DNA from: Planctomycetota bacterium
GTDB taxonomy: Bacteria; Planctomycetota; MHYJ01; WSZJ01
Direction of reading: 5' to 3'
Assembly (NCBI GenBank): GCA_038060895.1
Contig: JBBTCT010000034.1
Coordinates: 56,951 to 120,950, forward strand
Length of the DNA: 64,000 nt
Shown here: positions 1 to 64,000 of the stretch, in pieces
How positions within the stretch are numbered: position 1 is the stretch's first letter
Layout: the number at the start of each line of letters is the position of its first letter
Made by a program: the position numbers and the translations under genes
Notes under the pieces: model-generated
The model's database searches: none
Told to the model about the DNA's origin: nothing
The model's input: only the letters and a program-made list of their open reading frames with translations

Positions 1-698
1 CGCGAGCCTGGACGGAGATCGAGGGGATGGTGATGTATGGTCGAAAGTCCGGGATTGTGGACTGGTTCTCCTGTCTGCGATCGGGCGAGGAGTTCGCGGG
101 GATTCCGAGCCAGCAAGAGCTCACCCCTGAGGAGCTTCCGAAGGTCCTGAAGGCGGTGGAACGGGACATCAAGCTCCTTGAAGGAAGCGATCCCCTGCCT
201 CGCTTGCTCGCTTCGTGCGTTTCGGACATCACGCCGCCGCTTCAGCTCACCTGGCGAAGGCTCGAAAGGCTCTGCAGGCGTCTCGAAGCGATGTCCCAGA
301 AGCAGCTGAGGGGCAGGCCCTGGGACCAGGAAGAGCGGCATTTCCTGTTGAACTTCGGGCCCGAGTTGGGCGCGGCGATGCTCTACGAAGGAAATTCCTA
401 CGAACACCCCAACGACGACGCGCCTCGCGTGTCGTCGGTGTACGCTGACCTGCGTGACCCGCGGGCGCCTCGTTACTTCCAGGCGGGAATCGCACGGCCT
501 CGTGCGCTGTACGTCCTCTACCCGTGGAACGGTGAGGAGTGTCTCTGCCGCGGCGTGGTCGTGCCCTACCGCGAATTCGTCGGCCCGAATCGCCTCGGCG
601 ACGCGGAGTGGCGGGCGCTGCTGGACTCGAAGGATGCGCCTCCGTCCCCGTCGTGGATGGAGCCCGTGGTTTCGCCAGAACCGCCCGGGAAGAAATAG
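1..698 (+). CDS. DUF3160-like protein, C-terminal part (5' end outside window)
   Basis: Frame open from position 3. C-terminal pattern GIARPRALYVLYP...LCRGVVVPYREF...RLGDAEWRALL resembles the DUF3160 C-terminus; ends TAG. Confidence 0.65.
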   Translation, partial: RAWTEIEGMVMYGRKSGIVDWFSCLRSGEEFAGIPSQQELTPEELPKVLKAVERDIKLLEGSDPLPRLLASCVSDITPPLQLTWRRLERLCRRLEAMSQKQLRGRPWDQEERHFLLNFGPELGAAMLYEGNSYEHPNDDAPRVSSVYADLRDPRAPRYFQAGIARPRALYVLYPWNGEECLCRGVVVPYREFVGPNRLGDAEWRALLDSKDAPPSPSWMEPVVSPEPPGKK

Positions 699-899
699 CT
701 CGAGTCGCAAGGTCTTGTTCGTGGTCCTGCGCGTCCTGTCCAGATGCCCGCCTCCCGTGCCCCGTTGCACGGGCTCGCCGTTGCGGCGGAAACGGCGGCT
801 TCTAAGTTCGTAACTGTAAGGGCGGTCAAGATCGGCGAGCGATCGTGTACCGTAACGTCGGCTCGTTGACAGGTGCATCCCGTGCTTCGGAGGAAGTCC

Positions 900-2453
900 A
901 TGAACGCGCTTCGCCGGCTCACACTCGCCTCCGCCGTCGCCGTCGCTGTGCTCGCGCCGCTTCCCACATCCGCCTGCCTGGGCGAGTACCGGAGCCTGGA
1001 CTGGATGGTGGGGCACGCCACGCTGATCTTCGTTGGGACGGTGGAATCGGTAGAGAAGGCGCCTTCGGGGCGGGAAGACGCGCGGAGAGGCCCCTCGCAG
1101 GACGGGCCGACAGTGGCGACGGTGAAAATCGTGCGCGTGCTGCATGGCACGGCGCCGGACGCGACGATCCGGCTCCGGTCCGGGCCGGTCGCGTCCTGAG
1201 CACCGGAGGCCATCTACTTCGGTTTCGAAGTCGGTCAGACTTCGATTTTCATCCTGATCGGTTCGACGTCCAGCGGTACGGCAACGCTGTCGCGGGGCGC
1301 CTGCGTGCAGGGCTTGGAAGACCTGGAGGCCTTGCGGTCGCGCATCGTCCGCGCAAAGGCGTGGCGGGCGGAGCACCTCGAGCAACTGCGAAGGACGGAC
1401 CCGAAGCTTTTCGAGGCGGCCGAGGCGCTCAACGCAGAGATGAGGAAGGCAGTAGAAACGGCGCCCTTTCCCGATCCCAGGGATGATGGCTCGTCGTTCG
1501 AGGCTACTCATGAGGCGGTCGAAAAGCTGACGAAGCGCCTCGCCGAAATTGAACCGCAGGTCGCGTTCGAGGCCCTGGCGATGGATTGGCTGGACACGAC
1601 GAAAGGGCACTGGTCCGGTGACGAATACAGTGTTTGGGGAAATGCGGTCAGGGATGCTTTCCGCGACCGCGAGAAAGAAGTAGCGACACTTCAGAAGAAC
1701 GAAGCCGAACGCCTGCTTCTCCGTGCCGGCCTCTCGAAGACCCAGGTCGCGGAGTACATCGCGGCGGTGGACAGCGGCTTCGGAAGATCCCCCGAGTTCC
1801 CCCTTGATCCGCCGAACGGCTACCGACTCGACAAACTTTCGCCGGAGATCGCGACCACGGACTTCATCCTCCGCTGCGAAACGTACGACCGCGGGGCGAT
1901 CTACTTGCTCTACGGCATGTGGGGAGAACGGCTTGCCAAGATCCTCCCCGCGCGCGTCCAGGACCGGATCCCGTCCATGCTCTCCAGCCCGGACGGCGAC
2001 GCGTGGGTCGCGGCGCGTCTGATCGAGGAAGTGAAGGGATTCCACTTCGTCGATGAGGTCCTCCGTCGCCAGGTGGCCGGGGAGAGGCCGGGCGTGTTCC
2101 TCTTCCTCAACGCGGACGACAAGAACTGGAAAACCGATGTCCTCAACGAGATGTTCAAGCGGGCAAGAACCGGGTACTCCCTCTGGGGAAGATCCCGGCT
2201 CTGGGACTCGTTGGGGACAAGCGGGATCGATGACCCCGTGTGCATCGGCGCTGCAATTGCGGATCTCGAGAACGAAGAAAAGGCCGGGAAGCGCACGGAG
2301 GATGAGGAACGCTGGGCCTCCGGGTTTCGCGATTCGCTTCGGCGTTATCTCACCTTCGCCCAGTCCGCCCGAAGCGCACAGGGGGACGCAAAGAAGTCCG
2401 CCGCGGAGTGGAATGAGTGGTTCGAGAAGAATCCGGCTCCGGCGAAAAAGTGA
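900..2453 (+). CDS. Putative exported selenoprotein, 517 aa, with TIMP/NTR-like N-terminal domain; in-frame TGA at 1197-1199 (codon 100)
   Basis: ORFs 873..1199 and 1305..2453 share a frame with a single TGA between them. Readthrough gives RSGPVAS-U-APEAIYFGFEVGQTSIFILIG. Signal peptide ends TSA|C; hairpin at 1225-1245. Confidence 0.7.
1225..1245 (+). promoter_or_regulatory. Candidate bacterial SECIS hairpin
   Basis: TCGAAGTC-GGTCA-GACTTCGA: perfect 8-bp stem, G-starting loop 33 nt after the TGA. An alternative hairpin ACTTCG-GTTT-CGAAGT lies at 1216-1231. Confidence 0.55.
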
Positions 2454-2536
2454 TCGGTCGGGGCGAGGCCAGGACGAAGCGCGGCGTCTTTCACAACCGA
2501 ACCGTCATTGCTTCGGCTGGAAAACGAACCGCGGTT

Positions 2537-2688
2537 GGCTTCACCGCCGACATGGACTACGAGGGCCGGTCGCTCAAGGCCCAGATGCGAAGCGCCAACC
2601 GCGTGAAAGCGCCGTGGGTCGTGATCATCGGCGGGGATGAGCCGTTCGACTCGCTTCGCTCGCTCACTGTGGACTGGCGAAGGGGGTG
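2537..2688 (+). pseudogene. hisS: hisS 3' fragment, copy 1, with 32-nt insertion
   Basis: Translates GFTADMDYEGRSLKAQMRSANRVKAPWVVIIGGDE[insertion]LAKGV, typical of the HisRS anticodon-binding domain. Repeated at 6167 and 8944. Confidence 0.75.
2642..2673. repeat. 32-nt REP-like insertion, copy 1
   Basis: CCGTTCGACTCGCTTCGCTCGCTCACTGTGGA; differs at 2 positions from the copy at 8987-9018. Confidence 0.6.
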
Positions 2689-2763
2689 CTGATGTTGGGC
2701 CGGTGTCGGATACAGTAGTCAGCGACTGGCCGTTCCCCTTCTACACGGTTCTACGCACACACC

Positions 2764-4059
2764 ATGAAAACAATCGGCTTCCTATCCTGCGTCCTCGGCG
2801 TTGCCATGTCGCTCCCGGCATACGCCCAGGGTGCTCCCGTATCAATCCCGATCCGCACAGGAGTGCTTGGCGCCACGGAGCTCGGCTACCAGGGATACGC
2901 CGATGGGATCGAGCATCCCATCGAGGGGCAGAGCTTCGAAGCCTATGGCCACGAAATCACACTCGATCGCAACGGTGCTCAGCCGACCGTGACAGTCGCG
3001 GGCAAGGCCACGAAGATCGCACGATTTCCGTGGATTCTCAAGCTGGGCTCAGGTGGCGAGGCCCGCGCAATCGAGATCGTGAGCCACGGCGAACGCCTGA
3101 TGTGGACCAGCCATTGGGGCGCGACGTTCCAGCTCGACCAGCAGCCGTTCGCCGTCATCGATGCGGACGGCGACGGCGTGCTCTGGGAAATCGGAGAGGA
3201 CGCGATTATCGGTCCCGACAGCTCGACGGCGACCCGCTACACGGGTGGGGCGTGGACCACGAAAGGCGGCTGGACCCTCGCGCCCGATGGCCCCCGGCTC
3301 CGGGCCTCCGCGATCGCGCTGTCATGTCCCCCGGAAATGCACAAGGCCTGGTGCCGATTCAACGTCGAGCGCCAGGCCGCGGGTTGCCAACCGGTCGCCT
3401 GGGACGAGGAGCTCGCGCGCGGTTGCCGCGCCCACGTCGCCTACTTGGCGCGCAACGACGTCCGCGGTCACGACGAAGATCCCAGCAAGCCCGGGTTCAC
3501 CGAGATAGGTCGGACCGCCGCGAAGCAGTCCGTCCTGGGGTATCAATACGCCGACCCGCTCGAGGCGATCATCGAGCAATTTCGCACTGCCTACCACCTC
3601 GAGAATGTCATGAAACCCGGGCTCTTGAGCTCGGCGATGGCGATCCAGGGCACTCACTTCGCCTGCAACACCGAGGGTGGTAAGTCGGAGTCCGTCCAAT
3701 CGGGATCGGTCGCCTGGGTCTGGCCTGCTCACGGCCGCCGCGATGCGTTTCGCGTGTTCAACGCGGGTGGCGAACAACCGATGCCAGTGCCGGGCCACGA
3801 GAAGGATTACCAAATGACCTTGGGGCAGGTCGTGTGCGCCAAGGTGACCCCGGGCAAGTGGGATCTGGTCGTCGAGACCGCCGCGGGCCAGCGCATCGAG
3901 GGCGTGCTGACCTTCCCCGGAAAGGGCATCGCCGGCAAGCCGGACAACGACGAATTGGTGATCCTGGCGCCAGCGGCCTCGCTTCCCGTCGGCATGCTCC
4001 GCGCCACCTTGTCGCGCGACGGGGCGATCGAACGCCGGTGGTGGTTCGCCACGCGTTGA
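2764..4059 (+). CDS. Secreted CAP (SCP-like) domain protein
   Basis: Signal peptide; FNVERQAAGCQPVAWDEELARGCRAHVAYL...GHDEDP...TAYHLENVMKPGL matches a bacterial CAP domain. Confidence 0.8.
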   Translation: MKTIGFLSCVLGVAMSLPAYAQGAPVSIPIRTGVLGATELGYQGYADGIEHPIEGQSFEAYGHEITLDRNGAQPTVTVAGKATKIARFPWILKLGSGGEARAIEIVSHGERLMWTSHWGATFQLDQQPFAVIDADGDGVLWEIGEDAIIGPDSSTATRYTGGAWTTKGGWTLAPDGPRLRASAIALSCPPEMHKAWCRFNVERQAAGCQPVAWDEELARGCRAHVAYLARNDVRGHDEDPSKPGFTEIGRTAAKQSVLGYQYADPLEAIIEQFRTAYHLENVMKPGLLSSAMAIQGTHFACNTEGGKSESVQSGSVAWVWPAHGRRDAFRVFNAGGEQPMPVPGHEKDYQMTLGQVVCAKVTPGKWDLVVETAAGQRIEGVLTFPGKGIAGKPDNDELVILAPAASLPVGMLRATLSRDGAIERRWWFATR

Positions 4060-4219
4060 ACAGCGACGTACAAGAAGCCCCTGTCGAGCACGAAACCATC
4101 CTCTTCCGCATCGTCTACTACGCGTCCTGCGCTTCCTGCTCGTGAAACACCCCGCACCATCCGCTTCCCGCCGCGATACCATTCGCAACGCGTTCGATCC
4201 GGCGTCACAGGGAGGCGGC

Positions 4220-4500
4220 ATGCTCCGGAAGACATGGCTGGCACTTCTCCTCTGCGCGGCCCCGCTCGCGGCCGAGGAGGGCTACGACGCGGGCGACAGC
4301 TGCCCCGACTTTGAGCTCTTCAACACGGACGGCCGCGCCGTCCGGCTCTCCGAATTCCGCGGGCGCGTCGTGGTGCTTCACCTGTTCGCCACGTGGTGAG
4401 GCGGCTGCCAGGCGGGCGGGGCGCCGATCGCGCAGTTCGCGCGGGAGGTGAAGGACGACGGGCGGGTGGCGTTCGTCGAGATCGCGGGCGGGGAGACCCC
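4220..4500 (+). pseudogene. AhpC/TSA-TlpA redoxin with UxxC motif (TGA 4397-4399); apparently truncated, frame continues into the next gene
   Basis: GGAGG RBS, signal peptide, CPDFELFNTDGRAVRLSEFRGRVVVLHLFATW-U-GGC. Redoxin-like sequence stops after VAFVEIAGGETP (~4500). Confidence 0.65.
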
Positions 4501-4518
4501 TTCGTGGTTCGACGCGCC

Positions 4519-4527
4519 TGATATACT
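4519..4527 (+). promoter_or_regulatory. Extended -10 element before ATG 4535
   Basis: TG-A-TATACT, 7 nt upstream of ATG, no Shine-Dalgarno. Confidence 0.55.
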
Positions 4528-4534
4528 TGCACCC

Positions 4535-4849
4535 ATGAAAGCGAATGGCTCCACGCACAAGTCGTCGCCGGCGGCCGAAGTGGCCCGGCTGCGGCGGCTG
4601 ATCGAGCGAGTTGAGAAGAACCTGAGTGCCAAAATCGCACACCTTGAAGAGAAGCTCGAGGCTGGCGCGCGGGGCGGCGCTTCTGCACGGCTCCGCGAAC
4701 GCAACGAGCTACGGGCGCGGGGCGGCGTGGCGCGCCTCCAGTCGGACCTGCGAACGCAGTACGAGATGGGCATCATCGATCGACAGGGCCGCCGGGTCCG
4801 CACGGGCTGGCCGGACAAGAAGCTTGAGCGCGGCTCCGACGTGGTGTGA
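4535..4849 (+). CDS. Small basic helical protein, probable antitoxin partner of the zeta-like gene
   Basis: ATG behind an extended -10; stop overlaps the GTG of the next gene (GTGA). Confidence 0.55.
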   Translation: MKANGSTHKSSPAAEVARLRRLIERVEKNLSAKIAHLEEKLEAGARGGASARLRERNELRARGGVARLQSDLRTQYEMGIIDRQGRRVRTGWPDKKLERGSDVV

Positions 4850-5484
4850 GCGCTTCAGCTCAAAAGCGGCCGCCGGTCATGGACCTCGTGGCGGGACCCC
4901 AGGGGAGCGGCAAATCCACGTTCTTCCCCGTCAGGGAGAGCGGCGTTGCGGCGTTCAACGTCGACGAACACCGCAAGAGCCTGAATCGCGGATCCTCGGA
5001 GAACATTCCCGAACACGTGCTGCGGAGAGCCCTCGCGGACTACGAGGCGTTCATCGAGGGGCACATCCGGGCGAAAGAGAGCTTCTCAATTGAAGTCACC
5101 CTGGGGAAAGACATCACGTTCCAGCAGGCGCGAAAAGCCAAGCGCGCGGGATTCAGCGTGGAAATGACGTTCGTCGCCGCAGAGTTACAGGACTGCCTTG
5201 CGCGCGTAGCCAAACGACTGGAGGCCGGCGGGCACGGAGTTCCGCCCGAGGTCATCACGGCCACGCACGAGGCCAGCATGAAAAACCTGCCCCGCGCCCT
5301 TGCGCAATTCGACGCCGTGGTGGTCTACGAAAATGCCGGGCTCGCGGGGCCGGAAATCGATCCCGCTTCCCTGTTCCCTCGCCTGGTCCTTGAGGCGCAG
5401 TCGGGCCGGGTCACGTTTGTCGCCGAGGGGCCGCCGGAATGGCTGCGGAAGGCATTGGCGGGCAGCCGCTTCGAATTGAAGTAG
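4846..5484 (+). CDS. Zeta-toxin family P-loop protein
   Basis: VAGPQGSGKST Walker A, NVDE, SFSIEVTL, RVAKRLEAGGHGVP motifs. Confidence 0.85.
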   Translation: MSASAQKRPPVMDLVAGPQGSGKSTFFPVRESGVAAFNVDEHRKSLNRGSSENIPEHVLRRALADYEAFIEGHIRAKESFSIEVTLGKDITFQQARKAKRAGFSVEMTFVAAELQDCLARVAKRLEAGGHGVPPEVITATHEASMKNLPRALAQFDAVVVYENAGLAGPEIDPASLFPRLVLEAQSGRVTFVAEGPPEWLRKALAGSRFELK

Positions 5485-5511
5485 ACGCCCGTTCGCGCTT
5501 AACTTGAGCGC

Positions 5512-6162
5512 ATGCCTAAACTCGTGGTCCGCAGTTTCGCCATCTCCCTGGACGGCTTCAGCGCCGCTCCCGGGCAGAGCCAGAAGGAGCCCTTCGGGAA
5601 GAACGGCCTGAGGCTCATGGGGTGGGCCTTCGCCACCAAACACATGACCACCCTGTTCGGCGGCACGGGCGGCGCCGAGGGCATGGACAACGACTTCCTG
5701 GCCCGATCGGACGAGAACATCGGCGCCAGCATCATGGGCCGCCACATGTTCGGCCCGCCCCCCGACGCCAAGGACAAGGAGTCCTGGAAGGGCTGGTGGG
5801 GCGAAAACCCTCCCTACCACCACCCCGTCTTCGTGCTGACCCACGAAAAGAAAGCCCCCCTCCCGATGGAAGGCGGCACTCGCTTCACCTTCGTGAACGA
5901 CGGCATCGAATCCGCCCTGAAACAGGCCCTCGCCGCCGCCCAAGGCAAAGACGTCCGCCTGGCCGGCGGCGCGGCCACCGTCCGCCAATACCTGAAAGCC
6001 GGCCTCATCGACGAGCTCCACCTGGTGCAGGTGCCCCTCCTGTTCGGCCAGGGGGAACGCATCTTTGAAGACCTGGGGGGCGTGGAGAGCCTGTACGAGT
6101 GCGTGGAGTTCACGCCTTCCAGGGCGGTGTCGCACTTGCGGATCGTCAGGAAGGCCAGGTAG
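5512..6162 (+). CDS. Dihydrofolate reductase family (RibD C-terminal-like) protein
   Basis: ISLDGF, IMGRHMFG, PPYHHPVFVLTH, AGGAATVRQYLKAGLIDELHLVQVPLLFGQG. Confidence 0.9.
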   Translation: MPKLVVRSFAISLDGFSAAPGQSQKEPFGKNGLRLMGWAFATKHMTTLFGGTGGAEGMDNDFLARSDENIGASIMGRHMFGPPPDAKDKESWKGWWGENPPYHHPVFVLTHEKKAPLPMEGGTRFTFVNDGIESALKQALAAAQGKDVRLAGGAATVRQYLKAGLIDELHLVQVPLLFGQGERIFEDLGGVESLYECVEFTPSRAVSHLRIVRKAR

Positions 6163-6166
6163 GGAA

Positions 6167-6249
6167 TCACCGCCGACATGGATTACGAGGGAAGATCGCT
6201 CACGGCCCGGATGCGAAACGCCAACCGCGTGAAGGCGCCGTGGGTCGTG
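6167..6249 (+). pseudogene. hisS: hisS 3' fragment, copy 2
   Basis: TADMDYEGRSLTARMRNANRVKAPWVV, starting just after the upstream TAG; several synonymous differences from copy 1. Confidence 0.75.
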
Positions 6250-6281
6250 GAGCCGCGCCGGCGCGGGACATCACGGGCCGC

Positions 6282-6310
6282 TTGACTTCACAAAGCCACA
6301 CAACTATGAT
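6282..6310 (+). promoter_or_regulatory. Sigma70-type promoter of the toxin-antitoxin operon
   Basis: TTGACT-17 nt-TATGAT, followed by GGAGG RBS and ATG 6336. Confidence 0.7.
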
Positions 6311-6335
6311 ATTTGCACTACTTGGAGGACTTCCC

Positions 6336-6608
6336 ATGATCCAGCATGTCTCCCCGCTGCACCTCCGCCAGAAGCTCGGCGACGTCCTGAACCGCGTCGC
6401 GCTTCGGCAGGACGAGTACGTCATCGAGCGCAAGGGGCATCCGCTCGCAGCGCTGGTGTCAGTCGAGAAGATGCGATCCCTCGTGGAGGCGGCGCGGCTG
6501 CACCTGCTGGCGGCGCTTCCGGCGCGCCGCACGAAACTCCCGCAGGCCGCGGCGGACGCGCTTGCGGACGAGGCCAAGCACCGGTCGCGTCCGAGGCGGA
6601 GGAAGTAG
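6336..6608 (+). CDS. Phd/YefM family antitoxin
   Basis: LRQKLGDVLNRVALRQDEYVIERKGHPLAALVSVE; directly upstream of a PIN gene. Confidence 0.85.
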   Translation: MIQHVSPLHLRQKLGDVLNRVALRQDEYVIERKGHPLAALVSVEKMRSLVEAARLHLLAALPARRTKLPQAAADALADEAKHRSRPRRRK

Positions 6609-6611
6609 CCC

Positions 6612-7049
6612 GTGATTCGGGCCGTGCTGGACGCCAACGTCCTGGCGAGCGCGTTCATCCGCCCTCAAGGACATTCCGGGCAGATCCTGCGCCGGTTTCT
6701 CGAGCGGGGTGAATTCGACCTCGTGCTCTCGCGGCCGATCCTGGATGAGCTGGAACGGGTGCTCTTCTACCCGCGCCTTCGCAAGGAGTTGGCCGTGACG
6801 GACGACGAAATCCGGGCGCGCGTCGCCCACCTCGGGGTGCTGGCCGTGCTCGCGGAAGGCGAGGCGGGCGAGAGGATCGTCGAGGCGGATCCCGACGACG
6901 ACAAGTACGTCGCGGCTGCGCTTCATGGGCAGGCGTCCTTCCTCGTCAGCGGCGACCGCCACCTGCTGGACCTCAAGGATTCCCGCGGGGTGCGGATCGT
7001 CAAGCCGAGGGAGTTTCTGGACGTCCTCTCTTCGACGCGCCCGGCCTGA
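6612..7049 (+). CDS. PIN-domain toxin
   Basis: RAVLDANVLASA...DPDDDKYVAAA...LVSGDRHLLDL acidic PIN motifs. Confidence 0.9.
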   Translation: MIRAVLDANVLASAFIRPQGHSGQILRRFLERGEFDLVLSRPILDELERVLFYPRLRKELAVTDDEIRARVAHLGVLAVLAEGEAGERIVEADPDDDKYVAAALHGQASFLVSGDRHLLDLKDSRGVRIVKPREFLDVLSSTRPA

Positions 7050-7211
7050 TTCGCAGGCCCCCGCCACATGCGGAGTTTTGAAACCGCCCGCGCCGCGCGA
7101 CGGTAGAAACCGGCACGCCCGACACGGGGGCCCCATGAAACTCATCGCCGCTCGAACGCGGGCACCGACGTCACGTCGCCCCTCTTCAGGAAGGAGTCCA
7201 GGTCGGCGACG

Positions 7212-8747
7212 CTACTCCAACGGCGGTACGCCCGCCCTGGCGCAAGCCTCGCGCATGGCCTGCAGGTCGCTTCCGAGTTCGGCCGTGTCCTGAAGCTGTT
7301 TCAGCAGTGCCGCTCCCGCGCTCCAGTCGGCGCGAGCCTGTTCCATGAGTCCTTGCCTCAAGCGCAAGAGGGCGCGGCGGCAGAGCGCGAAGCCCTCGGC
7401 GCGCCGATCGGGGACTTCGCGGAGGATGGCGAACGCATGCTCGAAAGCGCGCTCGGCCAGCCCGATCCGCACGGTGTCTGTGTAGATCTTCGCGAGATCT
7501 GTCAGGACGACGCTCTCGGAGCGCCGGTTGCCGACTTCACGATGGATGACCAGCGCCTGCTCAAAGGTGCGTTCGGCCTGCTCGATTCGCCCCGCATCCA
7601 TGTACAGGTTCGCGAGATTGGTCAGCCCGTTTCCCTCATCCCGCCGGTTGCCGACTTCGCGGTCGATGGCCAGCGCCTGCTCGTTGCTGCGCCCGGCCTG
7701 CTCGATCCGCCCGGTCCGCATGTACAGAACCGCAAGATTGCCCAGCGCGATGCCCTGGCCCCGTCTTTCGCCGACGTCGCGGTGGATGGCCAGCGCCTGC
7801 TCGAAGCTGTGCTCGGCCTGCTCGATCCGCCCGGATTCCATGTACAGGAGCGCGAGATTGCCCAGGAGGATGCCCTCGGAGCGCCGGTTGCCGGCTTCGC
7901 GCTGGATGGCAAGCGCCTGCCCGAAGGCGCGTTCGGCCTGTTCCATCCGCCCCGTTTCCATGTAGAGGATCGCCAGATTGCCCAGCACGACGCCGTCGGG
8001 CCGCCGGTCGCCGACTTCGCGGTCGATGGAGAGCGCCTGGTCGTAGCTCCGTTCAGCCTGCTCCATCCGCCCGGTGTCCGCGTACACGCTCGCGAGACTT
8101 CCCAGTGTATGGACCTCTTCCCGCCGGTTGCCGACTTCACGGTGAATGGCAAGGGCCCGGTCAACTTCGCTCTCGGCCTGCTGGAGCCGCCCGGTATGCA
8201 TGTACAGGCTGGCGAGATTGCCAAGGATGGTGCCTTCGAAGCGCCGGTTACCGACCTTGCGCTGGATGGCCAGCGCCTGTTCGTAGATGCGCTCGGCGTG
8301 GGAACTCCTGCCAGAATTGTGCATCACCACACCTGCCCTCCGCATCGCTTCACCACGCGCAGAGCCCTCCAGCAGCGGCGTCAGCGACTCCCAGGCGTCA
8401 ATCGCGGTCTCATTCTGGAAGTGCTTCTCCGCGTGTTCGGCTGCGCGGCGCAGATAGAGCTTTTGCAGTCCACCGCTTTCGGCGGCTTGAGGGCCGCTGA
8501 CGGCCTCGAGCACCTGCCGCGCGTGCGCGGCCAGTTCGTGTGCGATGGCATCCGTGGCATGCGGCTTCATTTTCGGGGGGTCCATGGCGTCCAGCGGCGG
8601 CTGTTCGGATGCCCGGCCGCCGTGAAGCTGCTCGATGATTTCGAACGCCAGCGAATGCAGCCTGGCGCGGTCGCCGGGAAGCTGAAGCTGATACGCGGCA
8701 TCCCTGAGCAACGCATGTCGGAAAAGGTAGGCGGTCTCGGCGTGCAT
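7212..8747 (-). CDS. Tetratricopeptide-repeat protein starting with YLFRHALLRDAAYQLQ
   Basis: About seven 40-aa repeats. Start placed at ATG 8747 (MHAETAYLFRH) by comparison with the paralog starting at 28836. Confidence 0.85.
   Translation of the reverse strand: MHAETAYLFRHALLRDAAYQLQLPGDRARLHSLAFEIIEQLHGGRASEQPPLDAMDPPKMKPHATDAIAHELAAHARQVLEAVSGPQAAESGGLQKLYLRRAAEHAEKHFQNETAIDAWESLTPLLEGSARGEAMRRAGVVMHNSGRSSHAERIYEQALAIQRKVGNRRFEGTILGNLASLYMHTGRLQQAESEVDRALAIHREVGNRREEVHTLGSLASVYADTGRMEQAERSYDQALSIDREVGDRRPDGVVLGNLAILYMETGRMEQAERAFGQALAIQREAGNRRSEGILLGNLALLYMESGRIEQAEHSFEQALAIHRDVGERRGQGIALGNLAVLYMRTGRIEQAGRSNEQALAIDREVGNRRDEGNGLTNLANLYMDAGRIEQAERTFEQALVIHREVGNRRSESVVLTDLAKIYTDTVRIGLAERAFEHAFAILREVPDRRAEGFALCRRALLRLRQGLMEQARADWSAGAALLKQLQDTAELGSDLQAMREACARAGVPPLE
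7460..8290 (-). repeat. 120-bp-period coding tandem repeat (TPR units)
   Basis: GCCGGTTGCCGACTTC-like motif recurs at about 7523, 7643, 7763, 7883, 8003, 8123 and 8243. Confidence 0.9.
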
Positions 8748-8943
8748 GGACTTCCGATTGTCGAGTGACAGATTCCCCTTGTCGATTGCTTCTCCCGGTT
8801 TGCGGTTCGCTGCTGTCCCTGGGTCGCAGCAGCAGGGCGGCTCCTTCACGCCGGCGGTCCCGCGCCTGCGCCGGCGTTTTCGTGCGGAAGAGGATGATCG
8901 CCATCGCGGTCTCGCTCTCGTCCGTCTCATGTCGATTTCGCCT

Positions 8944-9111
8944 CCGCGTGAAGGCGCCGTGGGTCGTGATCACCGGCGGGGATGAGCCGTTCGACTCGCT
9001 ACGCTCGCTCACGGTGGACTGGCGGAGGGGGTGGTGCAGCTGAGGGATATGGGGAAGAGTGAAGAGGTGGAGGTGAAGCCGGGGGAGTTGGCGGTGAGGG
9101 TAAGGTGCTGA
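8944..9111 (+). pseudogene. hisS: hisS 3' fragment, copy 3, including the natural C-terminus; frameshifted by a 32-nt insertion
   Basis: RVKAPWVVITGGDE[8987-9018]LAEGVVQLRDMGKSEEVEVKPGELAVRVRC-stop. Confidence 0.8.
8987..9018. repeat. 32-nt REP-like insertion, copy 2
   Basis: CCGTTCGACTCGCTACGCTCGCTCACGGTGGA at the same hisS position as copy 1. Confidence 0.6.
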
Positions 9112-9373
9112 TTCCTCGATCGAGAAGTCATCCAGCACGCCAGGCGCCGTCCCGCGCTCCGTCTCAGGCGCTCGATCGGGCTTGTTTCGAGCCCGTCCGG
9201 GGTCTAGATTGGCCGTTCCGTATGCGCCCCCTACCGGCGAGCCTTGTCATCCTCCCCGGATTGCCCTCTCGAAGGGTGACCCACGGCGGTCCAACGCGAA
9301 CACCGCGTGGTAGAGGGCCCGGCAAGCGGACTCAAAGTTCACACGCGCTATTCTCAACCGAGCGATAAGCCCT

Positions 9374-10138
9374 GTGAGCGCCTTGATCATCCCTTGCTTC
9401 ATCCGGACCCAATGGGATCTCGATTGCCTTAACCGCTTGCTCGACAGCGTCCAGGCGCAGTCCAAGCCGTTCGACAAGGTCTATCTGGTCGACGATGCCA
9501 GTCCGCTGAAGTACGAGCTCGGGCACGGCTTCGCGGAACTTGTCATCCTCGATAAGAACGGCGGTCCGGCCCGCGCTCGCAACATAGCCATAAACAAGGC
9601 CTTGCAGGTCGGCATCGAAGACCTCTTGTTTGCAGATCATGACTGCATCCTCGACAACGACTGGAATCAGGAAATGACCGCGTTCCTCTCTGGAACCGAG
9701 TTCGCTGCCGTAGGTGGAATGACCTACTCGTGGGGCAAGACCTTGCTGGATTACTACCACGACATCAATGGCACACTGGCGGGCAAGTGGCTCCTGCCCG
9801 ACCGGAAGGAACTCTGGTACATGCCGTCTTTGAACTTCGGGATGAAGGCCTTCGCGGCAGAGCAATTTCCATTCGACGAAAGGTTCCCTAACGCCGCCGG
9901 CGAAGACGTCGACCTATGCCTGCGATTGCGGAGTAAATACCGCATAGGCTTCTGTCCGGCAGCGAAACTCTGGCACGACTATGGGTACAAGAGCTCAATT
10001 ACCGGTTTCATTCGCTTCTTGAAGCTGTTCAAGAAGTACAAAAGCTCCAGTGCCACGCTCTACGAAGGTCACACCGTGTTGATGTGGGATTCCTCCGAGT
10101 CGATCTACCAAGGGAACATGCATGAGCCTCATCTATAG
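9374..10138 (+). CDS. Glycosyltransferase family 2
   Basis: LIIPC, LVDDAS, NGGPARARN, FADHDC (DxD), GEDVDL motifs. Confidence 0.9.
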   Translation: MSALIIPCFIRTQWDLDCLNRLLDSVQAQSKPFDKVYLVDDASPLKYELGHGFAELVILDKNGGPARARNIAINKALQVGIEDLLFADHDCILDNDWNQEMTAFLSGTEFAAVGGMTYSWGKTLLDYYHDINGTLAGKWLLPDRKELWYMPSLNFGMKAFAAEQFPFDERFPNAAGEDVDLCLRLRSKYRIGFCPAAKLWHDYGYKSSITGFIRFLKLFKKYKSSSATLYEGHTVLMWDSSESIYQGNMHEPHL

Positions 10139-11144
10139 ACTAAGGCCGACCCAATCTAACTTCACCCACGGCATCCAGGACTACCTGGGGGAGATAGTGC
10201 CATTCGCCCGTCGCGTGAAGAACCCCTTCTTGAAAATCCCCCTGGTCGCGCTCAAGTCTATCGAGTGGGGCATCTATCGCTGGCACAAGACGTCGATCCG
10301 CCGGTTTTATGGGATCAAAAGCAACGAGTTGATCTACATGATCACCAACGCCTGCAACGATCGTTGTCCAAAGTGCGGAATCTGGGAAAGGCCTGAGCCG
10401 AAACGCCAGCATCTGATGATTCAGCACTTCATCACTTGCCTCAAACGACTCCACCAGAATCTGTTCCAGGTCACCTTGACCGGCGGAGAACCGCTCCTGT
10501 TCAAGCGGGACGTCATGCTGATCGCCGAGGAGGCCAGGAAGCTGGGGGTGCCGATGGTTATCGTGACCAACGCGCGGCTCGTCGACGAGGCATTCCTCAC
10601 GAGGTATAAGGAATTGGGCCACGTCTTGGTGATCTCTATCGACTCGGTGCAGCGTGAAAAGTGGAACGAGTTCCGAGGTACCAAGAGCTTCGATATCGTT
10701 ATGCCCAGAATCCTGCTCGCAAAGCAGATTCTGGGAGACCAATTGCGCGTCCAGTCCGTGCTTTCCAGGGAGTCGGCCGAAGAAATCCCCAAGGTCATCG
10801 CGTGGTGCAAGCAGCTCGGCATCCAGCACAGCGTTCAACTCTACCAGGATTTCGGGGCGTACAACTGGACCGCCGCCGCCTCTTCTCAGGCGATGATCGA
10901 TGACGGCACCCCTTGCGCTGCCCGAAAGAACATCTGCATTTATCCCAATGGCGACGTGGTGAAGTGTTTCGACCATCGCCGGATTCCTCTGGCAAAGGAA
11001 CCGCTAGGTAACATCGCCCGTCAGGACATCATCGAGATTCTTTGCACCAAACGGTCAACGGAAGTATCCAAGATCATGAAGACGTGCAATTTCCCGTGCA
11101 AGAACATGTCCTGCAACAAGCCGCGGGAACTCTTGTTCAAATGA
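10122..11144 (+). CDS. Radical SAM protein with C-terminal SPASM/twitch domain
   Basis: CNDRCPKC (CxxxCxxC), TGGEPLL, ISIDS, C...IYPNGDVVKC...LGNI. Confidence 0.9.
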   Translation: MSLIYRLRPTQSNFTHGIQDYLGEIVPFARRVKNPFLKIPLVALKSIEWGIYRWHKTSIRRFYGIKSNELIYMITNACNDRCPKCGIWERPEPKRQHLMIQHFITCLKRLHQNLFQVTLTGGEPLLFKRDVMLIAEEARKLGVPMVIVTNARLVDEAFLTRYKELGHVLVISIDSVQREKWNEFRGTKSFDIVMPRILLAKQILGDQLRVQSVLSRESAEEIPKVIAWCKQLGIQHSVQLYQDFGAYNWTAAASSQAMIDDGTPCAARKNICIYPNGDVVKCFDHRRIPLAKEPLGNIARQDIIEILCTKRSTEVSKIMKTCNFPCKNMSCNKPRELLFK

Positions 11145-11743
11145 AATCGAACCCGTTAGACGTGATTATCATCGCGGGGGCACCCGGGACGGGCAAGTCC
11201 CAGGCGGCCAGGTGCCTAACTTCCTATTTTCGCGACGGAGTAAAGGTCGAGGTGGACGTCCTGCGCAGCATGGTGATTTCCGTCGACTGGAAAAACCAGC
11301 GGGAACATGTAGACCTCTTGCAAGTGGCGGCACGATTGACGCATGAATTCCATGTCTTCGGATTCAGGCCTGTGATCGTCGTCGATACTTTCAGCGGGGA
11401 CAAGATACATGGATTCCTGGAAACCCTTCGACGGCTGAACGAAGCGCTCATCATCAGAATCTTCGGACTCCATGTTTCAGACGAGGCCTTGCTGAAGCGC
11501 TTGAAGGAACGGCCAGCTGACGAATTCAAGGACTTCGGCATCAGCAAGAAGCTGAATGCCGACGTCTTGAGGCATGGCCATCGGGGCGGGCAATTGGTCG
11601 ACACCTCCGAACTCACTCCGGAGGAGACGGCCGGCGAGATCTACAAAAGGCTCATTCTGACAGGTTCCGCGTGGCCCCCTACGGGTCCGGGTAGCATGAT
11701 TGACACGGCACTACGATGCCGTATGCACAAGAGCCCCCGATGA
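11141..11743 (+). CDS. Small P-loop kinase-like protein (AAA_33/AAA_18 type)
   Basis: IIIAGAPGTGKS Walker A, kinase-like fold ending DTSELTPEETA; ATGA overlap with the radical SAM stop. Confidence 0.75.
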   Translation: MKSNPLDVIIIAGAPGTGKSQAARCLTSYFRDGVKVEVDVLRSMVISVDWKNQREHVDLLQVAARLTHEFHVFGFRPVIVVDTFSGDKIHGFLETLRRLNEALIIRIFGLHVSDEALLKRLKERPADEFKDFGISKKLNADVLRHGHRGGQLVDTSELTPEETAGEIYKRLILTGSAWPPTGPGSMIDTALRCRMHKSPR

Positions 11744-12405
11744 AACGACTCGCCCTGCTCGTCCTGCTGTTCCCGCTGGGCTGCGGCCCTTCCGCCCCTC
11801 CGCCGCCGTACGTCCGCCCGAGCGACCGCCCGCTGGTGCGCCCGGATGCTCCCGAGATGAAGACCCAGGCGCCCGAGCGCTTCAAGGCCCGCTTCACCAC
11901 GTCCCAGGGCGACTTCACGATCACGGTGGTGCGCGCCTGGGCTCCGCTGGGCGCGGACCGCTTCTACAACCTGGTCCGCGGCCGCTTTTTCGAAGAGGCG
12001 CGCTTCTTCCGGGTCATGAAGGGCTTCATGTGCCAGTTCGGAATCGCCGCCGACCCCGCCGAGTCGGCTCTGTGGAAGGACGCGACGATCGCGGACGATC
12101 CGGTCAGGGAGAGAAACACGCGCGGAAGGGTCACGTACGCAACGTCCGGCAAGGGAACCCGGACGACCCAGATGTTTATCAATTACAGCAACGGCAACAA
12201 GCGCCTGGACAATAAGGGATTCGCTCCGTTCGGCGAGGTCACCGAGGGGATGGACGTCGTGGACAAGCTCTACTCGGGATACGGCGAGGGCGCCCCGAGC
12301 GGCAGCGGTCCCAACCAGGAGCGGTTGGAGGCCCAGGGAAATCCCTACCTGGAGGCCGACTTCCCGAAGCTCGACTACATCAAGAAGGCCGAGATCGTGG
12401 AGTGA
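11740..12405 (+). CDS. Cyclophilin-type peptidyl-prolyl isomerase, lipoprotein
   Basis: Lipobox-like PLGC; WAPLGADRFYNLV, FFRVMKGFMCQFG, RTTQMFIN, FAPFGEV. Confidence 0.9.
   Translation: MKRLALLVLLFPLGCGPSAPPPPYVRPSDRPLVRPDAPEMKTQAPERFKARFTTSQGDFTITVVRAWAPLGADRFYNLVRGRFFEEARFFRVMKGFMCQFGIAADPAESALWKDATIADDPVRERNTRGRVTYATSGKGTRTTQMFINYSNGNKRLDNKGFAPFGEVTEGMDVVDKLYSGYGEGAPSGSGPNQERLEAQGNPYLEADFPKLDYIKKAEIVE
12353..12376 (+). repeat. 24-nt direct repeat, copy 1 (3' end of cyclophilin gene)
   Basis: AGGCCGACTTCCCGAAGCTCGACT, identical at 14256-14279. Confidence 0.85.
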
Positions 12406-12586
12406 CCGTTCCCGCCGCCGCACGGTCCCCAGACTCGATCCGGCCCGAAGTTCACTCTACGTCTTCCCGTCCTTCGCCACATTCTCCTCCATCGGCTGTC
12501 CCAACTGCCGCCCGAAATACCGCGACGTGTCCTGGGCAAATCCGGAATTCCTTACTTGCGCCGCCGCCCTGCCGGATTCGTCCTGT

Positions 12587-13213
12587 GTGAACCGCAGACG
12601 CCACACGGCGATCCTTGTCCTCCTCCCGGTGCTGTTCTTCGCCTGCGGATGTTCGACCTATCGGGGGGAGGCCAGGGACTTCGACCCGTCGGAGCTCCGC
12701 GAGCCCGGCTGGATCTCCGCCCACGGCGTCGAGCCCGTCCTCCAGGAGCGGCAGGACGATTGCGGAAGCGCCGCCCTCGCGATGATGCTCCGGTTCTGGG
12801 GGCAGCCCGCGTCGATCGAGGAGATCTCGAAGGCGTGCGCGCTCGACGACGGGAAGGGCATCCGCGCGGGGGCGCTCCGCAATGAAGCCCGCTCCCGAGG
12901 CCTCAAGGCGTACGTCCTCACCGCCTCATTTCCCGACCTCGTCCGCGAGCTGGGCCTCGGCCGCCCGGTGCTCGTCGGGCTCGTGAAACCGTACGCCAGC
13001 GGCGGCTTCGCGCACTTCGAAGTCGTCGTCGCCCTCAACCCGGGCCTCGAGCGGATCGTGACGCTCGACCCGGGATCCGGCTGGCGCAGCTCGTCCTTCG
13101 AGGGCTTCGCCGCCGAATGGCGCCCCTCGGGCTGCCTCGCCCTCGTCATGTTCGCTTCCCCCCGCAACCTCGCCGGGCCTCCGCAGGCAACGGCATCAGG
13201 AGAAAGACGATGA
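12587..13213 (+). CDS. Stand-alone C39-family cysteine peptidase, probable lipoprotein
   Basis: QERQDDCGSAALAMML catalytic Cys, HFEVVV His, TLDPG Asp; hydrophobic leader ending ACGC. Start codon uncertain. Confidence 0.85.
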   Translation: MNRRRHTAILVLLPVLFFACGCSTYRGEARDFDPSELREPGWISAHGVEPVLQERQDDCGSAALAMMLRFWGQPASIEEISKACALDDGKGIRAGALRNEARSRGLKAYVLTASFPDLVRELGLGRPVLVGLVKPYASGGFAHFEVVVALNPGLERIVTLDPGSGWRSSSFEGFAAEWRPSGCLALVMFASPRNLAGPPQATASGERR

Positions 13214-13677
13214 ATCGCGTCTGGCTCGTGATCGTGCTCTCGCTGACGACCCTGTTCTATCCCGTGTCCTCCATCGCCCTGGCCGACGGCACCGCCGGGA
13301 CCGCGGCGGAGGAGAAATCTTACGAGGAGCGTGAAGCGGCCTCCGGAGACTCGCTGATGTCGTTCCAGGGAGGATTCGTCGAGGTCATCCTCATCGCCGC
13401 GGCGGTGTGCGCCATCGCGCTTCTGATCATCCTGCTCCTGCCCAGCGATGGAGGCGGCGGCGGGGGTGGCGGCGGAGGCGGCGGTGGGGGCAGCGATGGG
13501 GACTACAGCTCGCCGTCCACGGACTCTTCGCAGCCTTCCCACTCGCGGTGCGTCTTCTGCAGCGGACAGGGTCAGGTCAGGCACCAGGACTACCGGGGGA
13601 CGAACCCGGACGGCAGTCTCAGGGACGAGTGGCACTGGGAACGCTGCTCGCACTGCGGCGGCACCGGCCAGGACTAG
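13210..13677 (+). CDS. Signal-peptide protein with double-glycine leader-like segment, TM helix, poly-Gly linker and CxxCxGxG zinc finger
   Basis: YEEREAASGDSLMSFQGG|FVEVILIAAAVCAIALLIILLL, poly-Gly run, CVFCSGQG...CSHCGGTG; ATGA overlap with the C39 gene. Confidence 0.75.
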   Translation: MNRVWLVIVLSLTTLFYPVSSIALADGTAGTAAEEKSYEEREAASGDSLMSFQGGFVEVILIAAAVCAIALLIILLLPSDGGGGGGGGGGGGGGSDGDYSSPSTDSSQPSHSRCVFCSGQGQVRHQDYRGTNPDGSLRDEWHWERCSHCGGTGQD

Positions 13678-13744
13678 GCTCTCCCACCCCCTGGGGAATC
13701 CCCCAGGAAATTGAAAACCTCGTCCGGACAAGGAGGCAAGCACG

Positions 13745-14233
13745 ATGGATTGCATGAGAACGGTTGGGGCGGTCGCCGCCGCGGCAGGGCGGACCAGGAA
13801 CCGGGTGCCGTTCGCGCTGGTCCTGGTCGGGCTCGCTCTTCTCGGCTGCGGGGCCAGGCACAGGGGCGTGAACGGGACCACCGACTCGCAGGGCTGGGAG
13901 CTGGTGGGTGGGGGGTATCGCGATACGGTTCCGTACGGCAGGCAGATGAACTTCAAATTCGAAGTGAAACGGTCGGCAACGTGCCGGGTGGAAGTCAGCG
14001 TGTCCGACGGGCAGGTGGTTGACGAATATCTCCTCACCGACGCCCAGATGCAGCGGGTGTTGACGGGCCGTCGGCCGGAAGGGCCGGGAGACATGATTCA
14101 CCGGAACCAGAAGACGATCAAGTGCGAGTCCACGGAATCGCTCGATCCCGGCGTCTACTGGCTCATGGTCGACAACCAGTACGTGGACAGCCCGCGCCCT
14201 GTCGATATGAAGGTTTACCTGAAGGCCCGGTAA
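13745..14233 (+). CDS. Hypothetical lipoprotein
   Basis: GGAGG RBS, LALLGC lipobox, beta-rich body (LDPGVYWLMVDN). Confidence 0.7.
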   Translation: MDCMRTVGAVAAAAGRTRNRVPFALVLVGLALLGCGARHRGVNGTTDSQGWELVGGGYRDTVPYGRQMNFKFEVKRSATCRVEVSVSDGQVVDEYLLTDAQMQRVLTGRRPEGPGDMIHRNQKTIKCESTESLDPGVYWLMVDNQYVDSPRPVDMKVYLKAR

Positions 14234-14255
14234 TGCGAGCGGGGATTCCAGGGGC

Positions 14256-14279
14256 AGGCCGACTTCCCGAAGCTCGACT
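14256..14279 (+). repeat. 24-nt direct repeat, copy 2 (intergenic)
   Basis: Exact copy of 12353-12376. Confidence 0.85.
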
Positions 14280-14337
14280 TCCCTGCGGCGAAGGCTTGCT
14301 TCTTGATGGTGGCGCCGGGGGTTGGCGTTGGCGTGGT

Positions 14338-16752
14338 TCAGTCCTTCAGCAGTCGCAGCGCGCGGAGCGCCATTCCCGTGCCGTAGTGCCGCCCCACGCT
14401 CGGGCTGTCGCAGAACGCGCCGTCCTCGAGGACCGTTTTCAACAGGTCCTCCGCCAGGGCCTCCCGGTACTTCGCGCGTTCCTTTTCCGGCAACTCCCGC
14501 ACCGCCTCCGCCGCGAACGCGTAACCGAAAATCAGGTAGTAGGAGGCCGTCCCCTCGGGGCCGGTGTGGCTGAGCCCCTTGCCCCGCTCCCTTCGAACGT
14601 GCTTGTGATGCTTCAGGTAGATCTCGAGCGCCGCGCGAATCCCTTCGACGTCGCCCTTTCTCGCCCGTTTCAGCGCGAAGGCGACCAGCGGGCTCCGAAG
14701 CGACGCTTCGGCCTCCCGCTCGTCTGCAGATCCGGCCATCTGCCGCCTGTAGGCGAACGCGCCCTGGGGGGTTCGAAGGGCGGCGAGGGTATCGGCGGCC
14801 TTGTCGACGAAGAATTTCGGGACTTCCGTGCCGGCGGATTTTGCTTCGTGAAGAGCGCACAGGACGGCGGCGGTGACGAACCCGATCGAGGCGTCCTCGC
14901 GGCTTTCGAGCTTGAGGTAAGACCAGCCTCCACCGGCGCGGCGGGATTTCCTGATGCCGGAGACCAGGTCGTTCATCCTTGCGAGGAGTTTTTCACGATT
15001 GCCGACTTTGGCCTGGACGCTGGCAGCGAAAAATCGGAGGGCAAAGCACTGGGCCCAGATCGTGTGGTCGAAAAGTCGCGCTTCGTCTGGTGTGAGGGTC
15101 GCCGCGAGCGTGAAGTCGAGCGCTTCGAGGATTGCGTCGTCGGCGCCGGCGGCGTCGCGGTGCGCGAGGAGAGATTCACCGCAGATGGCGGTGATGCCGA
15201 CGGCGATCGCGCCCTGGGGGTCGATGAGGGACATCGGCGAGGGCCACGAGCCGTCGGGGAGCTGAGTCAGCAACAGGAAGCGCGCGCCGTCGCGCTCCGC
15301 CTGCGCCATGTCCGACGGTGCCTTCCGTCCCGGCTGCAGGCACGCCGCGATCCGCCTTTCGTCCGGCCATTTCGCGTGGTCGAATGCCGACGCCGCGCTT
15401 TTTCCGCTCAGCATCGCGACTCCGCGCCACGCCCAGCGGTCGTCGGAGTGCGCGACGGCGAGGTCCTGCAGCTCCTTGCGGATCGGTTCAATCCCGAGCT
15501 GCATCCCGTGGGCCAGCGCCCGCCAGTAGCAGGACTCCGCATCGCCGCGGCCCGCGAGCAGCTTTCCCGCCTCCGCGAACTGCCCCATTCTCAGCCGGAC
15601 GACCGCCTCCTTCGGGTCCACTCCCCGTATCCTGAATTTGCGGGCCTTCGCGATCGCCTGAAGCGCCTCATCGCCCTTGCGCAAGCGCCGCAAGAGATCG
15701 GCCTTGAGCAGGTATTCGTCGGCCGTCGAGGGCGAGGCCAGGAGTTCTGCGGCCCGGTCGAGCTCCCCGCGGCGCAACCATCCCTCAGCATCGATCGATT
15801 CTTCTGTCGGCGTCCCGGGATGCCGGCGCAGCACTTCGCGGGCGTGATCGTAAAAGTAGAACGGATCGAACGAGACGCCGCACGACACCACGCGGCCGTC
15901 GGGTTTCACGAAGAGCGTCCCCTGGCCGAACGTGCCCGGGCCCACGCCGTACACCTTCGGCTTCTCGAACGGCGCGTTCATCCCGGGCATCCAGATGAGG
16001 CCGACGAAGCGCTCGTTCATCAGCTCGACGACATCGGTATCCATGAAGAGCGTCAAAGGCGCGCAGTGCTCGATATTGAGGCCGCGGTACTCCTCGAACA
16101 CCACGACGACGAGCTTGTCTTCCTTCAACGCGCGATCCGCCGCTTCCTTCCACGACGACGCCCACGGGATTTCGCTCCCGCAATTCGCCGTCATCCTCTT
16201 CAGCAATGACCTCCATCCCCGCGCGGACAGGTCGGCGGACTCCAGGAACTGGAAGCTTGCGGCGATCCTCGCAAATTCCTGCATCGATTCCTTGAACGTC
16301 TCCTCGGGGCCGGAGAACTGGATGATGAAAATGGCGTCATGATGCACCAGGAAGTGCTGCCTCACCGTGTACGGCTTGCCGTTATTGTCGAGCGTGAAGG
16401 TCACCGCATGAACTTCTTCCCCGGCGATCTCCCCCACCCCTCTGTAAACTCCGGAATGCCCGGGCTGCCCCTCCTTCGCCGTCATCGCCGCATCCCGGGC
16501 GACGTACGGGTCCGTGATCCCGTTTTCGTCCGTGACGTAGACGATCACGCTGGTCTCGTCGCCCTCGCCGCCCCGCGCGACTTTTGCGGCGAAGCGCGTC
16601 CCGGAGATCGCCGGGACCTCCCCGATGCTCCACGAATCGTCCGGCCGCTCGATGCGGAAGCCTTCCTCCTTGCTTTCGAAGATGCCGCTATCCTCGGCGA
16701 AAGCGAGGGCGGGAAGCAGAAGGAGCAGGACCGGGACCACGACACGACGCAT
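14338..16752 (-). CDS. Secreted multidomain protein (PsbP-like, thioredoxin-like, TPR, prenyltransferase/squalene-oxidase-like repeats)
   Basis: Signal peptide; IPWASSWKEAADRA (thioredoxin-like); LLLTQLPDGSW, GGGWSY and QGAFAY repeats. Confidence 0.7.
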   Translation of the reverse strand: MRRVVVPVLLLLLPALAFAEDSGIFESKEEGFRIERPDDSWSIGEVPAISGTRFAAKVARGGEGDETSVIVYVTDENGITDPYVARDAAMTAKEGQPGHSGVYRGVGEIAGEEVHAVTFTLDNNGKPYTVRQHFLVHHDAIFIIQFSGPEETFKESMQEFARIAASFQFLESADLSARGWRSLLKRMTANCGSEIPWASSWKEAADRALKEDKLVVVVFEEYRGLNIEHCAPLTLFMDTDVVELMNERFVGLIWMPGMNAPFEKPKVYGVGPGTFGQGTLFVKPDGRVVSCGVSFDPFYFYDHAREVLRRHPGTPTEESIDAEGWLRRGELDRAAELLASPSTADEYLLKADLLRRLRKGDEALQAIAKARKFRIRGVDPKEAVVRLRMGQFAEAGKLLAGRGDAESCYWRALAHGMQLGIEPIRKELQDLAVAHSDDRWAWRGVAMLSGKSAASAFDHAKWPDERRIAACLQPGRKAPSDMAQAERDGARFLLLTQLPDGSWPSPMSLIDPQGAIAVGITAICGESLLAHRDAAGADDAILEALDFTLAATLTPDEARLFDHTIWAQCFALRFFAASVQAKVGNREKLLARMNDLVSGIRKSRRAGGGWSYLKLESREDASIGFVTAAVLCALHEAKSAGTEVPKFFVDKAADTLAALRTPQGAFAYRRQMAGSADEREAEASLRSPLVAFALKRARKGDVEGIRAALEIYLKHHKHVRRERGKGLSHTGPEGTASYYLIFGYAFAAEAVRELPEKERAKYREALAEDLLKTVLEDGAFCDSPSVGRHYGTGMALRALRLLKD

Positions 16753-16869
16753 GAGAATTATCCTCCGGCTTCATCATAGCCTGCTCGAAACGGGGAAACC
16801 GCTGGAGCTTTCCGAGCAGGGTCGGGAGTGTGGGCCGCGGCGAACGGCAGCAGGGAGGCGTCCGGCCCA

Positions 16870-17713
16870 TCAGTCCTGGAATTGCTCCCACGACCCGGAA
16901 AACGCGACGACATTCTCGAGCCGACGGCCCACGCAATGACTCTCCAGGTGCTCGCAGCAGTTCCAGGCCATCGCGCGGTCGGCACACTCCACTCTCGCCA
17001 CGGCCTTGTCAGCGCGGTCGAGTTCAACAGCGATCGCTGTTTCCTCGTGCCGGAATCCCTTCGCCGCATCGTGCGCGGAATCCGGCGGGCAGGTCCACTG
17101 GAGCAGCTTCCGGCGCGTGAGCCGGTCTCCCCGCATTTCCCGGGCGGTCCACGTCTGCACGAACATAGACAGTTCGTGCGGACCCATCTCATGAAGCCGC
17201 GGCGCCAGTGCCGCGGCGAGTCTCTCAGCGAGCTCGTCGGCGACCAGCAGGATCTCATAGGGGTCCTTGCTGCCCGCGAAGGTAACGGCCACCTGGCGGC
17301 CCTTCTGCGAGATCTCGAGGCCGGGGCCGTACATCTGGTTCGAGGAGGTCGAGCGCTCGAGGATGCCTTCGAAGCCGGCGCCGGTCCGCGGTCCCCAGAC
17401 GGCCTCGATGCCCGCGACCGGATCCTCCAGCCCGTTCCACCAGGCTCTCAACGACTGCACCGCGGCGTCGCTGGATCCGCTCACGGGAAGCAGCTTTGCC
17501 GTCGTCGGATCCAGCCTCTGCGCCCGCGGGTGGAGGCCGAGCAGGGGCTTCCAGGGACCGAACCCGCCGGGATAGGCGGCGGGACGCGCGATGCGTGGCG
17601 GACCGCCGGATCCGCTGATGTCTTCCCGCCGCACCTGCGGCCTCCGGACCTCGCGGCGAAGCGTCATCGCCAGGTCGTGCGCCTCTCGCGGGATGTCCGG
17701 CGGCTCTGGCATG
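16870..17713 (-). CDS. Hypothetical protein
   Basis: Long ORF with GAGGA before the ATG of MPEPPDIP; no recognised motif. Confidence 0.45.
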
Positions 17714-17999
17714 GTCGAGTTCCTCAGGTCCGCACCCGGTCGCGGTGCGTGGAGTCTAGGGCGCGGCCGGGCTTTCGAAAGAAGTACCATCGGAGGATCG
17801 CGGAACAACTGCGGAGGCCCCATTGCCGGTAATCCTCGAGGACTCGGACGCGCCGCCGCGATTTAAGGACCTCGTGCGGGCGGGGCTGGCGGGCGGTCCC
17901 GCTTCCCGTAGGAGTCATCCGCCTCTAACCTCTCCCTGACGCGGTCGACAGTCGCCGCGATGACGGCTTCTTCTGGCAGAAACAGCCGCGGGGGAATCG

Positions 18000-18737
18000 A
18001 TGGGAAGCGGCCAACCGGCCGGTGACGGACGCGCGGGAGTCGAGCGGTGCCTGTTGACAACAGGCCTTGTGGCGCTGTTCTCGGCGGGCTATCTCTGCGC
18101 CGGATTGACGGCGGATCCCGCCCGGGCCCGCGATCTGATGACCGCCCTGGATACGCGGGTTCCGTTTCTGCCCGGGTCCATCTGGATCTACCTCTGGGTG
18201 TTTCCAGCGGCGTTCGCGCCGCTGTTCGTGGTCCGCTCGCGGAAGCTGTTTCGCAAGGTCGTCGTCGCCTACGCGATCGTGATGCTGGTCTCCTTCCTGT
18301 GCTTCGCCCTCTTCCCGGTCACTTCGTCGCAACTCCGGGTCGCCGCGGGGGGACTGGACGAGGCGCGTTTCTCCCAGTGGGCCGTGGCGGTGCTCTATCG
18401 GATCGATCCACCGTTCAACCTGTTTCCGTCTCTTCACCTCTCGATCGCCGCGCTCGCGGCGCTGGCCTGCTGGAAAGCGGACCGGCGCATCGGTGGCTGC
18501 ATGGCCCTGGGCGTGGCGCTGGTCGGCGTATCGACCTGCACGGTCAAGCAGCACTTCCTGCTCGACGGGATCGGCGGGCTGGCGCTGGCCGGCCTGGTCT
18601 TCGCCTTCACGTTCCGGAAGTTTCAACCCGCGCCGCTGGAGCGCGTCGCCTTTAACACGCGCGGGCCCGCCGCCTACGTCCTCTTCCTCGCGCTCACGTA
18701 CGTCGGCTTCTACCTCGCGTTCCGCTTCGCCCGCTGA
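18000..18737 (+). CDS. PAP2-superfamily membrane protein (IPC-synthase/Aur1-like)
   Basis: Several TM helices; DPPFNLFPSLHLS and VKQHFLLDGIGG catalytic motifs. Confidence 0.85.
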   Translation: MGSGQPAGDGRAGVERCLLTTGLVALFSAGYLCAGLTADPARARDLMTALDTRVPFLPGSIWIYLWVFPAAFAPLFVVRSRKLFRKVVVAYAIVMLVSFLCFALFPVTSSQLRVAAGGLDEARFSQWAVAVLYRIDPPFNLFPSLHLSIAALAALACWKADRRIGGCMALGVALVGVSTCTVKQHFLLDGIGGLALAGLVFAFTFRKFQPAPLERVAFNTRGPAAYVLFLALTYVGFYLAFRFAR

Positions 18738-21700
18738 GGCGCCCCGGCGCCCCCTGTGGCCGCGGGCCGGGCGCGTTCGGGGATGATCCCTTCCCTGAGC
18801 ATGTACTGCACCAGCCAGGAAACCGTCTGGTCGAGGCTGGGATCGGGCCGCGCCTTTCCGGTCGTGGCCCGCGCGCGGCGGTACTCCTCGTTGCTGTAGC
18901 GCTTGTGCTGCATCGCCGCGACCTTGTCCTGCGCTGCGTTGAAGAAATCCACCAGGGGGTAGAGCAGGTCTTCGCGGGTGCAGCGCCGGTTCATCTGTTC
19001 GACGAATTCCGGGATCTCGTAGTAAGTGAAGGGATAGCCGTAGTCGCGCGTGATCGTGCGCGTGACGTCCATCATGTTGTAGTAGTCGTCCACCGTAACG
19101 TGGAACGTCTCGGCCCGGGTCTCTCGCTGGCTGAAAATCGCCGCGATGTTGTGCGCCGCGATGTCCACTGGCAGGAAGCTGATCTGGTTCCTGGCGTTGA
19201 CCGCAACGCCGTGCTGGATCATGAACGAGAGCAGCCTGATCGAAATGTCGTCGCGGCCGCCGATGCCGTCCGCCGAGGCCGAGATCAGCGAGGGGCGGTA
19301 GACCCGGATCTTGAGCCCCTGCTTCCCGGCCGCGTAGACCAGCTGTTCGGCCACCCACTTGCTCTGCGAGTATCCGAAGTCGAGGTTCATCATCTCGAGG
19401 TTGTGGTCGGTTTCGAGAAGCGTCTTCTTTGAGGTCCAGCCGTGGATGAACGTGCTCGAGACCAGGTGGAACTCCTTCGGGACGCCGGTGGCGGCGAAGC
19501 GCAGCAGCTCGCGCGTTCCATCGACGTTGTGGGGCCGCAGGGCGTCGTAGTTGAGGACATAGTTCACGAGCGCTGCGTTGTGACAGACCGCCTGCACCTG
19601 GGTGGTAAGCGCCTTCCACTGCTCCGAAGGCAGGCCGAGATTGTGGCGGGAGATGTCGCCACAGAGGATTCGCACCCGCCGCCCGAGCTGGTCCTCGACC
19701 GCCTGCGTCCAGAGGTTCGCGCGGCGCAGCACCGCACGGATCCGGTCGAGGCCGTGGACCGGGTCGGTGGCGCGCGTCAGGATGGAGTAAGTGTAGGGCG
19801 TCGCTTCCAGCAGGCTCTTGAGCAGGAAGGGGCCGAAGAAGCCGCTGGCGCCGGTCAGCAGCACGTTTGAGATCGCGGCGGGGCTTGCCGGGAGTTCGAG
19901 GCGGGGCAGGTCCAGCAGGGCGTCCGACTTCATGCAGTCGCGCTCGTAGTCCTCGTGCTCGGCCTGGTCCCTCCGCAGCATTTCCTTGAGCGCGTCCAGC
20001 GGCTCGGAGGACGACTTCTCGAACCGGTCGAGCAGGGAGAAGAACCCGGCGACGGTCAGGCGCTGCAGCAGCCGCACGTCGACCTCGTTGACCAGCGACC
20101 CGGCGCCGTGCTCCTGGAGAAGCTGCCGGATGTCCTCGAGCAGCTCCACCAGCGTTAACGAGTCGATGCCGATCTCCGCGAACGTGATCTCCTCGCGGCC
20201 CGTGAGGTTGTAGAGCTCGAGCAGGTACCGGAATCGCCCGCGCAGCCCGCCGGCCTCGGCGCCCGGCTCGGGTCGCTGCTTTGAAGTAAAGCTCGCGATC
20301 ACCGGCATTTCGCCGGCCAGCCATCTCTCGCGATTGCGGCTTCGCGCCAGCTTTCCCGAGGTCGTCCTGGAAATCGTCCCGTGCGGGACGAAGACGAGCG
20401 TTCCCGGTTCCACGTAATACTGCGTCCGGATCGCGCGCATGACCTCCGCGGGATCCGGCTGCTCGGCGGCGCTGCGGATCTCCGCGATCACGACGAGCGC
20501 TTCAGTGCCGTCATCGACATCGAACGCGACCACGCCGTTCTTCCGGATCTTCGGCGAGCAGGCCTCGACGATCGCTTCAATGTCCTGCGGGTAGTAGTTG
20601 ACCCCGTGAATGATGACGAGGTCCTTGATCCGCCCGCAGACGAACAGCTCCCCCTCGTGGGAAAAACCCAGGTCGCCGGAACGAAGGTAAGCACTCCTGT
20701 TTCCTGGCCGGTTGCTGACGGTTCCCCCGAAAACCTCCCGGCTCAGCTCCGGGCGATTCCAGTAGCCCGCCGAGCGGCTGGGCCCGGCGATCCAGATCTC
20801 GCCGATCTGCCCTTCGCCGAGCGAAGCGCGGGTGTCCGGGTTGACGATCTGCACGTCGACCCCGCTGACCGGCCGGCCGCAACTGACGAGCTGCACCTGG
20901 TTGTTGTTGCGCGGCGGGCCGTTCTCGAGATGAAGCGAGCGCTTCTGGAGCAGGGCCTTGTTCACGGTCACAACCCGCCGGCCGTGATTGGACACGGCCA
21001 GGGTGTTCTCAGCCAGCCCGTAGGCCACGACGTAAGCCTCGGGTCGCAATCCATACGGCGAGAAGCGCTTCAGGAACCGGGAGAACGTCCCGGGTCGGAC
21101 CGGCTCCGCCGCGTTCATCATCACGCGCACCGAGCCCAGGTCGATGCCCTCGAGCTGCCCGGACGGCAGCTTGTCCTCGCGCAGGCAGTACTCGTAGCCG
21201 AAGTTGGGTGCCGAGGCGCACGTCGCCTTGAAGCGGCTGATCATCTGCAACCAGAGCGCCGGCCGCTTCAGGAAGCTCTGTGGCGAAATGCCGTACGTCA
21301 TCCCGCCGGCAAGGATCGGAAACAGGTAGTACCCAATCAGCCCCATGTCGTGGTACTGCGGCAGCCACGACACGCCGATCGGGACGTGATCAATCATGCT
21401 TCCGCAGTTGTGGATGACGTTTTCGTGCGAGACGATCACGCCCTTCGGCTCGCTGGTCGAGCCGGAGGTATATTGCAGGAAGAGCGTGGGACCAGGGTCG
21501 TTGTCGAAGCCTGCCGGCGCGAGCCCCCGCACGTCGTCGGTCGCGACCCACTCGAGTTTGGGCAGTCCCGGCCCGGTCCCCCAGGGTGACATGATCCCGC
21601 GCTTGTCCATCAGAGGCTGGTACGAGCGCAGGAACCGGCGAGTCGTGAGCGCGACAGCCGCCGCGCAGTCGTGCGCGATGAACGCCAGCTTGGACATTCC

Positions 21701-22132
21701 CGCCTCAAAATTCATCGGTGTCGGCGGGTAGACGGGGACGGGAATCACGCCGATGCGCGCGCAGGCGAAGAACGCCACGATCAACTCGAGCCCCGGCGGG
21801 TAAACGAGCAGCGCGCGATCCCCGCGCTTCAGACCGAATTCGCCGGCCAGGTTTGCAGCCAGATGACGGGTGCGCTCGTGGAAGGCGAGATACGAGTAGC
21901 GATCGCGCTCGTTGCCGTCCTGGTCGAGGAAGCTGAAGAGCAACCTGTCGGGTTGCAGCGCAACCCAGTGCTCAAGATAGTCGATGACCGAAACCGATGG
22001 CGCGGCGGCCCTGGCGGCCGGCGTAGGAAGAGACGAAAGTGGCACGAGAAGGCGGACCTCCGTAGTTTCCCGTCCCTGGTGGATCCAGGCGAATCGTCCA
22101 CCGGCTGCCCGGACCTGACGGCTTGGGCTCAA
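18710..22132 (-). CDS. Fatty acyl-AMP ligase - acyl carrier - thioester reductase fusion
   Basis: FLQYTSGSTSEPKG, AYGLAENTL, RSGDLGF (FAAL); IGIDSL (carrier Ser); VLLTGASGFFG and GYSQSKWVAE (reductase). True start is probably downstream of 22132. Confidence 0.9.
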   Translation of the reverse strand: MSPSRQVRAAGGRFAWIHQGRETTEVRLLVPLSSLPTPAARAAAPSVSVIDYLEHWVALQPDRLLFSFLDQDGNERDRYSYLAFHERTRHLAANLAGEFGLKRGDRALLVYPPGLELIVAFFACARIGVIPVPVYPPTPMNFEAGMSKLAFIAHDCAAAVALTTRRFLRSYQPLMDKRGIMSPWGTGPGLPKLEWVATDDVRGLAPAGFDNDPGPTLFLQYTSGSTSEPKGVIVSHENVIHNCGSMIDHVPIGVSWLPQYHDMGLIGYYLFPILAGGMTYGISPQSFLKRPALWLQMISRFKATCASAPNFGYEYCLREDKLPSGQLEGIDLGSVRVMMNAAEPVRPGTFSRFLKRFSPYGLRPEAYVVAYGLAENTLAVSNHGRRVVTVNKALLQKRSLHLENGPPRNNNQVQLVSCGRPVSGVDVQIVNPDTRASLGEGQIGEIWIAGPSRSAGYWNRPELSREVFGGTVSNRPGNRSAYLRSGDLGFSHEGELFVCGRIKDLVIIHGVNYYPQDIEAIVEACSPKIRKNGVVAFDVDDGTEALVVIAEIRSAAEQPDPAEVMRAIRTQYYVEPGTLVFVPHGTISRTTSGKLARSRNRERWLAGEMPVIASFTSKQRPEPGAEAGGLRGRFRYLLELYNLTGREEITFAEIGIDSLTLVELLEDIRQLLQEHGAGSLVNEVDVRLLQRLTVAGFFSLLDRFEKSSSEPLDALKEMLRRDQAEHEDYERDCMKSDALLDLPRLELPASPAAISNVLLTGASGFFGPFLLKSLLEATPYTYSILTRATDPVHGLDRIRAVLRRANLWTQAVEDQLGRRVRILCGDISRHNLGLPSEQWKALTTQVQAVCHNAALVNYVLNYDALRPHNVDGTRELLRFAATGVPKEFHLVSSTFIHGWTSKKTLLETDHNLEMMNLDFGYSQSKWVAEQLVYAAGKQGLKIRVYRPSLISASADGIGGRDDISIRLLSFMIQHGVAVNARNQISFLPVDIAAHNIAAIFSQRETRAETFHVTVDDYYNMMDVTRTITRDYGYPFTYYEIPEFVEQMNRRCTREDLLYPLVDFFNAAQDKVAAMQHKRYSNEEYRRARATTGKARPDPSLDQTVSWLVQYMLREGIIPERARPAATGGAGAPQRAKRNAR

Positions 22133-22638
22133 TCCCCGGGTTTTGGCCCCGGCCCATCTCGTGGGAGCGGAACGACGGCATGACGATACCGCGGGGTTTC
22201 GCCGGGGGAACTAATGATTTCGTCCTGCCAACCGTCCGTGGCCTCAACGGCTGAAGAAACTCTGCGTCGCGGCGATTTTCGGAAGCCACGCGGCGCACGC
22301 GGGCGGCAAAGGACACGCGTCCGGCGGCACGCTCCGGAGCAACTGAGTCTTCAGGGGCTCCGCGGCGGCGCGCTCCGGCGATCCCCCTCCCAGGTCGGCC
22401 ACGAGCCGAGCCAGGAGGGCGATATGCGGCGGGCGGTCGACATCAGCGAGGAAGAGGCGGTTGCCGAGAGGGCGTTCAAGATGGTGTGCCGGGCGACGAT
22501 GACTGCGGTACTGTTTGCTCGCCGACGCTCCGACGCTCGCCGCCAGCCATGCGCCCTGACAAGTTCACAATTCTCTGAAACGCCCGCGCGACTCGCCTGA
22601 TCCATCCGGTAGTGACCACAACTACACTGGGCGCCCCC

Positions 22639-23355
22639 ATGACACCGCAAACCGCCGCTTCCGTCCTCGGCGTGACAGGCGCAGAGGACGCCGCCCGGAT
22701 CCAGTCGATCTACGAAGCCCAGGCGGCGGCGCTGGACTCGCGGATCGCGCAGTCCGATGGGGAGGCGCGGGCGCGATACCAGAAGGACCGAGAGGAAGTC
22801 GAGTTGGCGCGGCTGGCGCTCCTGGGCTCCGTCGCCCGGCCGACTTCGGCCCCGCCAGAAGCGGCCAGCCCGGGGCCGTCTCGAGTGCCCGCAAAGCCCG
22901 GCCAGGAGTCTTTCTACGAGGTCCTCATTCCACTCCTCGGCGTCATCCTCTTCGCGGTTCCCAGTGCCATCACGGGCTACTTCCGCCCGGGACATCACCT
23001 GTCGCCGGCGGAGATGGCCCTGAGCATGGCCTGGGCCGGCCCGCTCTGGCTGCTGCTCGGGTTTGCCGGCGTGGCAGTCGTCCACTATCCGTGCAAGGCG
23101 TTGTTCGGGAAGTCGCCCGGCGTGATCGCGATGGTCGCGTATGTGCTTGGCAGCTGGCTGATGTGCCGTCACGGTGATCCGTCCCAGTCGACGACGGACT
23201 TATTCGTCGAGATCAGCGTGACGGCATGCATGTGGATGGCGCTGGGGGTCACCGTTCTCGCCGTCGCCCTCTCTGCGTTCGGTTTCCTCGACAGCAAACC
23301 GCCGCCAAACGAGAGCGGCTCGAACCACTCCCCCGGGCGAGGAGAGAAGTCGTGA
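22639..23355 (+). CDS. Membrane protein with J-domain-like N-terminus
   Basis: MTPQTAASVLGV...IQSIY...EEVELARLALL (no HPD), then about four TM segments. Confidence 0.6.
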   Translation: MTPQTAASVLGVTGAEDAARIQSIYEAQAAALDSRIAQSDGEARARYQKDREEVELARLALLGSVARPTSAPPEAASPGPSRVPAKPGQESFYEVLIPLLGVILFAVPSAITGYFRPGHHLSPAEMALSMAWAGPLWLLLGFAGVAVVHYPCKALFGKSPGVIAMVAYVLGSWLMCRHGDPSQSTTDLFVEISVTACMWMALGVTVLAVALSAFGFLDSKPPPNESGSNHSPGRGEKS

Positions 23356-23556
23356 CCCTTCCCAGACCCACCGAGCGGACACGGGCTTGGGCTGTGGGAT
23401 CTGGGAGAGTTGGTGAACCTGGGCGACTTCAAGGCCAGCGACCTCTACAGGAACTCGCTGAAGGACCATCCGAAGGAACGCTGACTCCGCGTCATCCCGT
23501 CGAGCGAAGCGCCTTCAGCGCGCGGATGCTTCGACTCGTCCGCCTCCGGATTTCCG

Positions 23557-23584
23557 TTGACATGCAACCAATTGGTTGCATGAT
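23557..23584 (+). promoter_or_regulatory. Promoter with 22-bp perfect palindrome, probable ArsR operator
   Basis: TTGACA at 23557 and CATGAT at 23579 overlap CATGCAACCAATTGGTTGCATG (23561-23582). Confidence 0.8.
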
Positions 23585-23590
23585 CGGGGC

Positions 23591-23914
23591 GTGCCGCAAC
23601 TCGACCATGACCGGGTGTTCGCCGCCCTCGCCGGCCGCAGCCGCCGGCGCCTTCTCGACCGCCTCTTCGCCGGTGACGGCCTGACCCTCGGCGCCCTGTG
23701 CCGGCGCCGCGGCATGTCCCGCCAGGCCGTCTCCAAGCACCTCGCGATCCTGGAGCGGGCCGGACTCGTGGTCGCCCACTGGCAGGGCCGCGAAAAACTC
23801 CACTACCTCAACCCCGTTCCCCTCCACGAAATCCACACCCGCTGGATCGCCAAGTTCCAGGCCCCGCGCCTGGAAGCGCTTCAAGGGCTCAAAACCGCAC
23901 TCGAAAGGAAATGA
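23591..23914 (+). CDS. ArsR/SmtB family transcriptional regulator
   Basis: VFAALAGRSRRRLLDRL...MSRQAVSKHLAILERAGLV...GREKLHYLNPVP. Confidence 0.9.
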   Translation: MPQLDHDRVFAALAGRSRRRLLDRLFAGDGLTLGALCRRRGMSRQAVSKHLAILERAGLVVAHWQGREKLHYLNPVPLHEIHTRWIAKFQAPRLEALQGLKTALERK

Positions 23915-24345
23915 CCGTCATGGAGAAACCGACCTTCGTCTACCGCATCGACATCGCCACGACCCCCGAGCGGCTGTGGGAAGCCCTGACCTCCGGCGAT
24001 TTCCTGGCGAAGTACTGGTACGGGCGGCGCTTCCGCACTGACTGGAAAGTCGGCTCCCCGATGCAGACCCTCACGCCGGAGGGCGGCGTCGACTGGGACG
24101 GCCAGGTGCTGGCGTACGACCCGCCCCGCCTCCTCTCGTACACGTTCCAGATCGTCGGTTTCCAGAAGCGCTCCTCCCGGGTCGAATTCGAGCTCGCGCC
24201 GAGAGGCAAGGTCGTCCGGCTGACGCTTCGGCACTACGACATCGAGGAGCGCTGCGTGGAGGGCATCAGCGACGCCTGGCCGGCGTTCTGCTCGACCGTG
24301 AAAAGCCTGCTCGAAACGGGGAGGCCGCTGGAGCTTGCCGAGTAG
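23911..24345 (+). CDS. SRPBCC/AHSA1 domain protein
   Basis: YRIDIATTPERLWEALT...YDPPRLLSYTF...KSLLETG; coupled to the ArsR stop. Confidence 0.9.
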   Translation: MTVMEKPTFVYRIDIATTPERLWEALTSGDFLAKYWYGRRFRTDWKVGSPMQTLTPEGGVDWDGQVLAYDPPRLLSYTFQIVGFQKRSSRVEFELAPRGKVVRLTLRHYDIEERCVEGISDAWPAFCSTVKSLLETGRPLELAE

Positions 24346-24426
24346 AGCCGGTCCTGAGGGCAGGATCGAGATCGCGGTGGCTGAATTTCTTCTGGTGCGA
24401 TCGCGTGAACCCGCTAGCGTGCCCAT

Positions 24427-24939
24427 ATGCCCGCTTCCACCATCGCCGAATACCTCGCCGCCCTCCCCGCCGACCGCCGCGCGGCGCTCACGGCCGTGCG
24501 CAAGGAGATCAACCGGCGGTTGCCGAAGGGCTACGAGGAGGGGATCCAGTTCGGGATGATCGGCTGGTCCGTGCCTCTCGCCGCCTATCCGGCGGGCTAC
24601 GGCGGCAACAAGAAGGTGCCGCTGCCGCTCCTGACGCTGGGCTCGCAGAAGACCTCCATGGCGCTCTACATGCTGTGCTTCTACGGCAACGACGGCCTCA
24701 GGGACTGGTTCGTCGGCGAATACAAGAAGAGCGGCAAGAAGCTCGACATGGGCCAGGGCTGCGTCCGCTTCAGGACGCTCGACGACCTTCCTCTCGACGT
24801 GGTGGGCGGCACGGTGGCGCGCGTGACGCCGGCGGAGCACGCGGCGAATTACCAGGCCGCGCGGGACGAGATGGGCAGGGGCAAGGCCAGGAAGCCTGCT
24901 GCGAAGAAAGAGAAACCCGGCCGCAAGAGCCGGACCTGA
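24427..24939 (+). CDS. DUF1801 (YdhG-like) protein
   Basis: EYLAALPADRRAAL...GYEEGIQFGMIGW...KLDMGQGCVRF. Confidence 0.85.
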   Translation: MPASTIAEYLAALPADRRAALTAVRKEINRRLPKGYEEGIQFGMIGWSVPLAAYPAGYGGNKKVPLPLLTLGSQKTSMALYMLCFYGNDGLRDWFVGEYKKSGKKLDMGQGCVRFRTLDDLPLDVVGGTVARVTPAEHAANYQAARDEMGRGKARKPAAKKEKPGRKSRT

Positions 24940-24942
24940 CTC

Positions 24943-25641
24943 ATGCACCTGGTCCTTCTGCCCGGGATGGACGGCACGGGGCGGCTGTTCGAACCGATCC
25001 TCGGCTGCTTTCCGCCCGGGCTCCGGACGGTTGTCGTCGCGTATCCGCCGGATATCGCGCGCTATGACGACCTGATGCCGATCGTCCGGGCGGCGTTGCC
25101 GCCGGACGACCCGTTCGTCATTGTGGGCGAGTCGTTCTCCGGCCCGCTCGCCGTCCGGGTCGCCGCCGGCAACCCGCGCGGGCTTCGCGCTCTCGTCCTC
25201 ATCGCTTCGTTCGTGCGCCCGCCCGCCCGCTGGCCCTTCCCTGCCCTGCGCGCTGCGGTCGTCGGCCCTTCGGTCGCCGTCGTCCCCTGGCGCGTGCAGG
25301 CACGCTTCCTGCTCGGCCGCAACCCCGACCCGCAGCTCCTGGCGAGAGTGCGCGAGGTGGTGGGAAGCGTTCCGTCGGCAACGATGGCCGGGCGGATCCG
25401 CGAAGTGCTGCGAGAAGACGTTTCCGGCGCCGTGGCAGGCGTGCGCGGGCCGATTCTCTATCTCCGCGCGTCACGAGACGCCATCGTTCCCCGCCGGTGC
25501 GATTTCTTGATCGCGGAGCTCGCGCCCCACGCGCGGATCGAGGAGATCGATGGTCCCCATCTCCTGCTTCAGGCATCTCCCGGGCTCGCAGCGGCATCGA
25601 TCACGGCGTTCGTGCGGCCTCTCATGCAGAGCCAGGCGTAA
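24943..25641 (+). CDS. Alpha/beta hydrolase
   Basis: LLPGMDGTG, GESFSG nucleophile motif, DAIV, GPHLLL. Confidence 0.9.
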   Translation: MHLVLLPGMDGTGRLFEPILGCFPPGLRTVVVAYPPDIARYDDLMPIVRAALPPDDPFVIVGESFSGPLAVRVAAGNPRGLRALVLIASFVRPPARWPFPALRAAVVGPSVAVVPWRVQARFLLGRNPDPQLLARVREVVGSVPSATMAGRIREVLREDVSGAVAGVRGPILYLRASRDAIVPRRCDFLIAELAPHARIEEIDGPHLLLQASPGLAAASITAFVRPLMQSQA

Positions 25642-25728
25642 CATCGCGCAGATCGGCTGGAATTCTCTAACGGGTCTCTTACGTGGCTCCTGACAATGTC
25701 GCGGCCCTTCCCTTTGGAGAAACGTCCC

Positions 25729-26757
25729 ATGAGACTCCTGATCGCCACGGCCTTGCTGCTGACCGTCTCTTCCGCCCGGGCCGAGGACGAGCCGCTCTAC
25801 AAGTCCTCCGTCGTCGGCACCGACTTCGACTACATCCTGGAATCCGACCCGGACATGTTTGTCGAGCTCACGTCGAAGGGCCAGGGCAAGGCGGAGATGC
25901 CCGACAAGACGGACAATGCGGCGGCCCTCATCAAGTCCGCCTTCCTGTTCGTGTCGAATTTCAAGGACGGCACGAGCATCGACATTGCGGTCGACGCCCG
26001 ATTTGAGTCGGAGGAGCCGGCCCGCAAGGAAGCGCTCCGTTACACCCCGCGGCTGGGAAAGCTCCCAACGGTGCTGCGTCGCGGCGTCAAGCGGCTGGTG
26101 ATCCACAAGGGCGGAGAGGACGCCACGGGCTTCAGCGATGTGGGGCTGATCGTCCTGTACTCCGACAACGCGACGAAGCGCATTGGAACGCACGACCTGG
26201 AAGAGACCGTTTTTCACGAGTCGGTGCACGCGGCCCTGGACAAGGAGCACAGCGCGTCTCCCGGATGGCTGGAGGCGCAGAAGAAGGACGGCCGCTTCGT
26301 CACGAAGTACGCCCGGGACAACTCCAAGGGAGAAGACCTGGCCGAGTCGGCGCTGTTCGCCTACACGCTCCTTCACCACCCGGAGAGGATCCCCAAGGCA
26401 GATGCCGCCCGGATCCGCGGCGCGATTCCGGCCAGGATTGCGTTTGTCGAGAAGCTTCTGCCGCCGGGCAAGCCGATTCACTTCACCGTCTGCCTGGTCG
26501 ACCTGACCGATCCGGGGACGTTGAGCGACGTCCTGTCCAATGCGTTGATCGGAGGCCTCGGAAAGGATGAGGTCACCGTCCAGGCGTTCCTGAAGGAGGC
26601 GCGGGGCAAGTCCTCCAAGGCGGAGGATCTCTTCAAGTCGGCGATGGAGAAATTCGGGGTCTCGGAAGCGGCCATGAAGGCAAAGGTTGAGGAGTTCCGA
26701 CACTGCAACTGCAAGCACGGCGACCTGGACGCGAGTCCCCCCGGCGACAAGAAATGA
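25729..26757 (+). CDS. Secreted protein with HExxH motif, possible zinc metallopeptidase
   Basis: Signal peptide; FHESVHAALD and downstream YARDNSKGEDLAES. Confidence 0.7.
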   Translation: MRLLIATALLLTVSSARAEDEPLYKSSVVGTDFDYILESDPDMFVELTSKGQGKAEMPDKTDNAAALIKSAFLFVSNFKDGTSIDIAVDARFESEEPARKEALRYTPRLGKLPTVLRRGVKRLVIHKGGEDATGFSDVGLIVLYSDNATKRIGTHDLEETVFHESVHAALDKEHSASPGWLEAQKKDGRFVTKYARDNSKGEDLAESALFAYTLLHHPERIPKADAARIRGAIPARIAFVEKLLPPGKPIHFTVCLVDLTDPGTLSDVLSNALIGGLGKDEVTVQAFLKEARGKSSKAEDLFKSAMEKFGVSEAAMKAKVEEFRHCNCKHGDLDASPPGDKK

Positions 26758-27212
26758 AACCCGCGAAGAAGCCCGCTTCCCGGAAGTCGCCTGCTCCGCT
26801 CAAGGCCGCCATGACCGGCAGGGCGAGCGACGCGAAGACGGCGGTCGGCGACGAACCGGTCTTCGCCTACATCCGCAGCCTGCCGCAGCCGCAGCGCGGC
26901 ATTGCGGAACGCGTCGATGCGCTGGCGGCCAGGACGCTGCCTGGCCTGCAGCGGTCGGTGAAGTGGGGCATGGCCTGGTATGGCGTCGGCGATGGCTGGT
27001 GCTTCGCGTGCGGCGGCTTCACCGGCCACGTCAAGCTGGCCTTCGGGCACGGCACGTCCCTCAAGCCCGAGCCGCCGGTGACGCCGATCGGCATGGGGAA
27101 ACACACGCGGTGTGAGGAGCTCGCTTCCGCGAACGACCTCGACGAACGCCAGGTCGCCGCGTGGATGAAACAAGCTGCGGCGATACCCGGCTTCGGGGGG
27201 ACGAAGCGATGA
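26754..27212 (+). CDS. DUF1801 (YdhG-like) protein
   Basis: VFAYIRSLPQPQR...VKWGMAWYG...HVKLAFGHGTSLKP. Confidence 0.8.
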   Translation: MKPAKKPASRKSPAPLKAAMTGRASDAKTAVGDEPVFAYIRSLPQPQRGIAERVDALAARTLPGLQRSVKWGMAWYGVGDGWCFACGGFTGHVKLAFGHGTSLKPEPPVTPIGMGKHTRCEELASANDLDERQVAAWMKQAAAIPGFGGTKR

Positions 27213-27309
27213 GCCTGATCGACCGCCGACGCGGGAAGCGAGTCGAGGTGGGGCTTGTCGCCGTTGACCTGGCCCACGCCAGGCGAGAATGCCAGCGGAC
27301 CCGCCGCCT

Positions 27310-28836
27310 CTACACGCCGCCCTCGTCGAAAACCGGAACACCGGCCTTGGCGCAGTCCTCTCTCATGTAGCCGCGCATCATTTCGAACTCCGGGAGGTCG
27401 CCGACTTCGCGAAGGATGGCCGCGCCCTGGCGCCACTTGACCTTCGCCTCTTCAGCTCGACCCGCGGCCAGCAGGCACAGGCACCACGCGCACAGGTGCG
27501 ATCCTTCAAAGCGCCGGTTCCGGATTTCGCGGTGGATGGCAACGGCCTGCTCGAATGCCTGCTCTGCTTCCGAAAATCGGCCCGATTCACCGTACATGCC
27601 CCCCAGGTTCCCGAGCGCGATTCCCTCCGCGCGGCGGTTTCCGATCTCGCGGAGAATGACCAGCGCTTCCACGAAACCGCGCTCGGCCTCCACGGCGCGG
27701 CCGAAGGCCCTGTAGAGCGTCGAAAGGCTGACGATGGCAACGCCCTCCTGGCGCCGGTCGCCAATCTCGCGAAAGATCTCGAGGGACCGTTTGTAGATCG
27801 CTTCTGCGAGGTGGGCACGGCCTGTGCGTTCGTAGAGGATCGCCAGGTTGATCAGCGTCATGCCTTCCACTCTCAGATTGCCGGTTGCGCGGATCCGCAC
27901 GAGCGCCGCATCGAGGAGTCTCTCCGCCTGCGGGCGCCTTCCGGTTTCCTGCAGGACGCTGGCCTGGCTGACCATCAGGATTTCAGCGGAGCGTTCGTCG
28001 CCCGCGGCGCGGAAGCTGGCCATGGCCTGCGCCTGAAGCGATTCAGCCAGTTCCACGCGTCCGGTCTCATGAAGCAGATTCGAAAGCCCCGTGAGCGCCC
28101 TGCCTTCGGCGCCCCGGTCGCCTTCATCGCGGCTCAGGGCCAGCGCACGCTCGAAGCCGCGTTCCGCTTCCGCAAGCCGCCCGGATTCTTTCCAGGTGTT
28201 GGCCAGCAGGACCACGACGTTCGCTTCTGACTTCCTGTCCCCGGCGCCGCGCACAAGCTCCAGCGCCCGTTCGAAAGCTTGCTCGGATTCGCGCGTCCGG
28301 CCGGTCTGTGAGTAAAGGTTGGCCAGGTTGGCCCATCCGAGGCCTTCGAAGCGCAGTCCGCCCGCGGACTGGAGAACCGTGATGGCCTCATTGAGAAGCG
28401 GCTCTGCGCGCCGGGTGCGGCCGGCGAGCAGCGCCGCGTTCGAGGCTCGGCGCAACGATTCACCGCGCTCGATGCCGGTCGCCAATTCCGCGTGAATCCG
28501 CCACAGGCGTTCGGAAGTGTCCCCGCGAAATTGCTGGTCCGCATGCTCGGCGGCCCGGCGCATATAGAGCTTCCTCACCGCGCGCGTCGCCCGGCTGGAA
28601 CTTTTCCCGGCATGGTTCGCCAGCTCCTCCGCCAGGGCGTCCGTCGGGTGCGGCGCAAAGGGCGGCGGGTCGGGAGCTTCCAGCGGCCATGGCGCCGGCG
28701 CGCGCCCCCCGAACGCCGCTTCCGTCAGCACCAGCGCCAGCTCATGCAGCTTCGCGCGGTCGCTCGGGAGCTGAAGTTGATATGCGGCGTCGCGCAGCAG
28801 GGCGTGGCGGAAAAGGTAGACAAGCTCGGAATGCAC
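27310..28836 (-). CDS. Tetratricopeptide-repeat protein, paralog of 7212..8747
   Basis: GTG start (MHSELVYLFRHALLRDAAYQLQLP) 7 nt after TACATT; 40-aa repeats; shared C-terminal CAxAGVP. Confidence 0.85.
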   Translation of the reverse strand: MHSELVYLFRHALLRDAAYQLQLPSDRAKLHELALVLTEAAFGGRAPAPWPLEAPDPPPFAPHPTDALAEELANHAGKSSSRATRAVRKLYMRRAAEHADQQFRGDTSERLWRIHAELATGIERGESLRRASNAALLAGRTRRAEPLLNEAITVLQSAGGLRFEGLGWANLANLYSQTGRTRESEQAFERALELVRGAGDRKSEANVVVLLANTWKESGRLAEAERGFERALALSRDEGDRGAEGRALTGLSNLLHETGRVELAESLQAQAMASFRAAGDERSAEILMVSQASVLQETGRRPQAERLLDAALVRIRATGNLRVEGMTLINLAILYERTGRAHLAEAIYKRSLEIFREIGDRRQEGVAIVSLSTLYRAFGRAVEAERGFVEALVILREIGNRRAEGIALGNLGGMYGESGRFSEAEQAFEQAVAIHREIRNRRFEGSHLCAWCLCLLAAGRAEEAKVKWRQGAAILREVGDLPEFEMMRGYMREDCAKAGVPVFDEGGV

Positions 28837-29090
28837 GGCCGCCAATGTACTCACACAAATTTGAACCTCGCCAGCTTCACGGGTATTCGCCTGGGACCGG
28901 CGACGCCATGGACTTCCTGGCCTTGCGGGCTCAGGCGGGAAGCTGCTTAAAGTGCCGCACGCCCGCCCTCGCGGAATTGAAATCTGCGCGACGAGGCGCC
29001 TGTTCCCGCTTGACCTGGGCCTGTGCGGAGGTCCAGAGTGGCCGTTGGTGAAGGCCTTTGACCCCCCAGGAGGGCGACGGGAGCGACCCC

Positions 29091-31712
29091 ATGAAACACC
29101 TTGCACTGGCCGCGGCCGTCCTCGTTAGCCTGGCGACCTGTGCGCTTCCCGCTCGCGCCGACCGCGCCGCCGCGGAACGCCTCTACCTGGAAGGCAACAA
29201 GCTCTTCAATGAGAACCTGCACCTTGAAGCGATCGAGAAGTTCACGCAGTCGATCGAGGCCGACCCGACGTACGCGCGGGCGAGGGCGTTCCGGGCGTGG
29301 GCGAAGGACCACGCGTTGATCCCGGGGAACGGGCTTGAAGACGTTGCCATCGCGCTCGAGATGGAGCCAAAGAACCCGGTTTTTCTCCAGGTCCGCGTGC
29401 AGATCTACATGGGGCTGGACCGGACGACGGAGGCGATCGAGGACGCCGAGGAGCTGGTCCGGTTGAAGCCGGATGACCCGACGAATCTGCTCCTGCTGGG
29501 CCTGGCGCTGGTCCGGAGTGGGGAGATCGACGCCGGGTTCGAAAAGATGACGAAAGCGCTTGAGGCGTCCGGGAACAACCCGGACATGCGCGTGAGGGCC
29601 GACGCCTTCCGCGCGAAGGCGGACTGGCTCGGAATGCGGGACGAGATGGAAGCGCTCCACGGGGCGGGCCGCAGGGACGGTGCTACGATCCTCCACCGCG
29701 TGATTGCTTTCACGGAACTGGGCCAGTACGACAAGGCGCAGGAAGCGATCAAGGACGCCGAGCCGGATACCTCGACGTGGGGTGCGGTGCGCGCCTACCT
29801 GGCCGCGACGCCGGAGGCGGGCGCGCTGTGCGACCCTGCGAAGGCCCTCGAGTACGCAGAGGCGGCGGCCGAGGGACGGGACGACTCAAATCTGCAGTGC
29901 GTCCTCGCTCGCACGCTGTTCCTGGGCGCTCGCCCCCGCGACTGCCTCGACCTGCTCTCGACGAAGGGCCGCCGGACGCACTTCGAGACGATGTTCTGGC
30001 TCGGGGCCTCGAACTGGAAGCTGAACAAGTTCCCCGAGGCGATCGCGGTGCTGAAGGAGGCCCGGCGGCTGAATCCGTACCTCATCCGGCACGCGGGGAG
30101 GATCGAGGGGTTCGGGGACTTCGTGGCCTCGATCGACAAGGAGCTGCAGGCCGAGACCGGGGACCGCGGACGGCTCGGGTTCGAGCGCGCGACGCATCTC
30201 CTCACCGTCGCCGAGATCGAGGCCCTGGTGCGGCGGTACCGCTTCGACCGCGCCGCCGCCGAGTACGCGCTGCTCCTCCCTTCCCTGAAGTCCGCGATCC
30301 GCAAGGGCGAGATCGAGACCCGGCTTCCCGAAGTCAAGGGAATGGCCGGCGCGCATGCCAGGCTCCTCGCCGCCGTGAACAAGGCGCCGGGAGGGATGAA
30401 GGTAGCGCTGGGGAAAACCGAGCTGACGATCGTCAAGGCCGACACCGTCACCTTCGACTTCAAGATTCCCAGGGGCGACGGAAAATTCCCGTGGGCCTTC
30501 CTCGACCCGTCCGCGTACGGCGAGCTCGCCGCCGCGCTGGATCTCACCCCCGAAGAAATGTTCGGCCTCGGCTGCCTCCTCTGGGACGCGGGGCTTCCCG
30601 CGCCCGCCATGAAGCACTTCGACAACGCCACGAAGAAGCAGGCGTCGCTGAAGAAAAACCTCTCGGGCTTTGTCGCGCGAAAGCGCGGCATTCCCGCGCC
30701 GGCCGGCGGGTTCGTCGCGTTCCGCGGGTCCTACGTGACGCCCGAGGAGAAGGCCAACCTCGAGAAGGGGCTCGTGCTGTTTGCCGGGAAGTGGGTTCCC
30801 GCGAAGGACAAGGAGCAGCTCGCGAAGGGCTTCATCCAGATCGACGGCAAATGGGTCCCGGGCGAAGAAGCGGCGCTGCTGAAGCAGGGCTTCTGCAGAT
30901 ACAAGGACAAGTGGATGAGCCGCGAGGACTACGAAGCGCTGCGCAGCGGCTGGGACGACGCGTACACCGAAACCACGACGCACTTCCAGATCCGCACCAA
31001 CGAAGGCGAGCAGTTCGCGAAGGACCTTGCCCTCGTGGTCGAGGCCGCGTACCAGGAATGCAAGGCCTACTACGGCGGCGTCGAGCCGAAGCCTGCAGGC
31101 GGGGAAACGATGACGCTCTACGCCTTCCGGACGTACGAGGATTACCGCAGGTACTGCGTCGAGACGAAGACGGAGAATCACCTCGGCGCGGCGGGATTCG
31201 CAAAGAGCGACTCGAACACCGTCGCGGGCTGGAACAAGACGAGCAACCGCCAGCAGTTTCTGCAGACCATGGTGCACGAGATGTCGCACCTCTATTTCTT
31301 CCGGGTCTCGCCGTTGGCCCGCGCGCCGAGCTGGTACGCGGAGTCGATGGCGACGTACTTCGAAGGCTTCAACTGGGAAGGCAAGTCCTACAAGTTCACT
31401 TACGTCAGCGAGGGCCGCCTCCCTTTCGTCCGCGATGCCATGAAAGGCAAGCGCCACATCCCCCTCAAGGACGTCCTCGCCGGCGATGCCCTCCAGCTCA
31501 TCAACACCGACGCGCAAAAAGCGCTGTTGTTCTACGCGGAGTGCTGGTCGCTCAATTACTTCCTCTGCCACACCGAGAACAAGGCGTACCGCGACGCCTG
31601 GGCCGAGTACCGCAAGTCAGTTGCGGGCGGCGGCGCGAAGGGGCTTCTTGAGTTTTTCCCGGACGCGGCGAAGCTGGAAGCGGACTGGATGCGGTTTGTG
31701 ACGGGGTTGTGA
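29091..31712 (+). CDS. Secreted TPR protein with C-terminal DUF1570/peptidase MA-like domain
   Basis: Signal peptide, TPRs, aromatic GxW repeats, HEMSH...WYAESMATYFE...FYAECWSLNYFL. Confidence 0.8.
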   Translation: MKHLALAAAVLVSLATCALPARADRAAAERLYLEGNKLFNENLHLEAIEKFTQSIEADPTYARARAFRAWAKDHALIPGNGLEDVAIALEMEPKNPVFLQVRVQIYMGLDRTTEAIEDAEELVRLKPDDPTNLLLLGLALVRSGEIDAGFEKMTKALEASGNNPDMRVRADAFRAKADWLGMRDEMEALHGAGRRDGATILHRVIAFTELGQYDKAQEAIKDAEPDTSTWGAVRAYLAATPEAGALCDPAKALEYAEAAAEGRDDSNLQCVLARTLFLGARPRDCLDLLSTKGRRTHFETMFWLGASNWKLNKFPEAIAVLKEARRLNPYLIRHAGRIEGFGDFVASIDKELQAETGDRGRLGFERATHLLTVAEIEALVRRYRFDRAAAEYALLLPSLKSAIRKGEIETRLPEVKGMAGAHARLLAAVNKAPGGMKVALGKTELTIVKADTVTFDFKIPRGDGKFPWAFLDPSAYGELAAALDLTPEEMFGLGCLLWDAGLPAPAMKHFDNATKKQASLKKNLSGFVARKRGIPAPAGGFVAFRGSYVTPEEKANLEKGLVLFAGKWVPAKDKEQLAKGFIQIDGKWVPGEEAALLKQGFCRYKDKWMSREDYEALRSGWDDAYTETTTHFQIRTNEGEQFAKDLALVVEAAYQECKAYYGGVEPKPAGGETMTLYAFRTYEDYRRYCVETKTENHLGAAGFAKSDSNTVAGWNKTSNRQQFLQTMVHEMSHLYFFRVSPLARAPSWYAESMATYFEGFNWEGKSYKFTYVSEGRLPFVRDAMKGKRHIPLKDVLAGDALQLINTDAQKALLFYAECWSLNYFLCHTENKAYRDAWAEYRKSVAGGGAKGLLEFFPDAAKLEADWMRFVTGL

Positions 31713-31783
31713 ACAAGGAAATCCCGCCCTCGGCCACCGGTTAAGGATCTGCCTCGAGTGAATCGCAAGGTCGAGCCGGCACG

Positions 31784-31905
31784 ATCGTCATGTGCCTCAT
31801 ACTGGGCCTCCTCATGGCGTTCATCGCGCACGGTCGGCTGGTGCTGAAGCCGATCGCCGCATGAAACCCACGATCTTCGAAGCCGCGGGCGGATCCGGCG
31901 CCTTC
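31784..31905 (+). pseudogene. Remnant of a gene junction: DoxX-like C-terminus plus truncated-globin-like N-terminus
   Basis: IVMCLILGLLMAFIAHGRLVLKPIAA-stop overlapping ATG of MKPTIFEAAGGSGAF (ATGA 31861-31864); neither gene is complete. Confidence 0.45.
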
Positions 31906-32005
31906 CACTCCGACAGGTCCTCGACACGTGCGATCCCAGGGCGCTACCCTGCCGGCGATTCGCCGCCTTGCCCGCCCCCCCTTTCCTTCCCACTCGGAGC
32001 CTCCC

Positions 32006-32983
32006 ATGTCCTCGCCGCTACGCCAGGCCACCCTGCTCCTCCTGCTGTTCGCCCTTGCCGCCGGCGCCGAGGAGCCGGCGAAGGAAGTCTCCCGTTCGCT
32101 CAAGGACTTCATCAAGGACCGGAACCTGGGCGAAGCCGATTCCGAACCCTTCATCAAAGCCGTCAGCAAGTGCAAGGGAATGAAGGTCGAGTGGGAACTG
32201 CGGGTCTTCAACGTGGAGGAGACGGGGGACGGATTCGAGACCCCGGATGCGAAGACGAGCAAGTTCCGTGAATGCGTGATCTTCATGCTCCAGAGCCTGG
32301 CGCCCGGCACCCAGGCCAAGGACATACCCCACGACCAGTTCATCCTCGTGCGATGCCTGAAGGGCCTGGGAAAGGGAGACGAACGGCTCGAAGTCGGCAA
32401 AAAGTATTACGTCGAGGGAACCCTGTGGGGGGCCACCGGGGGGAACTGGAGAACGATCTTCCTGCATGACTACACCATCCAGCCCGGCGGAAGACCCACG
32501 ACGAACGAGGGCGTGAACCCCGGCCCGGAGCACGAAGTCATGGCGAAGTGGTCGGGATCGTGGGACAGGGCCATCAGGATCTGGATGAAGCCCGGCGGAA
32601 AGCCGTTCGAGATGACCAGCTCCGCCGAGATCAGGATGGTCATGGAGGGGCGCTTCAGCCGCATGACCGCCAGCAGTGACATGGGCGGAACGAAGTACTC
32701 GGGCGAATCGACGATCGGCTACGACCCGGCGACGAAGAAGTGGTCCATCTACGCAATCGACAACATGGGCCCGGCCGCGACGCACCTTGAGGGCACGAGC
32801 GCGGACGGCGGCAAGACCATCGAGTTCAAGGGGATGATGATCGAGGCGACGAACGGATCGGAGATTCACACGCGGTGGGTGCAGACGGAGAAGGGGCCGG
32901 ATGAAATCCTGATGGAGATGTACACGGGGGAAGGGAAAGACGAGGTGAAGAAAATGGAGATCGCGAGCAGGCGGAAGAAATAA
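32006..32983 (+). CDS. Secreted protein with C-terminal DUF1579-like domain
   Basis: Signal peptide; PGPEHEVMAKWSGSW...IGYDPATKKWSIYAIDNMG. Confidence 0.75.
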   Translation: MSSPLRQATLLLLLFALAAGAEEPAKEVSRSLKDFIKDRNLGEADSEPFIKAVSKCKGMKVEWELRVFNVEETGDGFETPDAKTSKFRECVIFMLQSLAPGTQAKDIPHDQFILVRCLKGLGKGDERLEVGKKYYVEGTLWGATGGNWRTIFLHDYTIQPGGRPTTNEGVNPGPEHEVMAKWSGSWDRAIRIWMKPGGKPFEMTSSAEIRMVMEGRFSRMTASSDMGGTKYSGESTIGYDPATKKWSIYAIDNMGPAATHLEGTSADGGKTIEFKGMMIEATNGSEIHTRWVQTEKGPDEILMEMYTGEGKDEVKKMEIASRRKK

Positions 32984-33075
32984 CGAGGGCCCCCGGGACA
33001 TTGAAGTGACCAAGGCGACGTACGGGACGGCGATTGAGGACTATCGCATGGTTGAGAACAAGAGGCAGGGGATCG

Positions 33076-33615
33076 TCACTTCCTGACCACGTGCTCCTTG
33101 ACCTCCTTGCCACCGTCGACCGTTTCGCCGAAAAGATCGACCCAGAGCACCTTCGGCGTCGCGCCACTCTCCTCGCTCTGGATGAAGAGCCGGGTCAGGT
33201 ACGCGTCCTTGCCGTCGATCTTCGTGACGGCGTGCCACCGGGCGCCGGCCTTCGTGAGCCGGATTGGCCGGTCCTCCCAGGCGACGAGCTTCAACTCGCG
33301 TTCGTCGCCGGAGCCCGAGACTTCGAAGCCGTACGCCATCTTCCGCTCCAGGAACGTGAGATCCTCGCGGCGCCCGCCCTCGGCCTTCATGATCCAGTAG
33401 GCGACCACGGGTTCCCTGGCCAGCGCGCCGTCGGGGCCGGCCTGCACGTCGTAGTGCACTTCGTTCGCGTTCTTGTTGCGCTGGATGATGAAGAGCGTTG
33501 GACCGGAATCCCCGGGAGCGCGGCGGTGGAGGAAGATCGCGAGGGCGAGGACCACGAGGACGACGGGGACGCCCGCGAAGAAGAGCCAGCGGACCACGCG
33601 GGACTTGCGCATCAT
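33076..33615 (-). CDS. DUF4833-like protein
   Basis: LFIIQRNKNANEVHYD...PVVAYWIM...LTFLERKMAYG; start overlaps the upstream stop. Confidence 0.75.
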   Translation of the reverse strand: MMRKSRVVRWLFFAGVPVVLVVLALAIFLHRRAPGDSGPTLFIIQRNKNANEVHYDVQAGPDGALAREPVVAYWIMKAEGGRREDLTFLERKMAYGFEVSGSGDERELKLVAWEDRPIRLTKAGARWHAVTKIDGKDAYLTRLFIQSEESGATPKVLWVDLFGETVDGGKEVKEHVVRK

Positions 33616-34160
33616 CGGTCGGACGGCCCGGTGATTCCCTTGCCGTACATCCCCGACCGATCGAAGCAGCACGGCCGCCGCTTCCCTTTAGCGAGCATGT
33701 CACAGGCACCATCGATCCGGCGCGCGCGCGTCCCGGCAAGCTTGGCCGAAGTGATCCACTGGATCCAGTCGCGTCGGGCGAGAGGCGTGATGTCCGACCA
33801 GGCGGCGCGCGACTTTGAAGCGGCCTTCGCGAGGGCCTTGCGCAGGTCCGCCGGGACTTCGGGCTCCGGCTCCTCTTTCACGGGCGCGATCTCCAGCGTG
33901 ACGACGTCGCCCGCCTCCGCGCCGGCTTTCTCGCGCAGCTTCCGGTCGACCTTCAGCCAGTGGCCGCCCTGGCCGTCCGGCTCGAGGGTGGCCTGAAGGG
34001 GGACGCCGTTGAGGGCGCCGGCGACGGAGACCAGGCCACGCGAGGGGAGTTTCGCGCTGGCGTCCCGCGGCAGGGCCACGAACGTCCAGGCGGCGCTCGC
34101 AGGCTGCGTCGGCCGGGAAAGCGTGGAGCTGAAGCGAATGGTGGAATCGGTGCGGGGCAT
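33612..34160 (-). CDS. DUF1905 plus YdeI/OmpD-associated domain protein
   Basis: AWTFVALP...PDGQGGHWLKV...VPADLRKAL...WIQWITSAK...TRARRI. Confidence 0.85.
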   Translation of the reverse strand: MPRTDSTIRFSSTLSRPTQPASAAWTFVALPRDASAKLPSRGLVSVAGALNGVPLQATLEPDGQGGHWLKVDRKLREKAGAEAGDVVTLEIAPVKEEPEPEVPADLRKALAKAASKSRAAWSDITPLARRDWIQWITSAKLAGTRARRIDGACDMLAKGKRRPCCFDRSGMYGKGITGPSDR

Positions 34161-34271
34161 GGAGGCGATGGGGCGTGAGCAGGACCCCGGCGGTCATTGT
34201 ACGATGGCCCGTGGCGATCGCAGGCCGGCACCGGCGCCTGGCCAGTAACGAACAGGGATGTGGCCGCCTGA

Positions 34272-34541
34272 CTACCCCTTGCGCTTCACCATGAACTCGA
34301 CCCAGATCGGCACGTACGGCGGCGTGCAGCCCTTCGACACCGGCCAGTCGCGATAGAGCCCGATCTTCTCGCCGATGGCGATCGCGAGCTTGTGATCGGT
34401 CTTGATCTTCTTCGCGATCGCACGGACATCGCCCATCTTCACGCCGAATTGGTTCTCCGGCGCGCCCATCTTGATGTTGTGCCTGAGTCGGGCTTTGTTG
34501 CCGAGAGACTTGAGGTTCGCGAGGATTTCCCTGGTCGTCAT
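34272..34541 (-). pseudogene. DNA alkylation repair (AlkD-like) gene with large in-frame internal deletion
   Basis: N-terminus (FGVKMGDVRAIAKKIKTDHKLA) joined directly to the C-terminus (IAIGEKIGLYRDWPVSKGCT); 89 aa versus 263 aa for the homolog at 46220. Confidence 0.7.
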
Positions 34542-34599
34542 GGCGGCGATTATAGGAAGTACGCGCGCGCCGGAGGACCGCGACGCCCGCCCCGGAGGT

Positions 34600-35340
34600 T
34601 CACCGGCTCCGTCCTTCCGGCTCCCGCACTCCGACGTAGAGGCCGCGGTCGGGCATCAGTCCCCGTGTGAGAAAGCGCGCCTTCAGCCCGGCGGCGCGCA
34701 TGATCGCGAGGAACCGGTCGGGCTCGAACAAGGCCAGTTCGTGCCGGTCGACGAAGTGACGCACGGAGCCGCCCCGGTGCGCGACCAGGTAGTGCATGTC
34801 GATGATCGACAGCAGGCCGCGCACCCGGGACATCGTGACGCGCGCGATGCGGAGGTCCCCGTTGCCGAAGGTGCCGGCGAACGGCGCGCCGGGATGAAAA
34901 GCCTTGCGGGAAAACCACGGCTCGATGATCGCGACGCCCCCGGGCACGAGGTGGCGGGCGATCCCCTCGAGCGTCTTCCGAAGATTCGCATGCGTTTTCA
35001 CGTAGCCGATCGAACTGAAGAGGCAGGTGATGACGTCGAACTTCCTGCCCAGGTCCAGCTTCGTCATGTCAGCGCGCCGGAACGTCACTCCGGGGACGTT
35101 CTTCCGGGCGACGGCCAGCATGCCGGGGTTGATGTCGGTCGCGGTCACCTCGAAGCGCTTCGATAGCGCCTTCGCGTGCTTGCCCGTGCCGCAGGCGACT
35201 TCCAGCAGCCGCCGGCCCGGCGAGCGCTTGTACCTGCGAATGAGAACCGCCAGCCGCGTGGCTTCGAAGTCGTAGTCCTTGAACGAGTAGATCGTGTCGT
35301 AGTAACGGGCGAGATCGCCGTAGATGCTGCGCCGCGACAT
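34600..35340 (-). CDS. Class I SAM-dependent methyltransferase
   Basis: YDTIYSFKDY, LLEVACGTGKH, FDVITCLFSSIGY, LVPGGVAIIEPW. Confidence 0.9.
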   Translation of the reverse strand: MSRRSIYGDLARYYDTIYSFKDYDFEATRLAVLIRRYKRSPGRRLLEVACGTGKHAKALSKRFEVTATDINPGMLAVARKNVPGVTFRRADMTKLDLGRKFDVITCLFSSIGYVKTHANLRKTLEGIARHLVPGGVAIIEPWFSRKAFHPGAPFAGTFGNGDLRIARVTMSRVRGLLSIIDMHYLVAHRGGSVRHFVDRHELALFEPDRFLAIMRAAGLKARFLTRGLMPDRGLYVGVREPEGRSR

Positions 35341-35524
35341 GGAGCCTCCGATCCGGGCCGCCCGGGCCGTCCTGCCTCAGGGCAGGTTTGGCGGCGGCTG
35401 AAGCGAGCATCCTAATCGACGCGACGACGTCCTTCGGTTTCGACGGGAATTCCGGAATCCCGCGAAGAAATTCGGGGCGGTCCGGTCTATTCTCACGGAA
35501 GCCCGAAACCCGGAAGGATCGCCG

Positions 35525-37738
35525 ATGAACGTCTCCCCCGACCTCGTGACGAAAGCCCAGCGCGGCGATCGCGCTTCGCTGGAAGCTCTCGTCGCGTCGG
35601 TCCAGGCCGACGTCTGGCGGCTCATGATCTCGCGGCTCGGCCGCGAGGAGGACGCCGCCGACGCGACCCAGGAGACGTTCCGGCAGGCGCTCGATTCCCT
35701 CGCCTCCCTACGCGATCCCTCCGCGTTCGCCGGCTGGCTCTGCCGGATCGCCCTGAACAAGGCCCACGACCTGAAACTGGCCCGCGACTCCGCGGCCCGG
35801 GACGTGAGAGCCCTCGGGGCACGCGCTTCCATGGAAACCAGCGAGGAGGCATCCATGGTGGCGGAGAAAGCTGAAGCGTGCACGGCGGTGCGGGCGGCGG
35901 TGAAGGGACTGGACGAGGAGTTGAGGACGACGGTGGAGCTGCGGTACGAGCACGATTTGTCCTACGCGCAAATCGCGGAAGCGCTGGCGGTGCCGGAGGG
36001 GACGGTGGCGCGGAGGCTGCACACGGCGCACGAGCGGCTGCGGAAGGCGCTGGCGGGGGCGGGAGTGGTGATGGCGCTGGGAATGCTGGAGCGGGAGCTG
36101 GCCGCGGCGCCGCGGGTGGAGATGCCGGGGAGCGTGGCACGGCGGCTGGGCACGATGGCGCGGGGGCGGGGAGCGGCCGGCCCGGCCGTGACGCGCGGCG
36201 GCCGTGCGCGGAAATGGAGTGCCGTGGCGGCGCTCCTGCTGGCGGTCGGGGTGTTCTTCCTGCTGAGATCGCGCTTCAACCGCTCCGGCTCGTCCGAAGG
36301 GACGCCGGTCGCGTCCGCCCCGACGCCAGGCGTGGCGGACGGGGCGCCCGCGAAGACGGAGGAACCCCGTCCTCCGCAGGTTGCGCCGCCGGACGCTCCC
36401 GCGACGCCCGCCGCGACAACCGCGACACTTCACGGCAAGGTCACCGTCGGGCGCGGCGGCCCCGGTTTCGAGGGAGCGCTCCTCCTGTTCGAACGCGTCG
36501 AGGGGAAAAACGCGTGGAGGACGGTCGCGCGGACGACATCGGACGCGCAGGGCGAGTACCGCGTCGTGGTGCCCCCGGGGGACTATTTCGTCAGCATGAG
36601 CGCCCGCGGATATCCCGGAGTCATGGTCGACGCGACGCTCGGTGACACGCTCGCGGGCCTGGGATTCCGCTTCAACTCCGGTCTGCCCGGTCCCGCGATC
36701 CCCGTGGCCGCGGGGGCCGAGCTGACGCTCGACATCCCGCTCGAAGTGCGCCTCGCGCCGGCCATCGAGGTTCGCGGCCGCATCCTCGACGAACGCGGCT
36801 ACCCGATCGCGGGGGCCACGATCCGTCCGCTCACGCAGCAGATGGGAGAGCGGGACCTCGAGGGGATCGCTACCTTCGGCGTCAACTACATGATCGAGGG
36901 CGAGCCCGAATACACCGGCATCACCGTCGGCGAGGACGGGCGCTTCAGCTTCCCCTGCGTTTTCCCGCGCGGCAATTTCTTCGTCGGCGTGAAGGCGAAG
37001 GGATACCCGGAAATCGAGAAGCGCATTCACCTGGCGAAGCAGGACGTGGAGATCGACTTCGTGCTGCAGAAAGGACTGTGCGTCGCGGGCCGGGTGGTGG
37101 ACTCGAAGGGCCTTCCGGTCGCCGGGGCGCGCATTTTCGGCGTCGGGCAGCCTTATCAGGCGGGGAGGATGCTGCGGAACGACGGCCGCCCGCCCGCGGC
37201 GGACAAGGTGCAGGACACCGGCTGCACGACGGATGCGGACGGGAAATTCGAGGCGGAAGGCCTGGACTCGCGACTGAAGGCCATCGCGGTCCTCGCCGAC
37301 GGGCACGGATGGGCGATGGCGGCTGTCCCCGCTGACCCGGCGCAGCCGATCGAGATCGCGCTCCCGGGGGCGGACCTGTTCCTCTCGGGCGTGGTGCGCG
37401 ACCCCGCGGGGGCCCCGGTGGAGGGCGCGATCGTGCAGGTCACCCAGATCTGGCTCGCCGACGGCGACGTGACAGCCTCGCTGATCTGGCCGTGCGACCT
37501 CCACCTGATTTCGCGGACGGTAAGCGGCCAGGCGCAATTCACCGGCGACGTCGAAAACGGAAAGCTCCTCGCGGCCCGCACCGGACCCGACGGGCGCTTC
37601 GCCATCCCCTCCCTCCCCGCCGGACGGCTCCGTGTCGCGGTGGGCGCCGAAGGATTCGAGGCGGAAGCGCAGACGCTGGAGCTGCCCGCGACCGCGAGCT
37701 TCTCGCTCACGCCGAAGAAGGTGCCTGTCCCGAAGTAA
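35525..37738 (+). CDS. ECF sigma-70 factor fused to a TM helix and carboxypeptidase-regulatory-like repeats
   Basis: Region 2 DAADATQETF...FAGWLCRIA; region 4 LSYAQIAEALAVPEGTVARRL; GRVVDSKGLPVAGA-type repeats. Confidence 0.85.
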   Translation: MNVSPDLVTKAQRGDRASLEALVASVQADVWRLMISRLGREEDAADATQETFRQALDSLASLRDPSAFAGWLCRIALNKAHDLKLARDSAARDVRALGARASMETSEEASMVAEKAEACTAVRAAVKGLDEELRTTVELRYEHDLSYAQIAEALAVPEGTVARRLHTAHERLRKALAGAGVVMALGMLERELAAAPRVEMPGSVARRLGTMARGRGAAGPAVTRGGRARKWSAVAALLLAVGVFFLLRSRFNRSGSSEGTPVASAPTPGVADGAPAKTEEPRPPQVAPPDAPATPAATTATLHGKVTVGRGGPGFEGALLLFERVEGKNAWRTVARTTSDAQGEYRVVVPPGDYFVSMSARGYPGVMVDATLGDTLAGLGFRFNSGLPGPAIPVAAGAELTLDIPLEVRLAPAIEVRGRILDERGYPIAGATIRPLTQQMGERDLEGIATFGVNYMIEGEPEYTGITVGEDGRFSFPCVFPRGNFFVGVKAKGYPEIEKRIHLAKQDVEIDFVLQKGLCVAGRVVDSKGLPVAGARIFGVGQPYQAGRMLRNDGRPPAADKVQDTGCTTDADGKFEAEGLDSRLKAIAVLADGHGWAMAAVPADPAQPIEIALPGADLFLSGVVRDPAGAPVEGAIVQVTQIWLADGDVTASLIWPCDLHLISRTVSGQAQFTGDVENGKLLAARTGPDGRFAIPSLPAGRLRVAVGAEGFEAEAQTLELPATASFSLTPKKVPVPK

Positions 37739-37812
37739 GCCCTTGCGGGGTCGGAGCCGCAGCCGCCGTTTTCGTTTGTTCCGCCCCCGCGCCCCGGGCT
37801 ACCCTGCCCCCC

Positions 37813-38586
37813 ATGCGTCCGACACTTCTCGCCATCGCCTGCCTCGCCGCCGCTTCCAGCGTCCTCGCGGAAACTCCCCAGCCCGCGAAAGGTGGAATCG
37901 CGTGGGAAGCGAGCTTCGACCAGGCGAAGACGAAGGCCGCCGGGGAGGGCAAGCTGCTCTTCGTCGAGTTCCTGACCGACGGCTGAAAAACGTGCGTCGA
38001 GATGGAGACGGACACCTGGCCGCGCGACGAAGTGAAGACGTTCCTGGCCGACAAGGTGTGCGTCAAGGTCAACCCCGGGAAGGGTCCTGACCAGAAGAAG
38101 CGGATGGACGACTTCGGCGTGAAGACAGTGCCGGCGATGATCCTGATTTCGCCCGAGGGCCAGGAGCTGGTCCGCGCCGCCGGCAAGCCGGCGCCCGGCG
38201 CGTTCACCTCGTACTTCGTGAACCAGCGCTGGAACGACATGATCGCCACGGAGAAGGCGCAGGACTGGAAGGCGACCGCCGGGCATGCGTTCATCCTCAG
38301 GACCTGGTTCCCCGGCACCGAGGCCGCGAAACGCGCCGACGGCATCGTCGCTTCGCACGGCGAGCAGGCGGAATTCAAGGCGGCGCTAGAAGCGGCGAAG
38401 ATCGCGAACGAGCGCGCGGTCCTGCTCGGCAAGGCCAACCTGCTGCTCCAGGACAAGAAGAAGGCCGAGGCGATCGACGCGTTCAAGGCGGTCATCGCCA
38501 CGCATCCCGACAGCAAGGAAGCCGAGGCGGCGAAGGCGGCTTTGAAGAAGCTGGGGGTGAAGATGGACGCGCCTGGAAAGAAGTAG
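37813..38586 (+). CDS. Exported thioredoxin-fold selenoprotein (UxxC) with C-terminal TPR-like helices, 257 aa; TGA 37984-37986
   Basis: Signal peptide; IAWEASFDQAKTKAAGEGKLLFVEFLTDG-U-KTCVEMETDTW, with the TGA at the first Cys position of CxxC. Confidence 0.85.
37992..38015 (+). promoter_or_regulatory. Candidate SECIS hairpin (weak)
   Basis: GTG-CGTC-GAGATGGA-GACG-GA-CAC bulged stem-loop just after the TGA. Confidence 0.35.
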
Positions 38587-38624
38587 TTGGAACTCGGGAT
38601 GCAGACGCGCAGGGGTTCGCACCA

Positions 38625-39080
38625 ATGTGGTGGAATTCTTTGGGGAGTTCACGGGTGGAACCAGCGGCGCCTTCACCTGAAGCAGAGTCGTGCTCGGTTC
38701 CTCCCCCGAGCCAGTTTCACCCGATTACACGCTTCCTCCACGGCTTCTTGGCGATCGCAGGCACGCTGGCTGTTCTCCTCATGCTCTTTTGCGTCGTGCT
38801 CGAGATGACGACGACGCCCGGCGTTGCAGCGCTCAGCGTCTGGATCAGTGTCTTCTCCGCCACACTTGCCGCAGCGCACGTGTTGGGAGAGGCCAGGTCG
38901 GCGAAGCCTATTTCATGGGGTAGGTGGTTGGTCTTTGCTCTCGCTCAAGCAATCTTTGGGTACGAGCTATGGACAACCATCAGGGATACGACGGCGCAGC
39001 GAGTATTCCTTTGCGTGCTCCTTTCGGGCGGATTAATGCTGTTCATAGCCAGGTGGCTTAGAACGTCGCGGTCTTGCTAG
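38625..39080 (+). CDS. Hypothetical four-TM membrane protein, lower GC
   Basis: Four hydrophobic segments; AT-richer codons; start uncertain. Confidence 0.55.
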   Translation: MWWNSLGSSRVEPAAPSPEAESCSVPPPSQFHPITRFLHGFLAIAGTLAVLLMLFCVVLEMTTTPGVAALSVWISVFSATLAAAHVLGEARSAKPISWGRWLVFALAQAIFGYELWTTIRDTTAQRVFLCVLLSGGLMLFIARWLRTSRSC

Positions 39081-39138
39081 CGAGATCAACCCGGTCAACC
39101 GTTCCATTCAGGCTCATAAAGGTCACTTTAGAATAGTC

Positions 39139-39166
39139 TTGACCAAAACAAAATAGCCTTTATTAT
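39139..39166 (+). promoter_or_regulatory. Sigma70-type promoter
   Basis: TTGACC-16 nt-TATTAT in an AT-rich stretch just before ATG 39175. Confidence 0.5.
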
Positions 39167-39174
39167 GGTCTGTC

Positions 39175-40371
39175 ATGTTCCAACGTCGCCTCTACGAAGG
39201 ACTTCTGAACGCCCACTTCCGCACCCATCGTCAGATGGCGTTCGTCACCGGTCCGCGCCAGGTGGGAAAGACGACAACCTGCCGCTCGCTCGCGGATGTC
39301 TACCTGAGCTGGGACGACGCGAACCAGCGACAGCACGTCCTGGGCGGACCCGACGTGATCGCGAAGCTCCTTGATCTCGAGAAGCCGCGCGAACGGCCGC
39401 CGGTCGTGGTGTTCGACGAACTGCACAAGCACCGGCGGTGGCGCGACTTCCTCAAGGGGTTCTTCGACGTCCACGGCGAGAAGGCGCGCGTGCTCGTGAC
39501 GGGAAGCTCGCGGCTCGGGCTGCTGCGGCGCGGCGACAGCCTCCTTGGGCGGTACTTCCATTACCGGATGCACCCGCTCACGATCGGGGAGCTGATCGAC
39601 CCTTCCCCGCCCGACAAAACGCTGGTCCGGCCACCGCGGGCGCTTCCCGATCCAGAGATCGAAGCGCTTTGGACGCACGGCGGATTTCCGGAGCCGTTCC
39701 TGAAGCGTGACGCCGAATTCTCGACGCTGTGGCGGCGGCAGCGGCGCGAGCTGGTGCTGCGGGAGGACGCGAGGGAACTGACGCGGGTCGCGGACCTCGG
39801 GACGCTCGAAGTCCTGGGGAACATGCTGCACGATCGCTCCTCGGGACAGCTCGTCCTCAGCAACCTCGCCTCCGACCTCGGCGTCTCCGCGCCGACCGCG
39901 AAGGCGTGGGTCGACACGCTCGCGGCGCTCTACGTCGGATTCCTCGTCCGGCCGTGGTTCCGGAACGTCACGAAGTCGCTTCGCAAGGAGCCCAAGTGGT
40001 ACCTGCGCGACTGGTCGGGGATCGCGGACGACGGCGCGCGGGCCGAGACGTTCGTGGCCTGCCACCTGCTGAAGGCGGTGGAGACGTGGGAGGACCGCGG
40101 GCTCGGCGAATTCGAGTTGAGGTATCTGCGGGACAAGGAGAAGCGCGAAGTGGACTTCGTCGTCGTGCGCGACCGGAAGCCGTGGTTCATGGTCGAAGTG
40201 AAGCTCTCGGACGAAGCTCTCTCCCCCGCACTGTCGCATTTCCAGAAGGAGACCGGCGCAGCGCACGCCTTCCAGGTCGTGGTCAACGCGCCCTTCGTCG
40301 CGACGGATCCCTTTGCCCGCAAGGACCCGATCGTGCTGCCGGCGCGGACGCTGCTGTCGCAGCTTCCGTGA
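39175..40371 (+). CDS. AAA_14 ATPase with DUF4143 domain
   Basis: TGPRQVGKTT, VFDELHK, VTGSS, GGFPEP, REVDFVV...VEVK. Confidence 0.9.
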   Translation: MFQRRLYEGLLNAHFRTHRQMAFVTGPRQVGKTTTCRSLADVYLSWDDANQRQHVLGGPDVIAKLLDLEKPRERPPVVVFDELHKHRRWRDFLKGFFDVHGEKARVLVTGSSRLGLLRRGDSLLGRYFHYRMHPLTIGELIDPSPPDKTLVRPPRALPDPEIEALWTHGGFPEPFLKRDAEFSTLWRRQRRELVLREDARELTRVADLGTLEVLGNMLHDRSSGQLVLSNLASDLGVSAPTAKAWVDTLAALYVGFLVRPWFRNVTKSLRKEPKWYLRDWSGIADDGARAETFVACHLLKAVETWEDRGLGEFELRYLRDKEKREVDFVVVRDRKPWFMVEVKLSDEALSPALSHFQKETGAAHAFQVVVNAPFVATDPFARKDPIVLPARTLLSQLP

Positions 40372-40455
40372 GGAGGTGCCGCGTGAATGTCGACGCACCC
40401 GGGAAAGGACAGGCTGGAACGGGTGGATGAGATGGCCCTGATACTATCCCCTGCC

Positions 40456-41073
40456 ATGAAGGATGCGCGCCTGCCTGCTGCCGGTGGAAGCAGGGGTTTC
40501 GGGAGTCGCATGAGCCCGCCCCCCGAGACGGCCCTGATGCTCCGCGAACTCCGCGTCGAGGACGAAGCCTCGTTCAAGGAAGCCGTCGCTGAATTCCGGG
40601 CCTCGCAGCCGGAGTGGGGCTTCGCGTTCCACTTTGACGACACTGCGGACTTCCGCAACTACGTCAGGCGCGTCAACGGCTGGCCGCGTGGAGAGGACCT
40701 GCCGGAGCGGTTCGTGCCAAACACGTTCCTGGTCGGCGTCCTGCAGGGCAAAGTCGTCGGGCGGCTCTCGCTCCGGCACGAGCTGAACGACTTCCTTCTG
40801 CGCATCGGCGGGCACATCGGGTACGGCGTCGTTCCGTCCTGCAGGCGCCGCGGGCACGCGCGCGCCATGCTCCGGCTGTCTCTTCCCGTGGCCCGCTCCC
40901 TCGGGATCGGACGCGTGCTCCTGACGTGCGACGACGACAATCCGGGGTCGATCCGGGTCATTGAGTCCTGCGGAGGCGTGCTGGAGAACGTCCTCATGGA
41001 AGCGGGAATGTCGGTGGGAAAGCGGCGGTACTGGATCGACCTTGCGAAGCCCGCCATCGAGGTGTCGCGGTAA
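40456..41073 (+). CDS. GNAT family acetyltransferase
   Basis: GRLSLRHELNDFL...GGHIGYGVVPSCRRRGHA...TCDDDNPGSIRVIE. Start could be 40456 or 40510. Confidence 0.85.
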   Translation: MKDARLPAAGGSRGFGSRMSPPPETALMLRELRVEDEASFKEAVAEFRASQPEWGFAFHFDDTADFRNYVRRVNGWPRGEDLPERFVPNTFLVGVLQGKVVGRLSLRHELNDFLLRIGGHIGYGVVPSCRRRGHARAMLRLSLPVARSLGIGRVLLTCDDDNPGSIRVIESCGGVLENVLMEAGMSVGKRRYWIDLAKPAIEVSR

Positions 41074-41156
41074 GTTCGGGTGAGCCGGTCGGCGACAGGG
41101 CGGATTGTCGGGAGAATGCCCGGCCACCGCGCCTTTCTCGCAAGGAGGAGACAGCT

Positions 41157-41519
41157 TTGAGTACTGCAGCAGAGCGGGAAGCCGGGACCAGGGCCCTGTG
41201 GCGTATCAGGATGTTCCACACCCTGGCGTGGGCCGTGTTTGCCTCGGCGATCGTGGCGATTCCCATCGTCGTGCTGCTGGGCAGTCTGCGCACGGCTGCC
41301 TGGCTGAGCGCCCTCGTCTGGATCGAGGTCGTAATTCTGCTGGTCAACCGGATGCGCTGCCCCCTCACCGGCGTCGCCGCCCGGTACACGTCCGATCGCG
41401 CGGACAACTTCGACATCTTCCTTCCGCTCTGGCTTGCACGGCACAACAAGCTCCTCTTCGGATGCCTGTTCGTGATCGGCGAAGCGATCCTGGCGTGGAA
41501 ATTGGGATGCGCGTCGTGA
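41157..41519 (+). CDS. Small conserved membrane protein
   Basis: AGGAGG RBS before TTG; CPLTGVAARYT...NFDIFLPLWLA. Confidence 0.7.
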   Translation: MSTAAEREAGTRALWRIRMFHTLAWAVFASAIVAIPIVVLLGSLRTAAWLSALVWIEVVILLVNRMRCPLTGVAARYTSDRADNFDIFLPLWLARHNKLLFGCLFVIGEAILAWKLGCAS

Positions 41520-41593
41520 GCGCGGAATCCTCCTACGTCTTTCGCCCCGCGTTGCTGCACGACGCGGCCTGTCAACTCCAGATCCGCGGCGAC
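41516..41593 (+). pseudogene. Remnant 5' end of the YLFRHALLRDAAY TPR family
   Basis: VSAESSYVFRPALLHDAACQLQIRGD versus MHAETAYLFRHALLRDAAYQLQLPGD. Confidence 0.65.
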
Positions 41594-41708
41594 GGGGTCC
41601 CGAATCGTCGGGGGAGCACGCTCCACGTGCGGCGGCGCCTCGAAGCGCAGCGGCCGGAGGAACGCGATATGATGAAACTCCACTGGCGTTTGCGAGAGGG
41701 CGAAAGCG

Positions 41709-42086
41709 ATGACGTCGCTTGAAGACTGGCCCGGGGCGTACGCGCGGGCGCTCGCTTCGCAGCGCTGGAGCGAGGTGGATCCGCTGGTACACGAGGACGT
41801 CTGCGCGACGTTTTCGGACGGCTCGCGGCACGAGGGCCGCGCGGCGGTCCGCGCCGCGTTCGAACGCAACTTCGCCGCGATCCAGGACGAGCGATACGCG
41901 ATCTCGAATCTTCGATGGATCCGGAGAGGGGTGGACCACGCCCTCTACGTCTTTGACTTCGCGTGGTCCGGCCTGATCGGCGCTCGCCCGGCGAGCGGCG
42001 GGGGGCGAGGGACGACCGCGCTCGTGCGCGATGGCGGCCGCTGGCTCATGATCGCGGAACATCTCGGGCCGAAACCGACCGAATGA
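41709..42086 (+). CDS. NTF2/SnoaL-like protein
   Basis: HEGRAAVRAAFERNF...GRGT...WLMIAEHLG. Confidence 0.8.
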   Translation: MTSLEDWPGAYARALASQRWSEVDPLVHEDVCATFSDGSRHEGRAAVRAAFERNFAAIQDERYAISNLRWIRRGVDHALYVFDFAWSGLIGARPASGGGRGTTALVRDGGRWLMIAEHLGPKPTE

Positions 42087-42994
42087 TCCCCCGCTCAACT
42101 CTGTCGACCCACGGCTACGCCGTTCACGAAGGACTCTTTTCCGCGAACGAGATCGGCGCTCTCAGCACCGCGCTGGACGCCGTCACGAGCGGCGTGCAGC
42201 AGCTCCCAGAGGATCTGCGCGCCCTCCTGACCCTCGAGCGCGACCTGGAACCGAGGCAGCGCGGCGAGATCACGCCCGAACAGGCGGGCGACAACGTCTT
42301 CATCATTGGGGAACTCCAGCGCTTCGCGCCGGCGTGCGAAGCGCTCATCACCCATCCGAAGATCCTCGAGACGCTCGAAGCGCTCTTCGAGTCGCAGGAC
42401 TTTGCGTTTCACTTCATGAACGCAACGATGAAGTCCGCGCTCGTCGGCAGCAAGATCGGGTGGCATCGCGACTGGCCGAACAAGTATCTCTGCGGCACGA
42501 CCTCGAATCAGGTGCGGCTCATGCTCTGTCTCGACGGAATGCGCCGGGGCGAGGGGGCGCTGGACATCGTGCGCGGCACGCACGCGATCAGCGACGAGGA
42601 AGCCAGGACCGCTCGACTGCGCGGCCGAGTGTGGCCCGCCGAGGAGATCGACACGATAGAGTGCGCCCCCGGCGCACTCGTCGCCCTCCACGCGAAGCTC
42701 GTCCACGGCAGCGGCCCCAACCGCTCCCCCCGCCCGCGCCGCAACATCCTTATGCAGTGGGGCGGCCCCGGTTGCGAACTCGTCGGCGAAGCGCGCGAGA
42801 TGCATACGGGGCGGCCTGCAGAGAGACTACGACACGGCACGAGCGAAGGAAACGCTCGCAAAGACCCTCGCGCATATCAAGCCGTGACTGCGGCGGAGCA
42901 GGAACAGGGCGTGAGTTCCAATTCACGACCCCCATCGACGCTCCCAACGACGCTGTGTAAGCTGGACGGAGTCCCGCTTCCAAGGGAGCCCCTC
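42083..42994 (+). CDS. Phytanoyl-CoA dioxygenase (PhyH) family protein; no stop before the next gene
   Basis: GWHRDW (HxD) and LVHGSGPNRSPRPRR; frame runs on into the SRPBCC gene. Confidence 0.75.
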
Positions 42995-43441
42995 ATGCCC
43001 ACAGGCACGGTCCGGTTGCATCGCGTCCTGAAAACCACGCCCGCGAAGCTCTACAGAGCCTTCCTTGACGCCGACGCGATGGCGAAGTGGTTGCCGCCGT
43101 ACGGGTTCACGTGCAAGGTTCACCATCTGGAGCCGAAGGTCGGTGGCACGTTCCGCATGTCGTTCAGAAACTTCGGTTCGGGTACAGGCAACGCGTTCGG
43201 CGGCGAGTACCTCGAGCTGGTGCCGAACGAGCGCCTTCGCTACACGGACCGCTTCGAGGACAAAAACCTTCCGGGCACGCTGACCGTCACGGTCACGCTT
43301 CGCCCGGTGGCCTGCGGCACCGAGCTGACTGTCGTGCAGGAAGGAATCCCGGAGGTGATCCCGGTCGAGATGTGCTACCTCGGCTGGCAAGAATCGCTGG
43401 CGCAGCTCGCGACCCTGGTCGAGCCCGAGATTCCCGGGTAG
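42995..43441 (+). CDS. SRPBCC/AHSA1 domain protein
   Basis: Own RBS AAGGGAG; VRLHRVL...KWLPPYGF...CYLGWQESL. Confidence 0.85.
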   Translation: MPTGTVRLHRVLKTTPAKLYRAFLDADAMAKWLPPYGFTCKVHHLEPKVGGTFRMSFRNFGSGTGNAFGGEYLELVPNERLRYTDRFEDKNLPGTLTVTVTLRPVACGTELTVVQEGIPEVIPVEMCYLGWQESLAQLATLVEPEIPG

Positions 43442-43475
43442 CGAGGGGATGCGAGCCGGGAAATGCTCCGCGGAA

Positions 43476-43515
43476 CCGAAGTCCGGGAGCAGAACCCGCG
43501 TACCTCTTTCGCCAC
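43476..43515 (+). pseudogene. Very short remnant of the TPR-family 5' end
   Basis: GAAGTCC followed by AEPAYLFRH; matches the GAAGTCC-ATG...AETAYLFRH context at 8747. Confidence 0.45.
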
Positions 43516-43522
43516 TCCCCCG

Positions 43523-44182
43523 TTACTTCGGCTGCGGCACCACCCTCAAGTACGGCTTCACCGTCTTCCAGCCGCCCGGGTACTTCTGCTTCGCCTCTTC
43601 GTCCGTCACGGCGGGCACGATGATCACGTCGTCGCCCTGCTTCCAGTTCACGGGGGTCGCGACCTTGTGCTTCGCGGTGAGCTGCATCGAGTCGAGGACG
43701 CGCAGGACTTCGTCGAAGTTCCGGCCCGTGCTCATCGGGTAACTGAGCATCAGCTTGATCTTCTTGTCCGGCCCGACCACGAACACCGTCCGCACCGTCG
43801 CGTTGGTCGCCGCCGTCCTGCCGTCGCAGGTCGTCCCGGCGTCCGCCGGCAGCATGTCCCACGCCTTGGCGACCTTCAACTCCGGGTCGCCGATCATCGG
43901 GTAGTCCACCATCGAGCCCTGCGTCTCCTCGATGTCCTTCTTCCACCTCTCGTGGCTCGCAACCGGGTCCACCGAAAGCCCGATCACCTTCGCGTTCCGC
44001 TTCGCGAACTCCGGCGCCAGCTTCGCCATGTATCCGAGCTCAGTCGTGCACACGGGGGTGAAGTCCTTCGGGTGCGAGAAGAGGATCCCCCAGCCGTCGC
44101 CAAGCCATTTGTGGAACTCGATCGGGCCCTGGGTGGTCTCGGCGGTGAAGTTCGGGGCGTCGTCGTTGATGCGCAGGCTCAT
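43523..44182 (-). CDS. 1-Cys peroxiredoxin (Prx6 family)
   Basis: FSHPKDFTPVCTTEL, YPMSTGRNFDE, VATPVNW. Confidence 0.95.
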   Translation of the reverse strand: MSLRINDDAPNFTAETTQGPIEFHKWLGDGWGILFSHPKDFTPVCTTELGYMAKLAPEFAKRNAKVIGLSVDPVASHERWKKDIEETQGSMVDYPMIGDPELKVAKAWDMLPADAGTTCDGRTAATNATVRTVFVVGPDKKIKLMLSYPMSTGRNFDEVLRVLDSMQLTAKHKVATPVNWKQGDDVIIVPAVTDEEAKQKYPGGWKTVKPYLRVVPQPK

Positions 44183-44322
44183 GGCTGGTCTCCTTGATGG
44201 GGCGGCGCGGGTTGCGCGTGAAGGGTCACGCTTGTAACCGAAAGCGGGGTTCGCTTCCACGACTTGTACAGGAAGAAGTCCGGCTTCGGCAGCGCCAAGG
44301 ACCCGGCGGTATGATCATCGCC

Positions 44323-44982
44323 ATGTCACACGCCGCCGGACATCGCAAGCCTGGTCACACGCATCGCGGCGGCGGACCTGCCCACCACGGCCACTCCTTC
44401 GCGGACGTCGAGAACTGGGTCGCCCGCTTCGAGGGCCCGGAGCGCGACGCCTGGCAGAAGCCCGAAGAGGTCGTGCGCGCCCTCGGGCTCGCGCCGGCGG
44501 CCCGCGTCGCCGAGATCGGCGCCGGCACGGGCTACTTCGCGGTGCGGCTGGCGCGGGCCGTTCCCCGCGGCCAGGTCTGGGGCGTCGACCTGGAGCCCAA
44601 CATGGTGCGGCACCTGGAAGCGCGCGCGGCGCGGGAGGGATTGGCCAACCTGACCGCCGCGTTGGCGAGCGCCGAGGACCCGCGCCTGCCCGAACCGGTG
44701 GACGTCCTGCTGGTGGCCAACACCTACCACCACCTTGAAGCGCGTCCGGCGTACTTCGCCCGGGTCGCGACCGCCCTTGCGCCCGGCGGGCGGCTCGTCA
44801 TCATCGACTTCAGGAAGGGCGACCTGCCCGTCGGTCCGCCCGACGAAATGAAGCTCGCCCCGGAGGTCGTTCGATCCGAACTCGAGTTGTCGGGCCTGGT
44901 TCAGACCGCCGAGGAATCGTTTCTGCCGCACCAGTACTTCCTCGTATTCCGGAAGCGCTCGCCGCGGACGGCTTCTCCGTAA
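44323..44982 (+). CDS. Class I SAM-dependent methyltransferase
   Basis: RDAWQKPEEV, VAEIGAGTGYF, NTYHH, LPHQYFLVF. Confidence 0.9.
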   Translation: MSHAAGHRKPGHTHRGGGPAHHGHSFADVENWVARFEGPERDAWQKPEEVVRALGLAPAARVAEIGAGTGYFAVRLARAVPRGQVWGVDLEPNMVRHLEARAAREGLANLTAALASAEDPRLPEPVDVLLVANTYHHLEARPAYFARVATALAPGGRLVIIDFRKGDLPVGPPDEMKLAPEVVRSELELSGLVQTAEESFLPHQYFLVFRKRSPRTASP

Positions 44983-45074
44983 TCACTGGGCGGCATTTGC
45001 AAATTTCGAATCCGCGATCGCGGGCATAGCGTAACGGGTGAATAAAGACCCGATCTCCTGGTGAGGCTCACCCA

Positions 45075-45206
45075 ATGAAGAAGCTCCCGCTTCCGATCCT
45101 GCTGGCCCTCGCCGGATGCGCGAACGACGCCCAGGTCGCGCAGACGCGGCCCCCAACGTCCAAATATTGTAAATTTCGTAAGATTGGGGGGCTCCGGTCG
45201 ATATGA
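45075..45206 (+). pseudogene. Short lipoprotein-like ORF (43 aa), probably a 5' remnant
   Basis: MKKLPLPILLALAGC lipobox, then runs into an AT-rich promoter-like region. Confidence 0.4.
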
Positions 45207-45261
45207 TGCCGGGGCGTTCAACGACATTATCCGATAGCGGAAAGTCCCTAAGGAGAAATCA

Positions 45262-46020
45262 ATGAGGACGTCTCAGCTCGGGTACCTGGGGTTCCTGGCG
45301 GTGCTGCTGGTTGCCAGCGCACCCCGTCCTGCCGAAGCGGGCTGATGCCGCAAGGCGCGTCCACGTCTGACGTGGTACGAGCCTATTGAAACAAGCCTCC
45401 GTGAAGAGGTTTCAGCGACGGGCCCCGGTGCGACAGAAATCCCCGAGGAGATTCGCAACGAGTTCGGGCTGACGTACTGGGAAAAAGACAACCAGAAGCC
45501 GGGGCTCATCTATTTCTACTGGTCCGATTCTTCGGACCCGCGCGGCAAGAAGAGCCAGGCCTGGAATCGGGATCTCTTTGACACCGAGGACGTGGCCCGC
45601 GCTTCGAAGCACTTTCTCTGCCTCAAGGTCGACGGCGCGAGGCAGGATGCGGCGCTCCTGAAGAAGCGCGGCCTGGATCCGGCGAAATTGCCGGCGCTCG
45701 TCGTGACCAGCCCCACCGGTAAATTTGTCTGCATCCTTCCCGAGGTGAAGAGCAACGTGGCGCTGAAGGACGCCCTCGAGGAGGCCGTGGCAAAGCACTT
45801 TCCGGCGCTCTGGAAGTCGTACGATCAGGTTTACCTGGAACTCGAGAAGCTGCTGGATGCGGCCCGCGAGGACTACAAGAAGAACAACTACGAGGCCGCC
45901 CTCGAGAAATTGACCAAGGTCATCGAGAATCCGGTGCGCACTTCCCTGATCGAGCGCGCGGAGGAGTTGCAGGATGTCGTCCGGACCAAGCTGGACAACC
46001 TGGACCGGAAGCAGAAGTAA
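45262..46020 (+). CDS. Putative exported selenoprotein, 252 aa, mature N-terminus Gly-Sec-Cys, thioredoxin-like fold plus helical tail; TGA 45343-45345
   Basis: AAGGAG RBS, signal peptide ending AEA, then GGC-TGA-TGC. Frame stays open to TAA 46020 and joins ORF 45592..46020. Confidence 0.8.
45354..45383 (+). promoter_or_regulatory. Candidate bacterial SECIS hairpin
   Basis: GGC-G-CGT-CCACGT-CTG-ACGTGG-T-ACG-A-GCC: long stem with a bulged U, apex about 21 nt after the TGA. Confidence 0.65.
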
Positions 46021-46037
46021 GCCGAACTGACTTGAAT

Positions 46038-46077
46038 CGGGCCGGGCCGGCATTCGTCGGCCCGGCCCGTTCTTTTT
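46038..46077 (+). terminator. Rho-independent terminator
   Basis: CGGGCCGGGCCGGC-ATTC-GTCGGCCCGGCCCG followed by TTCTTTTT. Confidence 0.85.
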
Positions 46078-46219
46078 CCGGGCCTGCCATCGCGGCGCGG
46101 TCCGCCCTCGCGTCCGGCTCGACGCGGCTGCCCTTGATTTGCGCCGGCGCATGGCCCTACAGTGTGACGCCGCTTCTGCGAAGTCCGGTTTCCCAGTTCC
46201 CTGCTCCAAGGAGTCCAGC

Positions 46220-47011
46220 ATGCCGGTGAAAACGAAGCCTGCGCCCGCCGCGAAGGCGAAAAAAGCCCCGGCGACCCGCATGACGCTGGCCGAAACGATG
46301 GCCGCCCTGAAGAAGGCGGGGTCGGAACAGACCCGGAAGACTTACGCGCGGCATGGCGCAGAGGCGCCGATGTTTGGCGTAAGCTTCGCGACGCTCAAAA
46401 CGCTTTACAACCGGATCAAGGTCGACCATGACCTGGCGCTGGCGCTCTGGGACACAGGCAACTTCGACGCGCGAAATCTGGCAGTGAAGATCGTCGACCC
46501 CGCGAAAATGTCCCCTGCGGACCTGGACCGGTGGGCGAAGTCGCCGACGGCGAGCATGTGCGGCGGATACGTCGCGCACGTCGCGGTCGAGGGGCCGCAC
46601 GCGCGCGCGAAGGCCGACGCCTGGTTGACCGCGACGAATGAGTGGCTTCGCTGTTCGGGATGGCGCCTGGTCGCCGCCATGGCGCAGAAAGACGAAGCGA
46701 CGCCGGAAGGCTGGTTCCTTGAGCGGCTGGCCGAGATCGAAAAGACCATTCACACCGCGCCGAATGCCGAGCGCGCGACGATGAACCAGACCGTCATAGC
46801 GATCGGCTGCCGAAGTGCTTCCCTGCGCAAAGCCGCAACGGCCGCCGCGAAGCGCATCGGGAAAGTGGAGGTCGATCACGGCGACACGAGCTGCGAAACC
46901 CCGGACTCGGCGCAGTACATCGACAAGGCGTGGGCGCATTCCACCTCGAAGAAATTCGAGAGCCCCGCGGCGCACGAGCGGTCGAGGGAGTCGATGCGGA
47001 CGCGCTGTTAG
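46220..47011 (+). CDS. DNA alkylation repair (AlkD-like) protein
   Basis: FGVSFATLK...IKVDHDLALALWDTGNFDARNLA...IGKVEVDHGDTSCETP. Confidence 0.85.
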   Translation: MPVKTKPAPAAKAKKAPATRMTLAETMAALKKAGSEQTRKTYARHGAEAPMFGVSFATLKTLYNRIKVDHDLALALWDTGNFDARNLAVKIVDPAKMSPADLDRWAKSPTASMCGGYVAHVAVEGPHARAKADAWLTATNEWLRCSGWRLVAAMAQKDEATPEGWFLERLAEIEKTIHTAPNAERATMNQTVIAIGCRSASLRKAATAAAKRIGKVEVDHGDTSCETPDSAQYIDKAWAHSTSKKFESPAAHERSRESMRTRC

Positions 47012-47150
47012 GCCGGGCCGGCGCCCGGGGATGCGCCAGGATCCTCGAGCCGTTCCACCCCGAGCGGACGGCACGCTTCGGTCAGGGCGCTTCGCCGGCT
47101 GGCGAGCGTGCCGTGAGGGCGGCGCATGCGCGCCGCCCCCACGCTGGACG

Positions 47151-47600
47151 CTATTTCGAAGCAAACCGCCACTTGCCGTCCACCTTGACCATCCGGAACT
47201 TTTCGCCCTCGTCCTCTTCCTTCCCGTCCTTCATCTTGAATTTCATTCTCGTGGCAACCTCCGCCTTGTCGCCATCGACCTTGATGTCGGCCTCGTTGAA
47301 TGAAATCGTGATGGTCATGCCGTCCTTCTTCATCTCGTCGATTTCCTTCTGCATCTTCCCTTCCTTCCACGCCTCGACCGTGTAGCACGCCTCGAACTTG
47401 GCGGGGTCCATCGATGCGAACGCTTCCTGAAGCGCCTTCATCGCACCCTGGGGCGTGGACATATCCGGTCCGGAAGAGCCTCCTCCGCCGCCGGAGGTGC
47501 CGCCCGTGTTGCCGGTACCGCCGGAGTCGTCCTTGCCGCAACCGCCCGCGAAAACCGTCAAGGCCATCACCAGTGCGGCCAGCGTGCATGTCTTCAGCAT
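47151..47600 (-). CDS. Lipoprotein with NTF2-like (DUF4878-like) domain
   Basis: Lipobox-like AGGC, Gly-rich linker, C-terminal MVKVDGKWRF. Confidence 0.75.
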   Translation of the reverse strand: MLKTCTLAALVMALTVFAGGCGKDDSGGTGNTGGTSGGGGGSSGPDMSTPQGAMKALQEAFASMDPAKFEACYTVEAWKEGKMQKEIDEMKKDGMTITISFNEADIKVDGDKAEVATRMKFKMKDGKEEDEGEKFRMVKVDGKWRFASK

Positions 47601-47699
47601 GGTCTCTCCCTTGGATGGATTGAAACGGGGACTGGGAAAACTTCAGGGGCGTGCATCGTAGTGGCGCGCCCTCTTTGATTCCAGCGGTTGCGGGCGAGG

Positions 47700-49349
47700 T
47701 CATTCTTCCGGCTCGACTTGCATCCGGATCGGTTCTCCGAATTCGCCCGGCTCGATCGGCCTGGACACCGTCATTTGCTTGCCGTCGACCTTTGCCCAGG
47801 CGCGCAGCTTCAACCGTTCTACCCAGGCGGGATCGAGCAGGAATGAGAAGCGCCCCTGTGCGTCGCAGTCGATGAAATGGCCGGGCGGCTCGATCGACGT
47901 TTCGGACAGGTTGGTCACTGCCACGTGCGCGTCTTCGCAAGGTGCCCCATCGGGCCGCACGACCGTCCCGCTCAGCCGGATCCCCTTCCGGAATTTCAAT
48001 TCCACCGTCTGTCCGGCCGGCACGATGCCGAACTCCCTCGTCCTCATCCAGCCTTTGGCGGTGCCGCCGTCTGGAGGGATGATGTTCACGGTGTGACTCG
48101 CACTCGTCAGCTCGCTGAAGGCCGCGCGTCCGCGCGCGTCGCTCGCGACCCGGGTCAGCGGCTTCCGATCCCATAACTCGACATCGGCCCCTGCCACTGG
48201 CTCCCCTTCGGGCGAAAGCACCTGTATGGTCAATGACCGCCCGTCCTCGATCCACTCCAACCGCAGTTGAAGCCCCTGGTCTCCGGCCCGCACGCCTTTC
48301 AGCTCACCGCGAACCCGCCGCTTCGTACCGTCAGGCATGGCGACAAACTGCGGGTCGTGCCTGTGGCTCGTCACGAAAATCGTCACCGGAGCATCCAGGG
48401 GAACTTCGCAGCGGAAGCGTCCTTCCGCGTCGGAACTTGTGCTGGACACGAATCCGTTGTCGTTGTTGCAGGAGAGCGACAGACGCGGCACGGGGTCGCC
48501 GTCCGGGGAGAGGACCACGCCGGATGCGGCGCCGGCGTCGACGAGGATCACCCGGAGCGACTCCTGGCCGCGCGGCACGATGATGCCGTATTGGGGAAGG
48601 AAAAGCCGCGCGCCTTCCGAGTCCGGAGAGACGCCGACAACGACCATGTCCAGGTCGTTGAGTTCGAACCTCGCGAGGCCGTCCGTCTCCGTCTGAACGG
48701 GCGGCAGGTCGCGCGCGAGCGTCACGTAGACCCAGGCGCCGGCCACGGCGGCGCCTCGCACATCTACGACCGCGACCTCAAGCACCACCAGCTCCGGGAG
48801 GTGGAGCACGATGCCTTCCACGTCCGCATCCGGTTCCAGGTTCACTTCCTCAGCCGGATACTGACGGTCCATGTCAGAAGTCACTGCCTCCACTCGATAG
48901 GTGCCGGGTGCCAGCCCCTCGAAGGAGAACGCGCCACCCTTCCCTGTTCGTTCGGACCTCCGCGGGCCCGACCACTCGCCGTCCACGGAACTGGACAGCA
49001 TCACCGGCCACTCTTGAGCCGCCGTGCCGTCCTGCCGCACGACTTGTCCGGAAATCCGTCGCCCGACCGTCGACTCTTCCGCACCTTCCCCGCGCTTCGC
49101 CGTCGCCGCTTCGGACGAAGTCCGTGCTGCTCCCGCGCCCCGCGCAGCAGCCCCGCGAGCCGCCGCTTCGGGTGCGGCCGCCTCCCGCCCGTCGTGCTCC
49201 CGGGCCGCAGCAACCCGCTCTTCCTCCTCTCGCGCTTTGGCCGCCTCCACACGCCTGTTCTCCAGCCCGCGATTCAGGAGCAGGCCGAGCAGGAGGGCCA
49301 GAAGCGCGGCAACGAAAGCTGCGAATCGTCGTTGCGAGCGGTTTGCCAC
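47700..49349 (-). CDS. Membrane-anchored protein with carboxypeptidase-regulatory-like repeats
   Basis: N-terminal TM; repeats such as GAFSFEGLAPGTYRV, SPEGEPVAGADV, SGTVVRPDGAP. Confidence 0.8.
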   Translation of the reverse strand: MANRSQRRFAAFVAALLALLLGLLLNRGLENRRVEAAKAREEEERVAAAREHDGREAAAPEAAARGAAARGAGAARTSSEAATAKRGEGAEESTVGRRISGQVVRQDGTAAQEWPVMLSSSVDGEWSGPRRSERTGKGGAFSFEGLAPGTYRVEAVTSDMDRQYPAEEVNLEPDADVEGIVLHLPELVVLEVAVVDVRGAAVAGAWVYVTLARDLPPVQTETDGLARFELNDLDMVVVGVSPDSEGARLFLPQYGIIVPRGQESLRVILVDAGAASGVVLSPDGDPVPRLSLSCNNDNGFVSSTSSDAEGRFRCEVPLDAPVTIFVTSHRHDPQFVAMPDGTKRRVRGELKGVRAGDQGLQLRLEWIEDGRSLTIQVLSPEGEPVAGADVELWDRKPLTRVASDARGRAAFSELTSASHTVNIIPPDGGTAKGWMRTREFGIVPAGQTVELKFRKGIRLSGTVVRPDGAPCEDAHVAVTNLSETSIEPPGHFIDCDAQGRFSFLLDPAWVERLKLRAWAKVDGKQMTVSRPIEPGEFGEPIRMQVEPEE

Positions 49350-49426
49350 GGCTGGAGTCTACCGTCCGGCTGGCATCGGTTTCTTGCGGTTTCTTGACGG
49401 GGCCACCGGGATAGAATGTCCCGCTC

Positions 49427-50812
49427 ATGCCCCTGTCGCCCCCCAGCCGTGTGCCGATCGTCGCCAGGCCAGCCCTGGCCGCCGACCAGCGCAACATCCT
49501 GGTCGTTCAGGAAGACCGCGACATACGCGCGGCATGGGCCTCGGCGCTGAAGTCAGCCGGATACGTGCCTCGCATCCTGGACTCGGTCGAGGGACTGTGG
49601 GAAGCGCTTCGAGAGAAGCTGGTCTGGCGCGGGCTGGTCGTGGACCTCGGGTTCCTGGACTGGAGGGATACCGAATTTCTCGACCGGCTGCGCCTGTCGG
49701 GACGCGTCATCCCGACGCTGCTCACGGCGTGGGACCCGGAACTCGCAACGTCGAAATCCTCGCTCGCCTATCCGCAGCTCGCCTTCCGCCAGGCGCCACT
49801 CAACCCGCGCGACCTGATCGCGGCCGTCAGGACGCTTCCGGCTCCCCTTTCCAAAGTTCCCGCCGTGCGGCCGGGAACGGTGAGAATGCCCAGCCGGTCG
49901 GAAGCAGTCGTGCCCAGGGTGCAGGTGCGCCCCTCCGCGCCGAAGCTTCCCGAGACGCCGGAGGAGAGAGCGAAGGCGGCCGAAGCGAGGGCCATCGCCG
50001 CCGAGGAGCGCGCGAGGGCGGCGGAAGCGCGGGCGGAGTTGGCGGAGGCGTTGCGCGACGGAAGCCTCGAACTCGAGCTGGAGCGAGCGCGCGAAATTCA
50101 GGCCCGGCTCCTGCCCGAGACCATTCCGAACCCGGACCGCTACGAGATCTCGGCGCAGTACATTCCCGCGGCCCACGTCGGGGGCGATTACTACGACGTC
50201 ATCGAAATGCCGGACGGTCGCATGGCCATGCTCGTGGCCGATGTGTCGGGCAAGGGAATCAGCTCGGCCATGGTCATGGTGATGGCGCGCACCGTGTTCC
50301 ACGCCGTGGCCCCTTCCGCGCCGAACGCCAGGGCGCTCGTGATCGAAGCGGCCAGCAGGATTGCGCGCGTCCTTCCCCCGGGGATCTTCGTGTCCCTGGC
50401 CGCGGCGATTCTCGACCCGAAGTCAGGGAAGATCTCCGTCGTGAACGCAGGGCACCTCCCGCCGATGCACTGGTCCGTGATGGACGGCGTGCCGGTCGTG
50501 TCCGACCTAGAAGTTTCAGGAGGCGCGATCGGGCTCGTGAAGGGCGCGAGTTTCGAGAGGTCGCTGCACGACTTCACGATCACGCTTCAGCAGGACGAGC
50601 AACTCATCCTGTACACGGACGGCGTGAACGAGGCGATGAACGCGAAGAGCGAGGAGTTCGGGGACAAGAAGCTGCGCATGGCGGTGGGGAAAAGCGGGGG
50701 TTCGACCGCGGGGGAGATGGCGACCGGGATCCTGGACAGCGTGCTTTGTCACCGCGGGGACGCCCCTGCAAGCGACGACCTCACGATCCTGGTCGTGAGG
50801 CGAATCTGCTGA
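49427..50812 (+). CDS. SpoIIE/PP2C phosphatase with degenerate receiver domain
   Basis: AREIQARLLP, VGGDYYD, VADVSGKG, NAGHLPP, YTDGVNEA, DDLTILV. Confidence 0.9.
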   Translation: MPLSPPSRVPIVARPALAADQRNILVVQEDRDIRAAWASALKSAGYVPRILDSVEGLWEALREKLVWRGLVVDLGFLDWRDTEFLDRLRLSGRVIPTLLTAWDPELATSKSSLAYPQLAFRQAPLNPRDLIAAVRTLPAPLSKVPAVRPGTVRMPSRSEAVVPRVQVRPSAPKLPETPEERAKAAEARAIAAEERARAAEARAELAEALRDGSLELELERAREIQARLLPETIPNPDRYEISAQYIPAAHVGGDYYDVIEMPDGRMAMLVADVSGKGISSAMVMVMARTVFHAVAPSAPNARALVIEAASRIARVLPPGIFVSLAAAILDPKSGKISVVNAGHLPPMHWSVMDGVPVVSDLEVSGGAIGLVKGASFERSLHDFTITLQQDEQLILYTDGVNEAMNAKSEEFGDKKLRMAVGKSGGSTAGEMATGILDSVLCHRGDAPASDDLTILVVRRIC

Positions 50813-50834
50813 GCCGCGCCGGGGTCGCTCGCCG

Positions 50835-51668
50835 CTATTTGCCCATGCTGCCCGGTGTCACCTCGATCTTGGTCTCCGTGCCTTTGCGCAGGACCGTGAA
50901 CGTGACGGCCTTTCCGGGCCGGACGGGGAGAAGGGCCTTCGCGTAGTCGGTGAGCGACTTCACGTCCACGTCGCCGACTTTCTTGATGAGGTCCCCCGTC
51001 TGCAGACCCGAGGCCTGCCCGCCCCCGTCGGGACGAAGCTGGGCGATGAATACGCCGTCGGTCGCCGGCTTCGGGCCCGGGATGACTCCGATGAACGGGA
51101 TGTCCTCGGGTTTGATCGTCACGAGTTCCGGGAGTTTCTCGGGCTTGGAAAGGACTTTCGCGGTGAGGATCTTGACTTCCTTGAGCGGCGGGACGCCGTC
51201 GCGTGCCGTGGCCGCTTCGGCTTCGATCTTTGTGAGAACTTCGAGGCCCTCCGTGACCTGGCCGAAAACCGTGTACGCGTTGTCGAGCATCGGCACGTCC
51301 GCGAAGCAGAGGAAGAACTGGCTTCCCGCGGAGTTCGGCTCGAAGGTGCGTGCCATCGAGAGCGTGCCTTTCACGTGCTTGCGCGCGTTGAATTCCGCGG
51401 GAATCTTGTACCCGAGCTCCTCGCCGCCGGTCTGCTGCGGATCGCCGCCCTGCGCCATGAACTTCTTGATGATCCTGTGGAACTTGATCCCGTCGTAGAA
51501 CTTCTTGTCGCAGAGCGAGAGAAAGTTCGCGACGGTGTTTGGCGCGTCGGTGAGGTAGAGCTCGATCTTGAGCGTCCCGAAGTTCGTCTCCATCGAAACG
51601 ACCGGCGGCTTGTCCTCGGCGAAAAGCGGGGTCGCGAGCAGCACGAAGACGGCGAGGCGGCGGATCAT
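50835..51668 (-). CDS. Cyclophilin-type PPIase with C-terminal PDZ domain
   Basis: FHRIIKKFMAQGGDP, LSMART, GSQFF, YTVFGQV; GLQTGDLIKKV PDZ motif; signal peptide. Confidence 0.9.
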   Translation of the reverse strand: MIRRLAVFVLLATPLFAEDKPPVVSMETNFGTLKIELYLTDAPNTVANFLSLCDKKFYDGIKFHRIIKKFMAQGGDPQQTGGEELGYKIPAEFNARKHVKGTLSMARTFEPNSAGSQFFLCFADVPMLDNAYTVFGQVTEGLEVLTKIEAEAATARDGVPPLKEVKILTAKVLSKPEKLPELVTIKPEDIPFIGVIPGPKPATDGVFIAQLRPDGGGQASGLQTGDLIKKVGDVDVKSLTDYAKALLPVRPGKAVTFTVLRKGTETKIEVTPGSMGK

Positions 51669-51814
51669 GAGGGCTCCTGGTGTGCGGGGCACGGGGATCG
51701 ACTCGGGACGCCTGAACTTGAGAAGGGACTCTACCGGGCGGCCGAATTCTGTGCGAAGGGCTTTGTAAGCCGTCGCCTCCTTGCACCTCGCTTCCCACGG
51801 AGCTACCTTCAGGC

Positions 51815-53896
51815 ATGGAACTGCGGGACTTTGCCCTGCGCGTGCTGATGGCGGAATCGCTGGCCGGGAAGCTGGCGCCGCCGGTGGAGCCGATCACGGA
51901 CGATTCCCCCGGGCCGGCCATCGTGACGCCGGACACGCCTGGCCGCCCCGTCTCCCTGCGCATGGCCCGCCGCGGCGATCGCGCCCGCCTTCCCCCTGAA
52001 AACGAACTTCATCGCGATGAGCCGCGCGCCGTCCTGCTCCACTTCTTCGCCAATCACGAACTCCTCGCCACGGAACTCATGGCGCTGGCGATTCTCCGCT
52101 TCCCCGAAGCGCCGCCGGCTTTCCGGCGCACCCTGCTGCAGACACTTCGCGAAGAGCAGGAACACACCCGCCTCTATATGGAACTCATGGCGCGCGGAGG
52201 GCTCACCTTTGGCGACCTCCCCGTGAACGGATATTTCTGGCGGCAAGTCTCCTCGATGGAGTCGCCGCTCGACTACGTCAGCCGCCTCAGCCTCACCTTC
52301 GAGCAGGCCAACCTCGACTACTCGCGACACTTCGCCGGCGTCTTCGCACGACTCGGCGACGGCGATACATCGGCGCTGATGAAGCGCATCTACGAAGATG
52401 AGATCGGCCACGTCGGGTGCGGCGTGGCGTGGCTGCGGAAATGGAAGCAGCCGGGAGAGAGCGACTTCGCGGCATGGAAGAAGGTCCTGCGCCTCCCTCT
52501 CAGTCCGGCGCTGGCGCGCGGCACGGTGCCGTTCAACGCCGAAGGCCGGCGCCGCGCAGGGCTGGACGACAGCTTCATCGCCTCCGTGGAGGCCTTCGCG
52601 CGGACCCGTCGGATCGCGCCGGGAGTGTTTTTTTTCAATCCGGGCGCGGAGCACGCCGCGTTGACGCGCGACGCGGACGGCGCGCGCGATGATCGCACGA
52701 CGGCCGGCCTCGCGCGCGACCTCGACCTGCTGCCGCTGCTTTTCTGCCGCGCGGAGGACGTCGTGCTCGTGCAGCGGCGGCCGTCGAAAGAGCACCTGCG
52801 TTCGCTCGCGGAGGCGGGGCTGCCGGCCGCGGATCTGGAGGTTCTGGACGCATCGGGCCGGCTGGGCGCCGGCAGTCTGCTGCGCACCCGCAAGCTCGGC
52901 GCGCTGCGACCGTGGGGCTGGAGCCCCGACTCGGCAGAAGTGCTGGCGCCGCTTGCAGCCGGCGCGCGCGCTTCCCTGCCATGGAATGACGCGATTCGTT
53001 CGCTGTACTCCAAAGTTACTGGCGCCGGCGTGCTCGCGAGCCTGGGCACCATGCCCGACGCCGCCGCCCTCGCCGGGACGCCGTGCCGGACGGCTGCAGA
53101 GACTGCCGCCGCAATCGCCGCGTGGCTTCGCCAGGGCCACGCGGCCGTGCTGCTCAAGGCGCCCTGGAGCCTCGCGGGACGGGGCCACCTGAAAGTGCTG
53201 CCGGGAGCGCTTCACGCGGCGCAGACTTCGTGGATCGAGTCAGTCCTGTCCGAGCAGAAATGCCTCGTCGCGGAACCGTGGCTCGATCGCGTCGCCGACT
53301 TCTCAGCACACTACGACGTCGCGCCCGGCCGGCCGCCGAAACTCCGCGGCCTCGTGCGCCTCGTGAACGACGGTAGCGGGCGATTCGTGGCCTGCGTCGC
53401 GTCGCGGCACTTCCACCGCCTCCTGCCGCCTGAGGCTTCGCGCGCCATGCACGAAGCCCGCGCGCACCACTTCTACAAGGAGATCCTTCCGCACCCTCTC
53501 GCCTCCGCCATCGGCGACAGCGGATTCCGCGGCTGGCTCGGCGTCGATGCCTTCCTTCATCGAGACGCGTCCGGAAGCGTCCGCCTGCGCCCGGTCGTGG
53601 AAATCAATCCCCGCGGCACGATGGGCCGTGCGGCGCTGGAGGCGCGCCGTTTCGTTGCACCGGAGTCGCCCGTCACCTGGCGCATCTTCTACCAGCGTCA
53701 CGCTCGCGAAGCCGGCTTGCGCACCCTCGCTGAATTCGCCGCACAGCTGCGCGCCGCGAACCCGGTGGTCCTCAAGGAGCGCCGGCTGCTCACCGGGGCC
53801 GTCTGTCTCAACGATCCCGGGAAGGCCGAGAAGTTTCTTGGCGTTCTCTTCGCCGGCGCCGACCGGAGTCCCCGGAAGTATCATGAGGCTCCATGA
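51815..53896 (+). CDS. DUF455 ferritin-like domain fused to an ATP-grasp-like domain
   Basis: FANHELLATE, EEQEH, FEQANLD, DEIGHV; C-terminal LKAPWSLAGRG, EPWLDR, GWLGVD, VVEINPRGTMG. Confidence 0.8.
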   Translation: MELRDFALRVLMAESLAGKLAPPVEPITDDSPGPAIVTPDTPGRPVSLRMARRGDRARLPPENELHRDEPRAVLLHFFANHELLATELMALAILRFPEAPPAFRRTLLQTLREEQEHTRLYMELMARGGLTFGDLPVNGYFWRQVSSMESPLDYVSRLSLTFEQANLDYSRHFAGVFARLGDGDTSALMKRIYEDEIGHVGCGVAWLRKWKQPGESDFAAWKKVLRLPLSPALARGTVPFNAEGRRRAGLDDSFIASVEAFARTRRIAPGVFFFNPGAEHAALTRDADGARDDRTTAGLARDLDLLPLLFCRAEDVVLVQRRPSKEHLRSLAEAGLPAADLEVLDASGRLGAGSLLRTRKLGALRPWGWSPDSAEVLAPLAAGARASLPWNDAIRSLYSKVTGAGVLASLGTMPDAAALAGTPCRTAAETAAAIAAWLRQGHAAVLLKAPWSLAGRGHLKVLPGALHAAQTSWIESVLSEQKCLVAEPWLDRVADFSAHYDVAPGRPPKLRGLVRLVNDGSGRFVACVASRHFHRLLPPEASRAMHEARAHHFYKEILPHPLASAIGDSGFRGWLGVDAFLHRDASGSVRLRPVVEINPRGTMGRAALEARRFVAPESPVTWRIFYQRHAREAGLRTLAEFAAQLRAANPVVLKERRLLTGAVCLNDPGKAEKFLGVLFAGADRSPRKYHEAP

Positions 53897-55158
53897 AACA
53901 CCTCTCCCTGTTTTTCCTGCTCACCCTCGCGACCGCCGCCGCCGCCGACAAGATCGTCCTCAAGGACGGCCGCGCGTACGAGGGCGTCGTGCTCGAGGAA
54001 ACCGATCAGTCGGTCAAGATCAAGACGTCCAAGGCCACCCTCACCATCCCCCGCGACCAGATCGCTTCTTTTGAACGCGCCGCCGTCGGCCCGCTCCAGG
54101 AACGCGAGACCCGACTCGGAACCCTCGACCCCGCAAAGCCGGCTGAATATGTCGCCGTCGCCAACTGGCTTACCGGGCCGGGCCGCGAAGCTCTCGACCT
54201 TTCAACCCTTCGCAGGCTCTGCACCATCGCTTCCAAATTCGACCGCGCCCTCGCATGGGAAGCACAGATGCTCCTGGCGAAGGAAACGGAGGCCGCGGGA
54301 CTCCTCCGGGAGTCCGGAGCCTGCCTGGCGCGCGCCGAACTCGCAAAACCCGGCGACGCGGGAACGCGGGCGAAACTGGAGAAGCTCCGCGAAGCTCTCA
54401 TGCGCGACGCTCGCGCCGAAATGGAGCAACTGCAGAAGAATCTCCTGCTGGTCATCGGCGAGAAGTACGAAGAGTCTCTTCCCAAGCTGCGTAAATGCCT
54501 CACCGGGGCCATGAGCGAGCGCTCGTGGGACCACCTGGGAATGTCGATGGAGCAGCTGTTGAAAGATGTCGCGCGGCGGGTGATGTGCACGACCTGCAAC
54601 GGACATGCGGAAGTGACCTGCCCCGGATGCCAGGGAGCCAGGGAATCGGATTGCGAGGCCTGCGAAGGCACGGGGCAGAAAAAGGACTACGTGAGCGGGC
54701 GGGAAGTGAACCTCGCGGAATCGACGTGCCGGACATGCTTCGGGCTGGGAAAGTTCCTCTGCCACAAGTGCAAGGCGGAGCGCAAAGTCCTGGTCTACCT
54801 CGCGACGGCCCCAACCCTGTTTACGATCGTCGTCACCGGAGGATCCGAGAAGGACGCGCTGCAGAAGGACATCGACCTGAAGCGATTCACGCACCGGGCG
54901 ATCAAGATCACCATGATCAAGGCGGAGCCGCCGATGTCGGGCGGCACGCTGCCCTGCAAAACGTGTGATGGCGTCAAGTTCGATGCTTCCCCCGCACCGC
55001 TGCCGATGGACAAACTTCGCGCTTTCCGCGACGAGGTCTCGGCCTGCCTCGACGGCTCCAAAACGTACAACCCGCTTCCTTCCGTCGAAAAGGTCTGGGA
55101 TCCCGCCATTATCGCGGACGAAATGCTGAGGTACCGGAGCGGGAAGTGGTCCCGGTGA
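53893..55158 (+). CDS. Signal-peptide protein with DnaJ-type CxxCxGxG repeats
   Basis: Six CxxC units (CTTCNG, CPGCQG, CEACEG, CRTCFG, CHKC, CKTCDG); ATGA-coupled to the upstream gene. Confidence 0.75.
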   Translation: MKHLSLFFLLTLATAAAADKIVLKDGRAYEGVVLEETDQSVKIKTSKATLTIPRDQIASFERAAVGPLQERETRLGTLDPAKPAEYVAVANWLTGPGREALDLSTLRRLCTIASKFDRALAWEAQMLLAKETEAAGLLRESGACLARAELAKPGDAGTRAKLEKLREALMRDARAEMEQLQKNLLLVIGEKYEESLPKLRKCLTGAMSERSWDHLGMSMEQLLKDVARRVMCTTCNGHAEVTCPGCQGARESDCEACEGTGQKKDYVSGREVNLAESTCRTCFGLGKFLCHKCKAERKVLVYLATAPTLFTIVVTGGSEKDALQKDIDLKRFTHRAIKITMIKAEPPMSGGTLPCKTCDGVKFDASPAPLPMDKLRAFRDEVSACLDGSKTYNPLPSVEKVWDPAIIADEMLRYRSGKWSR

Positions 55159-55260
55159 AATGGGACTTCCCCGCTTCCTCGTGACCCGGAAAAGGCTATT
55201 ACCAGACGCGGCGGGACTGAGTCTGCCTCCTACCCCCTACCGACTCCCCAGTGGCACGCC

Positions 55261-55947
55261 ATGCTGAAAGCCGTCCTGTTCGACGCCGCCGAGACCCTCA
55301 TCCGCCCGTGGCCCTCCTACGGCGCGGTTTATGCGCGCGTCACGGCGGCGTTCGGGATGCGAATTCCAGCTGAGTTCTTCGCCGAAGAAATGAAGCGCGC
55401 CTTCCGCGCGGTGGACTGGCCGCTTCGCACGGACTCGGACACCGAGAGGCGGCTCTGGCTGGAGGTGACGAGGAAAGTCTACGAGGCTCTCCCTGCCGAC
55501 CTCCCCTTCCACAAGTGGTCCGGCGCGGTGTACCAGGCTTTCGGCTCTCAGGACTCCTGGGTTGTGGAACCGGGGGCGGCGGAAACGCTCCGGGCGCTCC
55601 AGGGCCTGGGCCTCCGCACCGCCGTCGTGTCGAACTGGGACGAGCGCCTCGTTTCCGTCCTCGACGGCCTCGGCCTCGCACCGCACATCGACCGTGTTTT
55701 CGTCGCGGCCCAGGTCGGCTGGCGCAAGCCGGCGCGCGAGATCTTCCACCGGGCCTGCCTCGAACTCGGCGCCGCGCCCTCCGAAACCCTGCACATCGGG
55801 GACTCCGCTTCGGAAGACGTGGCCGCCGCCCGAGCCGCCGGGCTCCAGGCGCTTCTCTTCCGCCCGTCCGACCCAACGGCCCTTCGCCGCCTCAGTCACG
55901 TGTTGCATTCGGCGGCGCTCGTGGGGCACACTGCACCTTCACCGTGA
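55261..55947 (+). CDS. HAD-superfamily hydrolase
   Basis: AVLFDAAETL, VVSNWD, RKPAREIF, HIGDSASEDV. Confidence 0.9.
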   Translation: MLKAVLFDAAETLIRPWPSYGAVYARVTAAFGMRIPAEFFAEEMKRAFRAVDWPLRTDSDTERRLWLEVTRKVYEALPADLPFHKWSGAVYQAFGSQDSWVVEPGAAETLRALQGLGLRTAVVSNWDERLVSVLDGLGLAPHIDRVFVAAQVGWRKPAREIFHRACLELGAAPSETLHIGDSASEDVAAARAAGLQALLFRPSDPTALRRLSHVLHSAALVGHTAPSP

Positions 55948-55996
55948 CCGGGAATAGACGGCGCTTCAGGAGCGTTCGAGGGGCAAGGAGATCACC

Positions 55997-56074
55997 ATGA
56001 AACTCAAGTGCGTGCTGTGCGCGGTCGGAGCCGGGCTGCTGGCAGGACTGGCGCTCATGGCAAACGGCCTGTAA
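55997..56074 (+). CDS. 25-aa peptide with CxxC and hydrophobic tail
   Basis: AAGGAG RBS; MKLKCVLCAVGAGLLAGLALMANGL-TAA; below the ORF track cutoff. Confidence 0.45.
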   Translation: MKLKCVLCAVGAGLLAGLALMANGL

Positions 56075-56127
56075 CCACAAACCATCGCCCGCCCGACGGC
56101 GGGCCACATTCCTCAGGAGACTCGAAG

Positions 56128-56520
56128 ATGAAGTATTTCGTGGGCGTGGCTCTTCTCGCCGGGATCGCCGGGTTCGGCCTCATCGCGCAGGCGGAGGACA
56201 AGAAGGAAGCCGTGACCATCCAGGGCGAAGTCGTGGACCTCGCCTGCTGGCTCGAGGAAGGCAAGGCAGGACCGGATCACGCGAAGTGCGCCCAGGCGTG
56301 CGTGAAGGGCGGAACGCCGGCCGGGATTGCGACGGACGACGGCAAGGTCTATCTCGTCGTCGTGCATGGCAAGGACGGGAAGTCTCCGCTCGACCACGTC
56401 GGCTCGCGCGTCGAGGTGACGGGCGTCGTCCACGAGCGGGGCGGCATGATGGGGATCGTGGCAACGAAGACCAAGAAGATGGAAGAGCCGAAGAAGCCCG
56501 AGGGGTCCGGCGGAAAGTAA
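56128..56520 (+). CDS. Secreted OB-fold-like protein with conserved Cys/His
   Basis: AGGAG RBS, signal peptide, GEVVDLACW...HAKCAQACVKGG...VEVTG. Confidence 0.75.
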   Translation: MKYFVGVALLAGIAGFGLIAQAEDKKEAVTIQGEVVDLACWLEEGKAGPDHAKCAQACVKGGTPAGIATDDGKVYLVVVHGKDGKSPLDHVGSRVEVTGVVHERGGMMGIVATKTKKMEEPKKPEGSGGK

Positions 56521-56537
56521 ACTCGCTTGAGCGTCAG

Positions 56538-56574
56538 CGGCCCGCGAAGAAACCCTTCGCGGGCCGTTTTTGTT
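56538..56574 (+). terminator. Rho-independent terminator
   Basis: CGGCCCGCGAAG-AAACC-CTTCGCGGGCCG followed by TTTTTGTT. Confidence 0.85.
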
Positions 56575-56595
56575 CCTGAGCCTATAATCCCGCCC

Positions 56596-58254
56596 ATGTT
56601 CCGATCCGTGCGCTGGTGGGCGTGGCTGGCGTGCGGCATCGGCGTCGCGCTGGTCGCGTTCCGGATGGCTTCCCTTTCGGGGGCGTTCGTGTGGGGTGAT
56701 GTGGCAGGACGCCGCGCGCGGCCGCTGGATGAATTCGTGTTCCTGTGGCTGGGCGGCTGGCTCTTCTACGCGGGAGCCCTCCGCCTGGGCGCGTCGCTTC
56801 CGCCCCGCGTCCCGTCGCTTCTCGTGCTTCTGCTCCTCGCCGCAGGCGCGCGCGGCGCGTTCTTCGGGACGAATCCGATCCAGGAGGACGACGCCTACCG
56901 GTACCTGTGGGATGGACAGGTGGTGCTTGAGGGGGTGGATCCTTATCGGTGGTCGCCCGCGGAGGTCGCGGTCGCGGGGCTGAAGCCCGCGGAGCGCGAG
57001 GGCGTCTGGAGCAGGTCGTGGCGGATTTCGGAAATTCCGGCCGAGGTCCAGGCGCCGCCGCCCGATCTTGCACGGCTGTCGGGGCTGGTACCGGGATTTC
57101 ACCCGGACCGGACGGGGCCGTCGCCGGGAGCGCCCGCGCTGGAGAACTTCCGAAAAATCAACAATGCCACCGTCCCGACGGTCTACCCGCCGCTGAACAT
57201 GCCGGTCTTCGCGCTGGCGCAGAAGCTTGCTCCGTGGAATCTCGACGGGTTGCGCGCGATCTTTCTCGCGCTCGAGATCGCGACCATCGCTCTCCTCTGG
57301 TTTGCGCTTCGCGCCGCCGGCGCGAATCCCATGTGGGCCGCGGTGTACGCGTGGTGCCCGCTCACGATCAAGGAGATGGCAAACTCGCCTCACCACGACG
57401 CGATCGTCGTCTGCATGCTCGCGGCCTTCGTCCTGTGCGCGGTCGCGGAAATGCCGCGGCTCGCCGCGGCGGCTCTCGCGCTCGCGACCGCCGCGAAGCT
57501 CTACCCCGTCGTCCTCGTCCCCGTCCTCCTCGCATGGGCCTGGCGGCGCGACCGCCGTCTCGCCGTCGCCTCGGGCGCCATTTTCGCCGCCGTCCTCCTC
57601 GCCTGCTACGCCCCCTTCCTCAACGCCCATACCTTCCGCGGCGCCGGAGTCTTCGCGAGCGAGTGGAACTCCAACGCGGGCGCCTTCACCCTCATCCGAA
57701 AGGCCTGCGTCGCGATCTTCGGCGACGATCCCGTCAGGATCGGCTCCGGCCAGGCCGGCCTCGGCAGCCTCTACGCCCGCGCCACCGTCGCCGCGCTCGT
57801 CTGCGGCGCCGTCGCCGCCGCTGCATTCACACCTCGCTTCCGCAAACCTTCCATCGCCCCCATCGGCCGCGCCTGGGACCTCCCCTTCCGCTGCACCCTT
57901 GCCCTCGCCGCCGGATTCGCCCTCTCCCCCGCCCAGCACCCCTGGTACTTCGCCGGCATCCTCCCCTTCATCGCTCTCTTCCCCTGGCGCTCCTGGATCC
58001 TCCTCACCGGCACCCTCGCCCTCTACTACACCCGCTTCTACTTCAACTACGACCCTTCACGCTGGGAGCGCATCTGCCAGACGCTCGGGATGGTCGGAAG
58101 TGCCCCCTGGGACGAGAAGAAGGACTTCGAGTGGGTGCGACTGGTGGAGTACGCGCCGTTCTACGTGCTGCTCGTCTACGAGGGGTTGAGCGGTTGGCTA
58201 CGCGGCGGCAAAGCGGAGAATCCCGCGATTCCGGGGAAACTTCCGCCGGCCTGA
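56596..58254 (+). CDS. Membrane glycosyltransferase, GT87/GT-C-like
   Basis: EDDAYRYLWDG, TVYPP, YAWCPL, HHD, AKLYP, QHPWY; TATAAT 7 nt before ATG. Confidence 0.85.
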   Translation: MFRSVRWWAWLACGIGVALVAFRMASLSGAFVWGDVAGRRARPLDEFVFLWLGGWLFYAGALRLGASLPPRVPSLLVLLLLAAGARGAFFGTNPIQEDDAYRYLWDGQVVLEGVDPYRWSPAEVAVAGLKPAEREGVWSRSWRISEIPAEVQAPPPDLARLSGLVPGFHPDRTGPSPGAPALENFRKINNATVPTVYPPLNMPVFALAQKLAPWNLDGLRAIFLALEIATIALLWFALRAAGANPMWAAVYAWCPLTIKEMANSPHHDAIVVCMLAAFVLCAVAEMPRLAAAALALATAAKLYPVVLVPVLLAWAWRRDRRLAVASGAIFAAVLLACYAPFLNAHTFRGAGVFASEWNSNAGAFTLIRKACVAIFGDDPVRIGSGQAGLGSLYARATVAALVCGAVAAAAFTPRFRKPSIAPIGRAWDLPFRCTLALAAGFALSPAQHPWYFAGILPFIALFPWRSWILLTGTLALYYTRFYFNYDPSRWERICQTLGMVGSAPWDEKKDFEWVRLVEYAPFYVLLVYEGLSGWLRGGKAENPAIPGKLPPA

Positions 58255-58326
58255 ACCTGGCTTCCTCCTGTCGTCCGGGCACGACGCGTGCATTTCCCCC
58301 ATGCACCCCCTCCCCGGAGAACCGCC

Positions 58327-59838
58327 ATGGCCGAGTCCTTTTCTGAACTCCCTCAATACGAACTCGACACGGCCTTCTCCGACCTGCTGCCGCTCGAATT
58401 CTGCCTCGAGAAGAAGGTGGTTCTACTCGGCCGGCGCCCCGCCGACGCCTCGGCGGCCGTCAAAGCCGGGTGCCTGAACCCGGGAGACGTCTCGCTTCGC
58501 GACGAACTGGCCGTGAATCTGCGACGCCCGGTGACGCTCGTCCAACTCAACCCCTACGAGGTCCGCCACGCCCTCGAACACGTCTACGGCCTCGACCTCA
58601 AACTCGAAGAACCCGGCGTCGAGCGCGTCCAGGCCAGCCGCCGCATCTCCTTCGCGCAGGGACAAGCGCCGCGCGACATCCTCGGCGATCTCCTCGCAAC
58701 CGCAATCCGCGACGGCGCTTCCGATATCCACATCGAGTCCTACCCGGGCGACGCCGACCTCCGCTTCCGCATCGACGGCGTCATGCGCCAGATCCAGACC
58801 CCCCTCGCCCCCGACAATCTCGCCCGCGTCGTCTCCCGGCTCAAAGTCCTTTGCGGCGTCGATTTCGCCGAGCACCGCCACGCCCTCGACGGCCGGTTCA
58901 CTGTCCTGTTCGAGGACGGTAACAACTCCCGCAAGGTCGATCTCCGCGCCACGTTCCTGCCGGGCCCCCACGGCCTCGAGGTCGCGCTGCGCGTGCTGGA
59001 CCGGAAGCGCTTCATTTTGGACATCGACCACCTCGGCATGCCCGCGGCGATCACGAAGCGCTGGAAGTCGCTGATCAAGTACCCCTACGGGCTGATCCTG
59101 GCCGTCGGGCCGACGGGAGTCGGCAAAACGACGACGCTGTACGCTTCGGTCGAAGGGTTCCGCGGCGACAACCTGAAGGTCGTGACCGTGGAGGACCCGA
59201 TCGAATACGAGTTCCTGAAGGTGAACCAGAAGAACGTCTCGAAGGCGATGGGGTTCGCGGACTGGCTGCGCACGTTCCTGCGCGCGAATCCGGACGTCAT
59301 CCTCGTCGGCGAAATCCGCGACGCGGAAACGGCCGAGATCGCCATTCGCGCCGCGACGACGGGGCACCTCATCCTCTCGACCATGCACACCGGTGACGCC
59401 ATCGCCGCGATCGGACGCCTGCGCGCGCTCGGCGTGTCGGACGACTTCCTGAGCGACGTCCTCGTCGGCATCCTCGGCCAGCGGCTGATCCGCCGCGTCT
59501 GCCCGAAATGCCGCGCGCCGCACCAGCCGGCCGCGGAGCTCGTGGCCCAGTACTACGAGAAGCCACCGGCGGGCGGATTCGTGATGGGCAAGGGATGCGA
59601 AGCGTGCGGTGGTTCCGGCTACAGCGGCCAGCTGGGCGTCTTCGAACTCCTGACGCGCGACCCGGCCATCGAAGCGGCCATCGGCCGCGGGGTGCCCGTC
59701 GAGGAATTGCGCCAGGTGGCTCTCGCCCGCGGCTGGAAGCCGCTCGTCGAGGACGCGCTGGCGAGGGCCGAGAAGGGAGACACCACGCTGGAGGAGGTCG
59801 CGCGGAAGGTACCGCCGAGATTTGGAGTCCGGAATTAG
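58327..59838 (+). CDS. GspE/PulE/PilB family secretion ATPase
   Basis: ASDIHIE, GPTGVGKTTTLY, TVEDPIEY, LVGEIRD, TGHLILSTMH, CxxC pairs. Confidence 0.95.
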   Translation: MAESFSELPQYELDTAFSDLLPLEFCLEKKVVLLGRRPADASAAVKAGCLNPGDVSLRDELAVNLRRPVTLVQLNPYEVRHALEHVYGLDLKLEEPGVERVQASRRISFAQGQAPRDILGDLLATAIRDGASDIHIESYPGDADLRFRIDGVMRQIQTPLAPDNLARVVSRLKVLCGVDFAEHRHALDGRFTVLFEDGNNSRKVDLRATFLPGPHGLEVALRVLDRKRFILDIDHLGMPAAITKRWKSLIKYPYGLILAVGPTGVGKTTTLYASVEGFRGDNLKVVTVEDPIEYEFLKVNQKNVSKAMGFADWLRTFLRANPDVILVGEIRDAETAEIAIRAATTGHLILSTMHTGDAIAAIGRLRALGVSDDFLSDVLVGILGQRLIRRVCPKCRAPHQPAAELVAQYYEKPPAGGFVMGKGCEACGGSGYSGQLGVFELLTRDPAIEAAIGRGVPVEELRQVALARGWKPLVEDALARAEKGDTTLEEVARKVPPRFGVRN

Positions 59839-59858
59839 GTCGCCGTCTCCGATCGCCC

Positions 59859-61211
59859 CTACTCAAGCTTCTCCATCCAGGCCGTCCACTTCGCTTCGTA
59901 CTCGTCCAGCTTCGCCTCCGGGAAAATCGTCTTCACCGCGTCCTGCCACCGCGTTCCCTTCAGCAGCTCCTGCAGCAGTTTCCTGAAATCCTTCCGCAGC
60001 GCCTCGTTGTCCCCCTTCATCGCGTAGTACACCACCGACCACGCCTGGGCGTAGTTCGCCAGCACGTCCCCCGCATTCCACTGCTCATGCTCGTACATGA
60101 AGAACTCGCGGAACGGCGCCTGCTTCTTCTCCTTGATCACTCCCTTGATGCGCTCGAATCTCGTCATGAAGCGGTCGTCGACGGTCACGAGCTTTCCGAG
60201 GGTCAGCTTTGATCCGTCGTCCGACACGTCCCCCTTGCCCAGGAATTCCGCGATCCCCTCGTTCAGCCACTTCGGGTGCTGCGCCGTCAGCGCATCAAAG
60301 ACCTGGTGCCACCCCTCGTGCCAGAACGTGTCGAGCGTCCGCGCGTGAATGCCGCAGATTTCGCCGCCGCCGGGCTGGTTGAAGAGCTGGATGTACTTGA
60401 AGTTCGGATCGTAAAAGCCGAGGACGTTTTCGTGCTGCGCCTCGCCGCCGCCGGCGGTGGCGAAGTCGAGGAACTCCTGCTGGGTCTTGAGGAAGAAGAC
60501 GCGGAAGATTTTTCCCTTCGGCCATTGCGCCTCGGTGACGCCGGTGAGCCTCAGGTACTCCTTGCGCGTCAGCTCAAGCAGGTTGAAGACATTGACCAGC
60601 TCGGGGGACGGCTTCAGCAGTTTTTCGAGCTGGAACGCCTGGATCTTGTCCGCCGGGTTCAGTTTCGCGGCGACGGCCTCGATCTTGTCCATCTCCGCCG
60701 CGTCCACGCCCACGTCGGACACCACGCTGTAGTGCCCGAACGCCTTCCCGGAATACTCGAGCTTCGTGTAAGCGTGCGGCCACCGCTTCCGGTACGGCCC
60801 CTCGATCACCACGCGCAGCCTCTTTGCCCGCTCCGCGTAGTCCGGGTCGATCGGGCCGGAGAGCATGGCCAGCGCTTCGTCCCACTTGCCGTACTCGTGC
60901 AGCAGGTTCGCGCAGTACGTCCGGAACCAGCAGTCCTTCTTCAGCTCGACCGCCTTCTTGAATCCCTCCAGCGCCTTGTCGTCCTGCCGCAGGTCCCAGT
61001 GCGCGCTCCCCTTGTTCCCCCACCAGAGCCACTCGTCCTCCGGGTCCATCGTCCCCTTCGCCGCCTCCAGCACCGCGATCGCTTCCGCCGGCTTCCCCTC
61101 CTCCATCAGCTTCAGGGCCTGGTTGCACGCCTCCACTCCCTTGGGGGGCGGATCCCCGGCCAGGGCAGGGGACGCAACAAGGAGGAGCAGGAGCACGAGG
61201 CGAAGCGGCAT
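59859..61211 (-). CDS. Secreted TPR protein with DUF1570/peptidase MA-like domain
   Basis: Signal peptide, TPRs, HEGWHQ...WLNEGIAEF...YAQAWSVVYY. Confidence 0.8.
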   Translation of the reverse strand: MPLRLVLLLLLVASPALAGDPPPKGVEACNQALKLMEEGKPAEAIAVLEAAKGTMDPEDEWLWWGNKGSAHWDLRQDDKALEGFKKAVELKKDCWFRTYCANLLHEYGKWDEALAMLSGPIDPDYAERAKRLRVVIEGPYRKRWPHAYTKLEYSGKAFGHYSVVSDVGVDAAEMDKIEAVAAKLNPADKIQAFQLEKLLKPSPELVNVFNLLELTRKEYLRLTGVTEAQWPKGKIFRVFFLKTQQEFLDFATAGGGEAQHENVLGFYDPNFKYIQLFNQPGGGEICGIHARTLDTFWHEGWHQVFDALTAQHPKWLNEGIAEFLGKGDVSDDGSKLTLGKLVTVDDRFMTRFERIKGVIKEKKQAPFREFFMYEHEQWNAGDVLANYAQAWSVVYYAMKGDNEALRKDFRKLLQELLKGTRWQDAVKTIFPEAKLDEYEAKWTAWMEKLE

Positions 61212-61411
61212 GGAAGAAGTGTCGCACGGAAGTGCAGAAATTCCGCGAAGCGGCCTTTACGTGATCTATTTGTGTGATATCATCTGTGTATGTTGATCGC
61301 AACAACACTGCACATCCAGAGCATTTATCAGACCAACGCAGTCCGGGACGGATGTGCTCCGACCTGCTTCCCTCCTTCTGTCAACTCGAGGCCCCGTCTA
61401 TGCTTAGCCCC

Positions 61412-61945
61412 ATGCGGAAGACCATCGCCGACTACATGGCTTACGACGAAGAGCGCGTCGAACTCATCGACGGAGAGTTCCTCGTGACGCCAGCTCCGAT
61501 GGTGCCTCACCAGAGAATTGTCCGAAACCTGTATCGGCTTCTCGACCCGCAGATCGAGCGGCTCAAACTCGGCGAGTCAATTCTGTCGCCTGTCGATTGT
61601 TTCCTGGCCGATGACTGCGCAGTACAACCCGACTTCGTGTTCGTCCTCACGGTGCATGCGGATCGAGTAAGGAATCAAGTTCACGGGCCCCCGGACGTCG
61701 CAATGGAGATCCTCTCTCCCAGCCACCGCAAACGCGACCTTGAGATCAAGCTGAAGCTCTACCGGAAACACGGCGTCCCAGAGTATTGGATCGTCGATCC
61801 GAAGAACGAGACCGTCACCGTCCGCGTCCTGGAGTCCGGAGACTGGAGAATCCTTGGCGCGTGGAAACGCGGCGAGACAGCAGAGTCGCACGTCATGCGC
61901 GGCGTCACCGCGCCCGTCGATTCGGTATTCGGGCCGCGAGGTTGA
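61412..61945 (+). CDS. Uma2 family endonuclease
   Basis: ELIDGE...PAP...HQ...VQPD...EILSPS...KLKLY...GVPEYWIVDP. Confidence 0.9.
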   Translation: MRKTIADYMAYDEERVELIDGEFLVTPAPMVPHQRIVRNLYRLLDPQIERLKLGESILSPVDCFLADDCAVQPDFVFVLTVHADRVRNQVHGPPDVAMEILSPSHRKRDLEIKLKLYRKHGVPEYWIVDPKNETVTVRVLESGDWRILGAWKRGETAESHVMRGVTAPVDSVFGPRG

Positions 61946-61963
61946 AGCTCGCCCGGGTCCGAC

Positions 61964-63148
61964 TTACGCGAACACTCCCCTGAACTTCACCTGGTGCCCC
62001 GGGAAGACCTTGTCCATCTTCGTCTGCCCGCTCCGCTTCGCGAGAATCTCGGCCAGCACGTCGCGATAGTCCGTCGTCACCCTCAGATCGCCCGGCTCCT
62101 CCAGCTGTCCTTCCTCGAGCCCCGGCCAGTCCGCGATCACACGTCCGCCCTTGACCGCCCCGCCCATCACGAACATGCAGCTCGCGCGGCCGTGGTCGGT
62201 GCCGAAAGCGGTGTTCTCGTAGGCGCGGCGGCCGAACTCCGTCATGACGACGACGGTGGTGTGGGAGAGGTGTGTGCCGAGGTCCTTGCGGAAGGCGGCG
62301 AGACCCTGGGCTAGTTGCTCCTGGAGGCCGTCGATGAGGACGGACTGGCCGAAGTGACTGTCCCAGCCATTGAGGTCGACGGTGGCGGCCTCGAGCCCGA
62401 CGCCAGCCTTGATGAGGCGGGCGACGGCGAGGAGAGACTGGCCGTACTCGCCCTCGGGGTACTTCGCGCCGCCGGCGGGGACGTAGGGCTGGAGGCGCAT
62501 CTTGTCGAGCGTGTCGAGGACACTGAGCGACTGACGGCCGCTCCGCGCCAGGTCCGCGTCGGCGTGGCTGTACAGACGGTCGAGCGCTGCGGCGAGCGCG
62601 GCCTGCGAGCCGGCGTTGCGGCCGAGGTGGAATTCGTCGAAGGACTCGAGCGCCATCGCGACGGGGGCGCCGCGAAGTGTTTCCGGAAGCGACGGCCCCA
62701 TGCCGACCGCCATGAGCGGCGTGCGGTCCTCGGCGGGCTGGCACTGGAAGTGCCGCGCAAGCCAGCCGCCGGAGACGCCGGTCTCGAGGGAGGAAGCGCG
62801 TTCCATGAGGTCCTGCGCTTCAAAGTGCGACCGCGTCTGGTCTTCGCTTCCCGCCGCGTGGACGATCGCGAGGCACTTCTCGTCCCACAGTTCCTTCATC
62901 GGCGCGAGCTTCGGGTTGAGCGCGAACTTCCCGTCGAGGTTGATGCCTTTCGTGCCGCTGGTCTGGTCGGGCCGGGCGACGCCGAGGGACGGGCGCAGCT
63001 TGTAGTACGCCTTCTCCTCGAACGGGACGACGAGGTTCAGGCCGTCGGCGCCGCCGCGGAGGAAGACGCAGACGAGCGTGTCCTTGGGAGTGCGGACCGC
63101 GTTGACGTCGAAGACGACGCGCAGCAGGTTGCGGCGTGTGAGGATCAT
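61964..63148 (-). CDS. DUF1501 family protein
   Basis: FLRGGADGLN, RSHFEAQD, GWDSH, MTEFGR, GTDHG, TTDYRDV. Confidence 0.9.
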   Translation of the reverse strand: MILTRRNLLRVVFDVNAVRTPKDTLVCVFLRGGADGLNLVVPFEEKAYYKLRPSLGVARPDQTSGTKGINLDGKFALNPKLAPMKELWDEKCLAIVHAAGSEDQTRSHFEAQDLMERASSLETGVSGGWLARHFQCQPAEDRTPLMAVGMGPSLPETLRGAPVAMALESFDEFHLGRNAGSQAALAAALDRLYSHADADLARSGRQSLSVLDTLDKMRLQPYVPAGGAKYPEGEYGQSLLAVARLIKAGVGLEAATVDLNGWDSHFGQSVLIDGLQEQLAQGLAAFRKDLGTHLSHTTVVVMTEFGRRAYENTAFGTDHGRASCMFVMGGAVKGGRVIADWPGLEEGQLEEPGDLRVTTDYRDVLAEILAKRSGQTKMDKVFPGHQVKFRGVFA

Positions 63149-63149
63149 T

Positions 63150-64000
63150 TCAACACCTCTGAAAACCGGGACTGGCGAGCATCAGGCCGACCGCCTCGGA
63201 ACGTTTCACGTACGGGTCCAGCGGCGACGACTTCAGATATTCGGCCACCGCTTCCTTTTCAACCGGGAGGGCTTCTCTTCCCAGCACGAGCCTGAGGAAA
63301 AACGGCGCCGGGTCGTCCTGCGGCGCGCCCATCGCCTTGCCCAGGCGCTGGAGGTCGACGCTGGTGCCGCCGATGTTGCTCGTGGTGAGCGCGAGCGCGA
63401 AGTTCCACCGCCAGAGCATCGTGCCCAGCCACGGCATCGACTCGTCGGGGTAGCCGTCGGGGGTCGGGTGCTGGAAGGGCGACTGGCCCATCGCGCCGAG
63501 GTAGCGCAGAAGCGCCGGCGACGCGTTCGTGTCCGCGCCCAGCACACGCAGCGAAGAGACGACGAAGCGGAAGGGACGCTTCAGCTTCTGCCCTTTGGAC
63601 GCCTTGAATTCCTCGCAGGTCAGGACGGTGCGCACGGTCGCCTTGATGTCGCCGCCGGAGTCCTGGAAGGTCTTCGCGGTTTTCGCGATGGCGGAAACGG
63701 GAGGAGTATCGCTGATGAAGCGCCGGCAGAGTTTTTCAGCGAGGTAGTTGGCGGTGCTCGGGTGCGAAGAGACGATGTCGAGGACGCGCTCGAGGTCCTG
63801 CTCCTTGCCGCCGGCCGGGATCGTGTGCCCAAGGACGACCTTTTCGCCGTCGTCGTGCTCGCCCGGGTGGAACTCGACCTTCGCCTTCATCATCTGGTTC
63901 TCGCGCCGGCAGGTCCAACCCGTGAGGCACCGTGCGACTTCCATGACGTCCTTCTGCGTGTACCCGCCGTGCACGCCCAGCGTGTGCAGCTCGAGCAGCT
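63150..64000 (-). CDS. DUF1800 family protein, C-terminal part (5' end outside window)
   Basis: LLELHTLGVHGGYTQKDVMEVARCLTGW, HPSTA, KLKRPF, PDGYPD, LASPGFQR; upstream of DUF1501. Confidence 0.9.
   Translation of the reverse strand, partial: LLELHTLGVHGGYTQKDVMEVARCLTGWTCRRENQMMKAKVEFHPGEHDDGEKVVLGHTIPAGGKEQDLERVLDIVSSHPSTANYLAEKLCRRFISDTPPVSAIAKTAKTFQDSGGDIKATVRTVLTCEEFKASKGQKLKRPFRFVVSSLRVLGADTNASPALLRYLGAMGQSPFQHPTPDGYPDESMPWLGTMLWRWNFALALTTSNIGGTSVDLQRLGKAMGAPQDDPAPFFLRLVLGREALPVEKEAVAEYLKSSPLDPYVKRSEAVGLMLASPGFQRC

Follow-up and report, generated by a model that had tools for sequence, protein, structure and literature searches.

Four in-frame TGA codons in an uncultured planctomycete as a probable sample of a very large selenoproteome

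In the prevailing view, the bacteria that use selenocysteine (Sec, U) most are anaerobes (Desulfobacterota, Synergistota, and Clostridia), and the proteins concerned are mostly cytoplasmic redox and energy enzymes. The window analyzed here, a 64-kb stretch of DNA (64,000 nucleotides) from a member of the Planctomycetota, holds four apparently exported genes interrupted by TGA, which raises the question whether these codons are read as Sec and whether they sample a large selenoproteome, as a preliminary description of the window had proposed. We conclude, with a probability of roughly 0.85, that the four TGAs are ordinary bacterial Sec codons sampling a very large selenoproteome of an uncultured Planctomycetia lineage. 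The mechanism is known, the scale is unusual, and the lineage and families are new. The source assembly is a MAG of 5.4 Mb in 47 contigs (66% GC, 86.5% complete, 1.5% contamination), whose relatives are Planctomycetia MAGs.

TGA sites and selenocysteine machinery

The four TGAs lie exactly at the positions first given for them (1197, 4397, 37984, and 45343), with an open, coding-like frame on either side; the reading frame crosses the TGA in all four genes and, in genes 1, 3, and 4, a domain or fold spans U. Visual inspection shows a signal peptide-like N terminus in each frame (MNALRRLTLASAVAVAVLAPLPTSA, MLRKTWLALLLCAAPLAA, MRPTLLAIACLAAASSVLA, and MRTSQLGYLGFLAVLLVASA). The contexts are Cys-like as described, i.e. 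W-U-G-G-C at site 2, G-U-K-T-C at site 3, G-U-C at site 4, and, at site 1, P-V-A-S-U within a domain that, as modeled, resembles TIMP/NTR modules. In homologues, the U column contains both Cys and TGA at sites 1, 2, and 3, and TGA only at site 4. The curated selenoprotein models of NCBIfam gave no match for genes 1 and 4, and only sub-threshold matches for genes 2 and 3 (WAxxUGC_long 25 versus a cut-off of 300, seleno_TsoB 33 versus 805, and trx7_PDZ_seleno 16 versus 300).

Absence of tRNA-Sec or selB, which would have spoken against Sec, is not what we found. The assembly contains tRNA-Sec (C4:13533-13624, 71.7 bits versus a cut-off of 47), selB (344 bits), selA (541 bits), and selD (364 bits), each above its family cut-off, and selD itself carries one TGA. 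A second aragorn "SeC" call was rejected as not tRNA-like. The prototype of bacterial SelB/SECIS-dependent genes is E. coli fdhF. As in such genes, there is an in-frame UGA, a candidate hairpin with G/U in the apical loop shortly downstream in the coding sequence, a tRNA-Sec with SelA, SelB, and SelD, and Sec in place of a redox Cys. No mechanistic difference is evident, although a hairpin is poorly defined at sites 2 and 3. We infer that SelB would bring Sec-tRNA(Sec) to the UGA, with the SECIS hairpin following within the coding sequence. The hairpin proposed after each TGA can indeed be drawn at all four sites, but by folding energy, compared with 200 shuffles, only that of site 4 stands out.

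Gene 1 (900..2453, + strand; frame 873-2453) encodes a signal peptide, a TIMP/NTR-like β module, and an all-helical ARM/HEAT-like repeat domain, with its TGA (1197-1199, U109) inside the β module. It is a predicted exported selenoprotein of a new family, with no Pfam or NCBIfam family matched. Among six homologues at 27-46% identity, the U109 column holds TGA in five and Cys in one. Its AF2 model (pLDDT 78, pTM 0.74) was built from a 6-sequence alignment, with pLDDT <50 at residues 22-40 and 69-77, and shows the module folded over its full length as an OB-type NTR domain. The best structural matches of the N-terminal domain are NTR modules, with a Foldseek probability of 1.0 for TIMP-2, NtA, and PCOLCE. 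VIA Z is 8.3-8.6 for agrin NtA, 8.2 for TIMP-2, and 8.8 for C3 C345C over 106-119 residues, values near 8 being only moderately above background, and the model fits NtA with an rmsd of 2.4-2.6 Å over 106-112 of ~128 residues. No sequence similarity to TIMP/NTR modules was found.

In TIMP, which inhibits metalloproteases, the N-terminal Cys is bonded to a Cys ~70 residues later. Similarly, the structural alignments of gene 1 begin at the Cys after the signal peptide, as at TIMP Cys1; this Cys is invariant and the Sec lies 74 residues further on, which, by spacing rather than by residue-by-residue alignment, we take to be the place of the partner of Cys1. The likely partner of Sec109 is this Cys at the N terminus of the mature protein, and gene 1 would act as a secreted TIMP/NTR-like module. 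Unlike TIMP/NTR proteins, it is bacterial and fused to a ~380-aa helical repeat domain. The candidate SECIS hairpin (1225..1245, + strand) has an 8-bp stem and a GGUCA loop, and begins 28 nt past the U of UGA. By folding energy it is borderline (z -1.84, with 8 of 200 shuffles folding as well), but it recurs in four of the five TGA-bearing homologues with an invariant loop and two compensatory stem changes (GAAGUC/GACUUC, GAGGUC/GACCUC, and CAGGUC/GACCUG), so that this putative element is supported by covariation instead of folding energy.

Gene 3 (37813..38586, + strand; frame 37492-38586) encodes an apparently exported Thioredoxin_7 (DsbD-γ-like) domain followed by a TPR-like helical tail, and its TGA (37984-37986) corresponds to U165 in the redox motif G-U-K-T-C. 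Pfam Thioredoxin_7 matches residues 137-221 with 42.3 bits (cut-off 27) over profile positions 1-83 of 83, spanning U165 and placing U-K-T-C at the CxxC position. A single TGA is kept in orthologues with 80-90% identity from five of five same-genus genomes, and paralogues in the same genome have Cys in four cases and TGA in seven. The hairpin after this TGA (37992..38013, + strand) is weak, folding no better than shuffles (z -0.67) and having a stem pair broken in one orthologue. The downstream segment AUGGAGACGGACACCUGGCCGCG is invariant, synonymous positions included, in six distinct orthologous sequences. The arrangement of a fold followed by helical repeats resembles the DsbD C-terminal domain/Thioredoxin_7 and YbbN-type thioredoxin plus TPR, with UxxC retained at the CxxC position of DsbD/Thioredoxin_7. 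Whereas DsbD is a membrane protein, genes 3 and 4 would encode soluble, presumably exported proteins, and the product of gene 3 is probably a redox protein of the thioredoxin fold, located in the periplasm or exported, with UxxC as its center.

Gene 4 (45262..46020, + strand), preceded by AAGGAG 7 nt upstream of its ATG, encodes a signal peptide, a flexible tail with G-U-C, a DsbD-γ-like thioredoxin fold, and a helical tail. Its TGA (45343-45345, U28) forms the G-U-C dyad directly past the signal peptide, and is kept in both orthologues found (78-82% identity) even though the signal peptide diverges. No Cys form was found at this column, the TGA orthologues all being close; site 4 lacks a Sec/Cys pair because the N-terminal segment is missing from distant homologues. 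Pfam and NCBIfam gave no family, and the AF2 model (pLDDT 79.6) most resembles the C-terminal domain of DsbD (E 3e-4, TM 0.68, rmsd 2.2 Å, 104 columns). Fold and helical repeats are alike, but the CxxC position reads W-S-D-S-S and the U-C lies in the N-terminal tail. With its CxxC lost, the protein is therefore thioredoxin-like in fold only, and would represent the architecture of gene 3 minus CxxC, with a U-C dyad in a flexible N-terminal tail. The candidate SECIS hairpin (45353..45384, + strand) begins 10 nt after the UGA, has a folding energy of -26.1 kcal/mol (z -3.15, with 1 of 200 shuffles folding as well), and is kept in both orthologues, a pair too similar to reveal covariation.

Gene 2 (4220..4500, + strand; open frame 4142-4849) encodes a signal peptide and the N-terminal half of a thioredoxin fold; its TGA (4397-4399, U86) lies in W-U-G-G-C, and paralogues have Cys or TGA in the U column. 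Its AhpC-TSA match (39 bits) is confined to profile positions 2-59 of 124, and it falls far below the cut-offs of the NCBIfam ResA, TlpA, and WAxxUGC models. A second copy of a 368-nt segment (window 4133-4500), 97.3% identical, lies beyond the window, 7.9 kb upstream. Neither copy is a complete thioredoxin fold, as both break off after "GGETP" and lack the rest. The open frame continues to 4849 into a likely separate small coiled-coil gene starting near "MKANGS", this distal part matching a small ORF in genome G006 that has no TlpA part. The hairpin after the TGA (4422..4450, + strand; GC stem, loop CAGUU) is present in the MFE fold and belongs to the duplicated segment, but in folding energy the 70-nt stretch does not differ from shuffles (z -0.01). 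Gene 2 is the 5' fragment of a TlpA/ResA-like thiol:disulfide oxidoreductase, duplicated and truncated, and its function is doubtful; because no full-length parent is present in the assembly, it is possibly a pseudogene, and may be the remnant of a TlpA-like selenoprotein gene. Recoding is convincing at three of the four genes, the fourth being a broken copy.

A selenoprotein-rich genome

Home-made curation of the whole assembly gave 63 Sec-type TGA sites on 20 contigs, in line with the proposed selenoprotein-rich genome; these include the two site-2 fragments, so that the total is ~61-63. Extrapolation from the window nevertheless overestimates the total, since its density is ~5 times the genome average, which predicts 0.74 sites per 64 kb where the window holds four. 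Paralogues support 53 of the 63 sites, and Pfam, NCBIfam, or relatives support the other 10. Of the curated sites, 27 align to Cys in an uninterrupted paralogue. Approximately 36 sites are in thioredoxin-fold proteins, and most look exported. The bias to export also holds by a crude signal-peptide heuristic (40 of 63 sites versus 1744 of 4009 background ORFs, i.e. 43.5% flagged; p 0.002). Pfam or NCBIfam domains span U in representatives with Trx_7, Redoxin/AhpC, CMD, deiodinase, MsrA, ThiF, A2M TED, FG-GAP, DUF1223, thioredoxin, FdhA, and SelD domains.

The count itself may be inflated, with the true selenoproteome ordinary for a Sec user (under ~30) even if the four sites are real. The pipeline is home-made, 26 paralogue-supported sites have no Cys paralogue and rest on TGA-to-TGA alignments, tandem duplicates may lend each other support, and the statistical extrapolation to 80-110 sites is weak. 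We consider this improbable, given the 27 sites with Cys paralogues and a domain that spans U in every thioredoxin-fold representative tested. In addition, among the families for which there is no Cys paralogue, the two largest keep the TGA in relatives at 29-38% identity. The FG-GAP family of ~1150 aa, with a putative invariant Sec, has between 3 and 10 members in each same-genus genome searched and shows exactly one TGA in 60 of the 63 listed matches from 12 genomes (29-100% identity). For the A2M family, 31 listed rows have one TGA and 15 have none. The expanded thioredoxin-fold families are common to the genus and to parts of the order and class.

Less probable again is that the interruptions are pseudogenes or sequencing/assembly errors, for which the truncated duplicate at site 2 and the fragmented, incomplete MAG could be adduced. 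Nonsense mutations or errors arising at random would be expected to include all three stops and not to align to the catalytic Cys. The same TGA column recurs in other species, whose genomes were assembled independently, at protein identities as low as 27-30%, and the interruptions are TGA-specific: TAG or TAA occurs in none of the 63 listed FG-GAP matches, and the best 50 matches of gene 3 comprise 34 with TGA only, 4 with TGA plus TAG/TAA, 12 with no stop, and 0 with TAG/TAA only.

Slightly less credible still is that the TGAs are plain stops, each "gene" being two adjacent genes in the same frame. Such neighbors are common in this genome, and the distal part of gene 2 resembles a separate small gene. 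Whether TAA/TAG interruptions are as frequent as TGA depends on filtering. In the raw set of in-frame stops with coding-like flanks there is no TGA excess (174 TGA versus 175 TAG and 88 TAA), nor was there in another raw count, and most of these TAG/TAA sites have a start codon only a few codons away. TGA comes to predominate only when sites close to a start codon or with a short downstream frame are dropped, a strict filter that removes adjacent same-frame genes and leaves 41 TGA versus 8 TAG and 6 TAA (binomial p 4e-6 versus stop usage). Moreover, a single domain or fold spans the TGA at sites 1, 3, and 4, the first 35 codons after the gene 1 TGA hold no in-frame start, site 4 has its signal peptide upstream of the TGA and its mature domain downstream, and homologues hold Cys at the TGA column.

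A changed code, in which TGA means Trp, Gly, or Cys everywhere with no SECIS-directed insertion, is the least plausible reading: TGA stop use seems low for 66% GC, where a higher share would be expected (635 of 1463 long high-GC3 ORFs versus 579 for TAG), but TGA still ends 43% of these ORFs, as expected if it is also a normal stop, the in-frame TGAs align to Cys and not to Trp or Gly, Trp is encoded by TGG next to U in W-U motifs, the Sec pathway is complete, and a hairpin with GG/GU in its loop follows 33 of 55 paralogue-supported sites versus 61 of 1143 TAG/TAA controls.

Comparison with other selenoproteomes and significance

In the excerpts of the literature at hand, the O. algarvensis Delta 1 symbiont has at least 57 selenoproteins (PMC13188914), or 63 in BSepDB Table 2 (PMC13326102), 63 are predicted for a Methylomirabilota MAG, and Desulfobacterota and UBA8248 MAGs have 54-57. 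Judged by these figures, the ~60 Sec genes found here are on par with the largest published bacterial sets (57 to 63). As in the selenoprotein-rich bacteria these excerpts describe, there are dozens of Sec genes, many of them thioredoxin-fold, AhpD-like, deiodinase-like, or MsrA, together with FdhA and SelD. Unlike the published record holders, the genome belongs to a different phylum, Planctomycetota being unnamed among the enriched phyla in the same excerpts (PMC13188914, PMC13326102). Its set is dominated by expanded exported Trx_7/DsbD-γ-like paralogues, whereas the record holders, as portrayed there, have anaerobic-metabolism enzymes. Among its families are FG-GAP, macroglobulin, DUF1223, and BNR, none of which was found by word search in the review's table (PMC13188914).

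The large selenoproteome would consist mostly of exported, expanded thioredoxin-fold families. Tentatively, and at a little short of even odds, the genus may have the largest bacterial selenoproteome so far (at least 63, perhaps 80-110), mainly secreted, unlike those of the anaerobic record holders, and with chemistry undescribed before, i.e. a TIMP-like Cys-Sec bond, Sec for the A2M-like thioester Cys, and the invariant Sec of the FG-GAP family. That gene callers fragment such genes is borne out by gene 1, for which the public protein collection has nothing but two C-terminal pieces of 382 aa; with each Sec gene split or truncated, a sizeable share of these proteomes would be hidden by standard annotation. 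If true, ~60 or more Sec genes in a planctomycete lineage would add a further selenoprotein-rich phylum, and a predominance of exported thioredoxin-fold Sec proteins would imply an extracytoplasmic selenium-based redox system. The new families would, in addition, place Sec for Cys in a non-redox structural or covalent-capture role, in the TIMP-like module and the α2-macroglobulin thioester.

In-frame TGA codons and the Sec machinery

The preliminary description proposed that four exported genes are each interrupted by an in-frame TGA encoding selenocysteine (Sec, U). The four TGAs (1197, 4397, 37984, and 45343) are exactly at the positions described, and each frame, on the plus strand, is open across its TGA when this codon is read as U. 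The U contexts are P-V-A-S-U-A-P (site 1), W-U-G-G-C (site 2), G-U-K-T-C (site 3), and A-G-U-C (site 4), and a signal-peptide-like segment, as judged by eye, opens all four frames. TGA is also a normal stop, terminating 635 of 1463 long ORFs with high GC3, the remainder ending with TAG (579) or TAA (249). TAG is nearly as frequent as TGA among these stops despite 66% G+C, which may or may not be related to heavy UGA recoding.

All the Sec machinery that was looked for (tRNA-Sec, selA, selB, and selD) was found in the same assembly (5.42 Mb, 47 contigs, 66% G+C, completeness 86.5%, contamination 1.5%), and the mechanism of Sec recoding is the known bacterial one. In an Rfam search, tRNA-Sec was identified at C4:13533-13624 (71.7 bits, cut-off 47), and selD carries a TGA of its own. 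A second tRNA-SeC reported by aragorn (C1:472898-472990) is a false positive; it is not tRNA-like and is absent from the Rfam results. The tRNA-Sec contig also carries selA (C4:24942-26297) and, ~400 nt from the tRNA-Sec gene, a Sec thioredoxin-like gene ('FWSDD-U-GAC', TGA at C4 13148, minus strand).

The four TGA-interrupted genes of the window

Gene 1 (900-2453) matched no Pfam or NCBIfam family. Its homologues occupy six loci in four genomes, its own locus included, out of 41 genomes searched (the genome of origin and 40 relatives). In the alignment of these loci (27-46% identity), the site-1 column holds TGA in five and Cys in the sixth ('GPVRSC'), and the Cys immediately after the signal peptide is invariant. 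A hairpin was claimed downstream of each TGA, and this holds for site 1, where it lies 28 nt after the UGA with an invariant GGUCA loop and shows compensatory stem changes in four of the five TGA-bearing homologues (GAAGUC/GACUUC, GAGGUC/GACCUC, and CAGGUC/GACCUG).

An AF2 model of gene 1 built from the six-sequence alignment (pLDDT 78.1, pTM 0.74) consists of a beta module (approximately residues 43-147) and, C-terminal to it, helical repeats. In Foldseek, it is closest to TIMP-2, agrin NtA, and the NTR domain of PCOLCE (probability 1.0, E 3e-3 to 1e-2). In VIA-align comparisons, the model scored Z 8.8 with complement C345C, 8.3-8.6 with NtA (rmsd 2.4-2.6 Å over 106-112 of ~128 residues), and 8.2 with TIMP-2 (model 35..162 onto chain 1..122), values near 8 being only moderately above those of unrelated models. 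Every top structural match is an NTR module, with the entire domain covered, and at the sequence level the N-terminal domain has no match among PDB chains up to E 10. Since the top matches are NTR modules, the model supports the earlier proposal of a TIMP-like Cys position at site 1. The Sec lies 74 residues downstream of the N-terminal Cys, a spacing that may mirror the Cys1-Cys70 bond of TIMP. As had been anticipated, gene callers fragment such genes: gene 1 is evidently split, its only entries in the public protein collection being two C-terminal pieces of 382 aa, one from gene 1 itself and the other 87% identical.

At site 2, a Sec-type context lies within a gene fragment of doubtful function, as indicated by a partial profile match, a shared break point, and a separate distal ORF. 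The N-terminal part of gene 2 (4220-4849) matches AhpC-TSA/Redoxin above cut-off, yet only over profile positions 2-59 of 124. A 368-nt segment (4133-4500) is duplicated 7.9 kb upstream, outside the window (C34:53209-53576, 97.3% identity), and holds the promoter-proximal region, the signal peptide, the W-U-G-G-C Sec codon of a TlpA-like gene, and a hairpin. The two copies share their truncation point, after 'GGETP'; the assembly contains no others, and no full-length parent was found in it. The distal part of the open frame is 72% identical to a small ORF without the TlpA part in a relative (G006), and this ORF probably begins at 'MKANGS'.

Gene 3 (37813-38586) matches Thioredoxin_7 (Trx_7, DsbD-gamma-like) across the U (42.3 bits), and weak TPR matches lie beyond this domain. 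Five same-genus orthologues (80-90% identity) all keep the one TGA, and among paralogues in its own genome the U is opposite Cys four times and opposite another TGA seven times. Where relatives with the U-K-(T/A)-C motif carry a name, they are MAGs of Planctomycetia or Planctomycetota. The nucleotides after this TGA are unusually invariant. Here neither folding nor orthologue comparison yielded a convincing hairpin.

Gene 4 (45262-46020) has AAGGAG ahead of its ATG and the TGA at codon 28, directly past the signal peptide. Two orthologues were found (82% and 78% identity), in which the TGA is kept and the signal peptide has diverged, and distant homologues do not have the N-terminal U-bearing segment. 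Of the four sites, site 4 has the strongest downstream hairpin (z -3.15). The gene 4 model (pLDDT 79.6) has a helical tail and best matches the C-terminal domain of DsbD (E 3e-4, TM 0.68, rmsd 2.2 Å); the CxxC position is occupied by W-S-D-S-S, and the U-C dyad falls in a low-confidence N-terminal tail.

Genome-wide candidates and their controls

Every in-frame stop flanked on both sides by 12 or more open codons was listed, and the read-through peptides were compared by BLAST with the genome's own ORFs and with one another. A simple codon log-odds filter passed many off-frame R/G/E/D-rich frames, and a 5th-order Markov coding model was therefore adopted. With this model and no further filter there was no TGA excess (TGA 174, TAG 175, TAA 88), because adjacent same-frame genes dominate the raw counts, so that filters on start codons and downstream length were needed. 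Under a strict filter (at least 60 downstream codons, score >0.1, no start codon within 8 codons), TAG and TAA interruptions were not as common as TGA (TGA 41, TAG 8, TAA 6; p 4e-6). Many start-less TAG/TAA 'interruptions' are really gene ends, past which the frame stays open for a short AT-rich stretch. In the BLAST comparison, stops opposite Cys or another in-frame stop comprised 68 TGA, 33 TAG, and 7 TAA, the TAG/TAA cases being nearly all single pairs of repeat copies. A GG/GU-loop hairpin 14-32 nt downstream was present at 33/55 paralogue-supported sites vs 61/1143 TAG/TAA controls.

Curation with Pfam/NCBIfam of 41 representative references of 275 candidate sites, with relatives checked for two families, yielded 63 predicted Sec sites on 20 contigs, in agreement with the proposed selenoprotein-rich genome. 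A Cys paralogue is available for 27 of the 63. The largest group is a Trx_7/DsbH-like cluster (26 sites plus three singles), followed by TlpA/Redoxin-like proteins (seven, including the two site-2 fragments) and FG-GAP proteins of ~1150 aa (seven). Two sites each are found in smaller FG-GAP, BNR/sortilin-like (plus one weak single), alpha-2-macroglobulin-like (A2M-like), AhpD/CMD (plus one single), and deiodinase-like proteins, and one each in Thioredoxin, MsrA, ThiF/MoeB, FdhA, SelD, DUF1223, gene 1, and gene 4. The window, with four sites vs 0.74 expected, has ~5 times the average density of the genome. The suggested bias to exported proteins was recovered with a crude heuristic for N-terminal hydrophobic segments, which are present in 40/63 Sec genes vs 1744/4009 background ORFs (p 0.002). 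A mixture estimate gave 40-88 additional sites, and extrapolation a total of ~80-110, both rough upper guesses and not relied on here.

Two paralogue-supported TPR-protein sites, 'QPTE-U-MGRD' and 'DECQD-U-VRK' (C15 minus strand, C5 plus strand), were dropped because no Pfam domain spans the U and the downstream frame is junk-like. In an AhpC/TSA-like gene, a domain spans a Sec-type TGA (C15 157801), and a second in-frame TGA ('TFAFG-U-PIPR', C15 158170) follows 122 codons later, with 88 open codons beyond it; the product may contain two Sec residues, or the second TGA may be the actual stop. Five further TGAs, outside the 63, are in Cys-rich contexts with good coding flanks ('SMSMC-U-GGTPKD', 'KRYG-U-GVGMPD', 'CPGGS-U-KGGGG', 'KEGD-U-GGSC', and 'FPCG-U-HGEK') on C1 (minus-strand scan offsets 128133 and 101983), C2 (minus, 159609), C9 (326077), and C35 (minus, 16206), and have no Pfam family or paralogue.

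Lineage spread and comparison with published selenoproteomes

The expansion of Sec genes extends beyond this assembly. All seven congeners have Trx_7 paralogues that bear a TGA, and such paralogues are also found in relatives at the order and class levels. The seven ~1150-aa FG-GAP paralogues, which matched no NCBIfam family, are found in tandem on C36 (38552, 44030, 47398, and 50835, plus strand) and at C36 20001, C24 200004, and C30 16101. Each has one TGA, in the context 'APDY-U-THFWRQV', and a hairpin (GGCGGC-AGGUC-GCCGCC) begins 9 nt past it, with a compensatory variant. Among the 63 matches listed for this family (12 of 31 genomes searched, 29-100% identity), 60 have exactly one TGA and none has TAG or TAA. 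In the two A2M-like proteins of ~1600-1900 aa (loci L111 and L207; C12 TGA 5475, and C21 TGA 65299, minus strand), the TGA falls where the CxEQ motif has its thioester Cys ('LPHG-U-FEQS' vs 'YPYGCVEQT' in a Cys paralogue) and is spanned by the Pfam TED domain. In relatives, 31 matches to this family have one TGA and 15 have none.

The available text of a 2026 review (PMC13188914) puts the highest bacterial counts at 57 or more for the O. algarvensis Delta 1 symbiont and at a predicted 63 for a Methylomirabilota MAG, and names anaerobic phyla as the richest. According to the accessible parts of the other sources, Table 2 of BSepDB includes counts of 63, 57, 56, 56, and 54 among Desulfobacterota and UBA8248 (PMC13326102), deep-Sep reported 46 (PMC12013277), and Peng et al. 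2016 defined selenoprotein-rich as at least six genes and gave three rich phyla (PMC5029168). In the limited literature collection searched, no title or abstract opening describes a selenoprotein-rich planctomycete, and the papers retrieved on alpha-2-macroglobulin combined with selenocysteine and thioester were all unrelated. The terms 'FG-GAP', 'macroglobulin', 'DUF1223', and 'BNR' are absent from the review text (PMC13188914). Part of these genes may already be listed in the BSepDB tables by phylum. Taken together, these results confirm the original observation and support its interpretation, and what is new is the scale of this predicted selenoproteome, the phylum, the bias to exported proteins, and several of the families.

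Follow-up and report, generated by a model that had tools for sequence, protein, structure and literature searches.

The window analysed here is a stretch of 64,000 nucleotides from a Planctomycetota genome, and its forward strand carries a gene (45262-46020) that contains an in-frame TGA just behind a predicted signal peptide. A ribosome-binding site (AAGGAG, 45250-45255) lies 6 nt ahead of the ATG at 45262; codons 1-26 (45262-45339) encode the start and the predicted signal peptide, which ends in A-E-A; and codons 27-29 (45340-45348) read Gly27, TGA (45343-45345, designated U28) and Cys29, forming a Sec-Cys dyad at the predicted mature N-terminus. The frame closes at a TAA (46018-46020) and is followed by an intrinsic terminator (46038-46077), in which a 14-bp stem with 13 G-C pairs (stem-loop 46038-46069) precedes TTCTTTTT. 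Translated with readthrough of the TGA, the gene encodes a protein of 252 residues. The original prediction of a selenoprotein at this locus – with a strong ribosome-binding site, a signal peptide followed by G-TGA-Cys, and a terminator of its own – agrees with each of these features. It had also counted 225 further open codons; the frame downstream of the TGA is open as claimed, and its length is 224 codons. The earliest ATG, GTG or TTG past the TGA is the GTG at 45592, and the 82 codons before it include no start codon, so a plain list of open reading frames misses the first 110 codons, as had been pointed out.

Comparison with four close homologs (78-82% identity) shows that the junction G-U-C-R-K-A-R-P-R-L-T-W-Y-E-P is identical in all four, as are the TGA and its flanks, with residues 29-41 invariant. 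Among these homologs, variable sites fall at first, second and third codon positions in the ratio 5/6/15 over codons 2-27 and 33/30/79 over codons 61-252, showing a third-position bias in the same frame on both sides of the TGA; the ungapped flanks of the gene vary at 39 of 45 and 43 of 45 sites. The UGA is thus conserved in frame, with conserved coding sequence both upstream and downstream.

About a tenth of the genomes sampled from the phylum (45 of 401) have a relative, and the relatives retain the TGA across large sequence distances. In the 32 loci read, the N-terminus is readable in 34 family genes. An in-frame TGA stands directly behind the signal peptide in 32 of them, another has only Cys, and the last has neither TGA nor Cys; homologs lacking both had been named as grounds for abandoning the prediction, and they are confined to that last gene. 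The 32 TGA-keeping genes, spread over 29 Planctomycetota genomes plus a single metagenome contig, share only 22-31% identity, and some have two TGA with 0 or 1 codon between them. In every case (32/32) the Sec has a partner Sec or Cys within 0-4 residues, in the arrangements UC (14 genes), UGU (seven), CUG (four), U-G-[GS]-G-R-C (four), and UU, CGGGGU and CTUPC (one each). Cys forms are rare, with the Cys-only relative at the dyad position (P0039/L031) accounting for one of the 34 genes in the loci read; a single Cys occupies the aligned position in P0039/L031 and in P0036, so that the family does have homologs with Cys where the others have Sec. Additional searches extended the family little: a first metagenome scan found no homolog and a second found one new close homolog (L044), a locus search of genome contigs with alignment A1 returned only L012 and L013, both already found, and a profile word search of proteins with alignment A6 gave 15 matches, all of them 5'-shortened Planctomycetes hypotheticals.

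The genome that carries the gene encodes the components needed for Sec insertion, the lack of which had been given as a further ground for rejection. SelA, SelB, SelD and a tRNA-Sec (71.7 bits, anticodon TCA) are all present, and the SelD gene has an in-frame TGA of its own and is Sec-containing. All but one of the 29 genomes with a TGA member (28) encode SelA, and the exception (G158) has a tRNA-Sec at 68.8 bits. SelA is present in 304 of the 401 genomes of the phylum, and its co-occurrence with the family therefore discriminates little.

Two hairpins lie just downstream of the TGA. The SECIS-like hairpin (45353-45384, forward strand) has 13 bp with one bulge and one mismatch, and its apex (45367-45369) is 24 nt past the U of the UGA; a second conserved hairpin (45393-45412, forward strand) has a 7-bp stem and a 6-nt loop. 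Passages of PMC10778597 place the bacterial SECIS 16-37 nt from the UGA, and a small apical loop containing G is described as a bacterial SECIS trait in parts of PMC1088965; the window gene, with its loop at +24, has both properties. The prediction had likened the GUCUG apex to the Escherichia coli fdhF element, and the likeness extends to position: in the window gene and in MG1655 fdhF alike, GUCUG occupies offsets 22-26, counted from the U of the UGA. The two differ in that the minimum-energy fold of the window gene pulls G22 and U23 into the top of the stem, leaving a loop of CUG or UCUGA.

On its own, the hairpin evidence for the window gene is modest. The 101-nt fold has a z-score of -1.99, and 10 of 200 shuffled sequences fold as well. 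Across the four close homologs, the hairpin at 45353-45384 has two in-stem changes that keep pairing (A-U to G.U and G-C to G.U), and the other changes are in the loop; these four sequences contain wobble-preserving changes only, with no double compensatory change. The hairpin at 45393-45412 is nearly invariant in all four, its sole stem change being G.U to A-U. The GUC is absent from the loop in the three closest homologs, and conservation of synonymous sites over codons 29-52, as a signal of RNA structure, is not significant (13/17 versus 86/150, p = 0.10). Rfam, applied to the whole window with gathering thresholds, produced no matches, a result of little weight for SECIS elements.

The family as a whole gives a stronger signal. 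Of 23 genes, 17 have a hairpin (5 bp or longer) whose loop contains GUC and starts 16-37 nt past the UGA, compared with 1.79 expected from dinucleotide shuffles (maximum 5 in 300). For the 17 NGUC tetraloop hairpins (15 distinct), the inner five pairs are formed in 13-15 of the 15, and the covariation score is 0.663, compared with 0.219 +/- 0.055 in shuffles (none of 500 reaching 0.663) and 0.12-0.26 when the pairing partners are slid; the criteria behind both the 17/23 count and the covariation were picked after seeing the data, and the sequences are mutually related. The GUC occurs in differing reading frames and amino-acid contexts across the family. The downstream hairpins are often GGUC tetraloops at the fdhF offset, with compensatory changes among members: in at least eight the GGUC loop begins at 19-30 nt, and the shared tetraloop position, about 21 nt past the U of the UGA, matches E. 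coli fdhF, where the GGUC loop starts at offset 21. In eight relatives two UGA codons are followed by a single hairpin, the codons being 6 nt apart in seven and adjacent in one.

Junction conservation, the family-wide pairing of TGA with a second Sec or Cys, the downstream hairpins and the Sec machinery in the genome together indicate that TGA codon 28 is almost certainly decoded as selenocysteine. We consider it highly likely that the gene at 45262-46020 encodes a single exported selenoprotein of 252 residues, in which UGA codon 28 would be decoded by SelB and tRNA-Sec guided by the hairpin at 45353-45384, and from which signal peptidase I would cut the leader after A-E-A.

The predicted signal peptide has a positive n-region, a hydrophobic core (mean Kyte-Doolittle value of 2.55 over 12 residues) and A-E-A ahead of Gly27. 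An A-x-A ahead of G recurs in the UC and CU subfamilies, and the UGU subfamily has A-[FWY]-G ahead of U. With the predicted signal peptidase I site ahead of Gly27, the mature protein would start G-U-C, and the vicinal U28-C29 pair would adjoin the cleavage site. The arm is unstructured and of low confidence in the AlphaFold2 model, and because residues 21-30 have a pLDDT of only 49, the model does not fix its position. A scan of the window's own genome for the arm as a reusable N-terminal tag (signal peptide, then G-[UC/CU/UGU/UU/UG] and 120 open codons) returned this gene and one unconvincing match on contig C31.

Beyond the arm, the model (pLDDT 86.9 and pTM 0.77 overall) comprises a thioredoxin fold of the DsbD-gamma/Thioredoxin_7 type (residues 38-177; 45373-45792) and a C-terminal helical domain (residues 181-251; 45802-46017) of three long TPR-like helices. 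The best structural matches are periplasmic folds of that type (1vrs_D, 3f9u_B, 2kuc and 3fk8; Z 12.4 and Z 11.7), of which 1vrs_D, the C-terminal domain of DsbD, matches model residues 38-177 with a VIA Z of 12.4 and an rmsd of 2.5 over 113 residues; Foldseek gives E 2.5e-4 with a TM of 0.68 on the target. Sequence similarity is below family thresholds, with Thioredoxin_7 at E 0.037 in one of 25 members and 3fk8 at E 0.011. The C-terminal domain has weak TPR matches (Pfam TPR_21 at E 0.043, and profile matches to designed TPR proteins), and its VIA Z of 9-9.8 over 58-70 residues is in the range common for helical pieces.

Structure prediction and fold search thus bear out the claim of a thioredoxin fold without CxxC. 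The position of WCxxC is occupied by the Cys-free sequence W87-S-D-S-S91 (45520-45534), and most relatives have W-P-H-x-D there, with no CxxC, UxxC or CxxU at the N-terminus of helix 1. Profile alignment to the disulphide isomerase 3fk8 places its second active-site Cys at a Cys kept by many distant members; the corresponding position is W100 in the window protein and Trp in its subfamily. The distant members mostly have H-W-P-H-x-D at the lost CxxC site, a set of residues that would suit a metal site as well as a redox site. Two other elements are well conserved: Pro144 (45691-45693), a candidate for the cis-proline of the fold, located in the model just ahead of strand 145-149 and conserved in at least 90% of sequences (alignments A2 and A4), and Cys120 (TGC, 45619-45621), located in the strand H-F-L-C-L-K-V-D. 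Cys120 is the only Cys invariant across Sec-bearing members (22/22 in alignment A4 and 21/21 in A6); the non-Sec relatives P0039 and P0019 lack it.

Several known systems share parts of this arrangement. Animal thioredoxin reductase has a C-terminal Gly-Cys-Sec-Gly redox arm, and the original prediction drew an analogy to it, with the order reversed and the position N-terminal; the analogy is strengthened by the family, in which four homologs read C-U-G behind Gly or Gln and seven read U-G-U. Both systems have a vicinal Cys/Sec dyad on a flexible, Gly-flanked chain end. They differ in that the dyad here is at the N-terminus of an exported protein rather than at the C-terminus of a pyridine-nucleotide disulfide oxidoreductase, in the order U-C in the window gene, and in the body of the protein, a CxxC-less thioredoxin fold with neither a flavin domain nor a partner dithiol centre. 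The DsbD-gamma and Thioredoxin_7-type folds have in common with the window protein a periplasmic location and a conserved proline loop, whereas the window protein lacks their CxxC and adds both the N-terminal Sec dyad and the C-terminal helical domain. E. coli YbbN/CnoX similarly joins a degenerate-site thioredoxin fold to TPR-like helices (3qou, Foldseek rank 9, E 6.5e-3), but it superimposes poorly overall (rmsd 9.6 over 173 columns), is cytoplasmic, and is not known to contain Sec. Finally, the CU-motif selenoproteins SaoB, SaoL, SaoC and HgcA, as presented in passages of Haft and Gwadz (2022), and MbdU, as listed in the 2026 review PMC13188914, likewise have adjacent Cys-Sec and database entries shortened at the TGA, and some are exported; they differ in fold and genomic context, being families from anaerobes with conserved operons.

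The best explanation overall – an exported selenoprotein whose N-terminal dyad is a mobile Se-S redox arm – is one we consider somewhat probable, and the mechanism taken on its own falls just short of that. Under this mechanism the adjacent Sec and Cys would form a reversible selenenylsulfide, with a diselenide (in U-G-U and U-U) or a C-U selenenylsulfide in relatives, and the dyad would be a short redox arm, mobile and acting in the periplasm, that mirrors at the N-terminus the C-terminal Cys-Sec arm of animal thioredoxin reductase. The DsbD-gamma-like domain, which has lost CxxC and kept the proline loop and the invariant Cys120, would provide a docking and resolving platform, and the TPR-like tail would hold the partner or substrate. 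The arm is linked to Cys120 in this scheme because this residue is invariant in the 22 Sec-bearing members aligned and missing in two of the non-Sec relatives. The arm would likely reduce peroxides, or else disulfide or polysulfide substrates, and be restored to its reduced state by a periplasmic pathway that supplies reductant.

The genomic neighbourhood gives no indication of such a partner. No conserved neighbour, operon partner, or adjoining reductase was found in the flanks compared across the family and the four close loci. The flanks differ among those four, and a 1-Cys peroxiredoxin is upstream in only two of them; elsewhere in the family, ClpC/McsB adjoins two UGU-type loci and xanthine-dehydrogenase-type genes adjoin three UC-type loci of one family.

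Three other readings of the locus bear on this interpretation, two of which accept that the gene is a true selenoprotein. The main rival to the redox arm, which we judge rather unlikely, is that the dyad provides ligands for soft metals or metalloids (Cu(I), Hg, Cd, Ni, As, Se or Te), the protein being a periplasmic metallochaperone, scavenger or sensor and no redox catalyst. In most distant members the H-W-P-H-x-D, together with one or two Cys at the place of CxxC, could form a plausible His/Cys/Sec site; Sco-type copper chaperones are likewise built on a thioredoxin fold; and the varied dyad spacing (UC, UGU, UU and U-x4-C) fits chelation as well as ring closure. Moreover, passages of Haft and Gwadz (bioRxiv 10.1101/2022.07.06.499078) read the adjacent CU and CC motifs of several recent bacterial selenoproteins as metal ligands. 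However, the window's own subfamily, with W-S-D-S-S and W100, is without both the His and the extra Cys, no metal-resistance or transport genes are conserved beside the gene, and the NCBIfam models for CU-type metal selenoproteins are unmatched (no family for the window protein, and none for the 25 members scanned). We infer that the mobile Se-S arm is the most likely role of the dyad. A covalent attachment site at the mature start, with lipid or a selenoether or thioether to an envelope component, and with the Gly-rich stretch as a tether, has only an exceedingly slim chance of being correct. In two non-Sec relatives the leader does end in a lipobox-like sequence that leads into a row of Gly (P0036, V-L-A-C-G-G; P0039, A-P-S-C-G-G-G-G-G), and Gly-rich linkers behind the dyad are common in the family; but these stretches are partly explained by the G-rich SECIS stems encoded there, and the window's subfamily lacks a Gly linker. 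The lipobox consensus at the end of a signal peptide is L-[AS]-[GA]-C, whereas P-A-E-A-G-U-C stands at this place in the window protein, where Glu instead of Leu is at -3 relative to U and Ala is at -2 ahead of G-U; the lipoprotein reading was rejected. The A-x-A ahead of G in the UC and CU subfamilies is instead a signal peptidase I pattern, and the UGU subfamily is without any Cys near the cleavage site.

The remaining reading denies readthrough altogether: the TGA would be a true stop, with a 27-codon leader ORF ahead of a separately translated protein, or the gene would be a pseudogene. All 11 database proteins (11/11) start past the TGA, as called by gene callers in every public source, and the window gene's hairpin, taken alone, does not reach significance (the 10 of 200 shuffles above). 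Such a product would nevertheless have to begin beyond 82 codons that lack ATG, GTG and TTG, of which residues 29-41 are invariant in all four homologs; the thioredoxin fold starts at residue 38, well ahead of the GTG at 45592; and a domain of exported type would be left with no signal peptide. The signal-peptide codons show the substitution pattern of coding sequence, in frame with the rest of the gene, and the TGA, in some genes as a pair, stays in frame in 32 genes of only 22-31% identity. Translation starting after the TGA had been named at the outset as fatal to the selenoprotein; we rejected it on the start-less and invariant codons and the family-wide in-frame TGA, and regard it as very improbable.

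The family has no evident precedent in the sources compared. Scans of the window protein and 25 members against Pfam and NCBIfam (release 20) gave no family above cut-off and no selenoprotein model, and every database entry found is a 5'-shortened 'hypothetical protein' or 'TPR repeat protein'. Among the 119 prokaryotic selenoprotein families in Table 1 of a 2026 review (PMC13188914), compared by description, none has a signal peptide together with an N-terminal dyad and a thioredoxin fold without CxxC, and the word 'Planctomycet' is absent from that review and from PMC12013277. A literature search found no description of the family; Table S9 of PMC4807772, which lists selenoprotein candidates from two planctomycetes, and Table S2 of deep-Sep might list a member. 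Taken together, this is very probably an undescribed family of exported Planctomycetota selenoproteins, in which Sec is paired with Cys or a second Sec at the mature start, ahead of a thioredoxin-like domain without its usual active site. Tentatively, we propose that this Sec-obligate family has swapped the CxxC of the thioredoxin fold for a detachable N-terminal dichalcogenide arm (Se-S or Se-Se), and that some members insert two Sec (UGA-GGC-UGA or UGA-UGA) through one fdhF-like GGUC hairpin.

If confirmed, this would be a selenoprotein family entirely missed by standard annotation pipelines; because Cys homologs are rare, searches based on Cys/Sec pairs would miss it as well. The resemblance of the GGUC hairpins to the E. 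coli fdhF element makes expression tests in E. coli realistic. The family is a natural test bed for the preference for selenium over sulfur in a vicinal dyad and a bacterial parallel to the thioredoxin reductase arm, and its UGU and UU members pose a problem for translation, namely how a single SECIS can act on two UGA codons so close together. If the proposal is true, the family would represent a new catalytic layout for the thioredoxin fold, and bacteria would have a natural example of two Sec inserted close together, one that is widespread in Planctomycetota and escapes current annotation.

The gene at 45262-46020 (+) very probably encodes a single exported selenoprotein with a selenocysteine-containing dyad (Sec, or U, paired with Cys or a second Sec) at or beside its mature N-terminus, judging from its sequence and that of its relatives. 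It begins with an ATG at 45262, behind the ribosome-binding site AAGGAG (45250-45255, +), and gives 252 residues when TGA is translated as U. The protein start resembles a signal peptide ending A-E-A, followed by G27, U28 (TGA at 45343-45345, +) and C29, with R-K-A-R-P-R-L-T-W-Y-E-P directly after. The gene has both its own ribosome-binding site and its own terminator, the latter a terminator-like 14-bp G+C-rich stem and T run at 46038-46069 (+). The original prediction described these features accurately – ribosome-binding site, signal-peptide-like start, G-TGA-C, hairpin, and terminator are all found – and the frame is open downstream of the TGA as claimed, for 224 codons rather than 225. 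It also observed that the 5′ codons are missed by the ORF track: because the first ATG, GTG or TTG beyond the TGA is the GTG at 45592, an ordinary ORF list gives only the last 142 residues.

Three close homologs – two from same-genus genomes (L012 and L013, Planctomycetota MAGs) and one on a metagenome contig (L044) – are 78-82% identical across all 252 residues, and each contains exactly one TGA, at codon 28, with the junction G-U-C-R-K-A-R-P-R-L-T-W-Y-E-P unchanged. Among the four genes, variable sites by codon position are 5/6/15 in signal-peptide codons 2-27 and 33/30/79 in codons 61-252, whereas 39 of 45 and 43 of 45 sites vary in the ungapped flanks outside the genes. Purifying selection in one frame thus acts on both sides of the TGA, which is unlikely to be a true stop codon. 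A word-indexed search gave 11 database relatives, all of 142-210 residues and starting beyond the TGA position, so public databases appear to hold truncated relatives only; an exhaustive search of 1.84 billion representatives returned 32 proteins at E <= 0.001, most also starting downstream of it.

In a six-frame search of a phylum-wide sample of 401 genomes, 45 had relatives with 22-32% identity. The 30 best loci and L044 were translated with stops read through, and thioredoxin-like domain copies were located with an HMM built from protein alignment A4, giving 36 domain matches in 32 loci. Leaving out one gene cut by a locus edge and one (L016 copy a) with an unresolved start, 34 genes have a readable N-terminus. 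In 32 of these an in-frame TGA comes after a hydrophobic signal peptide, one (L031, database relative P0039) has a single Cys at the dyad place, and one (L036 copy a) has neither; homologs thus keep the TGA or Cys that the original prediction expected of them. All 32 TGA genes have a second Sec or Cys 0-4 residues from the Sec, arranged as U-C (14 genes; 13 after Gly, one after Gln), U-G-U (seven), C-U-G (four), U-G-[GS]-G-R-C (four), U-U, C-G-G-G-G-U, and C-T-U-P-C (one each). The Gly is preceded by A-x-A in the UC and CU groups, and the first U by A-[FWY]-G in the UGU group; by the -3/-1 rule, both patterns agree with signal peptidase I cleavage that would leave the dyad at mature positions 1-3. 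In most distant members the dyad is separated from a conserved P-R-L-T-x-[FW]-x-W strand by a Gly-rich linker, which the window's subfamily lacks. Two family genes are adjacent or near each other in three genomes (L016 at G282:C149, L036, and L040), and in L016 and L036 one copy has a Sec dyad, the other having no dyad (L036) or an unresolved start (L016).

The Sec machinery presupposed by the original prediction is present in the window's genome (5.4 Mb, 47 contigs, 86.5% complete), including SelA, a SelB winged-helix domain, a tRNA-Sec (71.7 bits; called tRNA-SeC, anticodon TCA, by ARAGORN), and a SelD with one in-frame TGA (context S-C-A-G-U-A-S-K) that is followed, about 21 nt on, by a GGC loop on a 6-bp stem. 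The organism thus demonstrably has standard-type selenoprotein genes. SelA is found in 28 of the 29 genomes with a TGA member; the 29th (G158; 92% complete, 340 contigs) gave no SelA match but a tRNA-Sec scoring 68.8 bits. SelA is widespread in the phylum (304 of 401 sampled genomes), so this co-occurrence agrees with the Sec reading without discriminating. SelD (L045; G000:C2:48628-49548, -) starts ...F-S-K-A-R-P-R-L-T-D-M-S-S-C-A-G-U, and has the heptapeptide K-A-R-P-R-L-T in common with the window protein (45349-45369, after the U-C dyad). The coding DNA is not a recent copy, since third codon positions differ at five of seven codons, and the likeness may reflect chance or a shared binding motif.

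RNA folding places a 13-bp SECIS-like hairpin at 45353-45384 (+), its apex 24 nt past the U of the UGA; for the 101-nt fold z is -1.99, suggestive but short of significance by itself. GUCUG lies at offsets 22-26 in both this gene and the E. coli fdhF element, whose GGUC loop starts at offset 21 in the MG1655 sequence. Bacterial SECIS features given in excerpts of two papers include a distance window of 16-37 nt and a small G-containing apical loop (PMC10778597, PMC1088965). When the best simple hairpin within 66 nt after the first UGA was taken for each family gene, many had a GGUC tetraloop on a 5-9 bp stem, starting 19-30 nt past the U. A stem of at least 5 bp with a GUC-containing loop of 4-7 nt starting at 16-37 nt occurs in 17 of 23 genes, with 1.79 expected from dinucleotide-preserving shuffles (maximum 5 in 300). 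Alignment of 17 NGUC hairpins on the loop (A5; 15 distinct rows) shows five inner pairs formed in 13-15 of 15 rows, with G-C/C-G swaps (9 vs 6, 11 vs 4), and a covariation score of 0.663; shuffles score 0.219 +/- 0.055, none of 500 reaching the observed value, and sliding the partners gives 0.12-0.26. For both results the criteria were chosen post hoc, after data inspection, and the sequences are mutually related. The stems are wholly different between subfamilies, and GUC falls in differing reading frames and amino-acid contexts. SECIS support is thinner for the window's own subfamily than for the wider family: among its four sequences, two in-stem substitutions keep pairing via G.U and the remaining changes are in the loop, GUC is missing from the loops of the three closest homologs, which read GCUGA or GCUCA, and synonymous-site conservation over codons 29-52 is not significant (p = 0.10). 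A second hairpin (45393-45412, +; 7-bp stem, loop CGUGAA), 50 nt past the TGA, is nearly invariant in four of four close homologs, the sole stem change being G.U to A-U.

An AlphaFold2 model from a 25-sequence alignment (A2) has mean pLDDT 86.9 and pTM 0.77, with low values for residues 1-30 (49-54), 82-86 for residues 31-50, and mostly > 90 for the remainder. Residues 38-177 form a thioredoxin fold by model and fold search, the best matches being the DsbD C-terminal domain (1vrs_D; VIA Z 12.4, rmsd 2.5 over 113 residues, Foldseek E 2.5e-4) and a Bacteroides cytochrome c biogenesis-related domain (3f9u_B; Z 11.7). At the WCxxC position of thioredoxins the protein has W-S-D-S-S, and most relatives W-P-H-x-D, bearing out the proposal of a thioredoxin fold lacking its own CxxC. 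Residues 181-251 are modelled as three long helices with weak TPR likeness; the E. coli thioredoxin-plus-TPR protein YbbN ranks ninth in Foldseek, but with rmsd 9.6. The second active-site Cys of disulphide isomerase 3fk8 aligns in profiles with a Cys kept by many distant members, where the window protein has Trp100. C120, in a strand F-x-C-x-x-V-D, is invariant in Sec-bearing members (22/22 in alignment A4, 21/21 in A6) and missing from two non-Sec relatives (P0039 and P0019); by alignment to E. coli thioredoxin, it would lie beneath the active-site position. Pro144, at least 90% conserved and immediately before strand 145-149, is a candidate for the cis-proline of the fold.

The genomic context varies between lineages, with no conserved neighbour gene across the family. 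Upstream of the window gene are a 1-Cys peroxiredoxin (AhpC-TSA + 1-cysPrx_C; 43523-44260, -) and a methyltransferase (44194-44982, +), and downstream a DNA-alkylation-repair-like protein. L012 also has a peroxiredoxin directly upstream (722-1354, +; 88% identity), there on the same strand as the family gene, such that the relative orientation differs; none lies within 1.5 kb of the family gene in L013 or L044. With one of three other close loci sharing it, the association may be local synteny only. No other gene with such an N-terminal arm was found in the window's genome. A putative 43-codon ORF just upstream (45075-45206, +) starts with a textbook lipoprotein signal, M-K-K-L-P-L-P-I-L-L-A-L-A-G-C, whose lipobox is L-A-G-C, and a 149-residue ORF without a Pfam family (47151-47600, -) has a lipoprotein-like signal, ...F-A-G-G-C-G-K-D-D-S-G-G, then a Gly/Ser-rich stretch.

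The constant presence of another chalcogen 0-4 residues from the Sec points to a two-atom centre, which could be an Se-S bond, an Se-Se bond, or a bidentate ligand pair. We tentatively favour a redox arm, because the UC, CU, and UGU spacings close small rings, the body is a thioredoxin fold of the periplasmic reductase type with its proline loop kept, C120 goes with the arm, and C-U-G after Gly matches the thioredoxin reductase motif. That the dyad instead binds a metal or metalloid is possible but rather doubtful; the His-rich W-P-H-x-D site of most relatives would suit such a role, and CU motifs in other new selenoproteins are interpreted as metal ligands in part of a preprint (Haft and Gwadz, bioRxiv 10.1101/2022.07.06.499078), but those His residues are absent from the window's subfamily. 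A lipid or other covalent anchor at the dyad is unlikely. The original interpretation is supported to the extent that sequence analysis allows.

Thioredoxin folds and Cys-Sec dyads are each already known from selenoproteins. Neither Pfam nor NCBIfam (release 20) has a model for this family, whose proteins are named only 'hypothetical protein' or 'TPR repeat protein' at source, and no entry of such layout is among the 119 prokaryotic selenoprotein families of a 2026 inventory (PMC13188914 Table 1); Planctomycetes are unmentioned in that review and in the deep-Sep paper (PMC12013277). Full-text literature searches gave no account of the family, although members could conceivably be in Table S9 of PMC4807772, Table S2 of PMC12013277, or BSepDB. 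Not known before are the N-terminal dyad on a CxxC-less fold, the almost complete lack of Cys variants, the double-Sec versions UGU and UU, and the spread across Planctomycetota. Two adjacent in-frame TGA codons (G-U-U) are present in L037, and TGA-GGC-TGA in seven relatives (L017, L018, L022, L025, L027, L029, and L032), each with a single GGUC-type hairpin about 27-30 nt past the first UGA. In these double-UGA members, one SECIS would serve two neighbouring UGA codons.
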